The notes under the pieces were generated by a model, which was given only the letters and a program-made list of their open reading frames with translations, ran no database searches and was not told where the DNA came from. From positions 608,001-672,000 of the forward strand of contig CAVVJT010000007.1 of NCBI GenBank assembly GCA_963748625.1: a stretch of DNA of 64,000 nucleotides, in the 5' to 3' direction. Positions 1-64,000 of this stretch are shown here, piece by piece. Within the stretch, counting starts at the first letter, position 1; each line of letters opens with the position of its first letter. This DNA comes from an uncultured Chloroflexia bacterium (lineage in GTDB: Bacteria > Chloroflexota > Limnocylindria > Limnocylindrales > CSP1-4). Both the position numbers and the translations under genes were made by a program.

Positions 1-30
1 CGACGGGCGCCACGTGGGGAAGGTCAGCCG

Positions 31-1170
31 TTGGTGACACCGGTCCGCGAAACGACCGCCGGCGCGGCGCGGGAGGCGGCGGACGTCCGCCTGGAGGACC
101 TCCGCAAGCGCTTCGGCGATGTCGATGCTGTCGATGGGGTCTCGCTGGAGATCCACGCCGGCGAGTTCTTCTCGCTGCTGGGACCATCGGGCTGCGGCAA
201 GACCACCACCCTGCGGATGATCGGCGGGTTCGAGCTCCCGACATCCGGACGGATCCTGCTGCGCGGCAAGGACATCACCAGTGCCCCGCCCGAGAAGCGG
301 CCGGTCAACATGGTGTTCCAGAGCTACGCGCTGTTTCCGCACCTGTCGGTCTTCGAGAATGTCGCCTTCGGCCTCAAGCGGCGCCGGACCGAGGCCTCCG
401 AGATCACCCGCCGCGTGGGGGAGGCGCTCGAGCTGGTGCGCCTCGGCGGGTTCGGGACGCGCAAGCCCGACCAGCTCTCGGGCGGCCAGCAGCAGCGCGT
501 CGCGCTGGCCCGGGCGCTGGTCTGCGAACCCACCGTGCTCCTGCTGGACGAGCCGCTCGGCGCGCTCGACCTCAAGCTGCGCCGCCAGCTCCAGGTGGAG
601 CTCAAACGGGTCCAGCTCGAGGTGGGCATCACGTTCATCTACGTGACCCACGACCAGGAGGAGGCCCTCGCCCTCTCCGACCGGATCGCCGTCATGAACC
701 AGGGGCGCGTGGAGCAGCTGGGCACGCCCGAGGACCTGTACGACAACCCGAGCACCCTGTTCGTCGCGGGCTTCATCGGCTCCACCAACCTGCTGCCGGG
801 CACGGTGGAGGCCGTCGCCGACGGGATCGCCACCGTGCTGCTCGCAGACGGCTCGCGGTGCCATGCCCGCACCACCGGGCCCGGGCCTGGCGCTGCCGTC
901 GATGTTGCCGTGCGTCCGGAGGCCATCACGGTCGTCGGCGAACGTGACGGCACACGACCCCTGGTCGAGGCGACGGTCCTCCAGAGCGCCTACCTCGGCA
1001 CGTCCGTGAGCCACCAGGTGCGCACCACCCCCGGATCCCTGATCACCGTCCTCACACCCCGCACCGGCGAGCGGCCGGCCATCGGCGACACGGTCCACCT
1101 TGCGTGGCGCCCCGCTGATGCCCTGGCCATCGCCCGGTCCACCGGCCCCGACCAGGAGGAGTCGAAGTGA
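31..1170 (+). CDS. potA: Polyamine-type ABC transporter ATP-binding subunit
   Basis: Walker A GPSGCGKT, signature LSGGQQQ, Walker B LLLDEP, C-terminal TOBE-like region. Confidence 0.9.
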
Positions 1171-2366
1171 GCGAGCTGCACCGTTCCCGTCCGCCCCGGT
1201 ACCCGCTGTCCCGCCGCGCCCTGCTGCGAGGCATGGCCGCCGGTGGCGCCGCCCTGGGGCTCGGCGCCGTGGCCGCAGCATGTGGAGGGGCTGCCGCGCC
1301 GACCGCCGCTCCGGCCACCCAGCCGCCCGCGACCGCCGGCGGCGCCACCCCGGCCCCGGGCGGCGAGGCCACCCCCGTCCCGGCGACGCCCGTCCCGGAG
1401 CCCGAGGGCGAGCTCTACATCTACAACTGGGCCGACTACATCGGCGAGGACACGATCTCGCGCTTCGAGGACGCGACGGGGATCAAGGTCACCTACGACT
1501 TCTTTGACAACATCGACACGATGCTGGCCAAGGTGGGCAACGGCAACAGCGGCTACGACGTGACGTTCCCCACCAGCATCAACGTGGGCCCGATGCAGGC
1601 GCGCAACCTCCTCGAGCCCCTGGACCACTCGCTCCTGCCCAACCTCGCGAACCTCGCGCCGGAGTGGCAGAACCCGTCCTACGACCCGGGCAACGCCATG
1701 TCCGCGCCCTACATGTGGTGGACCACGGGACTCGCCTACGACACCGAGAAGGTCGCGTCCGAGCTGACCTCCTGGGCCGCGCTCTGGGATCCCCAGTACA
1801 AGGGCAAGATGGCGATGCTCGACGACTACCGCGAGGTGTTCAGCGCCGCCCTCATCCGGCTCGGGTACGACATCAACACCGTCGACGACGGCCAGCTCGA
1901 CGAGGCGCTCGCGCTCCTCCAGGAGCAGAAGCCGCTCCTGCGCACCTACACGACCGACGACATCGGGGCGCTCTCCTCGGGCGATGTCCACGTCATGCAC
2001 GCCTGGAGCGGCGACGTCTACCAGGTGACCCCGGATCGCCCGTCCGTCGTCTACACGATCCCCACCGAGGGCGGCGTCCGGGGCTCGGACACCATGGTCA
2101 TCCTGGCCAACGCCCCCCACCCGGTTGCCGCGCACGCGTTCATCAACTTCATGCTCGACGGCGAGGTCGCCGCGGGCAACACGAACTACATCGGCTACAT
2201 GGGGCCCAACGAGGCCGCCAAGCAGTACATCGACCCGGCGATCCTGGCGGACCCGACCGTCAACCCGCCCGCCGACGTCATCGCCACGCTGGACGAGATC
2301 CTGGACCTCGGGCCGGACGAGGTGAAGTACACCGAGCGCTGGACGAAGCTCCGGGCAGGCGCGTAG
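1167..2366 (+). CDS. potD: Polyamine-type ABC substrate-binding lipoprotein (Tat signal)
   Basis: SRRALL Tat motif, AAAC lipobox, LYIYNWADYI and PYMWWTTG PotD motifs; GTGA overlap with potA. Confidence 0.88.
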   Translation: MSELHRSRPPRYPLSRRALLRGMAAGGAALGLGAVAAACGGAAAPTAAPATQPPATAGGATPAPGGEATPVPATPVPEPEGELYIYNWADYIGEDTISRFEDATGIKVTYDFFDNIDTMLAKVGNGNSGYDVTFPTSINVGPMQARNLLEPLDHSLLPNLANLAPEWQNPSYDPGNAMSAPYMWWTTGLAYDTEKVASELTSWAALWDPQYKGKMAMLDDYREVFSAALIRLGYDINTVDDGQLDEALALLQEQKPLLRTYTTDDIGALSSGDVHVMHAWSGDVYQVTPDRPSVVYTIPTEGGVRGSDTMVILANAPHPVAAHAFINFMLDGEVAAGNTNYIGYMGPNEAAKQYIDPAILADPTVNPPADVIATLDEILDLGPDEVKYTERWTKLRAGA

Positions 2367-2417
2367 CGGCGCGGCCAGGCGGCGCGGACGGCGCACGACA
2401 CGGCGGGAGGCGGCGGC

Positions 2418-3260
2418 ATGCAGCGCAGCCGGCGGGGCGACGCGGCCCTGGTGGTGCCCGGGCTCGGGTGGCTGCTGGTCTTCTTCGCCCTGCCGCTCGC
2501 GATCATCTTCGTCGTCAGCCTGGGCCAGCGTGACCAGTACGGCGGCGTCCTGTTCGACAACCTCTCCCTCCAGGCCTACCTGCGGGCGCTGGAGCCGGAC
2601 TTCCTGCCCACCGTCCTCAACTCGTTCAAGTACGCGTTCGCCACCACGGTCCTCGCGATCCTGGTGTCCTACCCGATGGCGTACTGGATCAGCCGCTACG
2701 GCGGCCGCCACAAGGCCCTGCTGCTGGTCCTCGTGATGCTGCCGTTCTGGACGAGCTGGGTCATCCGGACCTACGCGTGGATGATCCTGCTGCGCGACAA
2801 CGGCGTGGTGAACGGGGTCCTGGGCCTCGTCGGGATCGGGCCGTTCCAGATGCTGAACACGGACATGTCCGTGATCTTCGGCATGACGTACGGGTTCCTG
2901 CCCTTCACGATCCTGCCGCTGTACGTCGCCATCGACCGCGTGGACACGAACCTGGTGGCCGCCGCGCGCGACCTGTACGCGAGCGGGCGCCAGGCGTTCA
3001 TCCACGTGACGCTGCCGCTCACCAGGCCGGGCATCGTGGCCGCCGCCATCCTGACCTTCATCCCCACCCTGGGCGACTACGTGACCCCGGACCTGCTCGG
3101 CGGTGCCCAGACCACGACGGTGGCCAAGGTCATCCAGAGCCTGTTCCTCTCGTCGAAGGACTGGCCGTTCGGGGCGGCCCTAGGCTTCCTGATGATCGTG
3201 CTCACCGTCGTGGGCACCGTGGCCGGCCTGCGCTTCCTGCGCCAGGAGGTGCTGGGCTGA
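2418..3260 (+). CDS. potB: ABC permease, PotB-like
   Basis: TM helices, LPFWTS..IRTYAW motif, AAARDL EAA-like loop. Confidence 0.88.
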   Translation: MQRSRRGDAALVVPGLGWLLVFFALPLAIIFVVSLGQRDQYGGVLFDNLSLQAYLRALEPDFLPTVLNSFKYAFATTVLAILVSYPMAYWISRYGGRHKALLLVLVMLPFWTSWVIRTYAWMILLRDNGVVNGVLGLVGIGPFQMLNTDMSVIFGMTYGFLPFTILPLYVAIDRVDTNLVAAARDLYASGRQAFIHVTLPLTRPGIVAAAILTFIPTLGDYVTPDLLGGAQTTTVAKVIQSLFLSSKDWPFGAALGFLMIVLTVVGTVAGLRFLRQEVLG

Positions 3261-4072
3261 TGCAGTCCCGCGGCTCCCCGTTCCTGCGCCTGTACGCCTG
3301 GATCGTCTACATCGTCCTGTTCGCGCCGATCGTGGTGCTGATCCTGTTCAGCTTCAACGACTCCAAGCGCAACTTCGTCTGGCGCGGCTTCACGCTCAAG
3401 TGGTACCCGACCCTGTTCGAGAACGACGCCCTGCTTGCGGCCCTCGGGGTCACGCTGCAGGTCGCGCTGATCTCGGTCGTCCTCACCACGATCATCGGGA
3501 CGCTCCTGGGGCTGGGCCTCGCCCGGCTGCGGCAGACCCGGGCATCAGGCGCTGCCGACACCCTGATCCTGCTCCCGATGGTGACACCCGAGATCGTCAT
3601 GGGCGTGAGCCTGCTGCTGTTCTTCGCGCTCGTGTTCAACGCGAACGGCTCGCTGCTCCAGATCGCGGTGTCCCACGTCGCGTTCTCGATCAGCTACGTG
3701 ACGATCGTGGTCCGCTCGAGGGCCGTATCGCTCGACCCGCGGATGGAGGAGGCCGCCCGGGACCTGGGCGCCTCGCCGATCGCGACGTTCCGGTTCGTCA
3801 CGCTGCCGCTGATCGCGCCGGCGGTCGTATCGGGGGCGATCCTCGCGTTCGCCCTCTCGTTCGACGACCTGATCATCACGTCCTTCAACGCGGGGGTCGG
3901 ATCATCCACGCTGCCGCTCTACATCTACTCCCGGATCAAGTTCGGCGTGACCCCGGAGATCAACGCGATCTCCACGATCGTGGTCGTCGCCACGACGATC
4001 GCGGTCCTCGTGGCCACGCGCACCAACGCCCGCCGCGCGCGGAGCAAGCCGCTGGAGGAGAGACCACGATGA
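3260..4072 (+). CDS. potC: ABC permease, PotC-like
   Basis: ATG overlaps upstream TGA; EEAARDLGA, LSFDD, TLPLYIY motifs. Confidence 0.88.
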   Translation: MQSRGSPFLRLYAWIVYIVLFAPIVVLILFSFNDSKRNFVWRGFTLKWYPTLFENDALLAALGVTLQVALISVVLTTIIGTLLGLGLARLRQTRASGAADTLILLPMVTPEIVMGVSLLLFFALVFNANGSLLQIAVSHVAFSISYVTIVVRSRAVSLDPRMEEAARDLGASPIATFRFVTLPLIAPAVVSGAILAFALSFDDLIITSFNAGVGSSTLPLYIYSRIKFGVTPEINAISTIVVVATTIAVLVATRTNARRARSKPLEERPR

Positions 4073-5535
4073 CCGAGGCGACCGCTCCCTGGAGCACGAC
4101 GCCACCGCTTGAGCCGATCCGCACGACGCGCCGTGTGCGCTTCCTCGAGGACGAGCAGTTGGACCGGCTGCGCGAGGCGACGCTCCACGTCCTCGAGACC
4201 GTGGGCGTGAAGTTCCCCAACGAGCGGTCGCTGGAGATCCTCGCCTCGGGCGGCTGCCACGTGGACCGGGCCACCCAGGTCGTCAGGTTCCCGCGCGACG
4301 TCGTGATGCGCGCGATGGCAACGGTGCCTCGAACGTTCACGATGGCCGCCCGCAACCCCGACTTCGACCTCCACCTCGAGGAGGGCACGTCCTACTACAC
4401 GCTCGACGGGTGCGGCGTCGCGGCGATCGACCCGGAGACCCGCGAGGAGCGCCCGTCGCGCAAGTCCGACCTGGAGGCGCAGGCGCGCGTCGCCGACTGG
4501 CTGCCCGGCATCGGCTTCGTCTGGCCCACGGTCTCCGCCCAGGACTACGGGCGGACAAGCCAGCTCCACGAGATCGACGCGGTCTACAACAACTCGGTCA
4601 AGCACTTCCAGGCCATGGTCATGGGTGAGGAGGCGGCGCGATTCGCCGTCGAGATGGCCACCGTCGTGGCAGGTTCGGCCGAGGCCTTGCGCGCCCGCCC
4701 CGTGCTGTCCAACTTGGTGTGCTCGGTCGCGCCGCTGGCCCAGGACCACGCGGGCCTCGAGTCGGCCCTGGTCATGGCCGAGGCCGGGATCCCGGTGGGC
4801 ATCCTGTCCATGCCGACCCTGGGCACGACGGCGCCCGCGACGTCGGCGGGGGCACTGGTCGTGGGCGACGCCGAGTGCATCTCGGGGATCGTGCTGCTCC
4901 AGCTCGCCTACCCGGGCACGCCGGTCTTCCACTCGATCATGAAGGCCTACGCGGACCCGCGCACCGGGATCTACGTGGGCTATTCGCTGAACTCCGGGAC
5001 CGCCCGCTACGCGCCCACCGAGATCGCGCACCACTGGGGCGTGCCGTCGATGGCGGCATGCTTCGGGACCGACTCCCCGCTGCCGGGGACGTGGCTGGCA
5101 GCCTCCGACGTCGCCCATGACCCCGTGCTGGGCGGGCTCTCCGGGGCAGAGCTGGTCACCGGGATCGGGCTCGACCGGACGTACACGCTGCTCACGCCCG
5201 AGGGCATCTTCCTCGACTACGAGCTCTACCAGCGCGCCCGGTACGCGCTCCAGGCCCTCGACGTGTCCGACGAGACGCTGGCGCTCGACGTCATCGCGGA
5301 CGTGGGTCCCGCCAACCACTATCTCGCCGAGGAGCACACCCGCAAGCACATGAAGCACGCGCTGGTGCGCGGGCTCGAGCACGATCTCGTGGGCAGCAAG
5401 TACCGCGACCCGATCGAGGTGGCCCGCGAGCGGGCGGCCTGGGTGCGCGCGAACCACCGCCCCGAGCCGCTGGGCGCGGCGGAGCAGGCCGAGCTGGGCC
5501 GGATCCTGGAGGTCGCGCGGGCCGCGCTGGGGTAG
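4069..5535 (+). CDS. Trimethylamine methyltransferase (MttB) family protein, non-pyrrolysine
   Basis: ATGA overlap with potC; LHVLETVGV..VRFP..F..ARNP N-terminus, TAPAT.AG, LALDVI..VGP...L; no in-frame amber. Confidence 0.85.
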   Translation: MTEATAPWSTTPPLEPIRTTRRVRFLEDEQLDRLREATLHVLETVGVKFPNERSLEILASGGCHVDRATQVVRFPRDVVMRAMATVPRTFTMAARNPDFDLHLEEGTSYYTLDGCGVAAIDPETREERPSRKSDLEAQARVADWLPGIGFVWPTVSAQDYGRTSQLHEIDAVYNNSVKHFQAMVMGEEAARFAVEMATVVAGSAEALRARPVLSNLVCSVAPLAQDHAGLESALVMAEAGIPVGILSMPTLGTTAPATSAGALVVGDAECISGIVLLQLAYPGTPVFHSIMKAYADPRTGIYVGYSLNSGTARYAPTEIAHHWGVPSMAACFGTDSPLPGTWLAASDVAHDPVLGGLSGAELVTGIGLDRTYTLLTPEGIFLDYELYQRARYALQALDVSDETLALDVIADVGPANHYLAEEHTRKHMKHALVRGLEHDLVGSKYRDPIEVARERAAWVRANHRPEPLGAAEQAELGRILEVARAALG

Positions 5536-5671
5536 GGTCTCGTTCGGGGTAGGGCCTCGTTCGGCGGGTCGTCGTTCCGCGACGGCGGCCCTCGTTCCGC
5601 CATGCCCCGGCGCGAACCGAGAGAACCAGCGGCGTTGCGCTGATCGTTGCGCCGATCGTTGCGCGGTGGAG

Positions 5672-5769
5672 TGGCGGGAGCGCATGGGAGTCGAACCCAC
5701 CGCGCGACGCCGGGCGCCGCGCCGGACGGTTTTGAAGACCGCGAGGGGCACCGGCCCCTACCCGCTCCC
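5672..5769 (-). tRNA. selC: tRNA-Sec (anticodon UCA)
   Basis: Minus strand: anticodon loop CTTCAAA, 6-bp D-stem AGGGGC/GCCCCT, long variable arm, GTGGG-TTCGACT-CCCAT T arm, GCCA end; adjacent to selD. Confidence 0.95.
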
Positions 5770-5845
5770 CCGTGCAGATGGCGACGATACCGCGCGGACT
5801 GCGAACGCGGGCCGTGCCGCGGGCCTGACCCGTATGATCCCGGCC

Positions 5846-6961
5846 ATGACGACGCGCCCCGACGGTCCCGACCTCGCCGACATCCCGCCCATCCGCCTGA
5901 CCGAGATGACCGAGTGCGGCGGCTGTGCCGCGAAGCTGGGCGCCGACCTCCTGGCCGCAGCGCTCGCGGGGATCGGCGCGGCCGGGGGCGGCGCGGATGG
6001 CGGGGCGGCGGGTGGTGGCGTGCCCGACCCGGACCTGATCGCCGGGCTCGACCCGCCCGACGATGCGGCGGCGTATCGCGTGGCCCCGGATCTCGCGGTG
6101 ATCGGGACGCTGGACTTCTTCCCGCCCCTGGTGGACGACCCGGTCGCCTACGGCGAGATCGCCGCGGCGAACGCCCTGTCCGACGTGTTCGCGATGGGCG
6201 GACGGGTCCTCTTCGCGCTCTCGATCGCGGCGTTCCCGGAGGACTTCCCGAGCGATGCGCTTGCCGCGGTCTTCGGGGCAGCCGCGGCGAAGGTCCGCGA
6301 GGCGGGCGGCGTGCTGGCGGGCGGCCACACGATCCGCGATCCCGAGCCGAAGTACGGCCTCGCCGTGATCGGAGTGGCCCACCCCGATCGTCTGTTCCGC
6401 AAGGGCGGCGCCCGTCCCGGCGACGTGCTGCTGCTGACCAAGCGGCTCGGGACAGGGTTCCTGGTGAGCGGCCGCCGCTCGGGGAAGACGACGGATGCGC
6501 AGCTCGACGCCGCGATCGCGCAGATGCGGACGCTCAACCGCGCCGCGGCCGAGGTGCTTGCGGGGCACGATGTCCGCGGAGCGACCGACGTGACGGGGTT
6601 CGGGCTGCTGGGCCACGGCCTCGAGATGGCCCGCGCGTCCGGTGCGCGGCTCGTGTTCCACGCAGCCGATCTGCCGGCGCTCGACGGTGCTCTCGACCTG
6701 GCGCGGGCCGGCGTGGAGACCGGCGGCGCAGGGCACAACCGGCGGTTCACCGCACCGGCGCTCGCGGTTGGCGCCGGGGTGGCACCGGAGCTGGTGGCGC
6801 TCGCCCACGATCCGCAGACGTCGGGCGGGCTCCTCGCCGCCGTCCCTGCCGCCGATGCACGGAGTGTCATCGCGGACCTGGGTGCGGCAGGCGTGGAAGC
6901 GTGGCAGATCGGGCACGTCGAGGATGCGCTCAACGGCGTGCCCGGCGTGGCCCTCAGCTAG
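5846..6961 (+). CDS. selD: Selenide, water dikinase (Cys form)
   Basis: LTEMTECGGCAAK, DDAAAY, TLDFFPP, ANALSDVFAMGG, TDVTGFGLLGH, DPQTSGGLL; start placed after the tRNA (5834 also possible). Confidence 0.95.
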   Translation: MTTRPDGPDLADIPPIRLTEMTECGGCAAKLGADLLAAALAGIGAAGGGADGGAAGGGVPDPDLIAGLDPPDDAAAYRVAPDLAVIGTLDFFPPLVDDPVAYGEIAAANALSDVFAMGGRVLFALSIAAFPEDFPSDALAAVFGAAAAKVREAGGVLAGGHTIRDPEPKYGLAVIGVAHPDRLFRKGGARPGDVLLLTKRLGTGFLVSGRRSGKTTDAQLDAAIAQMRTLNRAAAEVLAGHDVRGATDVTGFGLLGHGLEMARASGARLVFHAADLPALDGALDLARAGVETGGAGHNRRFTAPALAVGAGVAPELVALAHDPQTSGGLLAAVPAADARSVIADLGAAGVEAWQIGHVEDALNGVPGVALS

Positions 6962-6975
6962 CCCTGCACCCTCGG

Positions 6976-7269
6976 TCAGCCCTGCTCGAAGGTCCCGTCC
7001 ATCCAGTCCGGATCGTCGACAAGGAGGGCCCGTAGCGCGAGGTACCGCTGGTGCTGCTCCGGGCTGTCCGCGTTGGCCCGGTAGCTCGCGGCATCGGCGA
7101 AGACCGCCACCAGGAAGGCGGTCTCCTTCCCGTAGGGATCCTGGTCGGGCTTGAACAGGTAGCTGGCGAGGAACCCCGGGACCTGGAATTCGCTGAAGTG
7201 CTCGCCGTAGGCCACGAGCTCCTCGTAGCGGCCGGGCTGGGGATGGAGTCGAGCGATCGAGCCGTACAT
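6976..7269 (-). CDS. Small dimeric alpha/beta-barrel (ABM monooxygenase-like) protein
   Basis: 97 aa, AAGGAGG RBS upstream, ABM-like pattern (MYGSIARL..PG...PGF). Confidence 0.6.
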   Translation of the reverse strand: MYGSIARLHPQPGRYEELVAYGEHFSEFQVPGFLASYLFKPDQDPYGKETAFLVAVFADAASYRANADSPEQHQRYLALRALLVDDPDWMDGTFEQG

Positions 7270-7478
7270 GGTGGGACGCACCTCCTTGGCCGCGCAGCCT
7301 GCGCCGATCCACACGCCGCCACAAGCGACAAACGACGGCCCGCCAGGCTCCCACCGGGTCCGCCCGCGCGGCCCCGCGCGCGCTGGGCCACGGCCGGCCG
7401 GACCCCTATCCGGACAAGGATGGAATCGCCGATCAATCCGCGGAGGGACAGCTCCCGGGACTGGGCCAGGACCGGGGT

Positions 7479-8936
7479 CTACCCCTCCTGCAGCTCCGCG
7501 TCGGCGCGGGCGAGGATCGCCTCGATCGCGGCCAGCACGGACGGGTCCACGGGATCCACCACCGGCCCGTCGAGGATCGCCTTCACCCGCTCCCGGGCCC
7601 GCTCATACATTGACGGACGTCCCGCCGCGGCCCACGCGTCGTACGGCTGGCGCCCGACCAGGGAGGGCTCGTAGAACTCCCCGCTGCGCGACGCCGTCCG
7701 CGTGGACGGCTGGGCCAGGAAGTTGCCGCCCGGCCCCACCTCGGCGATGTCCTCGAACAGCTCAGCGCCGGCGCGCCCATCAACCCCGGCCGCGAGCCGG
7801 AGCGCCAGGTGCGCGAGCTCGTTGTCCACCAGGATCTGCTCCAGCACGAGCGTCTGGTCCCCGTCGAGCTCCCCGTACCCAACGATGATGTCGGCGCCCG
7901 CGGAGATGGACGGCAGCATCGTGAGCAGCTTCTCGATGCACGCCTCTGGCCCGATGTCGTGCGCATCCGTCGCGCACCCGGCCGCCATCGTCGGCAGCCC
8001 GTAGAACCGGCCCATCGTCGTGAGCGCTGCCGACTGGATCCCCATCTCGGGCGTGCCGGCCAGGAACGCGCCGGACCGGAAGTCCATCGAGCCCACGGCG
8101 GATCCGTACTGGATCGGCCGCCCCGGGTGGGCCAGCTGGAAGAGCACCACCGACGACAGCGCCTCGGCGTTCGCGAGCGCGATATTGCCCAGCAGGGAGC
8201 CCGGCCCCGTCGTCCCGGGCACGGGCATCGGCAGCACCGTCACCGGCACGTCCCACTCGCCAAGCTCGAGGTACGCGTCGAGCATCTCGCCGTCGTGCAC
8301 CAGCGGCGCCACCGGGCAGTACACCACCGACGCCAGGTGCCGCTCCCGGGCCGCCTCGCGCCCGCCCGCCAGCGCCTCCAGGATGGCCCCCAGGTACGAG
8401 GCCTGGTCGCGCCGGTGGAGCTCGTGCTGGCCGTGCTTCGAGAGCGTCGTGAGCATGGCCGCGAACTCGTGGAGCGGCCGCGAGGCGACGGGACGGTCGT
8501 TGGCCGCGACCGGCGGCCAGCCCATCACGGTGAGATCGCAGGCCTGGAAGACGCGCATCGCATCGACCGTGTCCTGCCTAGCCCATACCGGCGCTCGCCC
8601 GTCTCGAAGTCGCGCATGAAGGCCGCGGTGCCGTCCATGGCGAAGCGGGTGACGCCCGATGGCACCGGCGTAGTCGTACGCCGGATTGCGGGCGCCGAAC
8701 GTGAACGACCGCGGCGCCGACGCCACCGACCGCTCCACCAGCCGATCCGGCATTCGCACGAGCGCACCGGACGCCCCGCCTTCGGCCCTGGTCTCCACGA
8801 GCGCCCCCGCCTCCACCAGCATCGGCAGGGCCAGCTCGCCATGGACCCGGACCCCCACCTCCTCGAGGATCCGCAGCGACGCCTCGTGGACGCGCCCGAT
8901 CTCCGCCTGGGACAGGAACGCCGCCTCGTAGCGCAT
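7479..8936 (-). CDS. MttB-family methyltransferase; compensating frameshifts ~8580-8670
   Basis: VHEASLRILEEVGV, GARNP, GTTGPGSL, EVGPGGNFL; the DGT..RDFETGERR segment lies in another frame. Confidence 0.8.
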   Translation of the reverse strand: MRYEAAFLSQAEIGRVHEASLRILEEVGVRVHGELALPMLVEAGALVETRAEGGASGALVRMPDRLVERSVASAPRSFTFGARNPAYDYAGAIGRHPLRHGRHRGLHARLRDGRAPVWARQDTVDAMRVFQACDLTVMGWPPVAANDRPVASRPLHEFAAMLTTLSKHGQHELHRRDQASYLGAILEALAGGREAARERHLASVVYCPVAPLVHDGEMLDAYLELGEWDVPVTVLPMPVPGTTGPGSLLGNIALANAEALSSVVLFQLAHPGRPIQYGSAVGSMDFRSGAFLAGTPEMGIQSAALTTMGRFYGLPTMAAGCATDAHDIGPEACIEKLLTMLPSISAGADIIVGYGELDGDQTLVLEQILVDNELAHLALRLAAGVDGRAGAELFEDIAEVGPGGNFLAQPSTRTASRSGEFYEPSLVGRQPYDAWAAAGRPSMYERARERVKAILDGPVVDPVDPSVLAAIEAILARADAELQEG

Positions 8937-8940
8937 CGGA

Positions 8941-10388
8941 TCAGGCCTCCATCGACGCGTAGGCCGCCTGCTCGAGCCGGAGCAGCTCCTCCTCGACGCC
9001 GTCGGCGAAGGGCAGCGGCTCGTGCCCGTCGATCGCCGCGGCACACCTTCGAGCGGCACTCCTCGAGGATGTCCGGCCGGCCGGCCGCTTCGAACCGGTC
9101 CCAGGTCGAGTGCCAGCCGATGCCCGGGCAGCAGCCATTCACCGCCGCGCACGGCCGAGCGGGTCTCCACCCGCGAGAGGAAGTCGCCCACCGGACCCAC
9201 CTCCTCGAGCGCCGCCACCGGGTCCGTCTCGCCGGCCCCCAGCCCGATGCCCCGGTACAGCCGACGGCAGGAGCGGTAGATCTCCACGTCGAGCAGGTAG
9301 CTCTCCAGGCACAGCGTGGACGCGCCGCCCAGCGATCCCGGACCGATGACGATGTCCGGCCACGAGAGCACCGGCAGCATCCAGTTGATCGTGCGCTCGT
9401 AGGAGGCCTGGATCCCGGGCACGAAGTGGTCCGTGCCGCCGTTGGACGAGGTCACCGGCAGCCCGTAGAAGCGGCCCATCTCCGTGGCGGCCGCACCCAG
9501 CAGCGCGTGCTCCGGTCCGCCGCCCGCCCATCGACCCGACCGCGGTTCCATCGCGGCCAGCGCTGGACCGTAGATGACCGGTGTCCCGGGTTGCGCGGCC
9601 TGCACGAGGCAGATGGCGCCCAGGACCTCCGCGTTGCCCGACACGATCGTGGAGCGCAGGCCCGTCGGCGCCGAGGTGCCCATCATCGGCATCGGCATGA
9701 TGCAGATCGGGATGTCGTAGCCGACGGTGGCCAGGTAGGCGTCGGTGTGCTCCTGCTCCATCGCGAGCGGGCTGACCGGGCAGAACAGGACGCTGTACGG
9801 GTGCAGCTCGCGGATGCGCTCCTTCGAGCCGTAGATCGTCTCGAGCACCTGGATCAGCCAGGCGCCGTCGGCGGCGGTCGCGATCTCGTCCTGGATGTGC
9901 TTGCTGAAGAGGCCGTGGGCCTCCCGCCAATGGCGGACCGACGGGCCGGGGCCGCCCTCGCCGTCGACGCCGGAGGTCACCATGCGCCAGTAGGCGCCGA
10001 TGTCATCGATGGTGTCGGCCAGCCGTGTCGCGTTCGCCCAGTCGTCCCAGGTTGGCGCGCGGCGCTCGCCGGTCACCGGGTCGTAGACCATGGTGGTCTC
10101 GCCGTCCGGCATGAGCGTGCACTCGCCCTGGTTGAGGCGGACCGCGAAACCCTCGCGACGCGCCCCGAGGCTGAACTGCTTGGGCGAGGCGGCCAGCGAT
10201 GCCTCCACGAGCGAGCGCGGGAACCGGACGCGGCGCTCGCCCTCGTCCACCGTGGCGCCGGCGTCGCCAAGGATCCGCCGGGCCTGCTCTGAGTCGACGC
10301 GCATGCCCACGCGCTCGAGCGCCTGGAGCGACTGCTCGTGGATGCCGGCGATCTCGTCGTCGGTGAGGACTCGCAGCTGGGTCGGCAT
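8941..10388 (-). CDS. MttB-family methyltransferase; frameshifts near the C-terminus (~9045-9125)
   Basis: IHEQSLQALERVGM, VRFP, MGTSAPT, EEVGPVGDFL; C-terminus (GHEPLP..EEL) in other frames. Confidence 0.8.
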
Positions 10389-10618
10389 CGGGGCGGCTCC
10401 ACGGGGGTGGCTGGTGGCCATGGCAGGCGACGGACCGGACGCGCGCCGAGGCTAACATCGCGACCGGGGCGTCAGACGGCGCCGGACCGCTTGGTGAACC
10501 GGGCAATGCGTTGCCCGGGCTGGTGGCGGGACCCGGCTTGCGCTGGGTCCGACAACTTGCGCTGGGTCGGACAATTGGATCGTGCGTCCCGCTGGCGACA
10601 GCCCCTGGAGGTCCAGCG

Positions 10619-11365
10619 ATGCAGTTCGACTGGCGCGCAGACGCGCTCCTCGTGGTTGCTGCAGCCGTGATGGGCTGCGGGCAACCATCGGCGGTGGGCT
10701 CTCCCGCCTCAATAGGCTCCCCGGAGGCGCCGGTGATGGCGGCATCAATCCCGCCCAGTGCGCGACCAGTTCCCGCGGTGCCCGACGTGTCGCCTGCACC
10801 ATCGGCCCCCACCGCGTCATCGACCCCTACCGCGTCGGCGGCAGCGGTGCCACCGGCATCGGTGGTACCGGCGTCCGGCGGGACAACGTTCACGTTCGAT
10901 GCCATCACGGTGACCCTGCCGGCGGGGTACGTGGCGGACAGCGAGGTGGACGAGGGCCTCGGCTTCCGTCCTGAGGCCCCCCTTCTCACCGCGCGGACGG
11001 CCGAGGCCAACCCCTCCGCCTTCCGACTGGGGCACCTGATGCCCAGTTGGGACGAGGGCGATCCGGAGGCCATTGGGACCAGCGTCGTCCAGGACTACTT
11101 CGCGCCCCTCCTCGGCAACGTCGGCATTCTGGGCTTCACCGGTCGCGAACTCGAGGTCGCGGGCGCATCGGCCTACGAAACCGTGCTGGTCTCCAACCGG
11201 TCCACGGATGGGGAGTTCCTGATCGTCGACATCGTGGTCGTCGATACCGACGCGGCCGGACTCTATCTCGAGCTCATGAAGGCGTATCCGGCCGATGCGG
11301 ACGTGCCCGAAGGCGTGTTCCTGCCGGACCTCCGCACCATCGCGGAGTCCGTGGCGCTCCCCTGA
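10619..11365 (+). CDS. Hypothetical lipoprotein with Pro/Ala/Ser-rich linker
   Basis: GGAGG RBS, hydrophobic signal ending AVMGC. Confidence 0.55.
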   Translation: MQFDWRADALLVVAAAVMGCGQPSAVGSPASIGSPEAPVMAASIPPSARPVPAVPDVSPAPSAPTASSTPTASAAAVPPASVVPASGGTTFTFDAITVTLPAGYVADSEVDEGLGFRPEAPLLTARTAEANPSAFRLGHLMPSWDEGDPEAIGTSVVQDYFAPLLGNVGILGFTGRELEVAGASAYETVLVSNRSTDGEFLIVDIVVVDTDAAGLYLELMKAYPADADVPEGVFLPDLRTIAESVALP

Positions 11366-11486
11366 GGTGCCAGCCGGGAGCGCACCGAGTGCTCCGGCAG
11401 GCGGCAAGCGGACATCGCTCGCCAGGCTGTCGCCCACCATAGGGTGTCGCCCGACTTGACAGTCTCCGGTAGCCTTACCGGGCATC

Positions 11487-12086
11487 GTGCGAACCAGGAT
11501 CATCGTCGCGCTCGCAGCCCTCATGGCCGCCTCCGCCCTGGTCGCCGCACCCGGTCCGGCTGGCTCACAGGGCACGAGCGACGCCGCGGGGATCGACCAA
11601 GGGTCACTGACTCGGATCTCGATCGCGCTACCTGTTGGCGCTGCGACGACGGCGAGCTACGAACAAATCACCTCGATGGCTTCAGCCAACCGGCTCGGGC
11701 CGGCCGCGGCATTTGTCGAACCGGCCCCGTCGACCGCCGCCCCCGTGAAGCCCGCGATCAGCCAGCCGAACCCGAAAGGCACGAAGGTGCCCAAGAACTA
11801 CTGGCGGTTCGATCCCGACATCAGCTGGTACGGGCCACACTTCTACGGCTCGGGCACGGCGTGCGGCCAGAAGTACACCCGCGAGATCATGGGCGTCGCC
11901 CATCGCTCGCTGCCCTGCGGCACGCTCGTCACGTTCCGCAACCCGAAGAACGGACGCCAGGTCACCGTCCCCGTGATCGACCGCGGACCGTACGTGGCCG
12001 GGCGGACCTGGGACATGTCGAAGGGCCTGTGCGACTACCTTGATCACTGCTACACCGGGTCGATCGAGTGGCGCTGGGGCCGCTGA
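11487..12086 (+). CDS. Secreted RlpA-like double-psi beta-barrel protein
   Basis: Signal peptide; SWYG..FYG..TACG, VAHRSLPCGT, V.VIDRGPY motifs. Confidence 0.8.
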   Translation: MRTRIIVALAALMAASALVAAPGPAGSQGTSDAAGIDQGSLTRISIALPVGAATTASYEQITSMASANRLGPAAAFVEPAPSTAAPVKPAISQPNPKGTKVPKNYWRFDPDISWYGPHFYGSGTACGQKYTREIMGVAHRSLPCGTLVTFRNPKNGRQVTVPVIDRGPYVAGRTWDMSKGLCDYLDHCYTGSIEWRWGR

Positions 12087-12115
12087 CGGCCTGAGGCATC
12101 GCTAGGGAGCCTGGC

Positions 12116-12880
12116 ATGCGACTGCTGCACATGGTGGCACTCGGCGGTGCACTGCTGATCGCCGCCGCCTGCGGGTCATCGACGCCGACCGGGCCGGCAG
12201 ATGGGGCGACAGGCGAGCCGACTGCAGGGCCGACACTCCCGACCGCCGATGCAAGCGCGCTCCGCTACACTTGCGACAGCCGATTCCCGTTCACCGCTGA
12301 CCTGCTGACCCGCCCTGGTGGCGACGAGCTGGCGGCCACCCCGCTGGCGGCCGCGCTGCGTGCCCACCTCGCGAAGCAGGACCTGGACATCGACTGGCTG
12401 CCCGACTCCGGGTGGACGCTGCTGGGCGAGGACGAGACTGGCGCCGCGTTCATCGCGCCCGGCGGCGACACCGGGCTGCTCACCGTCTCGCTCGACCACG
12501 TCGGTCGTGTCTGGGCCGTGAACGGCTGGGGTGACTGCCAGCCGATGCGGGTCCTTCCGCCGGGCCTGGGTGATGCGACGTGGGCCTTGCCGCCCGAGGC
12601 GGCGATCGGGCCTGCCACCACTGAGTTCGTCGCGCTCGTCACGGAGCGGGACTGTGCGTCCGGCAGCCCGTCGGTGGGTCGCGTCGTGGGTCCCGACATC
12701 CTGCTGCTCGAGGACCGGGTCCTGGTCACGTTCGGCGTGCGCCCGCTCGGCGGGGACGCCCAGACCTGCCAGGGCAACCCGGCCACGCCGGTCAGCGTGG
12801 TGCTGCCCGAGCCGCTCGGCGACCGCAAGCTGCTCGACGGGTCCACGCTGCCCCCGCGGGACCCCACCGCCGAGCCGTAA
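12116..12880 (+). CDS. Hypothetical lipoprotein
   Basis: LIAAAC lipobox; paired Cys; ERDCASG and LPEPLGDRKLLDG motifs. Confidence 0.6.
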   Translation: MRLLHMVALGGALLIAAACGSSTPTGPADGATGEPTAGPTLPTADASALRYTCDSRFPFTADLLTRPGGDELAATPLAAALRAHLAKQDLDIDWLPDSGWTLLGEDETGAAFIAPGGDTGLLTVSLDHVGRVWAVNGWGDCQPMRVLPPGLGDATWALPPEAAIGPATTEFVALVTERDCASGSPSVGRVVGPDILLLEDRVLVTFGVRPLGGDAQTCQGNPATPVSVVLPEPLGDRKLLDGSTLPPRDPTAEP

Positions 12881-12906
12881 CGGCTGCGGCGCCCGTTCCC
12901 ACAGGT

Positions 12907-13020
12907 TGCCCCACCTGGGGGGCGTTTCGGGGCCGTCCACGCACGGCCTGCGTCGCAAACCCCGAGTTGCGCGCCCGGACCACGCTCACGACCCCCGGAT
13001 CTGGCCCCGCACGTGGGGCG
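12907..13020 (+). repeat. REPIN-like dispersed element, subfamily 1
   Basis: CCCCAC..GGGG palindromic boxes 95 bp apart, core CAAACCCCGA...CCCGGACCACGCTCA. Confidence 0.85.
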
Positions 13021-13057
13021 GCGTGCAGGAACCCGCCCGGCGACGCACCCCGGTGGC

Positions 13058-13309
13058 TCAGCCCTCGGCGATGGGCTCGTTCGTGCGGTCCACGAGAAAG
13101 CGCCAGTCCACCGGTCCCTGTTCCAGCCAGGTCCAGGCGAACCGCCCCGGATGCTCGGCGGCCAGCCGCACCGACAGCCCGGACGAGTCGTGGTCGTTCG
13201 TGACCTCCATCGACTCGCCCGGCTGGAGCCCGAACAACGTGGCGAACAGCAGCTCGTGGCGGGGATCCATGGGCATGCCGCGCAGGTCGATGCGCGTGGG
13301 CTCGGACAT
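13058..13309 (-). CDS. DUF2249 domain protein
   Basis: IDLR..P..RH..LF.....L.PGE....NDHD...W..LEQGP..WR pattern; AAGGAG RBS. Confidence 0.8.
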   Translation of the reverse strand: MSEPTRIDLRGMPMDPRHELLFATLFGLQPGESMEVTNDHDSSGLSVRLAAEHPGRFAWTWLEQGPVDWRFLVDRTNEPIAEG

Positions 13310-13379
13310 GAGTGCGGACTCCTTGACGACTGGCGGCGGGACGCAACGGGCTTGAAATGTACGGTAGACGACGTGTAAA

Positions 13380-14051
13380 ATGCAAGCCATGCAGGCCATA
13401 CCGCCGCTCGACCGCCATGCCGCCCTCGCAGACCCGTCCCGGCGGGCGCTGCTGGACGCGCTCCGGCACGCGGACGGGAAGCCCCAGGACGTGCGGACGC
13501 TGGCGGCCGCGGTCGGCCTCCACCCCAACAGCGCCCGGGAGCAGCTCGCCCGCCTCGCGGATGCGGGCCTGGTGCGCGTCGCGACGGCGGCCCCTGCCGG
13601 ACGCGGCCGTCCGGGCCTGCGCTACCAGGCCGTGCCTGAGTCGACCAGCGACCCCTTCCGCGTCCTCGCCTCGGCCCTCGCCGAAGGACTCGCCAGCGTC
13701 CCTGGTGGGGCTGCGCTGAGCACCGCCGCCGGTGAGCGCTGGGGCCGCGAGGCCGCGGCCACCCTCCCCCCGACCGACCGCGCGAACGCGCTCCACGCGG
13801 TTGTCGCGCTCATGCACGAGGCCGGGTTCGCGCCCGAGCCCGTCGCCGCGGGCGACACCGAGGTCCGCCTCCACGCCTGTCCGTTCCTGCCCCTCGACCC
13901 GCGTCACCTCGACGTCGTCTGCGGCGTCCACCTCGGCTTCATGCGCGGCGCGCTCCGCGAGCTCGAGGCCCCTGTCGACGCCACCTCCATCCACCCGTTC
14001 AGCGAGCCCGGCGCCTGCAGCGCCCGCCTGGAGACCCGCCCCGATGCATGA
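13380..14051 (+). CDS. ArsR/SufR-like HTH transcriptional regulator with Cys ligands
   Basis: ALADPSRR, LHPNSAREQL..L, GRGRP, LHACPF..VCGVH...C. Confidence 0.8.
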   Translation: MQAMQAIPPLDRHAALADPSRRALLDALRHADGKPQDVRTLAAAVGLHPNSAREQLARLADAGLVRVATAAPAGRGRPGLRYQAVPESTSDPFRVLASALAEGLASVPGGAALSTAAGERWGREAAATLPPTDRANALHAVVALMHEAGFAPEPVAAGDTEVRLHACPFLPLDPRHLDVVCGVHLGFMRGALRELEAPVDATSIHPFSEPGACSARLETRPDA

Positions 14052-14364
14052 GACCGCCGACGCCGACATCGCCCCGATCCTGGAGGCACTGCGCTCCGTG
14101 ATGGATCCCGAGCTCGGCGTGAACATCGTGGATCTCGGTCTGGTCTACAGTGTCCAGCAGTATGACGACGGCGATGTCTACGTGACGATGACAGTGACCA
14201 CGCCCGCCTGCCCCATCGGGAGCTTCCTCGAGCAGCAGGTCCGCTGGGCCGTCATGTCCATTCCGGACGTGGGGGCTGTCGAGGTTGAGGTCGTGCATAC
14301 CCCGCCCTGGTCGCCTGCCCTGATGACCGACACCGCCCGCGCGACCCTCGGGTGGTCGTCATGA
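14044..14364 (+). CDS. Metal-sulfur cluster assembly factor (DUF59/SufT/PaaD-like)
   Basis: DPELGVNIVDLGLVY, MTVTTPACP, PPWS. Confidence 0.9.
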   Translation: MHETADADIAPILEALRSVMDPELGVNIVDLGLVYSVQQYDDGDVYVTMTVTTPACPIGSFLEQQVRWAVMSIPDVGAVEVEVVHTPPWSPALMTDTARATLGWSS

Positions 14365-15545
14365 CCACGGACGCCGCCCCTTCGGCCCCTTCGGCTCCAT
14401 CGGTCCGGCCCGCCCGGACCCGACCGCGAGCCGAGGTGCCGCGACCCTCGCTCCGCCGCGTGGCTCTGCTGATGCTGGCAGCCGTGTCGCTGATCGCGGC
14501 ACTCCTGGGTGCGCTCGCGCTCCTCGGCGTGCCGTCCACCCCTGCCGGTCCGCGGTTCGCGGGTTCCCACGGCCTGCTGATGACCCTTGGCTTCCTGGCG
14601 ACGCTCGTCGCGCTGGAGCGCGCGGTGGCGCTCGACCGGGCGTGGGCGTACCTGGCGCCGGCCGCATCAGGCGTCGCCGGCCTCCTGCTGGTGGGCGGCG
14701 GCTGGCGCGAGGCCGCGCTGGTCCTCATGCTTCTCGCGGCGCTCCTCTACCTCGCGGTCTACGTGGAGCTCCTCCGCCTCGACCCGTCCCTGCACACGTT
14801 CGTCCAGGCGTCGGGTGGCCTCGGCTGGCTCCTCGCAGCGTCGCTCCTCGTCCTCGGCAGGCCTGTCGCCGACGCAACGCCGGGCCTCTCCGCGTTCCTC
14901 GTGCTCACGGTGGTCGGCGAGCGGCTGGAGCTCGCGCGCCTCGGCAACCTCACCGCAGGCAAGAAGCGCCTGTTCGTCGTCGCAGCATCGCTGTTCGGTG
15001 CAGGCGTCGCCCTTGCCGTCATCCAGCCGAACCTCGGACTGCGGCTCGGCGGCGTCGGCCTGATCGCCCTTGCCGCGTGGCTCGCCCGCTTCGACATCGC
15101 CCGGCGCACCGTGCGCATCCCGGGCGTCACCCGGTTCATCGCCCTGTGCCTGCTCGCGGGCTACGTCTGGCTCGCCGTCGGCGGGGCCGCCTGGCTGGCG
15201 TGGGGCATCGACGCGACGCCCCTCCAGCGCGACGCGATGCTGCACGCGATCTTCCTGGGCTTCGTGATCTCGATGGTCTTCGGCCACGCGCCGGTGATCC
15301 TGCCCGCCGTCCTGAAGGTGCCACTGCCGTACCACCCCTGGTTCTACGGGCACTTCCTGCTGCTCCAGGCCGGACTCCTGGTGCGTGTGATCGGCGGCGA
15401 TGTCTTCGACCAGACCTGGGCCTGGCAGGCCGGCGGCGTCATGACGGTGTCCGCGGTGCTGCTGTTCCTGGTGGCGTCGGTGACATCCGCGGCCGGGGCG
15501 ATGTGGTCGATGCGGTCCCCCCGCCCGAGCCGCCCGACCGGCTAG
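14361..15545 (+). CDS. NnrS-like multi-pass membrane protein
   Basis: About 12 TM; HGLLM.LGF...LVALERAVAL, GERLELAR, LHAIFLGFV..MVFGHAP. Confidence 0.65.
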   Translation: MTTDAAPSAPSAPSVRPARTRPRAEVPRPSLRRVALLMLAAVSLIAALLGALALLGVPSTPAGPRFAGSHGLLMTLGFLATLVALERAVALDRAWAYLAPAASGVAGLLLVGGGWREAALVLMLLAALLYLAVYVELLRLDPSLHTFVQASGGLGWLLAASLLVLGRPVADATPGLSAFLVLTVVGERLELARLGNLTAGKKRLFVVAASLFGAGVALAVIQPNLGLRLGGVGLIALAAWLARFDIARRTVRIPGVTRFIALCLLAGYVWLAVGGAAWLAWGIDATPLQRDAMLHAIFLGFVISMVFGHAPVILPAVLKVPLPYHPWFYGHFLLLQAGLLVRVIGGDVFDQTWAWQAGGVMTVSAVLLFLVASVTSAAGAMWSMRSPRPSRPTG

Positions 15546-15798
15546 CCCGGCGCGGTTCAGGCCGTAGCCCCCCGGCCGCGCCCGATCAATTCACCAGAGA
15601 CTCGATTCCGCCCTCGGCGTGCGGAGGTGGACGGCCGCACCTCGACCAAGAAGGCACGAGCCACGCTCGCGGATGCGCGATCGGGTGCGCAGGTGAATTG
15701 CCCGACGGCTGAAGTCGATGCGGGGGCTCGGGGGCGTGACGGCCCGGTCCGGAGCCCCGGGGCGCGGCTCAGGCCGCCGGGGCGCGGCTCAGGCCGTC

Positions 15799-16245
15799 CT
15801 AGCGCGACGCCCGCAGGTGCTCCACCAGCGCATCCAGCCCCAGCACATACCCGGCCGGCCCCAGTCCCTTGAACGTCGCGACCGCCACGTCGTGCAGGTA
15901 GTTCACCCGCCGGAACGGCTCGCGCTGGTCCGGATCGGAGAGGTGGACCTCCACGAACGGCCGCGCCACCCCCAGCAGCGCGTCCCGCAGGGCGACGCTC
16001 GTGTGGGTCAGGCCGCCGGCGTTGATCACGACGCCGTCGAAATTCCGCTCATGGAGCCGGTCGATGATCCGGCCCTCGTGGTTCGACTGGAAGAAGGCGA
16101 GGCTGACATCGACAAGCTCCACCGCGCGCGCCCGCACCCGGTCGTGGATCTGGTCGAGCGTCTCCGAGCCGTAGATCGAGGGCTCGCGCGTGCCCACCAG
16201 GTTCAGGTTCGGCCCGTCGACCACCAGGACCCGGAGCGTGTTCAC
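15799..16245 (-). CDS. aroQ: Type II 3-dehydroquinate dehydratase
   Basis: GPNLNL.G.REP.IYG, QSNHEG, THTSVALRDA, EVHLS. Confidence 0.95.
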   Translation of the reverse strand: MNTLRVLVVDGPNLNLVGTREPSIYGSETLDQIHDRVRARAVELVDVSLAFFQSNHEGRIIDRLHERNFDGVVINAGGLTHTSVALRDALLGVARPFVEVHLSDPDQREPFRRVNYLHDVAVATFKGLGPAGYVLGLDALVEHLRASR

Positions 16246-16246
16246 C

Positions 16247-17626
16247 CTACGACCCCAGCGGCTCGAACGTGGCCGTGAAGTGCCGCAGCTGCGCCGGCTG
16301 CTTCGCGATCCGGTACCCGCGCAGGGACGCGGAGCGCTTGGCCACGTCCTGGGCCACCTCGATCACGTAGTCGATGTGGCTCTGCGTGTACGTCCGGCGC
16401 GGGATCGCCAGGCGGACGAGGTCCATCGGCCCCTCCACCTCGGTGCCGTCGGGGCGCTTCCCGAACATGACCGTCCCGATCTCGCACCCGCGGATGCCGC
16501 CGGCCCGGTACAGCTCCACCGCGAGCGACTGGCCCGGGTACTGGAGCGGCGGGATGTGCGGCAGCAGCGCCCGCGCGTCGAGGTACACCGCGTGCCCGCC
16601 GAACGGCATCACGCAGGGGATCCCCGCCTCCACCAGCGCGTTGCCCAGGTACTCGGTCGACTTGATCCGGTAGCGCAGGTAGTCCTCGTCGACGACCTCC
16701 TTCAGCCCCTGGGCCATCGCCTCGAGGTCGCGGCCGGCCAGGCCGCCGTAGGTCGGGAAGCCCTCGGTCAGGATCAGCAGGTTGCGGCACTGCTCGGCGA
16801 GCGCGTCGTCGTTCATCGCCAGCCAGCCGCCGATGTTGACCAGCGCGTCCTTCTTGGCCGACATCGTCATGCCGTCCACGAGGGACCCGATCTCCCGCAC
16901 GATCTCCTTGACCGACCGATCGCCCTGGCCCGGCTCGCGGGTCTTGATGAACCACGCGTTCTCGGCGAACCGGCAGCCGTCAAGGAAGAGGGGTTTGCCG
17001 AACCGGTCGCAGACCTCGCGCACCGCGCGCAGGTTCGCCAGGCTCACCGGCTGGCCGCCGCCCGAGTTGTTGGTGATGGTGATCACGACCAGCGGGATCG
17101 CGTCGCCCCGCTCCTCGAGCAGCCGCGCCAGGGCCTCGGTGTCCATGTTCCCCTTGAAGGGGTGGATCAGCGCGGGCTGGCGGCCTTCGGCGATGACCAG
17201 GTCGATGGCCTCGGCGCCCGTGAACTCGACGTTGGCGCGGGTGGTGTCGAAGTGGGTGTTGTTCGGGACCACCTTGCCCGGGCCGCCGACCGCGGTGTAC
17301 AGGATCTTCTCGGCGGCGCGGCCCTGGTGGGTAGGGATGACGTGCTTGAACGGGAAGAGGTCCTGGATCGCCTCCAGGAAGACGAACCACGACGGGGAGC
17401 CTGCGTACGACTCGTCACCGTGCTGGATCGCGGCCCACTGGTCGCGGCTCATGGCGCCGGTGCCGGAGTCGGTCAGGAGGTCGATGAGGACGTCGTTCGC
17501 GTGGAGGCTGAAGAGGTTCCAGCCGGCCCGCTCGAGGGCGGCCTCGCGCTCGGCCTCGGTGGTGAGCCGGATCGGCTCGACGGCGTGGATGCGGAAGGGC
17601 TCGATGATGGTCTGCCAGCGGTCCAT
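16247..17626 (-). CDS. tnaA: Tryptophanase / tyrosine phenol-lyase family beta-eliminating lyase
   Basis: EPFRI, IDLLTDSGT, GDESYAGS, HQGRAAE, MSAKKD (PLP Lys), EGFPTYGGLAGRD, RLAIPRR. Confidence 0.88.
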   Translation of the reverse strand: MDRWQTIIEPFRIHAVEPIRLTTEAEREAALERAGWNLFSLHANDVLIDLLTDSGTGAMSRDQWAAIQHGDESYAGSPSWFVFLEAIQDLFPFKHVIPTHQGRAAEKILYTAVGGPGKVVPNNTHFDTTRANVEFTGAEAIDLVIAEGRQPALIHPFKGNMDTEALARLLEERGDAIPLVVITITNNSGGGQPVSLANLRAVREVCDRFGKPLFLDGCRFAENAWFIKTREPGQGDRSVKEIVREIGSLVDGMTMSAKKDALVNIGGWLAMNDDALAEQCRNLLILTEGFPTYGGLAGRDLEAMAQGLKEVVDEDYLRYRIKSTEYLGNALVEAGIPCVMPFGGHAVYLDARALLPHIPPLQYPGQSLAVELYRAGGIRGCEIGTVMFGKRPDGTEVEGPMDLVRLAIPRRTYTQSHIDYVIEVAQDVAKRSASLRGYRIAKQPAQLRHFTATFEPLGS

Positions 17627-17788
17627 GACGGCGAGGATACGCCGCACACCGATCCCGGAACGCCGGATTCCGACGGGCCCCGGCGACGGGGGCGCAGGCG
17701 GTGACGGCGCAGGCGCAGGGCGGGGCGGTCGCGGGTTTCCGCGCCGCGGCTCACGGTTTCTGCGGCGCGGCCCGCACCTTCAGCGCCT

Positions 17789-17901
17789 CGGCCCACGTGG
17801 GGGGCGAAATCGCGCCAGCCACGCACGGTCTGCGTGACAAACCCCGACTTCCGCACCCGGACCACGCTCAGGACGCGCCGAAACGGCCCCCACGTGGGGC
17901 A
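17789..17901 (+). repeat. REPIN-like dispersed element, subfamily 1
   Basis: Boxes at 17789 and 17884 with conserved core. Confidence 0.85.
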
Positions 17902-18099
17902 AACCGCCCCTTCCAGGCTCGACGCCGTCGGTATCCAGCCTCGACGCTGTCCGCATCCGAGCGCGACGCCGTCCGCCACGCGGCCGAGCGCGACACCACG
18001 CGTGCCCGGGCACGAATGCCCGAAAGGGCATGCGCGGGGGCTGGTGGCCCCACAGGTCGCGCAGTATCGTGTTGCTGCGTCCACGCGCCACGTTCGAGG

Positions 18100-19902
18100 A
18101 TGACCGTGTCAGACTCGTCCCTGCTCAGGGTCGGCTCCCGCGATCCACGCCGGCCGACGGGTACCGGCGTCCGCACGGCGTCGCCCGCCAAGCCAGGAGC
18201 CGGCGCCCGCACGGCAACGCCAGCCGATGACCTGCGCGAGGTTGCACCGCTGCTCGGGGCAGAACCGCGAGACCCGTCCGCCTCGTCCCTGGCCGCGCTC
18301 CAGCGGTTGGCCGGCAATGCCGCCGTCGGCTCGGTCATGAGGACCGTCCAGCGGTCCGTTCCCGAGGGGCTCGCCACCAGCCCGGCCACCGAGCGGCTCG
18401 CCACCCAGCTTGACGACGAGGACGAGGAAGGCGCCATCGCCACCTTCGAGGCACTGGGCGAGGACGAGACGGACACGGTCCTACGCAGCCGCGTCTGGCA
18501 GGACATGGGCACGTCCGCGTTCGGCAACGAGACGATGCACCGGGCGATGGTCGCCACCGGGTCGCGCGGGCTGCTGTTCAGCAAGCTCCTGTGGGAGTTC
18601 GACGAGGGCACGGACTTTGGGCAGGTGCGCGAGCTTGTCAACACGGCCCCAGAGCCGCAGCGGCGCCAGGTCATCACCGAGCCGTGGTTCCGCGACGAGT
18701 TCACCAGCATCTGCGACAACGAGACCATGGGCATCGCCGTGCGCCTGCTGGGCCCGCCGCTCGTCAACCAGCTCGACTGGATGATCGAGGAGGGCGTCGA
18801 CGAGCCGGAGTTCGTGCGCCTGATCGAGCAGTCCGCCCCCGACGACCTCCACGAGGCTGCCCGTGATGAGCCGCTCATGAGCCGGCTCCGCGACGAGGTC
18901 CCCGCGGAGTCGCGCGTGTTCACCGCGCTCGTCTCGGCCGGCTCCGTCTCGCCGGAGGGGGAGACGGCGGCGGCAGGCCGCTGGACCGAGGCCGATGCCG
19001 CGATGCTTCGGGCGGCGACGAGGCGGCTGGGCGTCATCGGCGCCCGCGCTGCCGCGCGCGTGCCGGCCGCCGTCAACGCCCTGGACGAGACGTCCTACGA
19101 GGCATTCCGCACCACGCTCGGGGCCGCCGGATCGGACACGGAGCGGGCGTACATCTGCAAGGGCCTCGCCGCGGGGCACACCATCACGGAGCTCGAGGAG
19201 TTCGCCCTCCTGATCCGGGGCATGAGCGACGACTGGCTCCTCCTCAACCTCAACGTCGTCCGGGTCACCACCACCGGCGACACCAGCAGCGGCGCCGGCA
19301 TCATCCAGCAGTTCCACAACAGCTGCGGCCCCACCTCGGTGCAGACGGTCGTGGCCCAGTCCGATCCCGTGTACGCCCTCACCCTCAACTCGTCCGGGCC
19401 CATCGGCGCGGCCCCGGACTTCGCCCTCTCCAGCCCCGAGACGGTCCAGAACGACCTTGCGGCGGCGGAGCAGGGTGCCATCCTGAACGCCCACGCCATG
19501 GGCAACTCGGGCAATGCCCCGGAGGACCGGGAGCTGGGCGGGACCCAGACCAGGGGCGGCGCGTGGGTCGAGGACGACATGAACGCCCGCAGGGCCGCGA
19601 CGGGGGTCACCTACGAGCGGAAGAACGTGCCGGGACAGATCGGGGTCGAGGAGCTCCTGGCCATCCTCACCGTCAATCTCGGGATGGGGATCGAGGTTCC
19701 CATCATCGTCGGGCAGACGCCCGGTGCCTACTCGCACTACGTCGTGGTGATCCGCAAGGAGGGCGACCGGTACCAGATCCACGACGTCTGGGCGGGCCAG
19801 ACCGTGTGGCGCACGTCCGAGGCATTCCGCTCCGGAACCCTCAACCTGCCCAGCAACCACCTCATGGTCACGGCCGTCGCCGAGCCGACACTCGCGGCCT
19901 AG
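18100..19902 (+). CDS. Putative eCIS/polymorphic-toxin-like protein with C-terminal papain/C39-like peptidase domain
   Basis: LQRLAGNAAV...VQR motif; two internal NETM...GTD/GVDE repeats; QQ...SCGPTS...SHYVV...IHD putative catalytic residues. Confidence 0.55.
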   Translation: MTVSDSSLLRVGSRDPRRPTGTGVRTASPAKPGAGARTATPADDLREVAPLLGAEPRDPSASSLAALQRLAGNAAVGSVMRTVQRSVPEGLATSPATERLATQLDDEDEEGAIATFEALGEDETDTVLRSRVWQDMGTSAFGNETMHRAMVATGSRGLLFSKLLWEFDEGTDFGQVRELVNTAPEPQRRQVITEPWFRDEFTSICDNETMGIAVRLLGPPLVNQLDWMIEEGVDEPEFVRLIEQSAPDDLHEAARDEPLMSRLRDEVPAESRVFTALVSAGSVSPEGETAAAGRWTEADAAMLRAATRRLGVIGARAAARVPAAVNALDETSYEAFRTTLGAAGSDTERAYICKGLAAGHTITELEEFALLIRGMSDDWLLLNLNVVRVTTTGDTSSGAGIIQQFHNSCGPTSVQTVVAQSDPVYALTLNSSGPIGAAPDFALSSPETVQNDLAAAEQGAILNAHAMGNSGNAPEDRELGGTQTRGGAWVEDDMNARRAATGVTYERKNVPGQIGVEELLAILTVNLGMGIEVPIIVGQTPGAYSHYVVVIRKEGDRYQIHDVWAGQTVWRTSEAFRSGTLNLPSNHLMVTAVAEPTLAA

Positions 19903-19917
19903 GAGAGGACCACGGCG

Positions 19918-20397
19918 ATGGACTCGGCGATGACCGGCACCCAGGAGCATGACGACCGGGACCAGTCGCGCGACGAGCTCCTCGCCGTGGACGTGCCGGC
20001 GATCCTCGCCGCCGGGATCTCCGACGGCAGCGGCGCCATGCGGGGCCCCGTGCAGGGGACGGCGTCCGCTGCGGCGGCGGTCCAGCTCGGGGAGGACGGG
20101 CTCCCGGTTGAGATGCTCGGGCGGATCCTGACGATGATCCATCGCCACACCCTCGCCGCTGCCCGAGCGAACCAGGACGTGATCGTGGAGGAGCCGGCGA
20201 AGCGCGGGTTCCCGCGCGCGGCCGCCATCGTGCGGGCAGGGATCGAGGCCTGCCGGGACGATGCCGACTACGTCCTCTTCGCGCGCTGGCTCGCGAACGT
20301 GTACGGGATCCTCGCCCTGCGCGCGGCCGATCCCGCGGCCGATCCCGGGCCCGCCATCGGCGCAGCGGATGCAGACCCCGCCATGCCGGGCAGCTGA
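19918..20397 (+). CDS. Hypothetical protein
   Basis: 159-aa ORF with GGAGAGGA RBS directly after the previous gene. Confidence 0.5.
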   Translation: MDSAMTGTQEHDDRDQSRDELLAVDVPAILAAGISDGSGAMRGPVQGTASAAAAVQLGEDGLPVEMLGRILTMIHRHTLAAARANQDVIVEEPAKRGFPRAAAIVRAGIEACRDDADYVLFARWLANVYGILALRAADPAADPGPAIGAADADPAMPGS

Positions 20398-20526
20398 CCG
20401 CGCCACACGGCTGACCGTGCCACAATTCGGCATCCGTCGCGCACCGTCGCGCGACTGGGATCCGGCAGCGACGTCCCGCGCCGCCCACCTCCGAGCAATG
20501 ACGACAGCGACGTAGGAGCACCACGC

Positions 20527-22212
20527 GTGCAGCAGGCAACCGGCGCCGACGGCGCCATGCACACCGAGGGACGCGGCCGGTGGCTTGGGCTCGCCACCCT
20601 GAGCCTGGGCGTGTCGATGATCATCGTGGACGCCACGATCGTGAACGTGGCCGTCCCCTCGATCATCTCGGACCTCCAGATCGACTCGACCACCGCCGAG
20701 TGGATCAACACGATCTACGCCCTGGTCTTCGCCGCGCTGCTCATCACGCTCGGCCGCGTCGGTGACGTCTTCGGCCGGCGGCGGCTCTACCTGTTGGGCC
20801 TGGTGATCTTCGCCCTCGCCTCAATGCTCGCGGGCGCGGCGCCCACGGGTGAGCTGCTGATCCTCGCCAGGGTCTTCCAGGGCGTCGGCGGCGCGATGAT
20901 CCTGCCGGCCACCCAGTCGATCTTGAACACGAACTTCCGCGGCCGCGACCGCGCCATCGCCTTCGGCATCTGGGGCGCCACGATCGGCGGCATGGCGGCG
21001 ATCGGCCCGCTGATCGGCGGCTGGCTCACGACCAACCTGAGCTGGCGCTGGGCGTTCTACATCAACATCCCGGTCGCGATCATCGCGTTCTGGGGGACCA
21101 TGCGGTACATCGGCGAGTCGCGGGACGAGGGCGCGAAACCCGGGCTCGACCCGTTCGGCTTCCTGCTGATCACCTTCGGTCTGGGCGCCTTCGTCTTCGG
21201 CCTGATCGAGGGCCGCACGTACGGCTGGTGGGCCCCGACCGCGACCTTCTCGATCCTGGGCTGGACGTGGCCGTTCGAGGCCATCTCGATCATCCCGATC
21301 GCGATCGGGTTCGGCATCGTGGCCATCTTCCTGTTCCTCGCGGTCGAGCGGCGGCGTGCCCGGCAGGGCAAGTTCTTCCTGTTCGACGTGGAGCTGTGGT
21401 CGTTCCCGGCCTTCCGCTACGGCAACCTCGCCGGCACGATCGTGTCGCTGGGCGAGTTCGGGCTGCTGTTCGCGCTGCCCCTGTTCCTGCAAGCCGTGGT
21501 CGGGTACTCCGCGTTCGAGACGGGCCTCGTCTTCCTGGCGCTCGCCGTGGGCTCGTTCTTCGCGGCACCCCTGGCGGCCAAGGCGGCCAACGCGTGGGGT
21601 CCCAGGCGCGTGGTGACGCTGGGCATGTCGCTCGAGGCCATCGGCATCATCGCCACGACGCTGCTGATATCCACCGAAGTCACGGGCCTGATGCTGGCGA
21701 TCCCGCTGTTCGTGTACGGCCTTGGGGTGGGCTTCGCGACGGCGCAGCTGACCTCGATCGTGCTCTCCGACATCCCGCCGCACCGGTCGGGCCTGGCATC
21801 GGGCGCCAACTCGACGATGCGCCAGGTCGGCTCGGCGCTGGGCATCGCGATCCTGGGCACGGTGCTGTTCGTGTCGCTCTCGAACGGGGTCGAGCGCAAC
21901 CTTGCCGAGGTTCCGGGCCTGCCGCCCGAGGCAGCCGAGGGCATCGCCGTGGCGATGGAGCAGTCAGCCGGCCAAGCGCTGACGGGGATCAAGGAGGATC
22001 CCGCATACGCTGCGGTCGTCCCGGGGATCGAGGACGCGTTCGTCGATGCGACGAAGCTGGCCGGGTTCGTCGCCACCGGGTTCGTGCTGGTGGGCGTGGT
22101 CCTGAGCCTGCTCCTGCCGAAGGGTGCGGCCCAGCACGGGGCGATGCACGAGCAGGTTGAGCCGGCGAAGCTCGATCCGGACGCTGAGGTGGCGACCGCG
22201 CCTGCGGTGTAG
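20527..22212 (+). CDS. DHA2 (EmrB/QacA) MFS transporter
   Basis: DATIVNVA.P, GRVGDVFGRRR, ARVFQGVGGA, GPLIGG, WRWAFYIN.P. Confidence 0.92.
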   Translation: MQQATGADGAMHTEGRGRWLGLATLSLGVSMIIVDATIVNVAVPSIISDLQIDSTTAEWINTIYALVFAALLITLGRVGDVFGRRRLYLLGLVIFALASMLAGAAPTGELLILARVFQGVGGAMILPATQSILNTNFRGRDRAIAFGIWGATIGGMAAIGPLIGGWLTTNLSWRWAFYINIPVAIIAFWGTMRYIGESRDEGAKPGLDPFGFLLITFGLGAFVFGLIEGRTYGWWAPTATFSILGWTWPFEAISIIPIAIGFGIVAIFLFLAVERRRARQGKFFLFDVELWSFPAFRYGNLAGTIVSLGEFGLLFALPLFLQAVVGYSAFETGLVFLALAVGSFFAAPLAAKAANAWGPRRVVTLGMSLEAIGIIATTLLISTEVTGLMLAIPLFVYGLGVGFATAQLTSIVLSDIPPHRSGLASGANSTMRQVGSALGIAILGTVLFVSLSNGVERNLAEVPGLPPEAAEGIAVAMEQSAGQALTGIKEDPAYAAVVPGIEDAFVDATKLAGFVATGFVLVGVVLSLLLPKGAAQHGAMHEQVEPAKLDPDAEVATAPAV

Positions 22213-22245
22213 CTCCGGCCGTCGTCCCCGCGGGGCACTCGCGCC

Positions 22246-22334
22246 GCGGGGCGCCGCCACTTCTGCGCCGCGGTCAGCGGGGCGCCGCCACTTCTGCGCC
22301 GCGGTCAGCGGGGCGCCGCCACTTCTGCGCCGCG
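22246..22334. repeat. 31-bp tandem repeat, ~2.9 copies
   Basis: Unit GCGGGGCGCCGCCACTTCTGCGCCGCGGTCA. Confidence 0.85.
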
Positions 22335-22445
22335 CCCCAGCTGGGGGGCGAAATCGCCCCGGTCACGCACGGTCTGCGTCACAAACCCCGACTTTCGCGC
22401 CCAGACCACGCTCAGGACGCGCCGAAACGGCCCCCACGGGGGGCA
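22333..22445 (+). repeat. REPIN-like dispersed element, subfamily 1
   Basis: Boxes at 22333 and 22428 with conserved core. Confidence 0.85.
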
Positions 22446-22491
22446 GAGCGCAGGGACGGTGGGCCAGAGCGCACTCCGCTACTCTGCCCGC

Positions 22492-22794
22492 ATGTGTCGC
22501 AGCATCCGCCAGCTCCGTCGCGCGCCTGAGGCCGGCCCCGCCACCACCGGGGAGGCCCACGCCGCTGCCCTGCAGTACGTCCGCAAGGTCAGCGGGTATC
22601 GGACCCCGTCGGCCCGCAACGCACCCGCGTTCGACGCCGCGGTCGCCGAGATCGCCGCCATCACCGAGCGCCTCATCGCCGCAACCGGCACCGACATCGC
22701 CGAGGGCCCCGACCCGTTCGCCGACCCGGTGACGCGACGCGCGCTGATCGCAGCCCGCGACGCGGGGAAGCCGCCTCGGACGGCGACCCGGTGA
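22492..22794 (+). CDS. DUF2277 family protein
   Basis: MCRSI..L...AAALQYVRKVSG...PS..N..AF..AV motif. Confidence 0.85.
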   Translation: MCRSIRQLRRAPEAGPATTGEAHAAALQYVRKVSGYRTPSARNAPAFDAAVAEIAAITERLIAATGTDIAEGPDPFADPVTRRALIAARDAGKPPRTATR

Positions 22795-24183
22795 CCGACG
22801 GCAACCCGTTGACCGACCGCACCCCGGAGACGAGCCCGGCGACCGCTCTTGCCCCGCGCCCGAACGCCGCCAGCTCGCTCACCGGCCCCGCCGGCACCTG
22901 GGCCGCCCCCACCTGGTGGCGCCGCCCGAGCCTGGACGCCATCGACGGCCGCCTCGTCATGAACGGCACCGACCTGGAGTCGCTCGTCCGCGAGCTCGGC
23001 GCCCCGCTATTCGTGTACGACCTCGGCGCCCCCGTCGAGAACATGCGCCGCCTCCAGGCCGCGCTCGCGAGGACCGGCCTCCCGTACATCACCCGCTTCG
23101 CGCTCAAGTCCTGCCCGGACCCGCGCATCCTCGCGGTCCTGCGGGCCATGGGCGCCCCCGGCGCAGTCCTCCGCAGCGTGGGCGCACCCGGCGCACCCGG
23201 CGCACCCGGCGAGCCCGGCGCGCCCGAGAGCGTCGGCATCGACGCGTGCTCCCCCGGCGAGGTCACCCACGCCCTCGCCCACGGCTGGGAGCCCCACGAG
23301 ATCAGCCACACCGGCACCAATGTCTCGGAGCGCGACCTCGACGTCCTCCTCGCCCGCCCGATCCACATCAACCTCGACGGCGTGTCGCAGGTGGAGCGGC
23401 TCGGGCGGCGCGCACCGGGCCGGACCATCGGCCTGCGCGTGAACCCCGGCGCCGGCGCGGGCTACACGGACCAGCTCTCGTACGCGGGCGACCGGCCGAC
23501 CAAGTTCGGCATCACGCCCGACCGCCTCGACGATGCGCTCGCGGCTGCCGCCCGCCACGACCTGCCGATCGACACGATGCACTTCCACGCGGGCTCGGGC
23601 TGGCTGGGCGACCAGCTCGACATGTTCGAAGCGGCGCTCCGCAACGCGACCCGCCTGCTCGACCGGATCCTGGCCGCCGGGCACGCCGTCTCCGAGGTGA
23701 ATGTGGGCGGCGGTCTGGGCGGGGTCGCGCGCGACGAGGAGGTCCCCATCGACCTCGACGCCTACGCGCAGGTGGTCGCCGATCACCTCCGGCCCTACGG
23801 CGTCACCGCCGCGTTCGAGCCCGGCGATCTACGTCATGAAGAACGCGGCCGTGCTGCTGGGCGAGGTCGTCACGGTGGAGCGCCGCGGCGGGGTGACGTT
23901 CGTGGGCCTCGACGTCGGCTGGAACGTGGACTGCTCGTACTTCATCTACAAGTACGCGAAGGAGATCCTGACCACGCGCGACCCGCTCCGGCCGCGCACG
24001 CAGCTGGTCACGGTCGCGGGGCACATCAACGAGGCCGGCGACGTGTTCGCCGAGGACTACCCGTTCCCCGACGTCGCAGAGGGCGAGACCGTCGCGCTCC
24101 TCAATGCCGGCGGCTACCTCCAGGCGATGTCGATGACGCATTGCCTGCGCCCACTGGCCCAGGCCGTCTACCTGGAGCGCTAG
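22791..24183 (+). CDS. Diaminopimelate/ornithine decarboxylase family (fold III PLP); frameshift ~23828
   Basis: PLFVYD, FALKS, GLRVNP, TKFGI, HFHAGS, NVGGG, EPG, GHINEAGD, NAGGY. Confidence 0.8.
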
Positions 24184-24265
24184 GGCGCGCGCACGCCGGA
24201 ACCTGGAGCGCGCGCACCCCGAGCCCCGTTTGCCCCAGCGTGCCCGAGCCCCGTTTGCCGCAGCG

Positions 24266-24378
24266 TGCCCCACGTCGGGGGCGAATCCGCGCTGCCCACG
24301 CACGGTCTGCGTGCCAAACCCCGACTTTCGTGCCCGGACCACGCTCCGGACGCGCCAAAATGGCCCCCACGTGGGGCG
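24266..24378 (+). repeat. REPIN-like dispersed element, subfamily 1 (preceded by a 25-bp tandem duplication at 24218-24267)
   Basis: Boxes at 24266 and 24361 with conserved core. Confidence 0.85.
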
Positions 24379-24518
24379 AGATGCAGGATCTGGGCAACGG
24401 CCGCGGCACGCCGCGCCCGACCGCCGATCGCGCCCCGTACAAACAGCGACGGCCGCCGCGGGGGTCCCGCGCCGGCCGTCTCCCGTCCGCCGGATCGGCG
24501 GACTACGTGTTCAGCGAT

Positions 24519-25471
24519 CTACTTGTCGTGGCACTGCTGGCAGGTGCCCCGGTTGTCGATCCGGAGCAGGTTGCTGTCGGTGCCGCGAGCGGTCGACGTG
24601 CCCGGCCACGGAACGGCCTGGCTGTTCGTGCCCATGCTCGCGTTCGAGCCGTGCGAGACGTGGCACTTGACGCACTGCAGGCCGGGGCCGTTCGTGGTCG
24701 CATGCCGGAACGTGAAGATCGCGTCGCCGGAGTTGGTGTGGCCGGCGCCGCCCGGGGCGTTGTACCGCGTGTGGCAGGTGGAGCACCACGCCGTCACGTT
24801 GTTGAGGTACTGCGGGGCGAACGTGTCGCCCGGCTGCCAGTAGTCCAGCGTCGTGTAGAGGTAGTTGGCAGCGACATCGGGGATCGTGACGCCGCGTCGC
24901 CGCACCGCTCTCCTCCGGGATCGGCTTGAGGATCCGGTAGTTCCCGTTGCCGTGCGGATCATGGCAGGAGCCGCACGTCATCGGAGATCGTCGGGCCGGC
25001 GCCGGCGGTGCCGAGGGCCCCGTTGCCCCAGGCCGTGCCGGTTCCGCTGACGGCATGCGCGGACGTCGTGGTCGCCGGCGTGCCGAGAACCCCGACACCG
25101 GTGCCGATCGTCGTCGGTGCGGTGTTGATGACGGCATGGTCGAAGCCACCGCCGCGGAGGCCGCCCTCGACCGTGGTGCCGCGGGTGACCGTGGTCACCT
25201 TGGCCAGCGACGCCGGCACGTACTGCTGGCCGTCCTGCACGTTGGTCGTGGCGCCGGTGCCCGAGGTGCCGTGGCAGGTGTAGCAGAGGGACGTCTGCGA
25301 GGGTTGACGAGTAGATTCGCCGCGCGGGCGGTGTGTGCGCGGTGGCAGCCGGAGCAGCTGTCGGTCGTGGCCGAAGCGCCCGCAACGATGCGGACCGTTG
25401 TCGGCGAACACCGGGGCGGCGAGCAGCAGCCAGACGGCAGCGCCTGCGAACAGGAGCGCCAGTCGCTTCAA
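24519..25471 (-). CDS. Secreted hexaheme cytochrome c, OmcS-like motif order (paralog A; several frameshifts)
   Basis: Signal peptide ..VFA-DNGPH; CSGCH, CYTCH, CGSCHDPHG..YRIL, WCSTCH, CVKCHVSHGS, CQQCH read across frames; paralog of 40132-41394. Confidence 0.8.
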
Positions 25472-25572
25472 GGCTGGTACCTCCAGTGTCTCTCATGGAA
25501 CTCGGACGAATCTGGGCACGTCCCTTGCCCTGACCTCGAGCGTTGCAGGCTTCCACCTCCATCTCCCAGGGC

Positions 25573-26778
25573 CTAGTAGCCCCACACCTGGACACGATTG
25601 TTCTCGCGGTCCGTGACGTAGACCCGCGCGCGGTCATCTGCCGCCACGCCATTGGGGAATTCGAATTGGCCGTCGGCAATCCCTTCGACGCCGAAGTCGG
25701 CGAGGAAGATCGGCCGCAGGTCACCGCCGGAGCCGGTCCGGTAGAGGTGCACGGTGTGGCCGGTCGCGTCGACGACGTACAGGTGCCCGGTGTCGTCGAT
25801 GGCGACACCGCGCGGCAGGCCCAGGGAGCCGGCAGCCGCCCCGCGGTCAGCCCGGACAGCTCCGCGCCCGTCTCCGGGTCGAGGATCACCAGCCGGCCGC
25901 TGTTGCTGCTGGTCACGTAGGCGTGGCCCTCGGCATCGAACGCGATCATGTTGGGGAAGTCGAACTGGCCTTCACGGCCAAGCGTGCGTTTGAGCGACCC
26001 GTCGAGGCCGAACACCTCGATGCGGTGGTAGGGCGCACTGAGGTCGGTGACCCAGAGATCGCCATCGGGCCCGAAGGCGATGCCGAGCGGCTGCCAGTTC
26101 GGGATCGGCTCCGCGGGCAGGAAGCGTGCGCAGGTAGCTCCCGTCGGCGGCGTAGATGTAGATCTCGCCCGAGGAACGGTCCGTCACCCACACCTCGCCC
26201 GTGTCCGGGTGGACCGCGAGGTAGACCGGGGTGTGGCTCTTGCCGTCGGCGGGCGGCTGGAGGACCGCGACCTCGCGCCCGAGCCGGTCGAACAGCCGGG
26301 TCGTCCTGGCGCCACCGGCCTCGGTCACGTAGATGCGGTCGCCGGTCGAGTCCACGGCGACACCCATCGGCTGCTCGGCCCCGTACACGCTGTAGAGGTA
26401 GTGCGGCGGCGCATCCTCGCCGATGGGCGGCACGAGTCGTGTTGATCGGCTGGCGGAACAGCAGATACCAGGCGGTCAGGAATCCCGATCAGGAGCATGA
26501 AAGCGAGGAGCAGGAACAGCAGGATGAGGAGCCGGCGCCTGCGCTTGCGCTCCTCCTCTTCCTCGTCGAGGCCGGGGACGACGGGCGGCACGTCCGGCCC
26601 GGCGGCGGCAGCTCCGGCTGCGACGGCGGCTGCGGCTCCGGCTGCGACGGCGGCGGCTTCCGGGGCGGCGGCGGCGTCGGGCGGCGGCGGCCTCAGCGGT
26701 CGCGCCTTCGGCAGCGACGGGTGCGGAGTCCGGGGCGGCGTCCGGCTGCGGGATCGGATCGGGTTCCATGTCAGCCAT
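25573..26778 (-). CDS. Membrane-anchored NHL-repeat beta-propeller protein (frameshifted)
   Basis: RRRR + TM helix; PMGVAVD, F.FPN.IAFD, PRGVAIDD, FEFPNGVA, NNRVQVW repeats. Confidence 0.75.
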
Positions 26779-27777
26779 TGCTGCTCGATGGATCAGTGCT
26801 CGGGGCGGGGCTCTCCTGCTCGCCCGCATCGGCGACGCCGAGCCGGCTGAGGCCCCAGCTGGCCGCGATGCTCTCGGGATCGAGCTCGAGCGCCTTCCGA
26901 TACCAGCCGACCGCTGCCTCCTGGTCGCCCTCGTTCTCCGCGACCAGCCCCAGGCCGACCGTCGCGTCAGCCGCAGCGGCTCCCTCGGCCAGCGGGAGGA
27001 GGAGCTCCCTGGCAGCGGCGAACTCCTTCGCGACCAGGGCGACCATGCCCCGCGCGTACTCGCGCCTGTTCGGGCTGGCCCAGGGCCTCGTAGGCATCGG
27101 CCATGGCGGCGTACGGGTCCGGCCACTCGGTGGGGATGAACGTCACGGCCTGCCGCTGCGCCTGGACCGCCTGCGCCGGCGACCCCGCACCCATCTGCGC
27201 GAGGCCCAGCTGGTACCACGACGTCGGCGTCGGTGCGATCGATGCGCACCGCGGACTCGAGGGCCGCGACGGCGTCGTCGAACCGCTCCTGCTGCACCGC
27301 GATGACGCCAAGCCCGTAGTAGGCCTGCTCAAGGTCCGCATCGACCTTCGCGAACTCGCCGTCCTTGCGCACCGTCACGATCTGCCGGTAGACCGGCTCC
27401 GCCTTGTCGAGCTCGCCGCCAAGCTGGAGGACCGTCGCCTTGCCGAGGAGCGCCGCGACGTGGTCCGGCTCGATGGCGAGCACCTCGTCGTACTGGCCGA
27501 TCGCGTCCTGGTCCCGGCCGACAGCAACGTAGGTGGCAGCCAGGTTGAGGCGCAGGACGATCTCGTCGGGGTGCTCGCGAACCGCCGCCTCCGCTTCGGC
27601 CAGCTTGCGTTCCGCGAGGGTGGGCCCCGGGTCCCGGTTCTGGTCGAGCACGTAGCCGATCACCAGGAGCGGCGTGACCACCACGATCACGAGGGCCATG
27701 AGCCTGACGAGGCGTCGGAGGGTTGTGCTCGACATGGGGATGGGCGTTGGGCTCTTCGTTGCTCGTTCGTTTTTCAC
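26771..27777 (-). CDS. Membrane-anchored TPR protein (frameshifted)
   Basis: N-terminal TM; AIGQYDEVLAIEPD, AYYGLG, WYRKALELDP TPR motifs; start may be 27735. Confidence 0.75.
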
Positions 27778-27928
27778 GCTTGACCAGGCCAGCACAAGCA
27801 AGGCTGGTGGCCCGCATCCATCATGGCACCGTGGCGGGCCGGTTCCCATAGGCCGGGGGATAGAGAAGGCCGGGCGGAGAGGCCCGTGGTCCTGTATCCA
27901 CCGGCGTCCCGGGCCGGCTTCCCGCACT

Positions 27929-28041
27929 TGCCCCACCTGTGGGGCATTTCGCCACCGTCCCAGCACGGTCTGCGTCGCAAACCCCGACTTTCGCACCCGG
28001 ACCACGCTCACGACCCCCGGATTTGGCCCCCACGTGGGGCG
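27929..28041 (+). repeat. REPIN-like dispersed element, subfamily 1
   Basis: TGCCCCACCTGTGGGGCA ... TGGCCCCCACGTGGGGCG, 95 bp apart. Confidence 0.85.
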
Positions 28042-28094
28042 GACTGCGCGCTGGGAGCCGGGGCGGACCGCGCACCGGGAGCCGAACCGGGAGC

Positions 28095-28941
28095 CTAACC
28101 GGGAGCCCAACCGGACCGCGACCTCTCCCCTGACCGGGCGCGCACCACCGAAGCTGCCGCCGCGTACCCCTCGTAGGCAGGCGCCCGACGACGACGGGTC
28201 AACGCGGTCCCGCGCAGCCACGATCGGTCGCGCGATGCCGGGTCGGCTGCTGCGAGACACCAGCCGGTCGGGGCAGGCGCGTCCAGCTCCGCCACCAGTC
28301 GCGCCAAAGACACCGACATCCCCCGGGAACGCGACCGCGAGCAGGTCCCGCGCGCCCGCGATCCTCGCCGCGACATCGGCCGAGTCGAGCACCACGCACA
28401 GCACCACCACCCGCCGCACCTTCCAGCCGAGCTCCTGCGCCGCCCGCCGCGCCTCCCGCACGTAGAACGAGAGGCTTCGCTGCAGCCCGCCGATATCGGG
28501 CAGGTCGGTCTTGGTCTCCTCGACGATCAGCGTCCCATCGGCCTCCCGGAAGGCAAGCAGGTCGATCCAGCCGCGTGGGCCGCCGTCGCCGATCAGCACC
28601 TCGGTCGCCACCTCCCAGCCGCCCCGGCGCAGGCGTCGCGCAACGTACCCGTTCAGCCAGGCGTGCACGGCGTCGAGCTGCCGCTCCCGATCCAGAAAGT
28701 GCCGCCCATCCAGCTCGAGCGTCGCGCGCAGCCCCAGCGCCGTGAGCAGCGACTCGACGACAAGGAGATCGAGCACCTGCGCCTGCCCGGATTCGAGGCG
28801 CCAGGTCGTCCCCTTCGACGTGCCGGCGCGCTCGGCGAGCTCCGCCTGGGACCAGCCGGCCAGGTGCCGGGCGTCGACGATGGCCTGGGCGAAGGCCGAC
28901 CTGGCGGTTGTCGTCGTGAGCGCGATGCGGGTGATGGGCAT
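28095..28941 (-). CDS. XRE-HTH fused to PD-(D/E)XK-like nuclease domain (X1; frameshift ~28305)
   Basis: WSQAELAERAGTS HTH; EV...GWIDLLAF...IVEETKT; C-terminus in alternate frame aligns with the 53366 paralog. Confidence 0.7.
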
Positions 28942-29062
28942 GGCACCTTGATACCCGGCCGGACTCACGTAGCACTCATTTCGCACGTATCCGCCGCTTA
29001 CGGCGCCGCCCACAGAACCGCCGACAGACGCCGACGCCGCGACCGGGTAGCATCGCCAGCGC

Positions 29063-30002
29063 ATGACGAACCCGAATTCCGACGCCGAACCGAACGCCGA
29101 CGCTGACGCCGACCCCGACGCCGCACACAACCCCGACCCCGACGCTGCCCACAACCCCGGGCCCTCCCTCGAGCGCCAGGCCACCCGTACCCGCATCGTC
29201 GCGGTCCGGGGCGCACGCGTCGAGATCAGGGACGACCGCCTCGCCGGCGAGGAGCCCATGGTCATCCGCGCGGCAGGACCGGGCCAGGCAGCCCATCGAC
29301 GTCGCGGTCACCATGCGCACACCCGGCCACGAGCAGGACCTGGCGGCGGGCTTCCTCTACACCGAGGGCCTGATCACCTCCGCCGACGACATCGATGCCA
29401 TCGACACCGGCGACCCCGCCACCCGCTCGAACCCCGACGACGAGGTCCTCGTCCACCTCACGAGCCCGCTCGACACGTCGCGCATCGCCGAGCGCAACTT
29501 CGTCGCCACCGCGTCGTGCGGCATCTGCGGCAAGGCCTCACTCGATGCGGTCGAAGTCCGCTGCGACCCCCTCCCCGACGGCTTCGCGGTCGCCAGCGAG
29601 ACCATCCTCGCCCTCCCCGACCGCCTCCGTGAGGCCCAGCGCGCATTCGACGCCACCGGCGGCATCCACGCGGCGGGCCTCTTCACGGCGGCCGGCGAGC
29701 TGATCGCGATGCGCGAGGATGTCGGCCGGCACAACGCGCTTGACAAGCTCATCGGCTCGCAGCTCCTGGCTGGGCGGACCCCCCTGCACGACACGATCCT
29801 CCTGGTCAGCGGCCGGGCCGGGTTCGAGCTCGTCCAGAAGGCCGCGGTCGCCGGGATCCCGGTGATGGCCGCGGTGTCGGCGCCGAGCGACCTGGCGGTC
29901 GAACTGGCGGAGCGCCTCGGCCTCACGCTGGTCGGGTTCCTGCGGGGCGACGGCTACAACATCTACGCCCGGGCGGACCGGATCAGGATCGAAGGCGCGT
30001 AG
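29063..30002 (+). CDS. fdhD: Formate dehydrogenase accessory sulfurtransferase (frameshift ~29290)
   Basis: EEP, MRTPG, GFLYTEG, SCGICG, TGGIHAA, EDVGRHNALDK, SAPS. Confidence 0.9.
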
Positions 30003-30091
30003 GCCCGGGGCCGAACCGGCCGCGCCGCGCCGGCCGCGCACCCGAACCGCGCCGGCCGCGCCGACCGCCGCGTCGCCGGTTTCCCGCATGT

Positions 30092-30204
30092 CGCCCCACC
30101 TGTGGGCCAAATCCGGACCGCGCACGCACGGACTGCGTGACAAACCCGGACTTTCGCGCCCGGACCACGCTCAGGACGGTCCGAAACGGCCCCCACGTGG
30201 GGCA
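30092..30204 (+). repeat. REPIN-like dispersed element, subfamily 1
   Basis: Boxes at 30092 and 30187 with conserved core. Confidence 0.85.
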
Positions 30205-30229
30205 GAGCGCGCCCTACGGAACCGGGACC

Positions 30230-32163
30230 TCAGTCGTCCGCGCCAGAACCCGAACCCGCCGCGCCAGAACCCGCCGCGCCAGAACCCGCCGCGCCAGAAC
30301 CAGAACCCGCCGCGCCAGAACCCGCCGCGCCAGAACCCGAACCCGCCGCGCCAGAACCACCAGCCGCCGCCGCAGCACCCGCCGCCGACGTGTGCGGGTT
30401 CAGCGGCCATGTCACACCCTCGGGCGCCTGCTCGCCGGACTCCGAGCCGGACCCCGACGTGGGCTGCCCGAACGCCGGCGACGTGACCGGCAGCACCTGC
30501 TCCTTGTGGCAGCGCGCGCAGTACACCGGCTGGTGGCAGTACGCGCAGGACTGGTTGCCCTGCTCGCGGATCACTGCAGCGTGGTTCGTCGCCATCTCGT
30601 CATGCCCGATCGAGATCGCGCCCGTCGAGTGGCAGTTCACGCAGTAGTCCTGCGCATGGCACTCCACGCACGTCGTCTGCGCCGGGTCGATCGAGGTCGC
30701 CACGTTCGCATGGTTGAACACCCAGAGATCGTCCTGGTGCGTGCTCGGCGGCTGGCCCAACGGCAGAGAGGCAACCGCCGGCCCGATCTGCGGGAACGTG
30801 TGGCACGTGTTGCAGGTGGACGGGATCGATTCCTTGGTCGCAACCCCATCCTCCACCCGGAAGTGCCCGCCGTCGTGGCAGCGGAAGCAGCCCGGGTAGT
30901 CCTGGTGCCCCTTCTGGTTCGGCGTAGGTCGCGGGGGTCACCTGCATCGCCGGCAGCGCCGTCTGCGGATACAGGTCCTTCAGCGCCACGATGGCGCCGC
31001 GGATCTGGGCCAGCTTCGTGGCGTAGATGTCCGGGTAGTTCACCTGGTACCACGCCTCCAGCGCATCGATCTCCGCGAACGCGGCCGCCTCATCGGGGTA
31101 CGCGGCCCACAGGATGCGCATCGACTCGCGCTTGATGAACGGCAGGGAGTCGTCGATCGTCCCCACCTGGAGCATGTAGTCCACGGCGTCGCGCGGGTTC
31201 GTGATGTCGTGGCCGACGCGGTTGTGGCAGTCGTAGCAGCTGACCTCGGTCAGCTCCCCGAGCGCCTTGATCGCCTCGATCTCGGGCTCGACGTTCTCAA
31301 CGTCGACGATGTGGGACTGCGCAGATGTACTCGACCTCCGAGCCATCGGCGCGCGTCGCCACCACGTAGTCGATCGAGGCGCCGTTGAGGCCGGTCCCCG
31401 CGTACTCCATGGGCAGCGCGACGTGGTTGTGCACGCTCCGGTCAACGTCGAACGGATCGCCGCCCGTGGGCCGGACCATCAGCCCGACGAACTCGCGGCT
31501 GTTCTCGGAGTCCTCGGAGAACGACTCCTTGGAGCGCACGCTCGCGAAGGAGCGCTGCTCCAGCGAGTGGCATTCCCGGCACGTGTCCTCCGTGGTGGGG
31601 AGCGCGGTGTGCTCGGGCGGGTGGATCGGCGTGGGGTACGTGCCCAGCACCGTGTCGATCAGCTGGCGCGTGCCGTTCATCTTGGCCTTGACCCAGCCGG
31701 CGATGCCTGGCTCCACGTGGCACTCGCCACAGGTGACGTTCCGGTGCGGGCCCGAGGAATAGGCCTGGAGCTCCGGGGCCATCGTGTGGCAGCGGCCGCA
31801 GAAGTCGGCGGACTCCGTCCAGGAGATGACGGTGACGCCGGCGTAGATCCCCACGAAGCCCACGGCACTGAGCACCAGCAGGAGGGCAAAGAGGCCACCG
31901 CGCGATTTCGGCAGCCGGATGCGGAGCCGCCGGCCGCGCAGGTAGAACGGGCTCCTGCGCTTGGCCGGGGCGCCCGAATTGGACTCCGAAGCCGAAGCCT
32001 CCGCCGATGCCGACTCCGACGTTGCCGATGCCGAAGCCTCCGCCGACTCCGACTCCGGTGCCGAACCTTCGAAACCCGACTCCGAAGCCGAAGCGATCTC
32101 GGGGGCGTCGACGTCGGCCGCATTGGCGGCGGTCTCCTCGACAGGACCCTCGGGATCGCTCAT
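30230..32163 (-). CDS. NapC/NirT-family membrane-anchored multiheme cytochrome c, 10 CxxCH (frameshifts ~31315, ~30920)
   Basis: TM then ES..FCGRCHTM, CGECH..PG..G...AK..G, CRECH, CYDCH, CFRCH, CNTCH, CVECH, CVNCH, CAYCH, CARCH; C-terminal SGAAG repeats. Confidence 0.82.
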
Positions 32164-32174
32164 GCCCTACTGCC

Positions 32175-32780
32175 TCAGTTCTGGATCGCGGCCAGTGCGC
32201 GATCCATGTCGGAGCGACTCATCGCGCCGATCCGGACCTCGCGGACCGTGCCGTCGGCACCGATGAAGAAGTGCGTGGGGATCCCCATCGTGCGGTAGCC
32301 CGCAGCGATGTCCGCGTTCTCGTCCACCAGGATCGGGAACGTCAGCCCCGCGCGGGACGCGTACCCGGCGATCGCGTCGGCCGGCTCGTTCATGAACACG
32401 CCGACCACATCCACCTTGTCCTTGTTCGCGAGATACGCGGCCTCCACGTCCGGCGCCTCATTGCGGCAGTCCGGGCACCACGAGGCGCCGAACGTCAGCC
32501 ACACCGGCCGTCCGGACGACAAGTAGGTCGAGAAATCAACAGGCTCACCGTCGTAGGTCACCCCGCGGAAGGACGGCGGAACCGTCCCGATCTTGGGGGC
32601 ATTCGCGGCGGCGGCGGAACCCAGGTCCACCTCCGTGACCCCATCGGAGGAGGATGCGCCGCCCCCGATGAGGAAGGCGGCCAGCCCGATGACGCCCACG
32701 GTGATCGCGATCACCACGATCGTCTGCAGCCGTCCGGCCGAACGGCCAGCCGGCCGCTCCGCCACATCCGCTGCACTCAT
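32175..32780 (-). CDS. resA: TlpA/ResA-like thiol-disulfide oxidoreductase
   Basis: N-terminal TM; FGASWCPDC, GIPTHFFI; within heme maturation operon. Confidence 0.8.
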   Translation of the reverse strand: MSAADVAERPAGRSAGRLQTIVVIAITVGVIGLAAFLIGGGASSSDGVTEVDLGSAAAANAPKIGTVPPSFRGVTYDGEPVDFSTYLSSGRPVWLTFGASWCPDCRNEAPDVEAAYLANKDKVDVVGVFMNEPADAIAGYASRAGLTFPILVDENADIAAGYRTMGIPTHFFIGADGTVREVRIGAMSRSDMDRALAAIQN

Positions 32781-32810
32781 AGACGAACTCCCTTCACACC
32801 AGACCCGGGC

Positions 32811-33881
32811 TCAGCCCAGGCCGGAGTAGCTGTGGAGCCCGCCGAAGAACAGGTTCCCGAAGTAGGTGAACAGCGTGGCCACGAAGCCCAGGACCAGCAG
32901 CCAGGCGGCGCGATCGCCGCGCCAGCCGCGCATCACGCGGGCGTGGAGGTAGGCGCCGTAGATGAACCAGGTCACCAGCGACGCGGTCTCCTTGGGATCC
33001 CAGCTCCAGTAGGTGCCCCACGCGGTGTCGGCCCAGACGGCGCCCAGGATGATCGTCAGGGTCAGGAACGGGAAGCCGATGACCACGGCGCGGTACCCGA
33101 TCTCGTCGAGCACCTGCGGCTTGGGCAGGCCCCAGCGGCCGCCATCGGAGTCGGAGAGCGAGGCGCCAACCCCGGACCAGCGGGCGATCCCGCCGATGAG
33201 ACCACCGACGACCGCGCCAAGCAGGAGGCCCGCGAGGAGCCCGGTGACCTGGCCCATGATCAGGCGCCGACGATCGCGCCCGGGACCGCGCCGATCAGCA
33301 TGCCCGCGGCCACCATCACCCACCGGCCCTGGAGCAGGAACAGCAGCGAGGCGGCGAACGCGATGGCGAAGGAGCCGTAGGCAACGATCGCGACCGCGAC
33401 GTGGACGGTGAGGAGCAGGTTGTTCTGGAGGGCGGGGACGAGCGGCTCGACGGTCGGCCGGAATGGTTGCCGCGTACAGCAGCATCGCCAGCGCGACCGG
33501 CAGGGCGATCAGGGCGAGGATGCGCTGGTGGTACTTGTGCTCGAACCAGGAGTACGTGACCAGGATGCCGAAGGCGAACGCCATCGAGAACTCGTACATG
33601 TTCGCGAACGGCCCGTGGCCGGTCACAACGGCCCGGAACACCATGCTGGCGCCCAGGAGGGCGGTGGCCAGCCACACGAAGATGGACGCGTACCGTCCTA
33701 GCTCGCCGGTGCGCGGGCCGGACATGAAGCCCACGGTGCCGCCGGCGCCTGAGCCAGGACCGCCCGCCGTCTGCATCCGCGCAGCGCGGACGCCGGAGAC
33801 GGCGTAGAAGATGTAGAGGACGAGCGCGAACGCCGTCATCAGGATTGACGCGATGAACGCGTACTCGGACATCTTTGCCAT
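32811..33881 (-). CDS. ccsA: Cytochrome c biogenesis protein CcsA/ResC (frameshifts ~33465, ~33262)
   Basis: [16 protein letters not shown]...[25 protein letters not shown]. Confidence 0.9.
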
Positions 33882-33894
33882 GGTGGGGACTCCC

Positions 33895-35337
33895 TCAGCC
33901 GTTCGCCGGCGTTCGCAGCGCCGTGCGGATGTCGTTGACGATGCTTTCGAACTCGGTGCCCTGCGCCACATCCTTCTGGGTGAGGGTGGCCAGGGCCAGG
34001 ACGGCGCCGCCGTTCGGACGGCTGGTGATGCGGCCCCACACGCGCTTGTGCGGGAACATGAAGCGGATGGCAAAGCCTCCGAAGAGGAGGAACGAGCCCA
34101 GCCACACGAGGGTGACACCCGGGTCGCGCGCGACACTGAGCCGGGTGTACTGGGTCTCACGGTCGAATGTCACGTCGAAGCCCGCAAGACTGGCGGCCTT
34201 GCCCTGGTCGATGACCTCCTGGGCGATCGGCGCGTTGTCCTGCCCGTGCTGCCAGACCTGCACCTCCACCTGCCCCGGCTTGATGCGCGGGTCGCTGGAG
34301 CCGGTGGTGCCCAGGACCCAGAGCGTCTTGTCCGAGTCCGGCACGGACCAGATGGCGAGCTGGCGGTCGTCGGCAGACAAGGACCACTCGTAGGGCAGGC
34401 CCTCGGAGATGAGGACGGCTCCGTCCTCGCCCTTGATCGTCATCGCCGCCGCCGAGCCGAAGCCGGACTGGTAGAAGGTCGTGTCCTTGTAGCGCAGCGG
34501 GTCGTTGACCCGGATGACGTGCTCATCGATCTTCTGGCCGTCCTTGTACAGGACGACGGTGCTGGCGTAGTCGATCGGCTGGCCCGTGGTGGTGTCGTAC
34601 GAGTCCATGAAGTCCAGGACCTCGAGCGCGAGGCCCGCCTCCGCGCCCACGGCCCGGGTGCTGCCCTCGGCCACGGCGAAGCCGCTGTCGCGGTAGCCCC
34701 AGGTGCCGCCGATGATCGCGCCTGCCAGGATCAGGATGATCGAGACATGGGCGATGAGGCCGGCGAACGAGAGCCAGCGGTGCTTGTCCGCGTAGACGTG
34801 GACCGTCCCGTCGTCGGCGTCGAGCACCCGGTAGCCGCGCTTCTTGAGGACGCCCTGTGCGGCGGCGGTCGTCTCGCTCGCGGACTGGCGGGACACGATC
34901 GCCTCGTGCTGGGGCGCATGCTCGAAGAACGCTGCCCCCACGTCCACGCGCGGCTTGGTGGCGGTCCGCCACATGCCGGGCGTGCGATGGACGGAGCAGG
35001 CGATCAGGCTGATCGTCAGGAACGCGACCAGGCCGCGGAAGATCAGCGAGTTGAAGATGTTGAATGCGTCGACCGCCGCGAGCGGGTCCGTCCAGCCCCC
35101 GAATGTCGGGCGGATGCCGTCAAGCCAGTCCGCGCGCGAGGCCGGGTCGGCCCACACGGTGGACGGCGCCTGGATCACGAGCGAGCCGATCACGCCAAGC
35201 ACGGCGATCGCAAGCATCACGACCATGGCCACGCGCATCGAGCTCAGGAAGTGCCAGAGGCCTTCCAGCACGCCGTCAACGCGGTCCATGGCTGAGGGAG
35301 ACGCGGTTGCGGGCCGCGTTTCGACCTTCTGGGTCAT
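33895..35337 (-). CDS. resB: Cytochrome c biogenesis protein ResB/Ccs1
   Basis: LSSMR.A, GSLVIQ, SLIACS, AHVS, IRVNDPL, FYQS, RDPG. Confidence 0.88.
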
Positions 35338-35348
35338 CGCCAGCCTCC

Positions 35349-36130
35349 TCAGATCCCGAACGGCGTGCCGAAGGTCGACAGCCGCCCGAGGGTGTTGGTG
35401 AACATCAGGACGCCGAGGATCACGAGCAGGGCGCCCGTGACCAGGTTGACGGCGTGGTTGTGGCGGCCGAACCAGCTCATCCGGCGGGCGACCCAGGAGG
35501 CGCCCATGGCGACCGCGATGAACGGGATGGCGAGGCCGGCGGCGTACGCGACCAGGAGCAGGGTGCCCTGGGCGAACGTCGCCGTGGCGGTGGCGATGCC
35601 GAGGATCCCGCCGAGGATGGGCCCGATGCACGGGCTCCAGCCGGCGGCGAACAGCAGGCCGAAGACGAAGGAACGGGGGTAGGCCGGAGTGCCGGGGCGG
35701 CTGGCGACGGCGCTCGATAGCGCCGCTGCCCGTGCCCGGGCCGCCGGCCATCACGAGGCCGCCGCCCATGGAGGGCATCACGCGGGTGTCGCGCCAGAGC
35801 GCGCGGACGTTGATGACGCCCGCGACCTGGAGGCCCATGAAGATCATCAGCGCGCCGATGATCATGTTCAGGTAGCGCCGGTCCACGAAGGCGCCGATCA
35901 CGCCCAGCAGGGCGTAGAAGGCGATGAACACGAGCGAGAAGCCCGCGCTGAACGCGAGGCCGTGGAAGAAGGCCGGGCGACGACCGGTGGTGCCCTCACC
36001 GGTCGCGCCCAGCATGTAGGAGACGTAGGCAGGAACGAGCGGCAGGCAGCAGGGGGATGCGAAGGACGCCAGCCCGCGCCAGGAAGGCGAGGCCGATGCC
36101 CAGCACGCTGCCGAGCTCGAGAGCGGTCAT
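35349..36130 (-). CDS. ccdA: Cytochrome c biogenesis protein CcdA (frameshifted)
   Basis: SFASPCCLPLVPAY, GFSLVF, GWSPCIGPILG, GLAIPF. Confidence 0.85.
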
Positions 36131-36133
36131 GGC

Positions 36134-37543
36134 TCAGGCTCCCACCGCGCGTGCGCCGGTCCTGGCGGGATTGACGTTCCCGGCCGGGCTGGCCGACGGG
36201 GCGGGGCTGGCCGAGGGCGCTGCCGACGGGGCCGCCGACGGGGCGCCGGAGGGCGCTGTCGACGGGGCAGCCGGAGCGCACAGGCATCATCGAGTTGCGT
36301 TGCCAGCGACTCCAGGTGGGACTTGGCCGTCTGGGCGAGGTCGGTCGTCGGGTCGATCTCGACGACCTGCTCCCACTCGCGCTGTGACGGCTGTCCAGTC
36401 CGGTTCGGCCTGGTTCAGGTAGAGGAACCCGAGGTCGTAGTGGACCTCCTGGTTGTCAGGGAACTTCGTCGGCGAACGCGGTCCACACCTTCTCGGCGTT
36501 CTCGACGTCACCAACGTTGAAGTAGACGGCGCCGCGCGCGAGGACGGCCCGCTCGTTGTCCGGCTCGATGGCGATGACCTTGTCCAGCCACGTGCCGGCC
36601 GTCTCGTACTCGCTCGACCGCGTAGTACTCGTTCGCGAGGGCGATGCAGCGTCTCCACGTCCTCGGGGTTCGCCTGGAGCTTGGTCATCAGCTCGGTGAT
36701 CCTCGCCGCGTCGACCGTCGGGGCGCTCGGCCTGCGCGGTGCGCCGTACCGGTGTTGCCCGAGGTGATCGGCGCTGCGGAGGACGAGCTGCCGAACAGGA
36801 AGTTGAAGCCCAGGAACCCGACCACCAGGACGCCGATGATGGAGAACGTGGCGATGTAGAGCCGCTTCCAGGGGTTCGTGGCGGTCGCAGCAGCCGGCGA
36901 CCGGCGCCGCCTTGGTGGCGGCTGGCCACCTTGCGCGCCTCGCGGCGATCCTTCTTGGTGGGCCGCTTGGCGTTGGGCGCCATGTCCGCGTGGGCGCTCG
37001 GCGTCACCGAGGCGTACAGCGCGGCCAGGTCCTCGGCGTCGGGCTCGCCCTCGATGGCGGCCGCGACGTCCTCGGGAGACTCGGCCTCGTCGGCCGGCTC
37101 CGCGACGCTCGTCAGCCTCGGTCGTCGGCGTCCACTGCAGCGGCATCCGCCACGGCAGCCGGGATCTCCTCGTCGAGGGAGATCCCGGCGGGCCGGAGGT
37201 GTCGCCGGCCCGCCGGGTACGACCACGGACGGACTCGTCGGGCTCCTGAGGGCCGAGCCCTCGAGACCGACCGGGTCGGTGAGTTTGAGGTACGCCGCGT
37301 CAAGCGCGGCGACCTGGGCGTGGGCCCATCCTCGCAGTTGCGGGGGTGCGGACGCGAGGTACTCGCTCGCGGCCTCGTGGAGGCGGTCCACGTCGTCGGG
37401 GGAAGCGCTGGCTGCCAGGCCGAGCTGGGCCAGCAGCTCGTTCTGGGCCTGCTCGGCCTCAGTGACCGGGACGCCGCGCGGGCTCATGCCGCGCTCCGGG
37501 CCCGGCGCGCGCGCGTGCTCACGCGCGCGGTCGTGCGAAACAT
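36134..37543 (-). CDS. Membrane TPR protein with J-domain-like N-terminus (multiple frameshifts; ends approximate)
   Basis: LGL..SAS...AAY..L.DP N-terminus; TM; LQANPED, WLDKVIAIEPDN, HYDLGFLY TPR motifs. Confidence 0.55.
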
Positions 37544-37687
37544 GTTGATTGCCCTCAGCTATGTGCCGCGAGGGGCCGCGGCTTGACACCTGCTGAGATT
37601 GTCCGGGCACCAGGCGCTGCTCGCCCATGCGTAAGGCGGCACATTTCCGCGGGACCGTGACGGGCCAGAGGGTGGAGAAACGGACGC

Positions 37688-37716
37688 GGCCCCTGTATCC
37701 GCTCGATACAGGGGCC
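37688..37716. terminator. Perfect 12-bp hairpin (terminator or operator)
   Basis: GGCCCCTGTATC-cgctc-GATACAGGGGCC just downstream of the octaheme gene. Confidence 0.5.
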
Positions 37717-37743
37717 TCGAGAACCACGGTGCCGCGCGGTCGC

Positions 37744-40083
37744 CTAGTAGCGGAACGCCTGGTGGTCCTTGCCGTGGCACATCATCGTGCAGGTGCCCAG
37801 CGCCGTTGGCGTCTTCACGATGAACTGGAACCCCAGGCCGGGCGAGTCCACGACGTTGGGCGCGAAGTTGACGAGCCGCGGGTTGTCCGCCTGCCCGCCG
37901 ATGGCCAGGCTGCTGCCATGGATCCGGAAGTGGCACTCGGCGCACAGGGCGTTGCCCTGGCCGGCGCCGGCGACGTCGATGTCCCGGCCCCCGGACCCGC
38001 TGCCCCGGATGCCCGACATGTGCAGTCCGTGGTACCGGAAGTTGGAGTCCGCGCGGTTGGTGCGGCTCGTGTCGGTCATGGGCGGCTCTGTGTGGCAGAG
38101 GTAGCACTCGGCGAAGTTGCCGACCGCGTAGAGCGTGCCCGATGCCGATAGGACCCGGTCCTCGTACTTGCGGAGCAGGATCCCGCGGTTGGCCGATGCG
38201 TGGTTGTCGATCGACGCGTCCGCCGTGACCGCTGCGACCGTCGATGAACCGTGGCAGTTCTGGCAGCGGATCGTGGAGGTCGTCGTGAACGTCCACAACT
38301 TGTACGGCGATGTCCCGGCCAGGTTCGTGTTCATCTTCACGGTCTGGTTGGTGCCCGCAGCCTCGACCGGGTGGAACGAGGCGTTGGACGGGTTGAACTC
38401 AAGTGCCTTGTCGAGCGCCCAGCGGCTCGGGTGCGCCGGGTCCTGGGCGCGAAGGTCCGTGAACGCGGAGTGGCACTTGAAGCAGAGCTCGTACTCCTTG
38501 GCCGAGGTGAGGTTCCAGGTGTACGCCGGTGCCGTGTTCGCGGCCCCGTTGACGACCGAGACGCCGGAGGCACCCTTGAGAGCGCCGCTTGCGGACCACG
38601 CCGTGGCCTTGCCGTCAGGGCCCGCCGGCCCCATCACGGGCAGGGTCGAGTCAGCCAGGTGTGGCTGGTGGCAGTCTGAGCACTCGCTGTGCCGGTTCTC
38701 CACGCCCTCGAACTCGTTGGTGCGGTCGGACACGTGGTCCGATGCGACGGTTGCCGGGTGGCGGAAGAAGCTCGACGTCGCCGGGTCGTTGGCCGGGAAC
38801 GCCGGGTTGGTGAACTCGGCCTTCGTATTGGCATCCGCACCCGACCCGTCGTGACAGCTGAAGCACATCGTGGAGATCGGCGAGAACGTCGCCTTCTGCA
38901 GCATCGCGCCTTCGGCGGTGTGGGTCCGATGGCAGGACGCGCAGGCATCGCTCTCGAGGGAGGCCTCCGCAAGGTGCGGTGAGGAGAACGATCCGGCGAG
39001 GGGCCCGAGGTCCAGCGGGGTGAGCTGTTCGGCGGCCGCGGCGTGCCGGGTTGCCATCAGCTGCTCCGGCTTGGCGAGCGGGAAGGCGGGCTCCTCCGAC
39101 GGGGCGCCCTCGACCTCCTCGGCAGAACGCTGCCCGGGGGTGATGACCTGCTCCGGCTGCGGCTCCATCGTCAGCTGCGCGTCGATGCGATCGGTGACGG
39201 CCGCCTCGCCCAGGCCAAGCCGGAGGTTGAACTCCGCCAGCCACGGTGCCGCATCAGTGGCGCGCACACGGAACTCGATGTCCGTGTAGGAGTCGGCGGG
39301 GAGCTGGAGGTGCGGGGCAGGGTTCTCACCCGCGCTGATGAGTCCCTTGACCGGGTTGCCTGGGGTTTCCCCCACCGTCGCCCGCAGGTCCGCAGGCAGG
39401 ATGTCAGTTGTCCGGACCTCATACTCGCGACCCTTGTCCGATGCTGCGTAGAAGGGCACATCGGGCACCGGATTGACCTCGGGTACCGCGTCCCAGGCGG
39501 GGGCATCGGCGGCAGCGCTCCACAGGAGCTTGGGAGTGACCTGCTCGTCCGTCGCGCCGTCGTTCACCACCCGGAACCGGACCCGGTACACGACCGAGAA
39601 GGTCATGCCGGCCAGCGGCTCGTCCTCAGCGCCAGCGACAGCGAGGGCGCCGAGGTCGGTCTCGGTGTCAACCCACACGTGCTCGATGCGGACGCCCTTC
39701 TCGGGCGCCGGCGTCGCGGACGGCTCGGGGAGCGGCGTGGAGGACGGATCGGGGGTCGGGTCCGTCGACGGGCCAGGGGTCGGCTCCGGTCCGACAACCG
39801 GACTCGCGCTCGGGTCGGGCAGGGCCGAGGGGTCGGGCACAGCCGAGGGGTCGGGCACGGGCGTCGTGCCGGGCTGCTCGGAGGCAGCCGGTGCGGGCGT
39901 GGCGCCCGGGTCGAAGAACGGCTGTGCGGCGGGGTCAACAGGCGTGGCAGTGGGCTGCGGTTCAGGCGTCGGATCCAGGGCCGACGCCACCGGGATCGCC
40001 GGGGAGACCGTCGCCAGCAGGCCAGCCAGAACCAGCCACGCTCCGAGGAGCGGGCCGGCACGGCGGGTGATTGCTGACTTCAT
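37744..40083 (-). CDS. Secreted octaheme cytochrome c with Pro-rich linker and non-heme N-terminal domain
   Basis: Signal peptide; PDPS repeats; CASCH, CFSCH, CSDCH, CFKCH, CQNCH, CYLCH, CAECH, CTMMCH. Confidence 0.85.
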   Translation of the reverse strand: MKSAITRRAGPLLGAWLVLAGLLATVSPAIPVASALDPTPEPQPTATPVDPAAQPFFDPGATPAPAASEQPGTTPVPDPSAVPDPSALPDPSASPVVGPEPTPGPSTDPTPDPSSTPLPEPSATPAPEKGVRIEHVWVDTETDLGALAVAGAEDEPLAGMTFSVVYRVRFRVVNDGATDEQVTPKLLWSAAADAPAWDAVPEVNPVPDVPFYAASDKGREYEVRTTDILPADLRATVGETPGNPVKGLISAGENPAPHLQLPADSYTDIEFRVRATDAAPWLAEFNLRLGLGEAAVTDRIDAQLTMEPQPEQVITPGQRSAEEVEGAPSEEPAFPLAKPEQLMATRHAAAAEQLTPLDLGPLAGSFSSPHLAEASLESDACASCHRTHTAEGAMLQKATFSPISTMCFSCHDGSGADANTKAEFTNPAFPANDPATSSFFRHPATVASDHVSDRTNEFEGVENRHSECSDCHQPHLADSTLPVMGPAGPDGKATAWSASGALKGASGVSVVNGAANTAPAYTWNLTSAKEYELCFKCHSAFTDLRAQDPAHPSRWALDKALEFNPSNASFHPVEAAGTNQTVKMNTNLAGTSPYKLWTFTTTSTIRCQNCHGSSTVAAVTADASIDNHASANRGILLRKYEDRVLSASGTLYAVGNFAECYLCHTEPPMTDTSRTNRADSNFRYHGLHMSGIRGSGSGGRDIDVAGAGQGNALCAECHFRIHGSSLAIGGQADNPRLVNFAPNVVDSPGLGFQFIVKTPTALGTCTMMCHGKDHQAFRY

Positions 40084-40131
40084 GAGGCGGGACGTCCTCT
40101 CGGTTGTGATTGGTGGGGTTGCGTGGATGAG

Positions 40132-41394
40132 TTACGGGTTCCTGAAGTTCCCGGTGTACGGGATGGTGTTCGTCGGGTCGTGGCAGGCCTGGCAGGTGCC
40201 ACGGTTGTCGATCTTGAGCAGGCGGCTGTTGAGGTACGTGGTGGTCGGGCCGGTGCCGACGGTCGTCGGTGCGGACCCGTCCGGGTAGTCCATCGCCCCC
40301 GAGTTGCCGATCATCGTGGCGTTGCTGCCGTGCGAGACGTGGCACTGGGTGCAGGCGACGGTCTGAGTGAGGTGACGGTACGTGTAGATGGAGTCGCCAC
40401 TCGGTGTCGTGATGTCGGACGACGTCGCGTGGTACCGGCTATGGCACGTGGAGCACCAGGCCTCGATCTCGACGTTGAAGGTGACGAGATTGTCCGGGGC
40501 GCCGACCACGTACATCGGGATGTCGCCCGGGACGCCGGTGCCAGCCTCGTCCTCGAAGCCGTTCCAGGTCGGTACGCCGTCCCAGGGCAGCCACTTGCGC
40601 CAGTAATCGCCGGCCGTGGGGCCGAGCGCGGCGGTGACCACGTCCTGGAGGGTACGACCGTTCTGGACGGTGTAGTTGCGCGTGCCTGCGGCGCCGCTCC
40701 CGCTCGGGAGCTCCGCGTCATTGACCGTCGCCCCCGGCTCGCCGACGCGCACGAAGTCAGCGCCGTCAGCCTCGGGGCGGGGGTTCAGGATCCGGTACTG
40801 GCCGTTGCCATGCGGGTTGTGGCACGTGCCGCAGCTGATCGTCGCGGTGGGTCCGGCGCCGCTGTCGATCGCGCCGTTGCCCCAGACAACATCGCGGGCC
40901 ACCACGCCACCGGCACCATCGACATCGAGGTGCGCGGACGTGACGGGGGCGCCATCGACGAGGGCAGGGACCAGCATGGAGAAGCTGGTGCGGAACTCGG
41001 TGGGGGCGAGGAACGGGTAGGAGATGCGCGAGGGGTTGGCGGAGTCGATGCGTGCATCCACAAAGCCGCCGGCCCGCAGAGCACCGGCGATCACTCCGGT
41101 GTCGCGTTCGCCGGTCGCGAGGCCGTATTGGATGCCGCTCTGGACATCAGTCGTGGCGCCTGTGCTTGACGCGCCGTGGCAGGTGAAGCAGAGCTCCTCC
41201 TCCGTCGCGGTCTTGAGCAGTTTCGCCCCTTGGGCGGTGTGCGTCCGATGGCAGCCGGCACAGCTGTCCGCAGTCAGCGACGAGAGGCCGTTGTTGCTGC
41301 CGGCAACGTGAGGGCCGCCGTCCGCAAGGACGGGGAACGCGGCGAGGAACAGCCACAGCGTGCCGGCTGCCATCAGCAGCGTCAGCTTCTTCAC
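40132..41394 (-). CDS. Secreted hexaheme cytochrome c, OmcS-like motif order (paralog B, intact)
   Basis: AAGGAGGTG RBS; signal; DGGPH, CAGCHRTH, CFTCH, CGTCHNPHG..YRIL, WCSTCH, YRH, CTQCHVSHGS, CQACH. Confidence 0.88.
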   Translation of the reverse strand: MKKLTLLMAAGTLWLFLAAFPVLADGGPHVAGSNNGLSSLTADSCAGCHRTHTAQGAKLLKTATEEELCFTCHGASSTGATTDVQSGIQYGLATGERDTGVIAGALRAGGFVDARIDSANPSRISYPFLAPTEFRTSFSMLVPALVDGAPVTSAHLDVDGAGGVVARDVVWGNGAIDSGAGPTATISCGTCHNPHGNGQYRILNPRPEADGADFVRVGEPGATVNDAELPSGSGAAGTRNYTVQNGRTLQDVVTAALGPTAGDYWRKWLPWDGVPTWNGFEDEAGTGVPGDIPMYVVGAPDNLVTFNVEIEAWCSTCHSRYHATSSDITTPSGDSIYTYRHLTQTVACTQCHVSHGSNATMIGNSGAMDYPDGSAPTTVGTGPTTTYLNSRLLKIDNRGTCQACHDPTNTIPYTGNFRNP

Positions 41395-41456
41395 TGTCCT
41401 CACCTCCTTTCCTTCGGGTTGGACGCAGGGGTTGGCGTGTGGTGTTGAGTCGGGGT

Positions 41457-41490
41457 GAGCCCGGTGGCGCCGGAGGCGACCACCGGGCTC
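41457..41490. terminator. Intergenic stem-loop between cytochrome paralogs C and B
   Basis: GAGCCCGGTGG...CCACCGGGCTC 11-bp stem. Confidence 0.5.
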
Positions 41491-41505
41491 TTCAGTATCG
41501 GGGTG

Positions 41506-43766
41506 TTACGGGGTCGCCGGCATGATGCCGACGGACCCGCCCGTGCCAGCCAGCGATGATGTCGACGTCGGCGCCGGAAGAGTCGTGGAGGTACCGTGAA
41601 GTCGTGGCTCAAGGATGCGACCTGACGATGACTGGCGGTTGGCGGTGCCAGTCGACTCTGGTGATACCAGCGATGTTGACCTGGTCGCCGACCGCGAGGC
41701 CGTGAGCACGCCGACGTGAAGTACGTCGGTGGTCGGCAGTCCACGCCGAGGCGAGTGCGACCTTCTGGAACGGAGCACGACCGGGAACTGGTCGCCAGCG
41801 ACCGTCGTGCCCGTGGGCTCGTGGCACTGCTGGCAGGTTCCGCGGTTGTCGATCTTCAGCAGCCGGCTGTTGCCGACCGCATCTGGTCCCATCCGGGAAG
41901 GTGAAGTTGGCGCTGTACTCGCCGGTCATCTGCGGCATTGGAGCCGTGCGAGACGTGGCAGGTGAGGCAGCCGCGACCGGAGCTCGCACCGCGAGTGCGG
42001 TGCTGGTACGAGAAGATCGCGTCGCCGGGGCGCGGGTTGCTGTAAGCCGGGCCGGTGGCGGTGCCGTCGGTCGGATCCTCGGTCGGCTCGGACCAGGCGT
42101 AGTAGCGGCTGTGGCACGAGGTGCACCACGCTGCCATCTGCTCGCCGAAGCCGCCGGTGAACTGCAGGCGGTGCCGCCGCCGGGGATGGCCGTTCGGTGC
42201 GTCGTAGGTTCGACGCGCCGCTGGGCCGTGTTCCACGGCACGCGGTAGTGGAAGTAGTCGCCGTCGGTCGGGTCGAACGCGGCCGCCTCGCAGGCGAGGA
42301 GGACGTCGTTCTGGCGACGGCTGCGCACCGCCGATGGCGTCGGTTGCGGAGGACACGCCGGCGAGCGTGAAGGTCGTCGTCGTTGCGGTGGCGACCTTGA
42401 CGGTGGTGTTCGAGCTGCACGGCGCTCGTGGAGCCACCAACGGTCATCCCGGTGACGTTGACCGTGTCACCGACCGCGAAACCGTGGGCGGCGGCGGTCG
42501 TGTAGACAAAGGTCGTTCCGACTGTAGCTGACCACGACGGCCCAGGACTTGGGTCCTGGATGACGGTGTAGTTGCGGGCATCGCGCAGCCGGCGAGGGCC
42601 GCAGCGTCGGTGACCCGAACGCCACCGTTGCGGATCGACCTTGCCACCGAGACGGTGGTGCCATCGGTGACGCCGGTAATCGTGAAGGTCAGGTCGGACG
42701 GAACGGTGGCAACCGCGCCCGTGACGTTGGCCGCACCCAGCGCGTTGCCGCGTGACGGTGACGTTGTCGCCGATCAGCAGGCCGTGGCTGGCCACAGTCG
42801 TGTAGACCTTGTTGGAGTAGCTGAGCGAGGGCGACGCCCTGCGGCAGCACGGTGCCGCCGGTGCCGGTGCCGGCAGCCAGCTTGAAGGAGACGACCGGAG
42901 TGACCCGCCGGCAGGCTCGTCTTGGCGGTGAACTCGGTCGTGGGAGACGATCGTGTCGATCCACAGCGTCCGGTTGGCGGCCGTGGTGGAGTTACCGGCT
43001 ACCACGATCTGGTTGTTGACCGCCAGATCGTGGTTGGCGCCGGTGGTGAACAGCGCTGCGGCGTTGGCGGTAGCGGTGCCATAACCGATCACGCTGGTGA
43101 GCGCGGTCGTCGGGTACTGGCCGCCACCCCACGTGGCGTCAATGCCAGTAGCGCCGGGGATGGTGTTCAGGATGCGGTACTGCCCGTTCCCGTGCGGGTT
43201 GTGGCAGGAGCCGCAGGAGACGTCGGCAGCCGGGCCGGCACCGGAGCCGTTGGCCCCGTTGCCCCAGGCGATGCCGGGCTGCGTCAGGCCGGCAAGGCCG
43301 GGCATGTGCGCAGAGGTGACCGCCTCGAGACGGTGCGAGACGGTGACCTTGCCGTAGCGCGAGCTGTTGCCCGTCGCGCTGGTCTGGAGTGAGAACGGAA
43401 GGGATCGCCGATGCGGGCCTCTTCGAAGCCGCCGCCGCGGAGGGCGCCCAGGTCGGCCGTGCCGCTGCGCGGTTCTTCAGCGATCGTCGGAGGGCTCGTA
43501 CTGGACGCCCATGACGACGTCCGTGGTTGCGCCCGTCAGGCCGCACCGTGGCACGCGAGGCACAGGTCCTCTTCCGTGGTCTGGTTCAGCAGCAAGGGGC
43601 CCTTGGCGGTATGGACCCGGTGGCAGCCGGCGCAACTATCGGCCGTCAGCGACGTGACGCCGTTGTTGATCGACGACGTGTGGGGTCCACCATCCGCGAA
43701 CGCAGGAACCGCGGCAAGGAACAGCCAAAGTGTGCCGGCTGCGATCAGCAGCGTCAGCTTCTTCAC
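41506..43766 (-). CDS. Hexaheme OmcS-like cytochrome with inserted beta-rich repeats (paralog C; many frameshifts)
   Basis: Signal nearly identical to paralog B; CAGCH, CLACH, CGSCH, WCTSCH, CLTCH, CQQCH; four T...HGL..GD.V...G repeats. Confidence 0.75.
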
Positions 43767-43879
43767 TGTCCAAGCCTCCTTTCTGTAACTAACTACGTGC
43801 GTGTTGATTGACGTGGGCCGCCAATGGGGCGGCGGCTAGTTGGTCGGAAACACCTCCTGCTACTCCCTCTCATCTACCT

Positions 43880-44946
43880 CTAGTAGCTCCACAACTGGAC
43901 GCGGTCGTTGCCGGTGTCGGCCACATAGACCCTCCCTCTCGCATCGACAGCGACCCCGTTGGGGTATTGGAACGTCCCGTTGTCGGCGCCCCTGGCCCCC
44001 GAAGGAGCCAAGGAATTTGAGCTCCACGGGACCCGACGTCGAGATCTCGTAGACGAACACCCCGTGACCGGTGGAGTCGCCGACGTAGACGCGGTTCTGG
44101 CCGTCGATGGCGACGCCACGCGGGAGGCCGAGGTTGCCCTCACCCGACCCGCGGCCGATGCTCGCCACAACGCTGTTGTCGGCCCCGAACACCAGCAGGC
44201 GGCCGTTGCTGCTGTCCGCGACGACGACGTTGCCGTTGGCATCGACGGCGACGCCGTTCGGAAAGTTGAGGCCCTCGGTCTCGCCCATCGTGCGCAGGAC
44301 GGCGCCGCTGCGGTCGAAGACGACCACGCGCTGCGCCGGGCCGCCGACGTCGGTCACGTACAGGTTGCCGGTCTTGTCGAACGCGAGGGCCAGCGGCTGC
44401 CAGCCCTAGAATCGTCCTCGCCAGGGTCGAATGTCCGGGCGTAGGTGCCGTTGGCGTCGTACACGTGGATGGCGCCCGCCGGACGGTCTGTCACGTAGAC
44501 CTCGCCAGCCAGCGGATCGACGGCTAGGTACACCGGCACGTGGTCCACATCCGGGTTGGGCGCTGCCATGACGGCGAGCTCGTTGCCGCTGGCGTCGAAC
44601 ACGCGCGCGATCCGGTCACCGCCTGTCTCGCCGACGTAGATGCGGCTGCCGTCCGCCGTGACCGCGACGCCGACGGGGTGCATTCGCGCCGTACATGGAC
44701 GTCACGTAGCCAGGCATGACGACCTGGCCGGGGAGTGTCGGCAGCGGGCACGGGCTGGCGGAAAAGCAGGTACCAGATGGCGAGTCCGAGCAGCATGGCG
44801 AGGGCTGCCAGCAGGACGAGCAGGAGCACGACCTTGCGGCGGCGGGACTTGCCTTCGCCGGTGCCATCGAGGGGCTGGCTGTCGGTGCCCTCGGGGGCCT
44901 CAGCCCCTTCGGGGATGGCGGTGGGGACGGCGGGGGACGCAGTCAT
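43880..44946 (-). CDS. Membrane-anchored NHL-repeat protein (frameshifted)
   Basis: RRK + TM; PVGVAV, LNFPNGVAVD, LPRGVAID, FQYPNGVAVD..NDRVQLW; paralog of 25573-26778. Confidence 0.8.
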
Positions 44947-45943
44947 CAGTTGGATCCTTCGCTCGGGGACGCGGCCGGGGAGGCCGAGGGCTTGACCGGG
45001 ACGGTGACCCGGCTCAGGCCGAACTTGGCGGTGTCGTCCTCGGGATCGATGGCGAGCGCCTTGCGGTACCAGTCGGCGGCGGCGGCGGTGTCGCCGGTCG
45101 TCTCGGCGATCAGGCCCAGGCCGACGAACGCCTCGATGGCATGCTCGCCGCCGGTGATTGCCTTGAGCCGCTGCTCCGCGGTGGGGATGTCGCCGCTGTT
45201 GAACGCGGCCATGGCGCCTGCCCACTCGGCGAGCTCGGCATCTCCGGTCGCCTTGTAGGCGGTCTCCGAGGAGCGCGTACGGCTCAGCCCAGCCGGCCGG
45301 CACCAGTGCGATCGCCTTACGCAGGATCTCGACGGCCTCGGGGGCGCGATCCGTCGCAAGGTATGCCTTCGCAATCGCATACATCGCATCAGCGTTGGTG
45401 CGCTCGATCTCGAGGGCCCGCCCAAGCTGGTCGATAGCCTCGTCGTTGTTTCCCTGGGCCAGGGCGATCTCACCGCGGCCGAAGTAGGCGGCCGCAAGCG
45501 TGCGGTCCACGTTCGCCATCTCACCGCCTGCAGCGAACTCGACCACGGCGTCGTAGTCCTTGATCGCGTCGTCGTACCGCTCCATCGCCTGGTAGACGCG
45601 GGCGCGGCCCAAGGCTCGCGAGCTCGACCTCCTGGTCGGCATCGATCAGCAGCGTGTACTGGACGATGGCGTCCTCGTAGCGGCCCTTGGCGGCGTACGT
45701 GTCGGCGAGCAGGCCGCGGGCGGCGATGTTCTCAGGCTCTGCGCGGACCTTCTCCTCCATCGCGACGAGCTGCTGGTCAACGATCTCAGCAGTCGGCATG
45801 CGGAAGCGGTCGATGACGTAGAACGCCACGAAGGCGATGAGGACAACAACAAAGAGGAGCGCGATCCGCTTGATCCAGCGGTTCAGCTGCTCCTCAGGCA
45901 TGTTGGTCAGGGACGTGACCCGGGACATGAATGGCACCTTCAC
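44946..45943 (-). CDS. Membrane-anchored TPR protein (frameshifted)
   Basis: N-terminal TM; AAYFGRG, RTNADA, WYRKALAIDP; paralog of 26771-27777. Confidence 0.78.
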
Positions 45944-46199
45944 TCCATGGTCGGCGGATTCGGACGGACCGACCTATGGCAATGCTCGCGGGCGCGACGC
46001 TTCGTTTGCATCCGTCGGGGGATAGAACTGCGATATACGCCGGTGCCTGGGTGCACCAGTTCGTCTATACCCTTTGGCCCATTGGAGCCGCGCTCGCGCG
46101 TGCGCACGCGAGCGAGGGCGTCACCAGGCGGGCAGGTCTAGGTCAGGCCGCACCTCAGTTCGCCGGGTTAGCGAAGCCTTTCCTGTTTGGCAGACGACC

Positions 46200-46750
46200 C
46201 GCGCTGGAACACGGCCACCGGCTGGCTCATCGTGTCGGTCACCGACACCACGCCGCCGGCTGTCTCGATCACGGGTGCCTTGGCCTCCTAAGGACTCGAT
46301 TCGGCCGCGTCGAGCACGGCGACTGCTGAGGACGTGGTCGACGGCGGCCTCGTGCCCGCGTGCACGCTGGCGCGTGACGGCGGTTCGGCGGAGGCGGTGG
46401 ACTGCACTATGGGCGGCTTCGGCTGGGAGCTCGGCCCGGGTGCGTTCGTGTTCGCGGCGAGCGCGTCGGATGCCGCGGGCAACGGTCCTGTTGTTGAAGC
46501 CGTGTCGTTCTCGGTGGCGGCCACGTACCCGTCGATGGTCAATCTCACCCGCCAGTGGGTCACCAAGCCGGGCGTGGCCAAGGACCTCGTCGGGCTCCTC
46601 AACGGGGCGGCGACGGCCGAGGCCCGCAACCAGCTCCAGGACGAGGCCAGCAAGCTCGCCCAGTACCGGGCCCTGCTGGCGGCCCAGTCCGGCAAGGGGG
46701 TCCCGCCGGACAAGGCAGTACTGCTGTCGATGTTCTCCATGGGGCTCTGA
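46200..46750 (+). pseudogene. Truncated C-terminal fragment of a surface/Ig-like repeat protein
   Basis: AGNT...V.DTTPP.V.I motif followed by a TAA stop, then DAAGN..SFSV and a helical tail; no start or signal peptide. Confidence 0.45.
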
Positions 46751-46834
46751 GCTCCCGCTGATCGCACGCCGCGCCTCACCACATTGGGCAACGTGCCGGA
46801 TCGGGGGGCGATCGTGAAGGGAGGCGCTCGTGCG

Positions 46835-46864
46835 TTGACTTCAGATGTTGTTCTGAACTACGAT
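46835..46864 (+). promoter_or_regulatory. Sigma70-like promoter with palindromic operator
   Basis: TTGACT-N18-TACGAT with TTCAGA-N6-TCTGAA between the boxes; ATG 6 nt downstream. Confidence 0.6.
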
Positions 46865-46870
46865 GCCCAC

Positions 46871-47338
46871 ATGACCGCAGCGAACGCCATCCCCTCGACC
46901 ACCTGGAGCTCGTTCCAGCGCGATGCCAAGCGCGTGGCGGACCAGGCCGCAGAGTCCGACATCCTGCTTGAGCGGCGCGATGGACCGGATCTCGTGATCG
47001 GGACGGCGGAACGGCGCGAGGAGCTCGTCGAGAGTGTCACGGTGCTCACCCGTCTGCTGTCCGCCGTGATCCGCGATGTCGAGATGCTCCGCAGGGTCTC
47101 GGATCCGTCGGTGCTGCCCTGGCTCGCGTTCCTCCCCGACCGGGATCGGGAGACGTTTGCCGCCGAGTTCGTCTCGACGACCGCAGCTGCGATCGAGCTG
47201 GGGACGCTGGCCCCTGTCACCGTGCTGCTCCACGAGTGGAAGAACACGGCCCTCGTGCACGCCGATCCGAGGCTTGCCGCCGCGATGCGCCGGGATCACC
47301 CGGGCGCGGGCGAGGCTGTCCCCCGCCCCGGCGGCTGA
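46871..47338 (+). CDS. Putative antitoxin (Phd-like N-terminus)
   Basis: WSSFQR...L.RRDG.DL; LPWL.FLP...FA.E...W..TA...ADP pattern. Confidence 0.6.
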   Translation: MTAANAIPSTTWSSFQRDAKRVADQAAESDILLERRDGPDLVIGTAERREELVESVTVLTRLLSAVIRDVEMLRRVSDPSVLPWLAFLPDRDRETFAAEFVSTTAAAIELGTLAPVTVLLHEWKNTALVHADPRLAAAMRRDHPGAGEAVPRPGG

Positions 47339-47346
47339 CGAACCCC

Positions 47347-47712
47347 ATGGCAGGCAGGCGCGGAGGACGGGTTCCACCGCCACCGCCTCCGGGCGGCTGG
47401 ACCCTGCGCTTTGACGGGAACGCGCCGGCGGAGGGCTGGGAGCAGCTCGTCGGCCAGTTCCCCGGTCCGACCCGGAAGGCGTTCGAGCAACTCGAGAAAG
47501 AGCCGATTGCTCGCTCAGAGCGGCAGCACCGGCTTCGGGGCAGCGAGAGCACGACCACCGTGGGCGGCACGCCGCTCGAGCAGTGGCAGTACGAGCTCAC
47601 CGGTGGCGCCCGCATCCTGTACGCGATCGACCCGGAGAGCCGGACAGTCTGGATCCTCGAGGCGTCGCCGGGACACCCGAAACACACGGAGCGGGTGAAG
47701 GGGAAGCGGTAG
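47347..47712 (+). CDS. Putative RelE-like toxin
   Basis: GWEQL, RQHRLRG, QWQYELTGGARI.Y.ID, HPK.T; follows the antitoxin. Confidence 0.6.
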   Translation: MAGRRGGRVPPPPPPGGWTLRFDGNAPAEGWEQLVGQFPGPTRKAFEQLEKEPIARSERQHRLRGSESTTTVGGTPLEQWQYELTGGARILYAIDPESRTVWILEASPGHPKHTERVKGKR

Positions 47713-47824
47713 GACCACAACAGGACGGCCCCGTGGTGCGAGTCCCCCACGTAGGGCAGAGTGCGCGACCTGACACGGGCTCCCCCTCCGGCAAATGCAC
47801 ATCTGTATTTTTCGGATCGCCTAA

Positions 47825-47853
47825 TTGACTTGTGCGCCTGCCCGTCGCATGCT
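47825..47853 (+). promoter_or_regulatory. Sigma70-like promoter, probably leaderless transcript
   Basis: TTGACT-N17-CATGCT, 6 nt before ATG 47860. Confidence 0.45.
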
Positions 47854-47859
47854 GGTCCC

Positions 47860-48747
47860 ATGCGCTCGACCGATAGCCTGGAACCGGCCCTCGCTGACGC
47901 CGCCGCCGCCGCCTGGATTGCGTTGGGTGCCCAGCTGGAGGGGCTGCCGATGCATGCTGTCGTTGACCTCGAGGGTCTCGTCGTGGCGACGGCCCGGCTG
48001 GGTGATCGTGCCGATGCGCGCACGCGCGGCGTGGCCCTCGACTGGTGCGTCCGCTTCGGTTCAGTGATCAGTGGCAACCGCCTGATGCGCGTAGCAGAGG
48101 AGGCGCTGGCGATTGACCAGACCGCCTCCTTCGCAGCCACCGTCGCGGCGTCAGGCGGTCCGGCGTGGCCGATCGCGGTGCGTGGCCAGCCGTCGGCATC
48201 CGAGATCCGGGATCGCGTCCGTGTGGCGGACCTCGTCTCCACGAGTCGCCTTGCGTGGCGGCTGCGCGCGGCGTTCGGGGCGGTGTCCCGCGCCGACATC
48301 CTCCTCGCGGTCCTGCTTTCCCCGGTCCCACTCACGGTCGCCGAGATCGCGCGCCGGGCCCGCTACACAAAGGGAGCGGTCGCGGCCGCGATCCCGGGCC
48401 TCGCCCTGGCGGGGCTGATCGAAGTCGTGCGCGTCGGACACGAGGACCGCGTCTCGCTCGCGCCCGACTCGGTGGTCGCCGCCTGGCGGCCATCGCCCGC
48501 ACTGCCATACATCGATTGGGTGGCCCGGTGGAAGGTCGGGCTCGAGGTGCTCGACTGCCTCGCGGCAACACGCGATCTCGGCACCGCCGCTGCCGCCGTG
48601 CAGCGGCGGGCCTCGGTGTCGGCATTGCAGGCGGACATCCACGCCTCGGCGCTGCCTCGTGTTGACACGAAAGTGCTCGGGGAGGCGTTCGCGATCGAGT
48701 ACGAGCGCTGGGCAGAGGCCATCGCTGCCGACTTCGTGCCCGTGTAG
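47860..48747 (+). CDS. Hypothetical protein with central winged HTH
   Basis: RLRAAFG..SRADIL....LTVAEIARRARYTK.AV......L...GLI. Confidence 0.55.
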   Translation: MRSTDSLEPALADAAAAAWIALGAQLEGLPMHAVVDLEGLVVATARLGDRADARTRGVALDWCVRFGSVISGNRLMRVAEEALAIDQTASFAATVAASGGPAWPIAVRGQPSASEIRDRVRVADLVSTSRLAWRLRAAFGAVSRADILLAVLLSPVPLTVAEIARRARYTKGAVAAAIPGLALAGLIEVVRVGHEDRVSLAPDSVVAAWRPSPALPYIDWVARWKVGLEVLDCLAATRDLGTAAAAVQRRASVSALQADIHASALPRVDTKVLGEAFAIEYERWAEAIAADFVPV

Positions 48748-48758
48748 TCCGGGGCCCG

Positions 48759-48870
48759 TGATGCGCCTGTGACTCACCCGCGGGGCTAGCGAGCGTGACC
48801 GCGTCGCGAAACCCGACCTTCGCGTCGTGATCGTGCAGGGCCGGGCTGGATCTGATGCGGCGGTGACTCA
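48759..48870 (+). repeat. REPIN-like dispersed element, subfamily 2
   Basis: TGATGC-N4-GTGACTCA boxes 94 bp apart; core CGAAACCCGACCTTCGC. Confidence 0.75.
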
Positions 48871-48984
48871 GGCGGGTGGCGGATCAGCCGAGAGGCGGCA
48901 GCAGCGGGGCGCGGGGACACTTCGAGCCGGTCGGCAGTTGGCGCTCGGTCGGTCCGCCGATACGGTCGGGCGCGGAGGTGGCGG

Positions 48985-49656
48985 ATGCTGGCTGTGGTCA
49001 TCGTCGCGGGGCTGGTGGCGGCCGTCGGGTTCGTCGTGATCGCGGCAGGCGGCGTCATCCCCGTGCTCGGTGATCCGATGGCCGCGTGGCGGGAGCCGGC
49101 ATCGTCTCTGGTGCTCCCGGCGCTGCTCCTGCTTGTGAGCACCGGGTTGCTGGTCGTCGGGGGGCTCGGCCGGGTCCGTCGGCGGGGTGCCAGCGGACGG
49201 CGCCAGGCGGTGGTGATCGGGGCCGTCGCGATCTGGCTCGCGGTCGGTGTCGGCGGTCTGGTGGTCCTGGGCCGCGATCTCGTGCTGCCCGGCACCGCGC
49301 GCGTCGAGGGCCTCCCGGGGCAGGCCGAGCCATGGTCGGGCCCGATGGTGTGCCGGCGCTACCGGTGGGGATCGTTCGAGAGCACGGGTCGGTCGGCCGA
49401 AGTCCAAGTGCCGGCATCGGCCACGGGGGGTGAGGTGACGTTCGCCCTGGTGCTGGCCGGCGTGGACGGGGACAACCCGAGCCTCATCGCCGGTGACGCG
49501 AGGTGGGGGTGGTCGACGGGATCCAGCATGTCGATGGCATCGGCGGACATCAGCGACGACGGTCTGCGGGGCACGATCCTCACGCTGCCCACCCCGATCC
49601 TCCACCGGGACGCCGCTCCGTCGATGGTCTCGTTGACCTGGGACTGCCTCGGGTAG
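48985..49656 (+). CDS. Hypothetical membrane protein
   Basis: Three hydrophobic segments then a soluble domain; GGAGG RBS. Confidence 0.5.
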   Translation: MLAVVIVAGLVAAVGFVVIAAGGVIPVLGDPMAAWREPASSLVLPALLLLVSTGLLVVGGLGRVRRRGASGRRQAVVIGAVAIWLAVGVGGLVVLGRDLVLPGTARVEGLPGQAEPWSGPMVCRRYRWGSFESTGRSAEVQVPASATGGEVTFALVLAGVDGDNPSLIAGDARWGWSTGSSMSMASADISDDGLRGTILTLPTPILHRDAAPSMVSLTWDCLG

Positions 49657-49749
49657 CGGTAGGACGACCGGCGCGGTGCGGCAGTGCAGCGCGCCCCGCC
49701 TGTGGGGCGAATCCGGACCGCGGCCGCACGGCCTGCGCGCCAAACCCCG

Positions 49750-50999
49750 GGTGAATTCAGCCGGTCGATGCAACATCACCTCCGGAGGTCGTGTGGCGTA
49801 CTGGAGGTGACGGATGCGGCGACGGAGATCGGCCAGGGGCAAGCTCCGTGACGGGGACATCGCGGAGATCTGGCGGCTGTTCCATGACGGCCTCGGGCCA
49901 AAGGCGATCGCGAGGACCGTCGGCGCCTCGCACCAGGCGGTCGGCCGGGTGATCGCGGCACGCGGCGGCGTGATGCCCGTCGCCCACGCGGTCCTGCCGT
50001 GGAGGCGGTCGGGCCACCGCCTGCGGCTCGCGGACCGGGAGGAGATCAGCCGGGGCCTTGCCGCAGGCGAGTCCTTCCGGCAGATCGCCGGCCGCCTCGG
50101 TCGGGCGGCATCGACGGTCGCCCGGGAGGTCGGCCGCAACGGGGGCCGCGACGGGTACCGGGCCCACGAGGCCCACGAGGCCACCCGGGAGCGCGAGTGC
50201 CGCCCGAAGCCCACGCGCCTCGCCCGCAGCCCGCAGCTGCAGGCCGAGGTCGAGCGGCTGCTCCTCCTGCGCTGGTCGCCCGTCCAGATCGCGAGCCACC
50301 TGCGGCTGGCGCATCCTGCGGACGAGGAGATGCACGTGAGCCACGAGACGATCTACCGCGCGCTCTACATCCAGGGCCGGGGCGAGCTGCGCCGGGAGCT
50401 CGCCGCCTGCCTGCGCACGGGCCGGGCGAGGCGGCGGGCGATGGCCACGCCCGAGGACCGCGGGCGCATGGCGGGCATGGTCCTGATCAGCGAGCGTCCG
50501 GCCGAGATCGAGGACCGGGCGGTCCCCGGACACTGGGAGGGCGACCTGCTCATCGGCCGGGCCCAGGGCTCCGCCGTCGCCACCCTGGTCGAGCGGACGA
50601 CCCGGTACACCATGGTCGCCGCCCTGCCCGGCGGCCGCTCGGCCCCCGAGGTCCGCGACGCCCTGGTCGGGCTGGTCGCCCGGCTCCCCGACCACCTCCG
50701 GCGCTCGCTCACGTGGGACCGCGGGCACGAGATGGCCGAGCACCTGCGGTTCACGGTCGAGACCGGTGTTGCTGTCTACTTCTGCGACCCCTCGAGTCCC
50801 TGGCAGCGCGGCACCAACGAGAACACCAACGGGCTCCTCCGCCAGTACCTGCCCCGCACCATGGACCTGCGCGAGGTCGGCCAGGCGCAGCTCGACGCGA
50901 TCGCCGCCGAGCTCAACGGCAGGCCTCGACAGACGCTCGGCTGGAGGTCACCATCCGAGGTGTTCGCGGAGGCCGTTGCATCGACCGGCTGAATCCGCC
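49750..50999 (+). mobile_element. IS30-family insertion sequence, 1250 bp
   Basis: 25-bp TIRs GGTGAATTCAGCCGGTCGATGCAAC / GGCGGATTCAGCCGGTCGATGCAAC; 2-bp TSD CG. Confidence 0.93.
49814..50992 (+). CDS. IS30 family DDE transposase
   Basis: VSHETIY, GHWEGD, LTWDRG.EM, SPWQRGTNENTNGLLRQY, LN.RPR. Confidence 0.95.
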   Translation: MRRRRSARGKLRDGDIAEIWRLFHDGLGPKAIARTVGASHQAVGRVIAARGGVMPVAHAVLPWRRSGHRLRLADREEISRGLAAGESFRQIAGRLGRAASTVAREVGRNGGRDGYRAHEAHEATRERECRPKPTRLARSPQLQAEVERLLLLRWSPVQIASHLRLAHPADEEMHVSHETIYRALYIQGRGELRRELAACLRTGRARRRAMATPEDRGRMAGMVLISERPAEIEDRAVPGHWEGDLLIGRAQGSAVATLVERTTRYTMVAALPGGRSAPEVRDALVGLVARLPDHLRRSLTWDRGHEMAEHLRFTVETGVAVYFCDPSSPWQRGTNENTNGLLRQYLPRTMDLREVGQAQLDAIAAELNGRPRQTLGWRSPSEVFAEAVASTG

Positions 51000-51120
51000 C
51001 GACATTGGCGCCCGGACCACGCTCACGACCCGCCGAAATGCCCCACAGGTGGGGCAGCGTGCAGGTAATCGGGGGCCGCGAGGTGGGCCGGAGTGCGGTG
51101 GCGAGACGGCGCGGATGTCG

Positions 51121-51540
51121 TCAGATCGAGCCGGGCGCGGCGACCCAGCGCACCGGCTGGCCCGTCACCGAGGCGATGACGTCGTAGTCGTGGTCGTAGT
51201 GGACGATCATCACCCCATGGCGGGCTGCGACTGCTGCGATGAGGAGATCGGGGATCTTGACCTGGCGGTGGTGCAGCGGCCCTCGGGCAGCCAGCTCACG
51301 GAAGACGCGGCGCGCCTCGTCCCAGTCCGCCGGCTCGGTCCGCAGCCACGGGCAGGCACGCAGGCCCTCCTCCACGGCCTGGAAGTCTGCCCCGTCGCGG
51401 GCGCTCCAGAGCAGCTCCATCGCGACCATGTCGCAGACGGCGATCAGGCCGTCCTCCAGCGCCGGTCCGAACCATGCCAGGCCCGGCTTGCCCTTCCGGG
51501 CCCAGGCCGACGTGTCCGCCAGCTCGAGGCGTTCGTCCAT
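51121..51540 (-). CDS. vapC: VapC PIN-domain toxin
   Basis: ADTSAW, ELLWSAR, PDLLIAA.A, HYDHDY. Confidence 0.88.
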   Translation of the reverse strand: MDERLELADTSAWARKGKPGLAWFGPALEDGLIAVCDMVAMELLWSARDGADFQAVEEGLRACPWLRTEPADWDEARRVFRELAARGPLHHRQVKIPDLLIAAVAARHGVMIVHYDHDYDVIASVTGQPVRWVAAPGSI

Positions 51541-51545
51541 GGCCG

Positions 51546-51758
51546 TCAGCGCGGAAGGTCGCGCTGTGCCCGAAGGGTTGGCAGCACATCCTCGAGCTCC
51601 GAGAAGTCACGACGTGCGAGGCCGGCTCGCCGGCGGCGCGCGACGACGTCACGGAGGGCGGCGTGCACCGTTTCGGTGGTCCGCGTGGTGCCGAGCGCCT
51701 CGGCGGCGTCACGCAGCAGGTCGCGATCGAGGTCGAGCGTGGTGTGGGTCCTGGCCAT
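51546..51758 (-). CDS. vapB: VapB antitoxin
   Basis: TTLDLDRDLL..A...LGT....ETVH.AL; upstream of vapC. Confidence 0.85.
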   Translation of the reverse strand: MARTHTTLDLDRDLLRDAAEALGTTRTTETVHAALRDVVARRRRAGLARRDFSELEDVLPTLRAQRDLPR

Positions 51759-51874
51759 CGGAGGTGCCTCCGCCCGTGCGTTCTCGTGATGCGTGAACTC
51801 TATCACCGCGTCCACGCATCCATCAGGCGATTGATCACGCATTCGGCCCGATGCTCGGTCGGCCACGCAGCGCG

Positions 51875-51987
51875 CGCCCCACCTGTGGGGCGAATTGGGA
51901 TGTCGAACGCAGGGTCTGCGTGCCAAACCCCGGGATGCGCACCCGGCCCACGCTCACAGCGGGCCGAAACGCCCCACAGGTGGGGCA
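51875..51987 (+). repeat. REPIN-like dispersed element, subfamily 1
   Basis: CGCCCCACCTGTGGGGCG ... CGCCCCACAGGTGGGGCA, 95 bp apart and mutually inverted. Confidence 0.85.
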
Positions 51988-52022
51988 GGTGCGCGATCGG
52001 GGACTAGAGCGCAGGCGCCCGA

Positions 52023-52550
52023 TCAGGCCGGCAGTGACTCCTTCGGCGTCTCGAAGTTGGACGGGACGTCCACCTCGATGCCAGTGCCGGGGATCTCGCG
52101 GACCGGGAACCGGACCAGCGGCTTGGGCGGCGCGCCGGCGAGGACGGTGCCGTCAAGCGCGAACTCGCCCTCGTGGCACGCGCACTCGAACTTGGAGATG
52201 GCGGCCGTCCAGGAGTAGCGGCACAGGCCGTGCGTGCAGCGCGGGTCGTAGGCGACGAGGTCGCCCTCGGCCGTGCGCAGGAGCCAGGTGGAGCCGGGGA
52301 TCCGCTCGCCGTTGGACGCGACGACGCTGAACGGGACTTCCTGCGGGGTGCCGGGGACGAGACTCGCGGGGTCGATGTCGAGGGCGATGGTCTGCGGGGG
52401 TCCCGAACAGGCAGCAAGGACCGCGCCGAGGCCGCCCGAGGCCACGACGGCACCTGCGCCCATGAGGATCAGCATCGATCGTCGCGGGACGGGCGTGGAA
52501 CGCGGATCGAACGCCGGACCCTCCTCGGGCCGGCGGCCTGTGTTGCCCAT
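52023..52550 (-). CDS. Rieske 2Fe-2S protein with Tat-like/lipoprotein signal
   Basis: RR..L signal, LAAC; CTHGLC and CACH.G.F..DG..GAPP.PL motifs. Confidence 0.88.
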   Translation of the reverse strand: MGNTGRRPEEGPAFDPRSTPVPRRSMLILMGAGAVVASGGLGAVLAACSGPPQTIALDIDPASLVPGTPQEVPFSVVASNGERIPGSTWLLRTAEGDLVAYDPRCTHGLCRYSWTAAISKFECACHEGEFALDGTVLAGAPPKPLVRFPVREIPGTGIEVDVPSNFETPKESLPA

Positions 52551-52562
52551 GTTCGGGAGAGC

Positions 52563-52952
52563 CTACCCCGAGACCGCGCTCGGCTGCAGGCCGCGATCCT
52601 GGTCGTTGCGCGCAACACCGCTGACAGCCTGGCGGATGGCGGCCAGGAAGTCGTCCGGCTTCGACGCCAGGGACTCCCGCTTGAGGGTCCACGCGCTGGT
52701 GGTGGTGATGTCGACGTCGAGCACGAGGGCCGATCCGGATCGCCGCACGATGTCCGCGGCGTCGATCCTGCCGCCCTCCTCCACCACGATCACGGCGGGC
52801 GCGCTGGCGAGCGCGGCATCGACGGCAGCCGTCTCGCAGACGTCCACGGCCTCGACGATGATGCCGGGTTCGGCGGCCAGCATCCGGCCCAAGCCCTCCC
52901 CCATCAGGGGATGGCTGTACAGGACGAGGACCCTGACGGGCTCCGGTGACAC
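52563..52952 (-). CDS. Degenerate stand-alone receiver-like protein
   Basis: VRVLV...HPL..EGL..ML...P.I; lacks the canonical acidic pocket. Confidence 0.55.
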   Translation of the reverse strand: MSPEPVRVLVLYSHPLMGEGLGRMLAAEPGIIVEAVDVCETAAVDAALASAPAVIVVEEGGRIDAADIVRRSGSALVLDVDITTTSAWTLKRESLASKPDDFLAAIRQAVSGVARNDQDRGLQPSAVSG

Positions 52953-53160
52953 GTTCTCCCACCCACTCCACAGCCCGCGACGGGGCCGTGCTCCGATGCT
53001 AGGGGAGGGTCCGATGTCGTCCAATCCGTCGCAGGGCACAGCCGGACCCGCGAATCCCTGTATCCGAAGGGCTACCGGCCCAAGGAATCCGTGCCGAACG
53101 GCGCATCCGGCCGACGGCACCCACCGCGTCGGGACCTCAATCCACCCCCGTTGCCCCGAC

Positions 53161-53272
53161 TGAGTCACGTATGCATCAATTCAGGTCCGGCCCCGCACGA
53201 CCAGGCCGCGAAGGTCGGGTTTCGAGGCCCGGCCACGCACGTACCGGGGCGGATTGAGTCACAGCCGCATCA
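53161..53272 (-). repeat. REPIN-like dispersed element, subfamily 2
   Basis: TGAGTCAC-N4-GCATCA boxes 94 bp apart; reverse complement aligns with 48759-48870. Confidence 0.75.
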
Positions 53273-53365
53273 AGTTCCCGAAGGTGCTGTCGATGCCACC
53301 AATGTGCGGCATAAGCGCGGCATACGCGCGGTCTAAGTACGACGTGAGCGGACTCCGCTACAACC

Positions 53366-54184
53366 ATGGCCATGGACAGCCGAACCGTGCGACTGGGCGA
53401 GGACGCGACGGTCGGCAGTGTCGCGACGATCATCAAGAACGCCCGCGAACTGACGGGCTGGTCGCAGCGCGAGCTCGCGGGGCGCGCCGGAACATCGCAA
53501 TCAGCGATCTGCCGGCTGGAGTCCGGGAGTGCCTCTGCGGTAGAGATGCTCGTGCTCGGCAAGGTGCTCGACGCGCTCGGACTGGACGCGCAGCTCGTCG
53601 TCGAAGGCCGCCACCTCTTCGACAGGGTGCGCCAGAAGGATGGCGTACACGCGAAGGTCACGGGGTTCGTCGGCCGACGCCTCACGCGGTGGGATTGGCT
53701 GACCGCCGGTGAAGCGCTGATCGGCATCGATCGGCCGCGCGGCTGGATCGACCTTCTGGCCTTCCGGTGGGCCGATCGCGCACTCCTGGTCGAGGAGACC
53801 AAGACAGAGATCCCGGACATGGGCCAACTCCAGCGCAGCCTCGCCTTCTATGAGCGGGAGGCGATGGCGGTGGCACGGGGGTTCGGGTGGGAACCGCGCA
53901 GCGTGAATGTGCTTCTTGTCACCTTGGACAGCGCGGCCATCGCCCGGCGCCTCGCAGACAACCGGGACCTCGTCAGACTCGCCTTCCCCGCGCCGGTCTC
54001 GGATGTTCTCCGCTGGCTCGAGCACCCGACTGCGGCGCGGCCGCGAGAGTGGGCCATCGGCACGTGCGACCCAGCGTCACGGAGGGTGACGTGGCTCCGG
54101 CCAACGACGCTCGGCTCGCGTCGCACGCCTCCGGCCTATGCGAACTACGCGGATGCGGCGGCCCGCCTGCTCCTGCCGGGGTGA
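53366..54184 (+). CDS. XRE-HTH fused to PD-(D/E)XK-like nuclease domain (X2)
   Basis: WSQRELAGRAGTSQS.I.RLESG; GWIDLLAF...LVEETKT. Confidence 0.75.
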   Translation: MAMDSRTVRLGEDATVGSVATIIKNARELTGWSQRELAGRAGTSQSAICRLESGSASAVEMLVLGKVLDALGLDAQLVVEGRHLFDRVRQKDGVHAKVTGFVGRRLTRWDWLTAGEALIGIDRPRGWIDLLAFRWADRALLVEETKTEIPDMGQLQRSLAFYEREAMAVARGFGWEPRSVNVLLVTLDSAAIARRLADNRDLVRLAFPAPVSDVLRWLEHPTAARPREWAIGTCDPASRRVTWLRPTTLGSRRTPPAYANYADAAARLLLPG

Positions 54185-54247
54185 ACTAACCGCGTGCGCA
54201 GGGCCCGAGCGGTGGTCGCGGGGCGGGTCCCGCTCGCGTCGGCTGGC

Positions 54248-54359
54248 TGAGTCGCCTGCGACTCACCGCGTGAGATCCACGCAGGGGTGCGCCCCCGAAG
54301 TCGAGGTTCGCGTGTTGGGCTGTGCGGGGACGAGGGCCGAATGAGTCCGGCGCGACTCA
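54248..54359 (-). repeat. REPIN-like element, subfamily 2 variant
   Basis: TGAGTC-N6-GACTCA palindromes 94 bp apart; minus-strand core CGAACCTCGACTTCG. Confidence 0.7.
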
Positions 54360-54449
54360 GGCGCCGGGGCGAGCGTGCCCAGACCGACTCAGGCGCCACG
54401 GCGCGGCGCGAGGAATCCGCGCCCGAGGCGCAGGCCGCGAGACCCCGCG

Positions 54450-55145
54450 TCAGCCCCGGGGGTTGTCCTGGCTCGTCATCCCCTGGCGCACCGCGTAGGC
54501 CGCGGCCTGCACCCGGTTCGTGAGGTGGAGCTTCTCGAGGGCGTTGTGGACGTGGTTCTTGACCGTGCCCTCGGTGATCGTCAGCTCGTTGGCGATCTCC
54601 TTGTTGGACATCCCCGCAGCGACGAGCTGGAGGATCTCCGACTCACGCCGGGTGAGGACGGTGTCCTCGGGCGCCAGCGTCGAGCCAGATCCGCGCGTGG
54701 GGATCCCGCCGGTGCGCAGGGCCTCCAGCAGCTTGGTCGCGACCGCGGGTGCGATGGGCGACTCACCGCGCATGACACCGCGCAGGTCCTCGAACAGCTG
54801 CTCCGGCCGGACGTTCTTGAGGAGATACCCGTTGGCGCCGGCCTTGATCGCGTTGAACAGGTCGTCGTCGTCCTCGGACACCGTGAGCATCACGATGGGG
54901 GTCGTGAAGCCGGCCGACCGGATCGCGATCACCCCGTCGACGCCGTCGGCATCGGGCATGTTCACGTCCATCACGACGAGGTCCGGCTTGAACTGGCGGA
55001 CCTTCTCCAGGGCGTCACGGCCGTTCTCGCCCTCGCCCACGACCGTCATGTCGAACTGGCCGCCGATCAGGGTCGCCAGTGCCCTCCGGAAGAGCGGCTG
55101 GTCGTCAACGAGCAGCACCCTGATTTTCGGCGGAAGGTGTTCCAA
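54450..55145 (-). CDS. NarL/LuxR-family response regulator
   Basis: VLLVDD, VMDVNMP, MLTVS, GYLLK, LTRRE.EIL...GMSNKEIA...TVKNH; TTG start inferred from GAGGA RBS. Confidence 0.92.
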   Translation of the reverse strand: MEHLPPKIRVLLVDDQPLFRRALATLIGGQFDMTVVGEGENGRDALEKVRQFKPDLVVMDVNMPDADGVDGVIAIRSAGFTTPIVMLTVSEDDDDLFNAIKAGANGYLLKNVRPEQLFEDLRGVMRGESPIAPAVATKLLEALRTGGIPTRGSGSTLAPEDTVLTRRESEILQLVAAGMSNKEIANELTITEGTVKNHVHNALEKLHLTNRVQAAAYAVRQGMTSQDNPRG

Positions 55146-56913
55146 CAGTGTCCTCGGCGTCGAGTCGGACGACGATCGTCGTCCCGGCATTCGGAGCAGT
55201 ATGCACATCGATCGAGCCGCCGATCTGCTGGACCCGCTCCCGCATGGAGGCGAGCCCGAAGCCCCCCTCCATCGAACCGGCGACGGTCGAAGGATCGAAG
55301 CCTACCCCATCATCCTCGATCGAGAGAGTGGTGCCACTGGGCGCGCACTCGATCCGGACGCTGACCTTGGAGGCCTGGGCGTACTTGCGTGTGTTGGTCA
55401 GGGCCTCCTGTACGACGCGCAGGAGCTGGACCTCGGAGCGGGGGCTGATCGAGCGGCGGGCGTCGCCCTGGCAGGAGACGGTGGCGGCGATACCCGTCTG
55501 GCGGCTGTACTTGCGCAGGTACTCGCGAAGGGATCCCTCGAGGCCCGCGTCCTCGCGGACGGTCTCGCGGAGGCCAAGGATCGCCTCGCGGACGTCCTGG
55601 TAGGCCTCGTCGGCGGTGTCGGCCAGGTCGCTGAGCTCATCGGCGAGGTCGCTGCTGGCCTCGTCCTTGGCGCGCAGCTCGAGCGCGCGCAGCTGGAGGT
55701 GGATGACGCCGAGGACCTGCGCGAGGCTGTCGTGCAGCTCGCGGGCGATGCGATCGCGCTCGGCGTGGATGGTCCACTGCTCCTCGGACTCGTGGAGGTG
55801 GGCGGTGCGGACCGCGATCGCGGCCATGTCCGCGAGGGCACCGAGGAGGCTGCGCTCGCTCTCGGTGAACGGGCGGCCGTGGCGGACGACGCACAGCTCA
55901 CCGAGCACGCCGTCGGGGCCGCGGAGCGGACGGGCTGCCCACTGGGTGTCACCGTCGCGCAACACGGTCGGGCAGTGCGCGTTGTGCGTGCGGCCCGCTG
56001 CTGCATGCTCATCGGCCACGTGGCAGACGGGGCCGTCGTCGGCCATCGCGAGCAGGTCACGGATCGCAGGCGTGCGGGCGGCGACGTCTCGCCGGTCGGA
56101 CAGGCAGGCCACGGCGCGCTCGGCGCCCAGCAGGTCGCGGGCGTGCTGGGTGATGGTGTCGAGGACCTCGCGCAGCTCGGCGCGGCCGGTCAGCTGGAGG
56201 GCGACGGCGTACAGGGCTCCGCGCTCGAGCTCGCGGCGGTGCAGGTCGGCGACCGTCAGGCCCAGCTGGGCAGCGCCAGCGATCTCGCCCGCGATGTCGG
56301 CGAGGGCCGCGTCCGAGATGTCGGGCTCGACGGGCGGGTGGAACGCGAGGCGCAAGTGGCCGATGCGCGCGCCGCCACGGACGAGCGGCAGGTCCAGAAT
56401 GCCGGTGTCGATGCCGGCCCGGCGGGTGTAGCGCGGATCGAGGAAGGCGGCGTCGGGGGGCTCGGTGAGGAGCGGGGAGAGCCAGGCGAGACCGGGCGAC
56501 AGGGCGGCCGGCCGACGGATCTCGATGGGCGGTCCATCCGGCTGCGCGATGGTGACGATCCCCGCGAGGGCGCCGGTCTGGGTCATCACGCGATCGAGGC
56601 TCTGCTCCAGCAGGTCCGGCAGGGAGAGGCCGCCGCGGACCGCCGAGCTCACGGCATGGGTGGCCGTGAGGTCCTTGTTCTGGCTCACCAGGTGGCGCTG
56701 GGCGCGGTCGAGGTAGACCGAGACGATCATCGCGAAGGCAACGATCGCGCCGCCCATGACCATCGCGGCGGCGACGTGCGACTCATCGGACGTCAGCTGC
56801 GGGTCGAGGACGAGGAAGCGGACGAGCTCGAAGCCCCAGACGAAGACGATGGGCAGGACGATCGTCACCCACTTGAGGCGGTTGAGGTCGCGGAGGCCTC
56901 GGGGGTCGCTCAT
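55105..56913 (-). CDS. NarX/UhpB-type (HisKA_3) sensor kinase with GAF domains
   Basis: 2 TM; ERDRIARELHDSLAQ, QEALTN, EDDGVGF, GFGL..MRER. Confidence 0.92.
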   Translation of the reverse strand: MSDPRGLRDLNRLKWVTIVLPIVFVWGFELVRFLVLDPQLTSDESHVAAAMVMGGAIVAFAMIVSVYLDRAQRHLVSQNKDLTATHAVSSAVRGGLSLPDLLEQSLDRVMTQTGALAGIVTIAQPDGPPIEIRRPAALSPGLAWLSPLLTEPPDAAFLDPRYTRRAGIDTGILDLPLVRGGARIGHLRLAFHPPVEPDISDAALADIAGEIAGAAQLGLTVADLHRRELERGALYAVALQLTGRAELREVLDTITQHARDLLGAERAVACLSDRRDVAARTPAIRDLLAMADDGPVCHVADEHAAAGRTHNAHCPTVLRDGDTQWAARPLRGPDGVLGELCVVRHGRPFTESERSLLGALADMAAIAVRTAHLHESEEQWTIHAERDRIARELHDSLAQVLGVIHLQLRALELRAKDEASSDLADELSDLADTADEAYQDVREAILGLRETVREDAGLEGSLREYLRKYSRQTGIAATVSCQGDARRSISPRSEVQLLRVVQEALTNTRKYAQASKVSVRIECAPSGTTLSIEDDGVGFDPSTVAGSMEGGFGLASMRERVQQIGGSIDVHTAPNAGTTIVVRLDAEDTVGTPSAENQGAAR

Positions 56914-57132
56914 GTGTGGGGGTCGCTCATGCGGGGATGACGCGGGCTGCGCGGGGGACGCGAGCTGCGCTGGGGACGCCGGGGACGCGGATTGCCCGCG
57001 GGACGCTGGGGACGTTCATTGCCTCGACTGTGCCGTTCGATACAGCTGTCGGGTCAGTGCCGACTGGCCCGTACGATACAGGGCCGTGCGGACCGGAGGG
57101 CCGGGACGCGTGCGGCCGGGGGGCGTCGCGCC

Positions 57133-57274
57133 AGCCTGCGCACCGATCGCGCCCACTGTGCAGCGCCGTCGCTGGATGCGCGATCGATGCGCAGCTCAGG
57201 CGCCGGCTCGGGTCGAACTCGCCACGGGCTGCGCGCTCATCAGACACCCAGCGACGTGAGTGCCTGGTGTGCGC
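57133..57274 (+). repeat. ~140-bp element, subfamily 3 (left copy)
   Basis: First 54 bp identical to 58151-58204, ungapped similarity beyond; internal ~30-bp inverted arms ~96 bp apart. Confidence 0.85.
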
Positions 57275-57375
57275 GACTGATGCGCACGGCTCGCGGCCCG
57301 GGGTTGTGGGTCGCAGCTCGGGGGTTGTGCACAGGCGAATTGGTCCGGGATAAGCGGGACGTGCCACAGTCCGCC

Positions 57376-58032
57376 ATGGGAACTCACCAACGAGCCGTGG
57401 ACCTCGCCGCCGAGGATGCACGGATGATCCTCGAACGGCTGCGCAAAGAGGTCCGCGACACGCGGATTGCCCTCGGGCTCAGCCAGGTCGAGCTCGCCGC
57501 CGTGTCCGGGGTATCGCGCTGGAAGGTGGGGCGGTTCGAGGCTGGCGACGCCGGCGCCATTCCGCTCGCGGACCTGTGCGCGTTGCTGCGTGGGGTCGGA
57601 CTGGCGCCGTATGTGAACACCGCCCCCACCGGGGTGCGGGTCCGCGACGGCGCCTCGCTGCGGATCCTCGATCGCTTCGCGGAGGTCGTGGCATCACCCC
57701 TGCGACTCCCGCGTGAGGTGCTCCTCCCTGCACCGGGCGAGCTGCGCGCCTGGGACGCCGCTGTCATGGCGGAGCGGCAGCGTGCCTTCGTGGAGGTCAT
57801 CTCGAAGTTGGGCGACGTGCAGGCGCTGGCCCGATACCTGGCGATCAAGCTGCGCGACGATGGCCGCAGCCAGACGCTCATCCTGGTTGTCGGGCGGACC
57901 GCGCACAACCGGGAGGTGCTTGCAGCCCACCGCGAGGCGCTTCGCCTGGCGTTCCCGCTCGACGGGGCGGCCATCGCACGAGCGCTGCGGTCGGGACGTC
58001 TGCCAGCGGCCAGCGGGATCATCGTCGTGTGA
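57376..58032 (+). CDS. XRE-HTH fused to restriction-endonuclease-like domain (X3)
   Basis: LSQVELAAVSGVSR..V.RFE.G; REV...RAWDA...FVEV. Confidence 0.65.
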   Translation: MGTHQRAVDLAAEDARMILERLRKEVRDTRIALGLSQVELAAVSGVSRWKVGRFEAGDAGAIPLADLCALLRGVGLAPYVNTAPTGVRVRDGASLRILDRFAEVVASPLRLPREVLLPAPGELRAWDAAVMAERQRAFVEVISKLGDVQALARYLAIKLRDDGRSQTLILVVGRTAHNREVLAAHREALRLAFPLDGAAIARALRSGRLPAASGIIVV

Positions 58033-58150
58033 GCTCGGCAGTCCGCCGGCCTGGCGCCGGCTTTCCGCTGGGTGTGCGCCGGGCCCCCGCCGGGAGTCCC
58101 CCAGCCCCCGGCCCCCGGCCCCCGGCCCCCGGCCCCCGGCCCCCGCGCGG

Positions 58151-58292
58151 AGCCTGCGCACCGATCGCGCCCACTGTGCAGCGCCGTCGCTGGATGCGCG
58201 ATCGGCACGCAGCCCAGGCGCTGCGAGACGGCCGCGACCGTCCAGGCTGCGCATGGCTCAGACAACCAGCGACGTGACCGCACGGTGTGCCT
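58151..58292 (+). repeat. ~140-bp element, subfamily 3 (right copy), preceded by a (CCCCGGC)n tract
   Basis: Direct repeat of 57133-57274 at offset 1018. Confidence 0.85.
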
Positions 58293-58402
58293 GCGGTGCG
58301 CGCAGACGAGCGCCGCGCGCAGACGAGCGGTGCGCGCAGGCCGGCGAGATCAGGCGCGGGCCGGCGAGATCAGGCGCGCCGGCCGGACGGGCGCCCGGGC
58401 GT

Positions 58403-59449
58403 TCAGCCCTCCCGGCGCGACCCCTTCGGCAGCAGCTGCACGAACTCGAAGCCGAAGCGGCCCTTCACGCACAGGTTGCCCTCGGTCACGTACGAGTCCG
58501 TCGGCGAGAGCACCTTCACGATCCTGCCGTCCTGCGCATGCAGCGACAGCGTGCACCCAACGCCGCAGTACGGGCAGATCGTGTTCGTCACGGTCTGCAC
58601 CGACTCGTCCCAGGTCCCCGCCTCGCGCATGTCGTACTCGGACTTGAACATCAGCGCCCCGGTGGGGCAGACGTTGATGCAGTTCCCGCACCAGACGCAC
58701 GCCGACTGGTCGAGCGGGACGGCGTACTCGGTGGAGACGCGCGCATCGAACCCGCGACCTGCGATCGAGATCGCGAAGGTGTTCTGGGCATCGGCGCCGC
58801 ACGCCTCGACGCACTTGTAGCAGAGGATGCACTTGGCGTAGTCGCGGACGAAGAGGTCGTTGTCGATCTTGACCGGCTGGGCCACGTTGGACGCGGTGGC
58901 CCCGGAGGGATCGTGGTGGTGGCCGGCATGGATGGCATCGCGCTCGCCGGCGGCCGCGGGCGGCGACGGCGGCCCGAACCGGGTCAGGTCGGCGCCGTAG
59001 CGCTCCACGTACTCCGCGAACTTGCCGTCAGGCAGCACGGAACCAGCGAGGCTGACATCCACGGACGAGCCCAGCAGCTCCAGCACGAGCTTGCGCGAGA
59101 GGCGGACCTTCTCGCTGTCCGTCTCGACCGACATGCCCTGGGAGACCTTGGCCGAGCAGGACGGGGTGAGCGCGCGGGCGCCCGTGTCCACCACGCACAT
59201 CCGGCACACGCCCTCGGGCGTGAGCGTGGACAGCTGGCAGAGCGTGGGGATGTCCTTGCCCTGCGCCAGGCAGGCGTCGAGGATCGTCGCGTCGGCGGGA
59301 GCCGTCACCGGCACCCCGTCGATGGTGATCTCCACCATCCGCGGCGCCTTGCGCTCGGGGCGCGCAGGAATGGACGGCGAACGTGCCGGCGACGTTGTGA
59401 AGATGATCGGGTCGACGCCCGTGTAGATGGGCTTGGGGGCGTGGCTCAC
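58403..59449 (-). CDS. Fe-S subunit of NAD-linked formate dehydrogenase-like complex (NuoG/FdsA N-terminus-like)
   Basis: IPTLC..CRMCVV..C (2Fe-2S), CILCYKCVEAC, CVWCGNCINVCP, TICPYCGVGC..LCVKGRFG. Confidence 0.85.
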   Translation of the reverse strand: MSHAPKPIYTGVDPIIFTTSPARSPSIPARPERKAPRMVEITIDGVPVTAPADATILDACLAQGKDIPTLCQLSTLTPEGVCRMCVVDTGARALTPSCSAKVSQGMSVETDSEKVRLSRKLVLELLGSSVDVSLAGSVLPDGKFAEYVERYGADLTRFGPPSPPAAAGERDAIHAGHHHDPSGATASNVAQPVKIDNDLFVRDYAKCILCYKCVEACGADAQNTFAISIAGRGFDARVSTEYAVPLDQSACVWCGNCINVCPTGALMFKSEYDMREAGTWDESVQTVTNTICPYCGVGCTLSLHAQDGRIVKVLSPTDSYVTEGNLCVKGRFGFEFVQLLPKGSRREG

Positions 59450-61359
59450 GATCCAACCTCCGCGAGCCGGATGCCCGTCCGCAGCGCGTCATTGGCGGTC
59501 TGGCCGAGACCGCAGATCGAGGCGTCGCGCAGGACCTGGCCGAGGTCCTCGAGCAGGGCGAGCTCATCCTCCACGCTGCCCCGTGGTTGCCTCGCCGCCA
59601 GCCGGGCGAGCAGCTCCTCCTGGCGGACGGTGCCCACGCGACAGGGCACGCACTGGCCGCAGGACTCGTCGCGGAAGAACTGGGCGATGCGGCGCAGGAT
59701 GTCGAGCATGTCGGTGGTCTCGTCGAACACGACGACGGCGCCCGCGCCGATCGTCACGCCCAGCTCCTTGGCGGCCTCGAAGGTGAGCGGCATGTGGAGC
59801 GACTCCGGCCCGACGAAGGCGCCCGCGGCCCCGCCGAGGTTGACGGCCTTGACCTTGCGGCCACCGGGCACGCCGCCCGCCATGTCGATCAGGTCACGCA
59901 GGGTGATGCCGAACTCGGCCTCGTAGACGCCCGGCCGGTTGACGTGGCCGGAAACCGAGAACAGCTTGTGGCCGTTCGACCCGTGGGACCCGAGCGCCGC
60001 GTAGACATCGCCGCCCTCGAGGACGATCCCCGGGATGTTGGCCAGCGTCTCGACGTTGTTGAGCACGGTGGGCTTCTGGAAGAGGCCGGCGGTGGTCGAA
60101 CGGGCCGCCTTGTTGCGCGGCTCGCCGCGCTTGCCCTCGATGCTCTCGTAGATCGCGGTGCCCTCACCGCAGACGTAGGCGCCGCCGCCGCGGCGGATCT
60201 CGATGTCGAAGGCGAAGCCCGCGCCCATCACGTCGCCGCCGAGCAGGCCCTTCTCACGGGCGGTGTCGATGGCGCCCTGGAGGCGCTCCTCGGCGAGGGG
60301 ATACTCGCCGCGCAGGTAGACGAAGCCCAGCTCCGCCCCCACAGCGAAGCCCCCGATGGTCATCGACTCGACCAGGCTGAACGGGTCCTCCTCCAGGATG
60401 ATCCGGTCCTTGAAGGTGCCCGGCTCCGCCTCGTCGGCGTTGCACACGATGTTCTTGGGCCAGGCCTGGGTGGCGCGCGCGGCGGCCCACTTCTTGCCCG
60501 CGGGGAACGCGGCGCCGCCACGTCCGAGGACCTCGGCCGTGATGACCTCCTCGATCACCCGGTCTGGACCCACCGCGATCGCCTCCTTGAGGGCGCGGTA
60601 GCCGCCGTTGGCGAGATAGTCGGTGAGGCTGGTGGGATCGATCCGGCCGACACGGGCCAGGAGGCGCAGGTCGGGATCGCCGGCCTGGGGCGCGAACTGG
60701 CGCACCGCCTCAAGCCGCTCCGCCGTGGGGGCGGTCTCGAGGCCGTGGACGTGGCCCTCGGGGTGGGGATGCTCGGCGTCCTCGAGGCGGCGGTGGATGG
60801 CCGCGGCGTCAAGAGGCCCCGTGGAAAGGCGCACGCACGGGTCGCCCGCAAACGTGAACAGCGCGGCAGGGGCGCGGTCGCACTGGCCCAGGCAGGGGCT
60901 GCGCATCCAGGATGCCGTGGCGCCGGGCTTGGGATGGCCGGCAGGCCCGAGGGTCCGCTCCAGGTCTGCCGCGATCTCCTCGGCACCGGCAAGGCGGCAG
61001 GCCATGTCGTCGCAGACATGAACGACGGAGGCCGGCATGGGCGTCATCGTGAACAGGGCGTAGAACGTGGCCACGCCGTACGCGTCGGCCGGCGGGATCG
61101 TCAGGCGCTTGCAGGCGTAGTTGAGGGCGGACTGGCTGATCCAGCCGAGCCGGTCCTGCATCGCGTGCAGGGTGGGCAGCAGCAGGTCGCGGTGGCTGCG
61201 CGCGTCGTGGCCGCCCCTTGCCATGCGCGAGTCCTTGGCGACGTCACGCTCTCCGCCATCCCAGCCGCTGGTCGCCGGGCCGATCCGGCCATCGAGGAAG
61301 GAGTCGACCGCGGCCCGCTCTTCGGCAGTTGCGGCGGGTCCGACGAAATGCAGATCCAT
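59446..61359 (-). CDS. NuoE-NuoF fusion, NAD(H)-binding flavoprotein subunit
   Basis: VATFY, CDDMAC..CLGQC; GRGGAAFP, NADEAEPGTFKDR, CGQCVPCR..CGLG. Confidence 0.88.
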   Translation of the reverse strand: MDLHFVGPAATAEERAAVDSFLDGRIGPATSGWDGGERDVAKDSRMARGGHDARSHRDLLLPTLHAMQDRLGWISQSALNYACKRLTIPPADAYGVATFYALFTMTPMPASVVHVCDDMACRLAGAEEIAADLERTLGPAGHPKPGATASWMRSPCLGQCDRAPAALFTFAGDPCVRLSTGPLDAAAIHRRLEDAEHPHPEGHVHGLETAPTAERLEAVRQFAPQAGDPDLRLLARVGRIDPTSLTDYLANGGYRALKEAIAVGPDRVIEEVITAEVLGRGGAAFPAGKKWAAARATQAWPKNIVCNADEAEPGTFKDRIILEEDPFSLVESMTIGGFAVGAELGFVYLRGEYPLAEERLQGAIDTAREKGLLGGDVMGAGFAFDIEIRRGGGAYVCGEGTAIYESIEGKRGEPRNKAARSTTAGLFQKPTVLNNVETLANIPGIVLEGGDVYAALGSHGSNGHKLFSVSGHVNRPGVYEAEFGITLRDLIDMAGGVPGGRKVKAVNLGGAAGAFVGPESLHMPLTFEAAKELGVTIGAGAVVVFDETTDMLDILRRIAQFFRDESCGQCVPCRVGTVRQEELLARLAARQPRGSVEDELALLEDLGQVLRDASICGLGQTANDALRTGIRLAEVGS

Positions 61360-61474
61360 AGGCAGCCGAGTGTAAACAATCGACGGCAGGCCGCAACAGG
61401 TATCTCGGCCCGGTCAGAAGGGGCATGATCGTCCGTGATTCCACCTGCGTCCGCCCTGCCGTGAGGCCCCAGCC

Positions 61475-62216
61475 ATGTCCCTGCGCCACCACGAGATCGC
61501 CGAGGCCCGCCACCGGATCCTCGACCCGTTCACGCACGAGAAGCTTCGGCTGCTGGGCGAGGTCTGCTGGCGTTGGACCGGGCACCCGGATCCTCGACCT
61601 GGCCTGCGGCAAGGGCGAGATGCTGTCGTCCTGGGCGACGTGGTTCGGCAGCAGCGGCGTCGGGGTCGACTTGTCGCACGTGTTCCTGGCAGCGGCGGTC
61701 GAGCGGGCATCGGAGCTGGGGGTGTCGGCGCGGGTGTCCTTCGTGCAGGGCGACGCTGGCGTGTATTCGGCTGAAGCGGGCGCGTTCGACATCGCGTCGT
61801 GCCTGGGGGCGACCTGGATCGGTGGCGGGCTCGGCGGGACGCTGGACCTGCTGCGGCCCGCGGTGCGGGAGGGCGGGCTGGTCGTTGTCGGGGAGCCGTT
61901 CTTCCACGAGGAGCCGCCGGCCGAGGCGATCTCGGCGTGGGGCTTCGGGCCGGACGACTACACGTCGCTGGCGGGGACGGCTGCGCGGATTCGCGACGCC
62001 GGCTTCGAGCTGGTCGAGATGGTGCTGGCGGACCAGGATTCGTGGGATCGGTATGAGGCCGCACACTGGCCGACGATCCTGGACTGGCTGGCGGCCAACC
62101 CGTCCGACCCGGACTGGGGCGCGATGCGCGAGATGCTGGACCGGGATCGCGCGACGTACCTGCGCTGGGGCCGGCGGTACCTCGGCTGGGGCGTGTTCGT
62201 CTGCCGGCCGGTCTAG
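61475..62216 (+). CDS. SAM-dependent methyltransferase, YjhP-like (frameshift ~61575)
   Basis: H.I.E..HRI.DP, LDLACGKGE, CLGATWI, WDRYEA, YLGWGVF. Confidence 0.8.
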
Positions 62217-62230
62217 GGTCCGCCGCAGGC

Positions 62231-62959
62231 TCAGAACTCGCCGCACTCCCAGGTGAGGGTGCCTGACCAGCCGTTCGGCCAAGGATCCATCGCGCCGTCG
62301 ACCGGGCCGAACTCGGCCGTGCCCGAGAGGCCGTCGTCGGCAAGGTCCACGGTGACGGGTCCCTGCCAGAAGGGCTGCCCGACGCCCTTGGAGGCGCCGT
62401 CATCGTCGAAGAGGTCGCCGCCGTCGATGAGCAGCTCGAGCGTCCAGTCGGCCGTCGTGTCCATCCGCTGCACGCCGCCGCGGAGGGTGCCCTCGATGCC
62501 GCCGGCCCAGATCGTGCCAAGGTCCATGCCGAAGGCCGCGCCCAGCTCCCGGGTATCGGGAACGGAGTCGCACGTCGCCCCACCGGAGCCCCCTTCCCCG
62601 GCATCGCCGAGGCCCGCGGGCTCGAGCGACATGGTGCCCTCGCTGCGGATGGTCACCGGTTCGTGGTACCCGAGGCTGAGCACGGGGACCAGGACGAACG
62701 CCACCGCCGCGGTCGCCGCTGCGACACCGGTCCCGCGCAGGAGCGCCCTCCCTGCCGCCTGCGTCTTCGTCCAGCGCGCCAGGGCCCACGCGATCAGCGC
62801 GATGATGCCGAGGAGCGCGGCGGCCATGAGCACCAGGATCGGCGCCCCGAGGGAGGCGAAGCCGCCCACGGTCAGTGGATAGGCGCAGTACCAGCCGATC
62901 AGGTAGCCAACGATGACCCCCGGGATCGCGGGCCACCAGCGCTTGGCGGTGCCTCTCAC
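62231..62959 (-). CDS. Hypothetical membrane protein
   Basis: 3 TM then a soluble domain ending WEC; architecture resembles 48985-49656. Confidence 0.55.
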   Translation of the reverse strand: MRGTAKRWWPAIPGVIVGYLIGWYCAYPLTVGGFASLGAPILVLMAAALLGIIALIAWALARWTKTQAAGRALLRGTGVAAATAAVAFVLVPVLSLGYHEPVTIRSEGTMSLEPAGLGDAGEGGSGGATCDSVPDTRELGAAFGMDLGTIWAGGIEGTLRGGVQRMDTTADWTLELLIDGGDLFDDDGASKGVGQPFWQGPVTVDLADDGLSGTAEFGPVDGAMDPWPNGWSGTLTWECGEF

Positions 62960-63017
62960 GTTCCATCTCCACGCTTCGGTGGGACGCGCGGTGCCGTCAA
63001 GTCTAGTCGCCTCGCAT

Positions 63018-63035
63018 TGTGCTACCCTGTGCTAC
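63018..63035 (+). promoter_or_regulatory. Putative TA operator (direct repeat)
   Basis: TGTGCTAC x2 at 10-bp spacing immediately before the antitoxin ATG. Confidence 0.45.
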
Positions 63036-63339
63036 ATGAGTGAGGCGGGAGCGCGGCCGGCGCGGGTCGGGGTCCGGGAGCTGCGGCAGAACCTGTCCGT
63101 GTACCTGGACCGCGTGAAGGCCGGTGAGACCCTGGAGGTGACCGAGCACGGGCACCCCGTCGGGCATCCTTGCGCCACTCCCGGTGAAGCCGATGTCGAT
63201 CGTGGACCGGGGCATCGCCGAGGGCTGGATCACACCCGCAACCACGGACCATCGCAGCACGCCGCCGCCACCCAAGATCCCCGGGCGCCCCCTCAGCGAG
63301 ATCCTCCAGGAGATGCGGGACGAGGAGCGCATGCTGTGA
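63036..63339 (+). CDS. Phd/YefM antitoxin (frameshift ~63165)
   Basis: VGVRELRQNLS.YL.RV..GE...VT.HG.PV; C-terminus LSEILQEMRDEER in another frame. Confidence 0.8.
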
Positions 63340-63725
63340 GTCTGGCCTACCTGGATGCCTCGGCGCTGGTCAGGCTGATCGTGGACGAAGCCGAGTCGGC
63401 GGGTCTCAACCGCTGGTACGTGGAGGCGGAGCGCCTGATGACCAGTCGTGTCGGGGTCATCGAGACGATCAGGGCCACGGGCCGGCGCACATTCGACAAG
63501 CGCCAGCGGGACCGGATCCTCTCGGATGTCGAGGTCATGGAGCTCGGACCGGCGATCGCGGCGTCGGCCGCCGTCGTCGGCTCGCCGCTCCTGCGGACGC
63601 TCGATGCGATCCACCTCGCCTCGGCGATGGCGCTGATGCCGGAGCTAGACGCCTTCGTCACGTACGACGACCGCCTCGCCGAGGCCGCGCGGAGCCTGGG
63701 GCTGCCGGTGGTGCGGCCGGCCTGA
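63336..63725 (+). CDS. vapC: VapC PIN-domain toxin
   Basis: YLDASALV, LRTLDAIHLASA, FVTYD.RL..AA. Confidence 0.88.
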   Translation: MSLAYLDASALVRLIVDEAESAGLNRWYVEAERLMTSRVGVIETIRATGRRTFDKRQRDRILSDVEVMELGPAIAASAAVVGSPLLRTLDAIHLASAMALMPELDAFVTYDDRLAEAARSLGLPVVRPA

Positions 63726-63753
63726 CCGGGGCACGGAGGCGCACCTGGAACGG

Positions 63754-63783
63754 CGAAGGCGGACCCTCGCGGATCCGCCTTCG
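63754..63783. terminator. Stem-loop between convergent genes
   Basis: CGAAGGCGGA...TCCGCCTTCG 10-bp stem. Confidence 0.6.
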
Positions 63784-63804
63784 AGTTTCGTGCGTGGGCG
63801 AACG

Positions 63805-64000
63805 TCAGGCCAGGACGGGTGCCTCGAGCTTCTCGACGCGGATCGCGGCGGCCTTGAACTCGGCCGTGCCGGACTTCCAGTCCGTGGCGTCGATCGTCAG
63901 GACGTTCACCGGGACGTCGTCCTGGTGGTGGAAGGTGATGAACGCGAGGCCGGGCCGGAGACCCGGGTCCGCCGCGACGGGGACCTCGATGGAGCCGCGC
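63805..64000 (-). CDS. C-terminus of a molybdopterin oxidoreductase (formate dehydrogenase alpha-like), partial
   Basis: RGSIEVPV..LRPGLAFITFH...NVLT.DA.D.KSGTAEFKAAAIRVEK. Confidence 0.8.
   Translation of the reverse strand, partial: RGSIEVPVAADPGLRPGLAFITFHHQDDVPVNVLTIDATDWKSGTAEFKAAAIRVEKLEAPVLA

Follow-up and report, generated by a model that had tools for sequence, protein, structure and literature searches.

The window, a 64,000-nucleotide stretch of DNA, holds three XRE-HTH genes, each with repeats alongside, at the positions given in an earlier note. X1 (28095-28941, minus strand, 847 nt) is an X-type XRE-HTH/putative PD-(D/E)XK gene. Its N-terminal part (28378-28941) and C-terminal part (28095-28376) lie in separate frames; X1 therefore carries a frameshift, which corrects the earlier description; the distance of 54 nt to a family-1 element given there holds. 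Even so, X1 matches the family alignment at 33 of the 38 invariant positions. L84 is replaced by F, and the other four have no aligned counterpart, R195, F207, and W217 falling in an unaligned stretch around the frameshift and L268 lying near the C-terminus. X2 (53366-54184, plus strand) is an intact X-type gene encoding 272 aa, with the HTH_3/HTH_31 match at residues 23-78. X3 (57376-58032, plus strand) is a Y-type XRE-HTH gene whose 218-aa product shows homology to the X-type from end to end. A search of the whole genome (4.63 Mb) recovered five X-type and four Y-type XRE-HTH genes. No gene is present twice, and the nearest paralogues share 52-61% protein identity. The source genome, from a soil or freshwater Chloroflexota, is 98.3% complete with an estimated contamination of 7.74% and, like all genomes compared with it, is a MAG.

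The family-1 element beside X1 (27912-28050) carries the boxes GCCCCACCTGTGGGGC (27930-27945) and GCCCCCACGTGGGGC (28026-28040). Solo family-1 copies were located by repeat search at 12890-13028, 17772-17910, 30075-30213, and 51858-51996, and further solo copies lie at 22316-22454 and 24249-24387. Another family-1 element is split by an IS30-family insertion into a left half (49689-49751) and a right half (50998-51065). Counted from the locus lists, about 11 family-1 copies are grouped within roughly 601-660 kb of contig C7. The element upstream of X2 (53161-53272, box to box) has the boxes TGAGTCAC..GCATCA and is present in three copies in the genome, one of them at 48759-48876 in inverted orientation. 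The element downstream of X2 (54248-54359) has boxes of the form TGAGTC-N6-GACTCA and is the sole copy in the genome. The box spacing is 94 nt in both. X2 thus has a paired-box element on either side, as had been claimed, but the two were also said to belong to one subfamily; iterated nhmmer separates them into different families that have only the architecture and the half-site in common. X3 was described as lying between two direct repeats, and this was borne out: the upstream repeat (57133-57290), whose family comprises 30 loci, has a direct copy downstream (58151-58305), and an alignment of 143 nt between 57133-57272 and 58151-58290 gives 79.7% identity.

Families were seeded from the gene-flanking elements and extended by iterated nhmmer, which gave 51 loci for X1, 32 for Xc, 29 for Xb, 30 for X3, 47 for Ya, and 23 for Yc. 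The X1 family is the largest, although X1 is frameshifted. These six families (23-51 loci each) have essentially no mutual overlap, and each adjoins exactly one HTH gene, in agreement with the earlier proposal that each gene is paired with its own repeat family. For Xc, Xb, and X3, the upstream and downstream seeds reached identical locus sets, and the gene-repeat adjacency was reproduced by independent de novo self-BLAST clusters. An interspersed repeat lies at most 300 nt away from 7/9 HTH genes, with the same family on both sides of 3/9, against 7,464 and 85, respectively, of 200,000 random 800-nt intervals, a comparison that is partly circular because the families were seeded from gene flanks. 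No repeats were found alongside the remaining two of the nine genes, Xa and Yb. Conversely, a family of 35 loci with ATCC-type boxes and the central motif described below has no X- or Y-type gene within 14 kb.

The X-type elements consist of two palindromic boxes of 16-18 bp, 94-96 nt apart, and a AAGTCGGGGTTTG-like central motif that is common to several families. Among strict paired-box matches, 32 have their boxes 94-96 nt apart and 8 have them 85 nt apart. Conservation was highest in the boxes (0.78-0.88), followed by the centre (0.69-0.80) and the remaining element (0.65-0.68). Pairwise identity within the X-type families is low (0.60-0.67); therefore, most copies appear to be old. The X3 family has a median identity to its consensus of 0.95, which points to a recent burst. 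Gene-adjacent copies of the Y-type are among the most divergent of their families, ranking 30/30 and 26/30 for X3, 40/44 for Ya, and 19/21 for Yc. The elements are intergenic: 1-10% of their bases fall inside called ORFs, compared with 54% of the genome. Of the 211 elements that have called ORFs as neighbours to the left and right, 76 sit between convergent genes (446/2,258 gene pairs genome-wide), which is hard to reconcile with a promoter regulon. Upstream of the genes, the proximal box is located approximately 55-100 nt from the start codon, past a conserved ATAAGCGG-like motif.

The HTH_31 domain was matched by X1, X2, and X3 with 37.5, 33.1, and 30.3 bits, respectively (Pfam cut-off 27), and HTH_3 with 34.4 and 27.3 bits (Pfam cut-off 23). 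An HTH was matched by all 60 members of alignment A1. We consider DNA binding by the X- and Y-type proteins very likely. The best PDB matches were HipB, HigA, SinR, and controller proteins; in the PDB profile searches the HTH was matched alone, and no nuclease was found. Downstream of the HTH, residues E116, D129, E144, and K146 of the X-type are invariant across 60 sequences, and all four are present in X2. In a set of 40 C-terminal domains taken from other genomes, D49 and K66 never vary, and conservation of E64 is 90% or higher. An hhalign comparison shows X- and Y-type proteins to be homologous from end to end (probability 98.5%, E 3.3e-15), but the lysine of the Y-type ExK varies, being K in X3 and Yb and R in Ya and Yc. 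Conservation of the E..D..ExK motif is therefore a property of the X-type only; of the putative catalytic residues whose conservation the earlier note put at issue, the lysine varies in the Y-type. Pfam matches to nuclease families were sub-threshold: Xa matched an MmcB-like family with 19.7 bits (E 7.6e-4; cut-off 22), and PDDEXK_10, NERD, PDDEXK_1, and UPF0102 gave weak matches with E-values of 0.04-0.15. Taken with the E..D..ExK motif, these matches suggest that the X-type proteins probably have a PD-(D/E)XK nuclease fold; for the Y-type proteins, such a fold is proposed with less confidence. No DDE or serine/tyrosine recombinase domain and no Y1_Tnp (PF01797) match was found in the X- and Y-type proteins. 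PD-(D/E)XK enzymes hydrolyse DNA, and none is known to complete a transposition unaided.

The co-phylogeny test proposed earlier showed that the residues of the recognition helix covary with the half-site of the boxes. With box classes assigned by eye and not blind at 44 loci (one without a readable helix; 24/68 loci unclassed), Q..W helices went with AC[TGC]C boxes in 17/17 cases, H..W with GGCAC boxes in 3/3, and [D/K/N]..W with CCCCA boxes in 3/3, and Q..[C/S/A/Q] helices were found with AGTC (9), ATCC (5), and other classes (6), and with ACTC in none. Independent switches of helix and box appear when the tree is restricted to the C-terminal domain: two changes are needed for GGCAC (with H) and four for ATCC (with QA..S). 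On the C-terminal-domain tree, L054 (ACTC, Q) has L051 (GGCAC, H) as its sister, with support of 100/99. This covariation speaks for recognition of the cognate boxes by each protein.

The association recurs in other Limnocylindrales MAGs, where repeats bracket the gene on the left and right at 25/59 X loci and 11/28 Y loci, compared with 11/400 random intervals; the enrichment of homologs beside elements that had been looked for is thus present. The strict paired-box signature was found at 29/59 X loci and in 42/3,000 random 400-nt segments, and 43/59 X loci have either bracketing repeats or strict paired boxes. The flanking repeats are scattered in other genomes as well, with more than 20 matches in G006 (a single-contig genome), 6 in G078, 9 in G008, and 3 in G016; in G077, the repeat is present as the two gene-flanking copies only. 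The X2 protein has as many as 10 matches in a single genome. Many database copies of the genes stand alone on contigs of approximately 1.0-1.4 kb, and some copies are broken or split.

Presence and absence at orthologous loci differ between species. In G061, the closest relative, a 213-nt spacer corresponds to the 1,121 nt that hold X1 and its element here. The site of X3 is 113 nt long in G008 and is occupied in G057 and G054 by a Y-type gene in opposite orientation; X1 and X3 are missing at the syntenic sites of the relatives examined. The solo copy at 24249-24387 lies in a 319-nt spacer whose G061 orthologue is 91 nt, too short to contain an element. At the position of the 22316-22454 copy, the orthologous intergenic region of G061 has unrelated sequence with a TGAGTC-type palindrome. 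The best matches of X2 in G008, G014, and G016 have the same flanking genes and 59-61% protein identity, which fits vertical descent rather than an IS-like life, while it is not at the syntenic site in G006, G024, G013, G001, G060, and G045. The presence/absence comparison proposed in the earlier note thus shows variable occupancy for the X1 and X3 units and the 24249 element, and X2 at a shared site in three other species. The spread of autonomous copies (gene plus repeats) put forward there was not supported, given that no gene is duplicated, the paralogues are only 52-61% identical, and X2 is syntenic. With one copy per gene and a conserved position of X2 between species, the genes look RAYT-like and not IS-like.

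Another enzyme that could have moved the elements was sought in the whole genome. The Y1_Tnp/RAYT search gave no match, although the same search was positive in 6/14 control genomes, so that the absence of a RAYT noted for the window extends to the genome. DDE_Tnp_1 gave no match either. The single rve match above cut-off is the copy of an IS30-family transposase (HTH_38 + rve; 49814-50992) between the halves of the split family-1 element. This copy was rejected as the source of the elements: it is inserted mid-element and has its own GATTCAGCCGGTCGATGCAAC-like inverted ends inside the split element, ends that the solo elements do not have. Inspection by eye of the element ends in three X-type families (approximately 82/112 copies) revealed no target-site duplication. 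It could still be held that the repeats are MITEs of the usual kind, mobilised in trans by a conventional transposase (the IS30 of the window or another IS), and that the HTH genes merely share intergenic regions with them. The position of the IS30 copy and the local clustering of family-1 copies on contig C7 would agree with this. However, at least six families with different ends would need at least six transposases, in a genome with one rve match and none to DDE_Tnp_1 or Y1_Tnp, and chance co-location cannot yield the helix/box covariation or the same-family bracketing (85/200,000 in the partly circular random comparison). We regard this explanation as very improbable.

More weight is due to the view that the proteins are auto-regulated XRE repressors or domesticated chromosome-organising proteins, with the boxes as operators and with the elements spread by another process, such as host recombination or the action of an unknown enzyme. 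Scattered copies would then serve as decoy or architectural sites, and the C-terminal domain would be a sensor or oligomerisation module, not an active nuclease. Among XRE HTH proteins, binding to palindromic operators close to the protein's own gene is common. That habit, the PDB matches named above, the proximal box 55-100 nt before the start codon, the two flanking copies as the only ones in G077, and the variable ExK of the Y-type would all be at home in such a scheme, which predicts helix/box covariation as well. It accounts poorly for the many loci with an element downstream of the gene, the promoter-free position of 76/211 elements between convergent genes, and the invariant E..D..ExK of the X-type, and dispersal would still need an agent where no RAYT or matching IS was found. 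We consider it unlikely. Somewhat less probable again is a gene cassette that is itself a selfish mobile unit, homing-endonuclease-like, with the repeats as landing sites and not products. The absence of whole element-plus-gene units (X1, X3) from relatives, the oppositely oriented Y-type gene at the X3 site in G057 and G054, the short contigs with lone database copies, the up to 10 X2-protein matches in a genome, and the broken or split copies speak for mobility of the gene. Against it, the genome has no near-identical gene duplicates (paralogues at most 61% identical), X2 orthologues keep the syntenic position in three other species, and the elements on either side of a gene are complete copies instead of two halves of a divided target; the origin of 20-50 solo elements would also be left unexplained.

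We lean slightly towards a system of repeat and cognate protein that is organised like REPIN-RAYT and built from unrelated parts. In passages of PMC3116915 and in abstracts of other papers, RAYTs are described as single-copy genes, each flanked by its own family of dispersed intergenic repeats and inherited mostly vertically, of which several distinct gene/repeat-family pairs may coexist in one genome. As far as those sources go, the likeness lies in one distinctive, repeat-flanked, single-copy gene per dispersed intergenic family and in several such pairs per genome. The parts differ. The protein here combines an XRE HTH with a PD-(D/E)XK-like domain, whereas RAYTs are HUH/Y1 enzymes. RAYTs recognise single-stranded hairpins, which in a REPIN form from two inverted REPs, but here double-stranded palindromes are apparently read by an HTH: each box is itself palindromic, and folding of the family-1 element as single-stranded DNA was no better than that of shuffled sequence (-27 versus a mean of -23.9 kcal/mol; z = -1.13). 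A further departure from REPIN-RAYT is the element itself, which measures roughly 110-150 nt and has a central motif and two boxes held at a constant 95-nt spacing.

Other known systems share single features with this one. IS elements and MITEs, for example of the IS30 family, likewise include short non-autonomous intergenic copies with symmetric ends and variable presence between relatives, but here no multi-copy transposase gene and no target-site duplication were seen, and the gene is flanked by whole elements rather than bounded by half-elements. Homing endonucleases and PD-(D/E)XK restriction-like enzymes resemble the would-be site-specific nuclease in their long sites, fast divergence of specificity, and patchy presence; in homing, however, the gene is copied into one allelic site, whereas here tens of solo copies occupy unrelated loci and the gene is single-copy. 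XRE repressors and antitoxins (HipB, HigA, SinR, C proteins) have the same N-terminal HTH family and palindromic targets, but the proteins here have an additional conserved C-terminal domain of approximately 190 residues with E..D..ExK, and their sites form part of scattered repeats. Next to the X- and Y-type genes, no toxin partner gene was found. In the literature outside subscription journals and supplementary files, no description of an HTH-nuclease/repeat system was found.

For the repeat and cognate-protein system, the following mechanism is proposed. The N-terminal XRE HTH, presumably as a dimer, would read the palindromic boxes of 16-18 bp found at either end of its own element of roughly 110-150 nt. 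In X-type elements, the spacing of 94-96 nt is close to nine helical turns; therefore, the boxes would lie on one face of the helix, and dimers bound there could link the ends. The C-terminal domain with its PD-(D/E)XK-like E..D..ExK motif is the putative cutting part, and the central motif is a candidate for the site on which this conserved domain acts. By cutting at or within the element, the protein may create or maintain the copies that flank its gene and the further solo copies scattered through intergenic DNA, and host repair or re-insertion would complete copy formation. The gene would stay single-copy and, at least in the X2 lineage, descend vertically while helix and boxes diverge together. 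That the X- or Y-type protein itself mobilises the elements seems to us about an even chance. A broader reading, which we offer tentatively and at somewhat below even odds, is that HTH-PD-(D/E)XK repeat-associated nucleases form a new class of replicative repeat system, which reads its ends by a helix code, bridges, cuts, and copies them, and arose independently of REPIN-RAYT. In this code, Q..W would specify GACTC, H..W GGCAC, QA..S ATCC, and N/K-G..W CCCCA, and protein and element would co-diversify in Limnocylindrales as RAYTs and REPINs do in Proteobacteria.

In abstracts on REPIN-RAYT, it is presented as the only known class of repeat populations that persist, are inherited vertically, and are served by an enzyme encoded in single copy. 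If the proposal is true, such a partnership of repeat and enzyme within genomes would have evolved more than once, the second time with an unrelated enzyme and recognition of double-stranded DNA. The natural series of HTH variants, in which helix residues track 6-nt half-sites, would provide a recognition code that can be tested at the bench, and a small protein together with a 110-nt substrate would allow a direct test of the long-standing question of how REP-like repeats arise and persist. It would also explain the origin of abundant, assembly-breaking repeats in a widespread soil and freshwater lineage.

X2 (53366-54184, +) and X3 (57376-58032, +), two of the three XRE-HTH genes in the window, are open frames of 272 and 218 codons. 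The third, X1 (28095-28941, -; 847 nt), is not readable in a single frame: its N-terminal 188 residues are encoded by 28378-28941, and its C-terminal part, which aligns with the X2 tail, lies in an ORF at 28095-28376. X1 retains 33 of the 38 family-invariant residues; L84 is replaced by F, and R195, F207, W217 (all three next to the shift, where X1 does not align) and L268 (close to the C-terminus) have no aligned residue. The window corresponds to C7:608001-672000 of the source genome G000 (4.63 Mb, 71% G+C, 10 contigs). By tblastn, this genome holds nine relatives, five of X-type (X1, X2, Xa at C7:467k, Xb at C10:1357k, and Xc at C10:450k) and four of Y-type (X3, Ya at C7:934k, Yb at C7:480k, and Yc at C10:414k). 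A conserved ATAAGCGG-like motif lies approximately 20-35 nt 5' of the start codons of most of these genes (X1, X2, Xb, Xc, X3, Ya, and Xa; e.g., window 57350-57360) and may be part of their promoter.

The products had been described in the earlier note as HTH-nucleases, a description of which the HTH half stood, since X1, X2, and X3 all exceed the Pfam cut-offs for an XRE-type HTH. Their C-terminal parts had no curated-model match, and neither the whole protein nor the C-terminal domain retrieved a nuclease in PDB profile searches. A PD-(D/E)XK fold of this domain is suggested by its motif and by sub-threshold matches. E116, D129, E144, K146, and D151 are invariant in the X-type; in the Y-type, E114, W126, D127, and D147 are kept and the lysine is not, so the E..D..ExK motif is conserved in the former type only. 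By hhalign, the two types match from end to end (98.5%, E 3.3e-15). The C-terminal profile gave 1,405 matches at E <= 1e-3 among 1.84 billion representative proteins, and the best 150 of these were all family members, with no link to a named nuclease family.

At E <= 1e-3, 326 X-type and 115 Y-type database clusters were found, with source names, where given, of Limnocylindrales, Chloroflexia, or Chloroflexota. Many copies lie on contigs of approximately 1.0-1.4 kb, the pattern that assembly breaks at repeats to either side would produce. X-type matches occur in 23 of 24 sampled genomes of the window's genus, up to 10 per genome; 16 small sister-family genomes have none. L082 and L097, both X-type loci with paired boxes, come from MAGs labelled Verrucomicrobiia, every other full-length locus being labelled Chloroflexota-type; these two may reflect mis-binning or transfer.

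An initial repeat scan of the window gave a family of approximately 136 nt with 7-8 copies there. BLAST of the gene flanks found repeats around most X/Y genes, many with further copies elsewhere. Xb lies between inverted 119-nt repeats, X3 between direct 143-nt repeats, and Yc between direct 65-nt repeats; Xc is likewise flanked to left and right, Ya to one side. Xa and Yb had no flanking repeat, either by flank BLAST or in the genome self-BLAST clusters. Repeat families were then built by iterated nhmmer seeded from each gene flank and named after the adjacent gene: X1 (51 loci, ~111 nt), Xc (32, ~109 nt), Xb (29, ~112 nt), X3 (30, ~147 nt), Ya (47, ~144 nt), Yc (23, ~154 nt), X2-upstream (3, ~114 nt), and X2-downstream (1, ~119 nt). 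For Xc, Xb, and X3, seeding from either flank led to a single set, and the overlap between families was one locus only. A family member lies within 300 nt on either side of 7 of 9 genes (7,464 of 200,000 random 800-nt intervals), and the same family lies on both sides of 3 of 9 (85 of 200,000); since the flanks themselves supplied the seeds, independence rests on de novo clusters and other genomes rather than on this comparison. Gene-blind clustering of the whole-genome self-BLAST also placed the gene flanks in different repeat clusters, and the earlier proposal that each gene is tied to its own repeat family is supported.

Single-linkage clustering merged true elements with coding paralogues (ABC ATPases, response regulators, and low-complexity P/T-rich repeats), and its families 2, 4, 5, 8, 11, and 12 were discarded as coding on reading their sequences. 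Several diverged direct repeats from the initial scan (D7-D20; window 24.5-25.4 kb and 38.4-43.8 kb) resemble paralogous coding stretches in adjacent genes. An orphan family of 35 loci genome-wide (~180-240 nt; e.g., G000:C7:555461-555699, with another member beginning near window 7395) carries four ATCC..GGAT-type boxes and the common central motif, and no X/Y gene lies within 14 kb of any copy. The recognition helix of Xa (SQAAVS) would suit the ATCC class, which is only a lead. The orphan family sits awkwardly with the rest, as do the frameshift of X1, whose family is the largest, the place of gene-adjacent copies among the most divergent members of Y-type families, and the lack of visible target-site duplications.

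X-type elements have a 16-18-bp palindrome, or box, at each end: GCCCCAC..GTGGGGC in the X1 family, CCCCAA..ATGGGG in Xc, TGACTC-N6-GAGTCA in Xb, and a TGAGTC-type box in X2. A central motif near AAGTCGGGGTTTG is common to the different families. Conservation is highest in the boxes (0.78-0.88), intermediate at the centre, and 0.65-0.68 in the interior, and conserved sequence ends immediately beyond the boxes; family 1, that of X1, has a weak inverted CTGC-like end approximately 10 nt outside the box. Y-type elements are longer, with several palindromes each. No target-site duplications were seen by eye. Elements avoid called ORFs and are enriched in convergent-gene spacers (76 of 211, versus 446 of 2,258 gene pairs), as judged with a crude ORF caller covering only 54% of the genome. 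At Rfam gathering thresholds, no element matched; the sole match in the window was a tRNA-Sec (5676-5769, -; 66.5 bits). A genome-wide exact-palindrome census was dropped, as the GC-rich background swamped the counts.

Short tandem repeats with 7- to 27-nt units occur between genes or elements and their neighbours, at window 58096-58150, 30223-30396, and 24200-24265, downstream of Xb and Xc, and upstream of Ya; X3, for instance, is followed by (CCCCCGG)n and the 30075 element by a 15/21-nt array. Outside the window, two small PIN/VapC-like modules, each with a putative antitoxin ORF, lie between two direct family-1 elements (G000:C7:11988-13011) and between two inverted Xc-family elements (G000:C10:370621-371655). 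The elements may act as carriers of, or traps for, further selfish modules of small size.

Recurrence was assessed in other MAGs, at the 59 X-type loci whose flanks were long enough. Left and right repeats at E <= 1e-4 bracket 25 of the 59, and 11 of 28 Y-type loci are bracketed (11 of 400 random intervals); homologues are accordingly enriched beside elements, as the earlier note had anticipated. The strict paired-box signature, two similar 16-18-bp palindromes spaced 94-96 or 85 nt, is present at 29 of the 59 (42 of 3,000 random 400-nt segments), and 43 have one feature or the other. It replaced a loose detector that was positive in 594 of 1,500 random segments. Among distant Xa-like relatives (31-35% identity), a 16-nt match at the locus L019 is the sole bracketing repeat. 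The flanking repeats are dispersed in other genomes too, at widely differing copy number, with >20 matches in G006, 9 in G008, 6 in G078, 3 in G016, and 2 in G077.

The earlier note had asked for a test of co-phylogeny between protein and box. Half-sites were read from the flanks manually, not blind, which classed 44 of 68 loci and left 24 without a clear box; they were compared with the recognition helix in the alignment (X2 residues 43-52). Helix Q..W goes with AC[TGC]C boxes (17/17), H..W with GGCAC (3/3), and D/K/N..W with CCCCA (3/3). Helix Q..C/S/A/Q goes with AGTC (9), ATCC (5), and other classes (6), and ACTC does not occur with it; the S class divides further, QA pairing with ATCC (5/5) and QS with AGTC or ATGC. 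In a maximum-likelihood phylogeny built from the C-terminal domain only (40 rows), box class changes 16 times (shuffled mean 20.4; as few as 16 in 0 of 200 shuffles), with independent switches to GGCAC (2 changes) and ATCC (4). The loci L054 (ACTC, Q) and L051 (GGCAC, H) are sisters with 100/99 support. Helix residues thus track the half-site across independent switches, and putative box binding is well supported by this covariation.

Presence and absence at orthologous loci differ between species. The closest sampled relative, G061 (78-90% nucleotide identity in genes), is collinear over window 12-32 kb. The site of X1 and its element is 1,121 nt in G000 versus 213 nt in G061, and the 24249 element site is 319 versus 91 nt; two further G061 sites have a similar spacer length and unrelated sequence with other palindromes. 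At the X3 site, G008 has 113 nt, and two genomes have a Y-type gene in opposite orientation (G057:C71:9140-9793, 50% identical to X3; G054:C39:8336-8986, 45%). Alignment with an empty site matched on the left side of the X3 unit only, as far as about window 57100-57130, and so gave no precise ends for the unit. The best three matches of X2 (G008, G014, and G016; 59-61% identity) share its two flanking genes, and the orthologues in G008 and G016 have TGATCG..GCATCA boxes resembling those upstream of X2; the spacer at the X2 site is 38-289 nt in six other genomes. The X3 family is young, with a median identity of 0.95 to its consensus; the X-type families, at 0.60-0.67 pairwise, are old. Among the sequencing runs listed none was of RNA; four DNA runs matched only 5-7% of sampled words and gave contigs deriving from relatives; two of these join 24184 to 24519/24520 across an element-bearing spacer and are given little weight. 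The entire 28-kb contig G000:C1 duplicates a stretch of G000:C10 (134.9-159.1 kb) at 86-89% identity, and with 7.74% estimated contamination, a second related strain may be present in the bin.

A conventional mobiliser elsewhere might have explained the repeats, yet Y1_Tnp, the enzyme of REPIN-RAYT systems, and DDE_Tnp_1 had no match in the whole G000 genome, which has few long repeats of high identity. Only one rve match passes the cut-off, that of an IS30-like gene with HTH_38 and rve in the window (49814-50992, +), within a single-copy IS30-family insertion sequence (49752-50997) with inverted ends like GATTCAGCCGGTCGATGCAAC. It splits a family-1 element exactly in the central motif (halves 49689-49751 and 50998-51065); having its own inverted ends between the halves, it interrupts the element and is not the family source. 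Integron attC-like and CRISPR-like readings do not fit the repeats and neighbouring genes, a toxin-antitoxin reading of the X/Y genes lacks a partner gene, and a hairpin reading was set aside, as one element folded as single-stranded DNA no better than its shuffles.

The pairing of genes with repeats is real and general. Its best reading is a REPIN-RAYT-like partnership built on an unrelated putative HTH-nuclease, in which the X/Y proteins may cleave and mobilise the elements.
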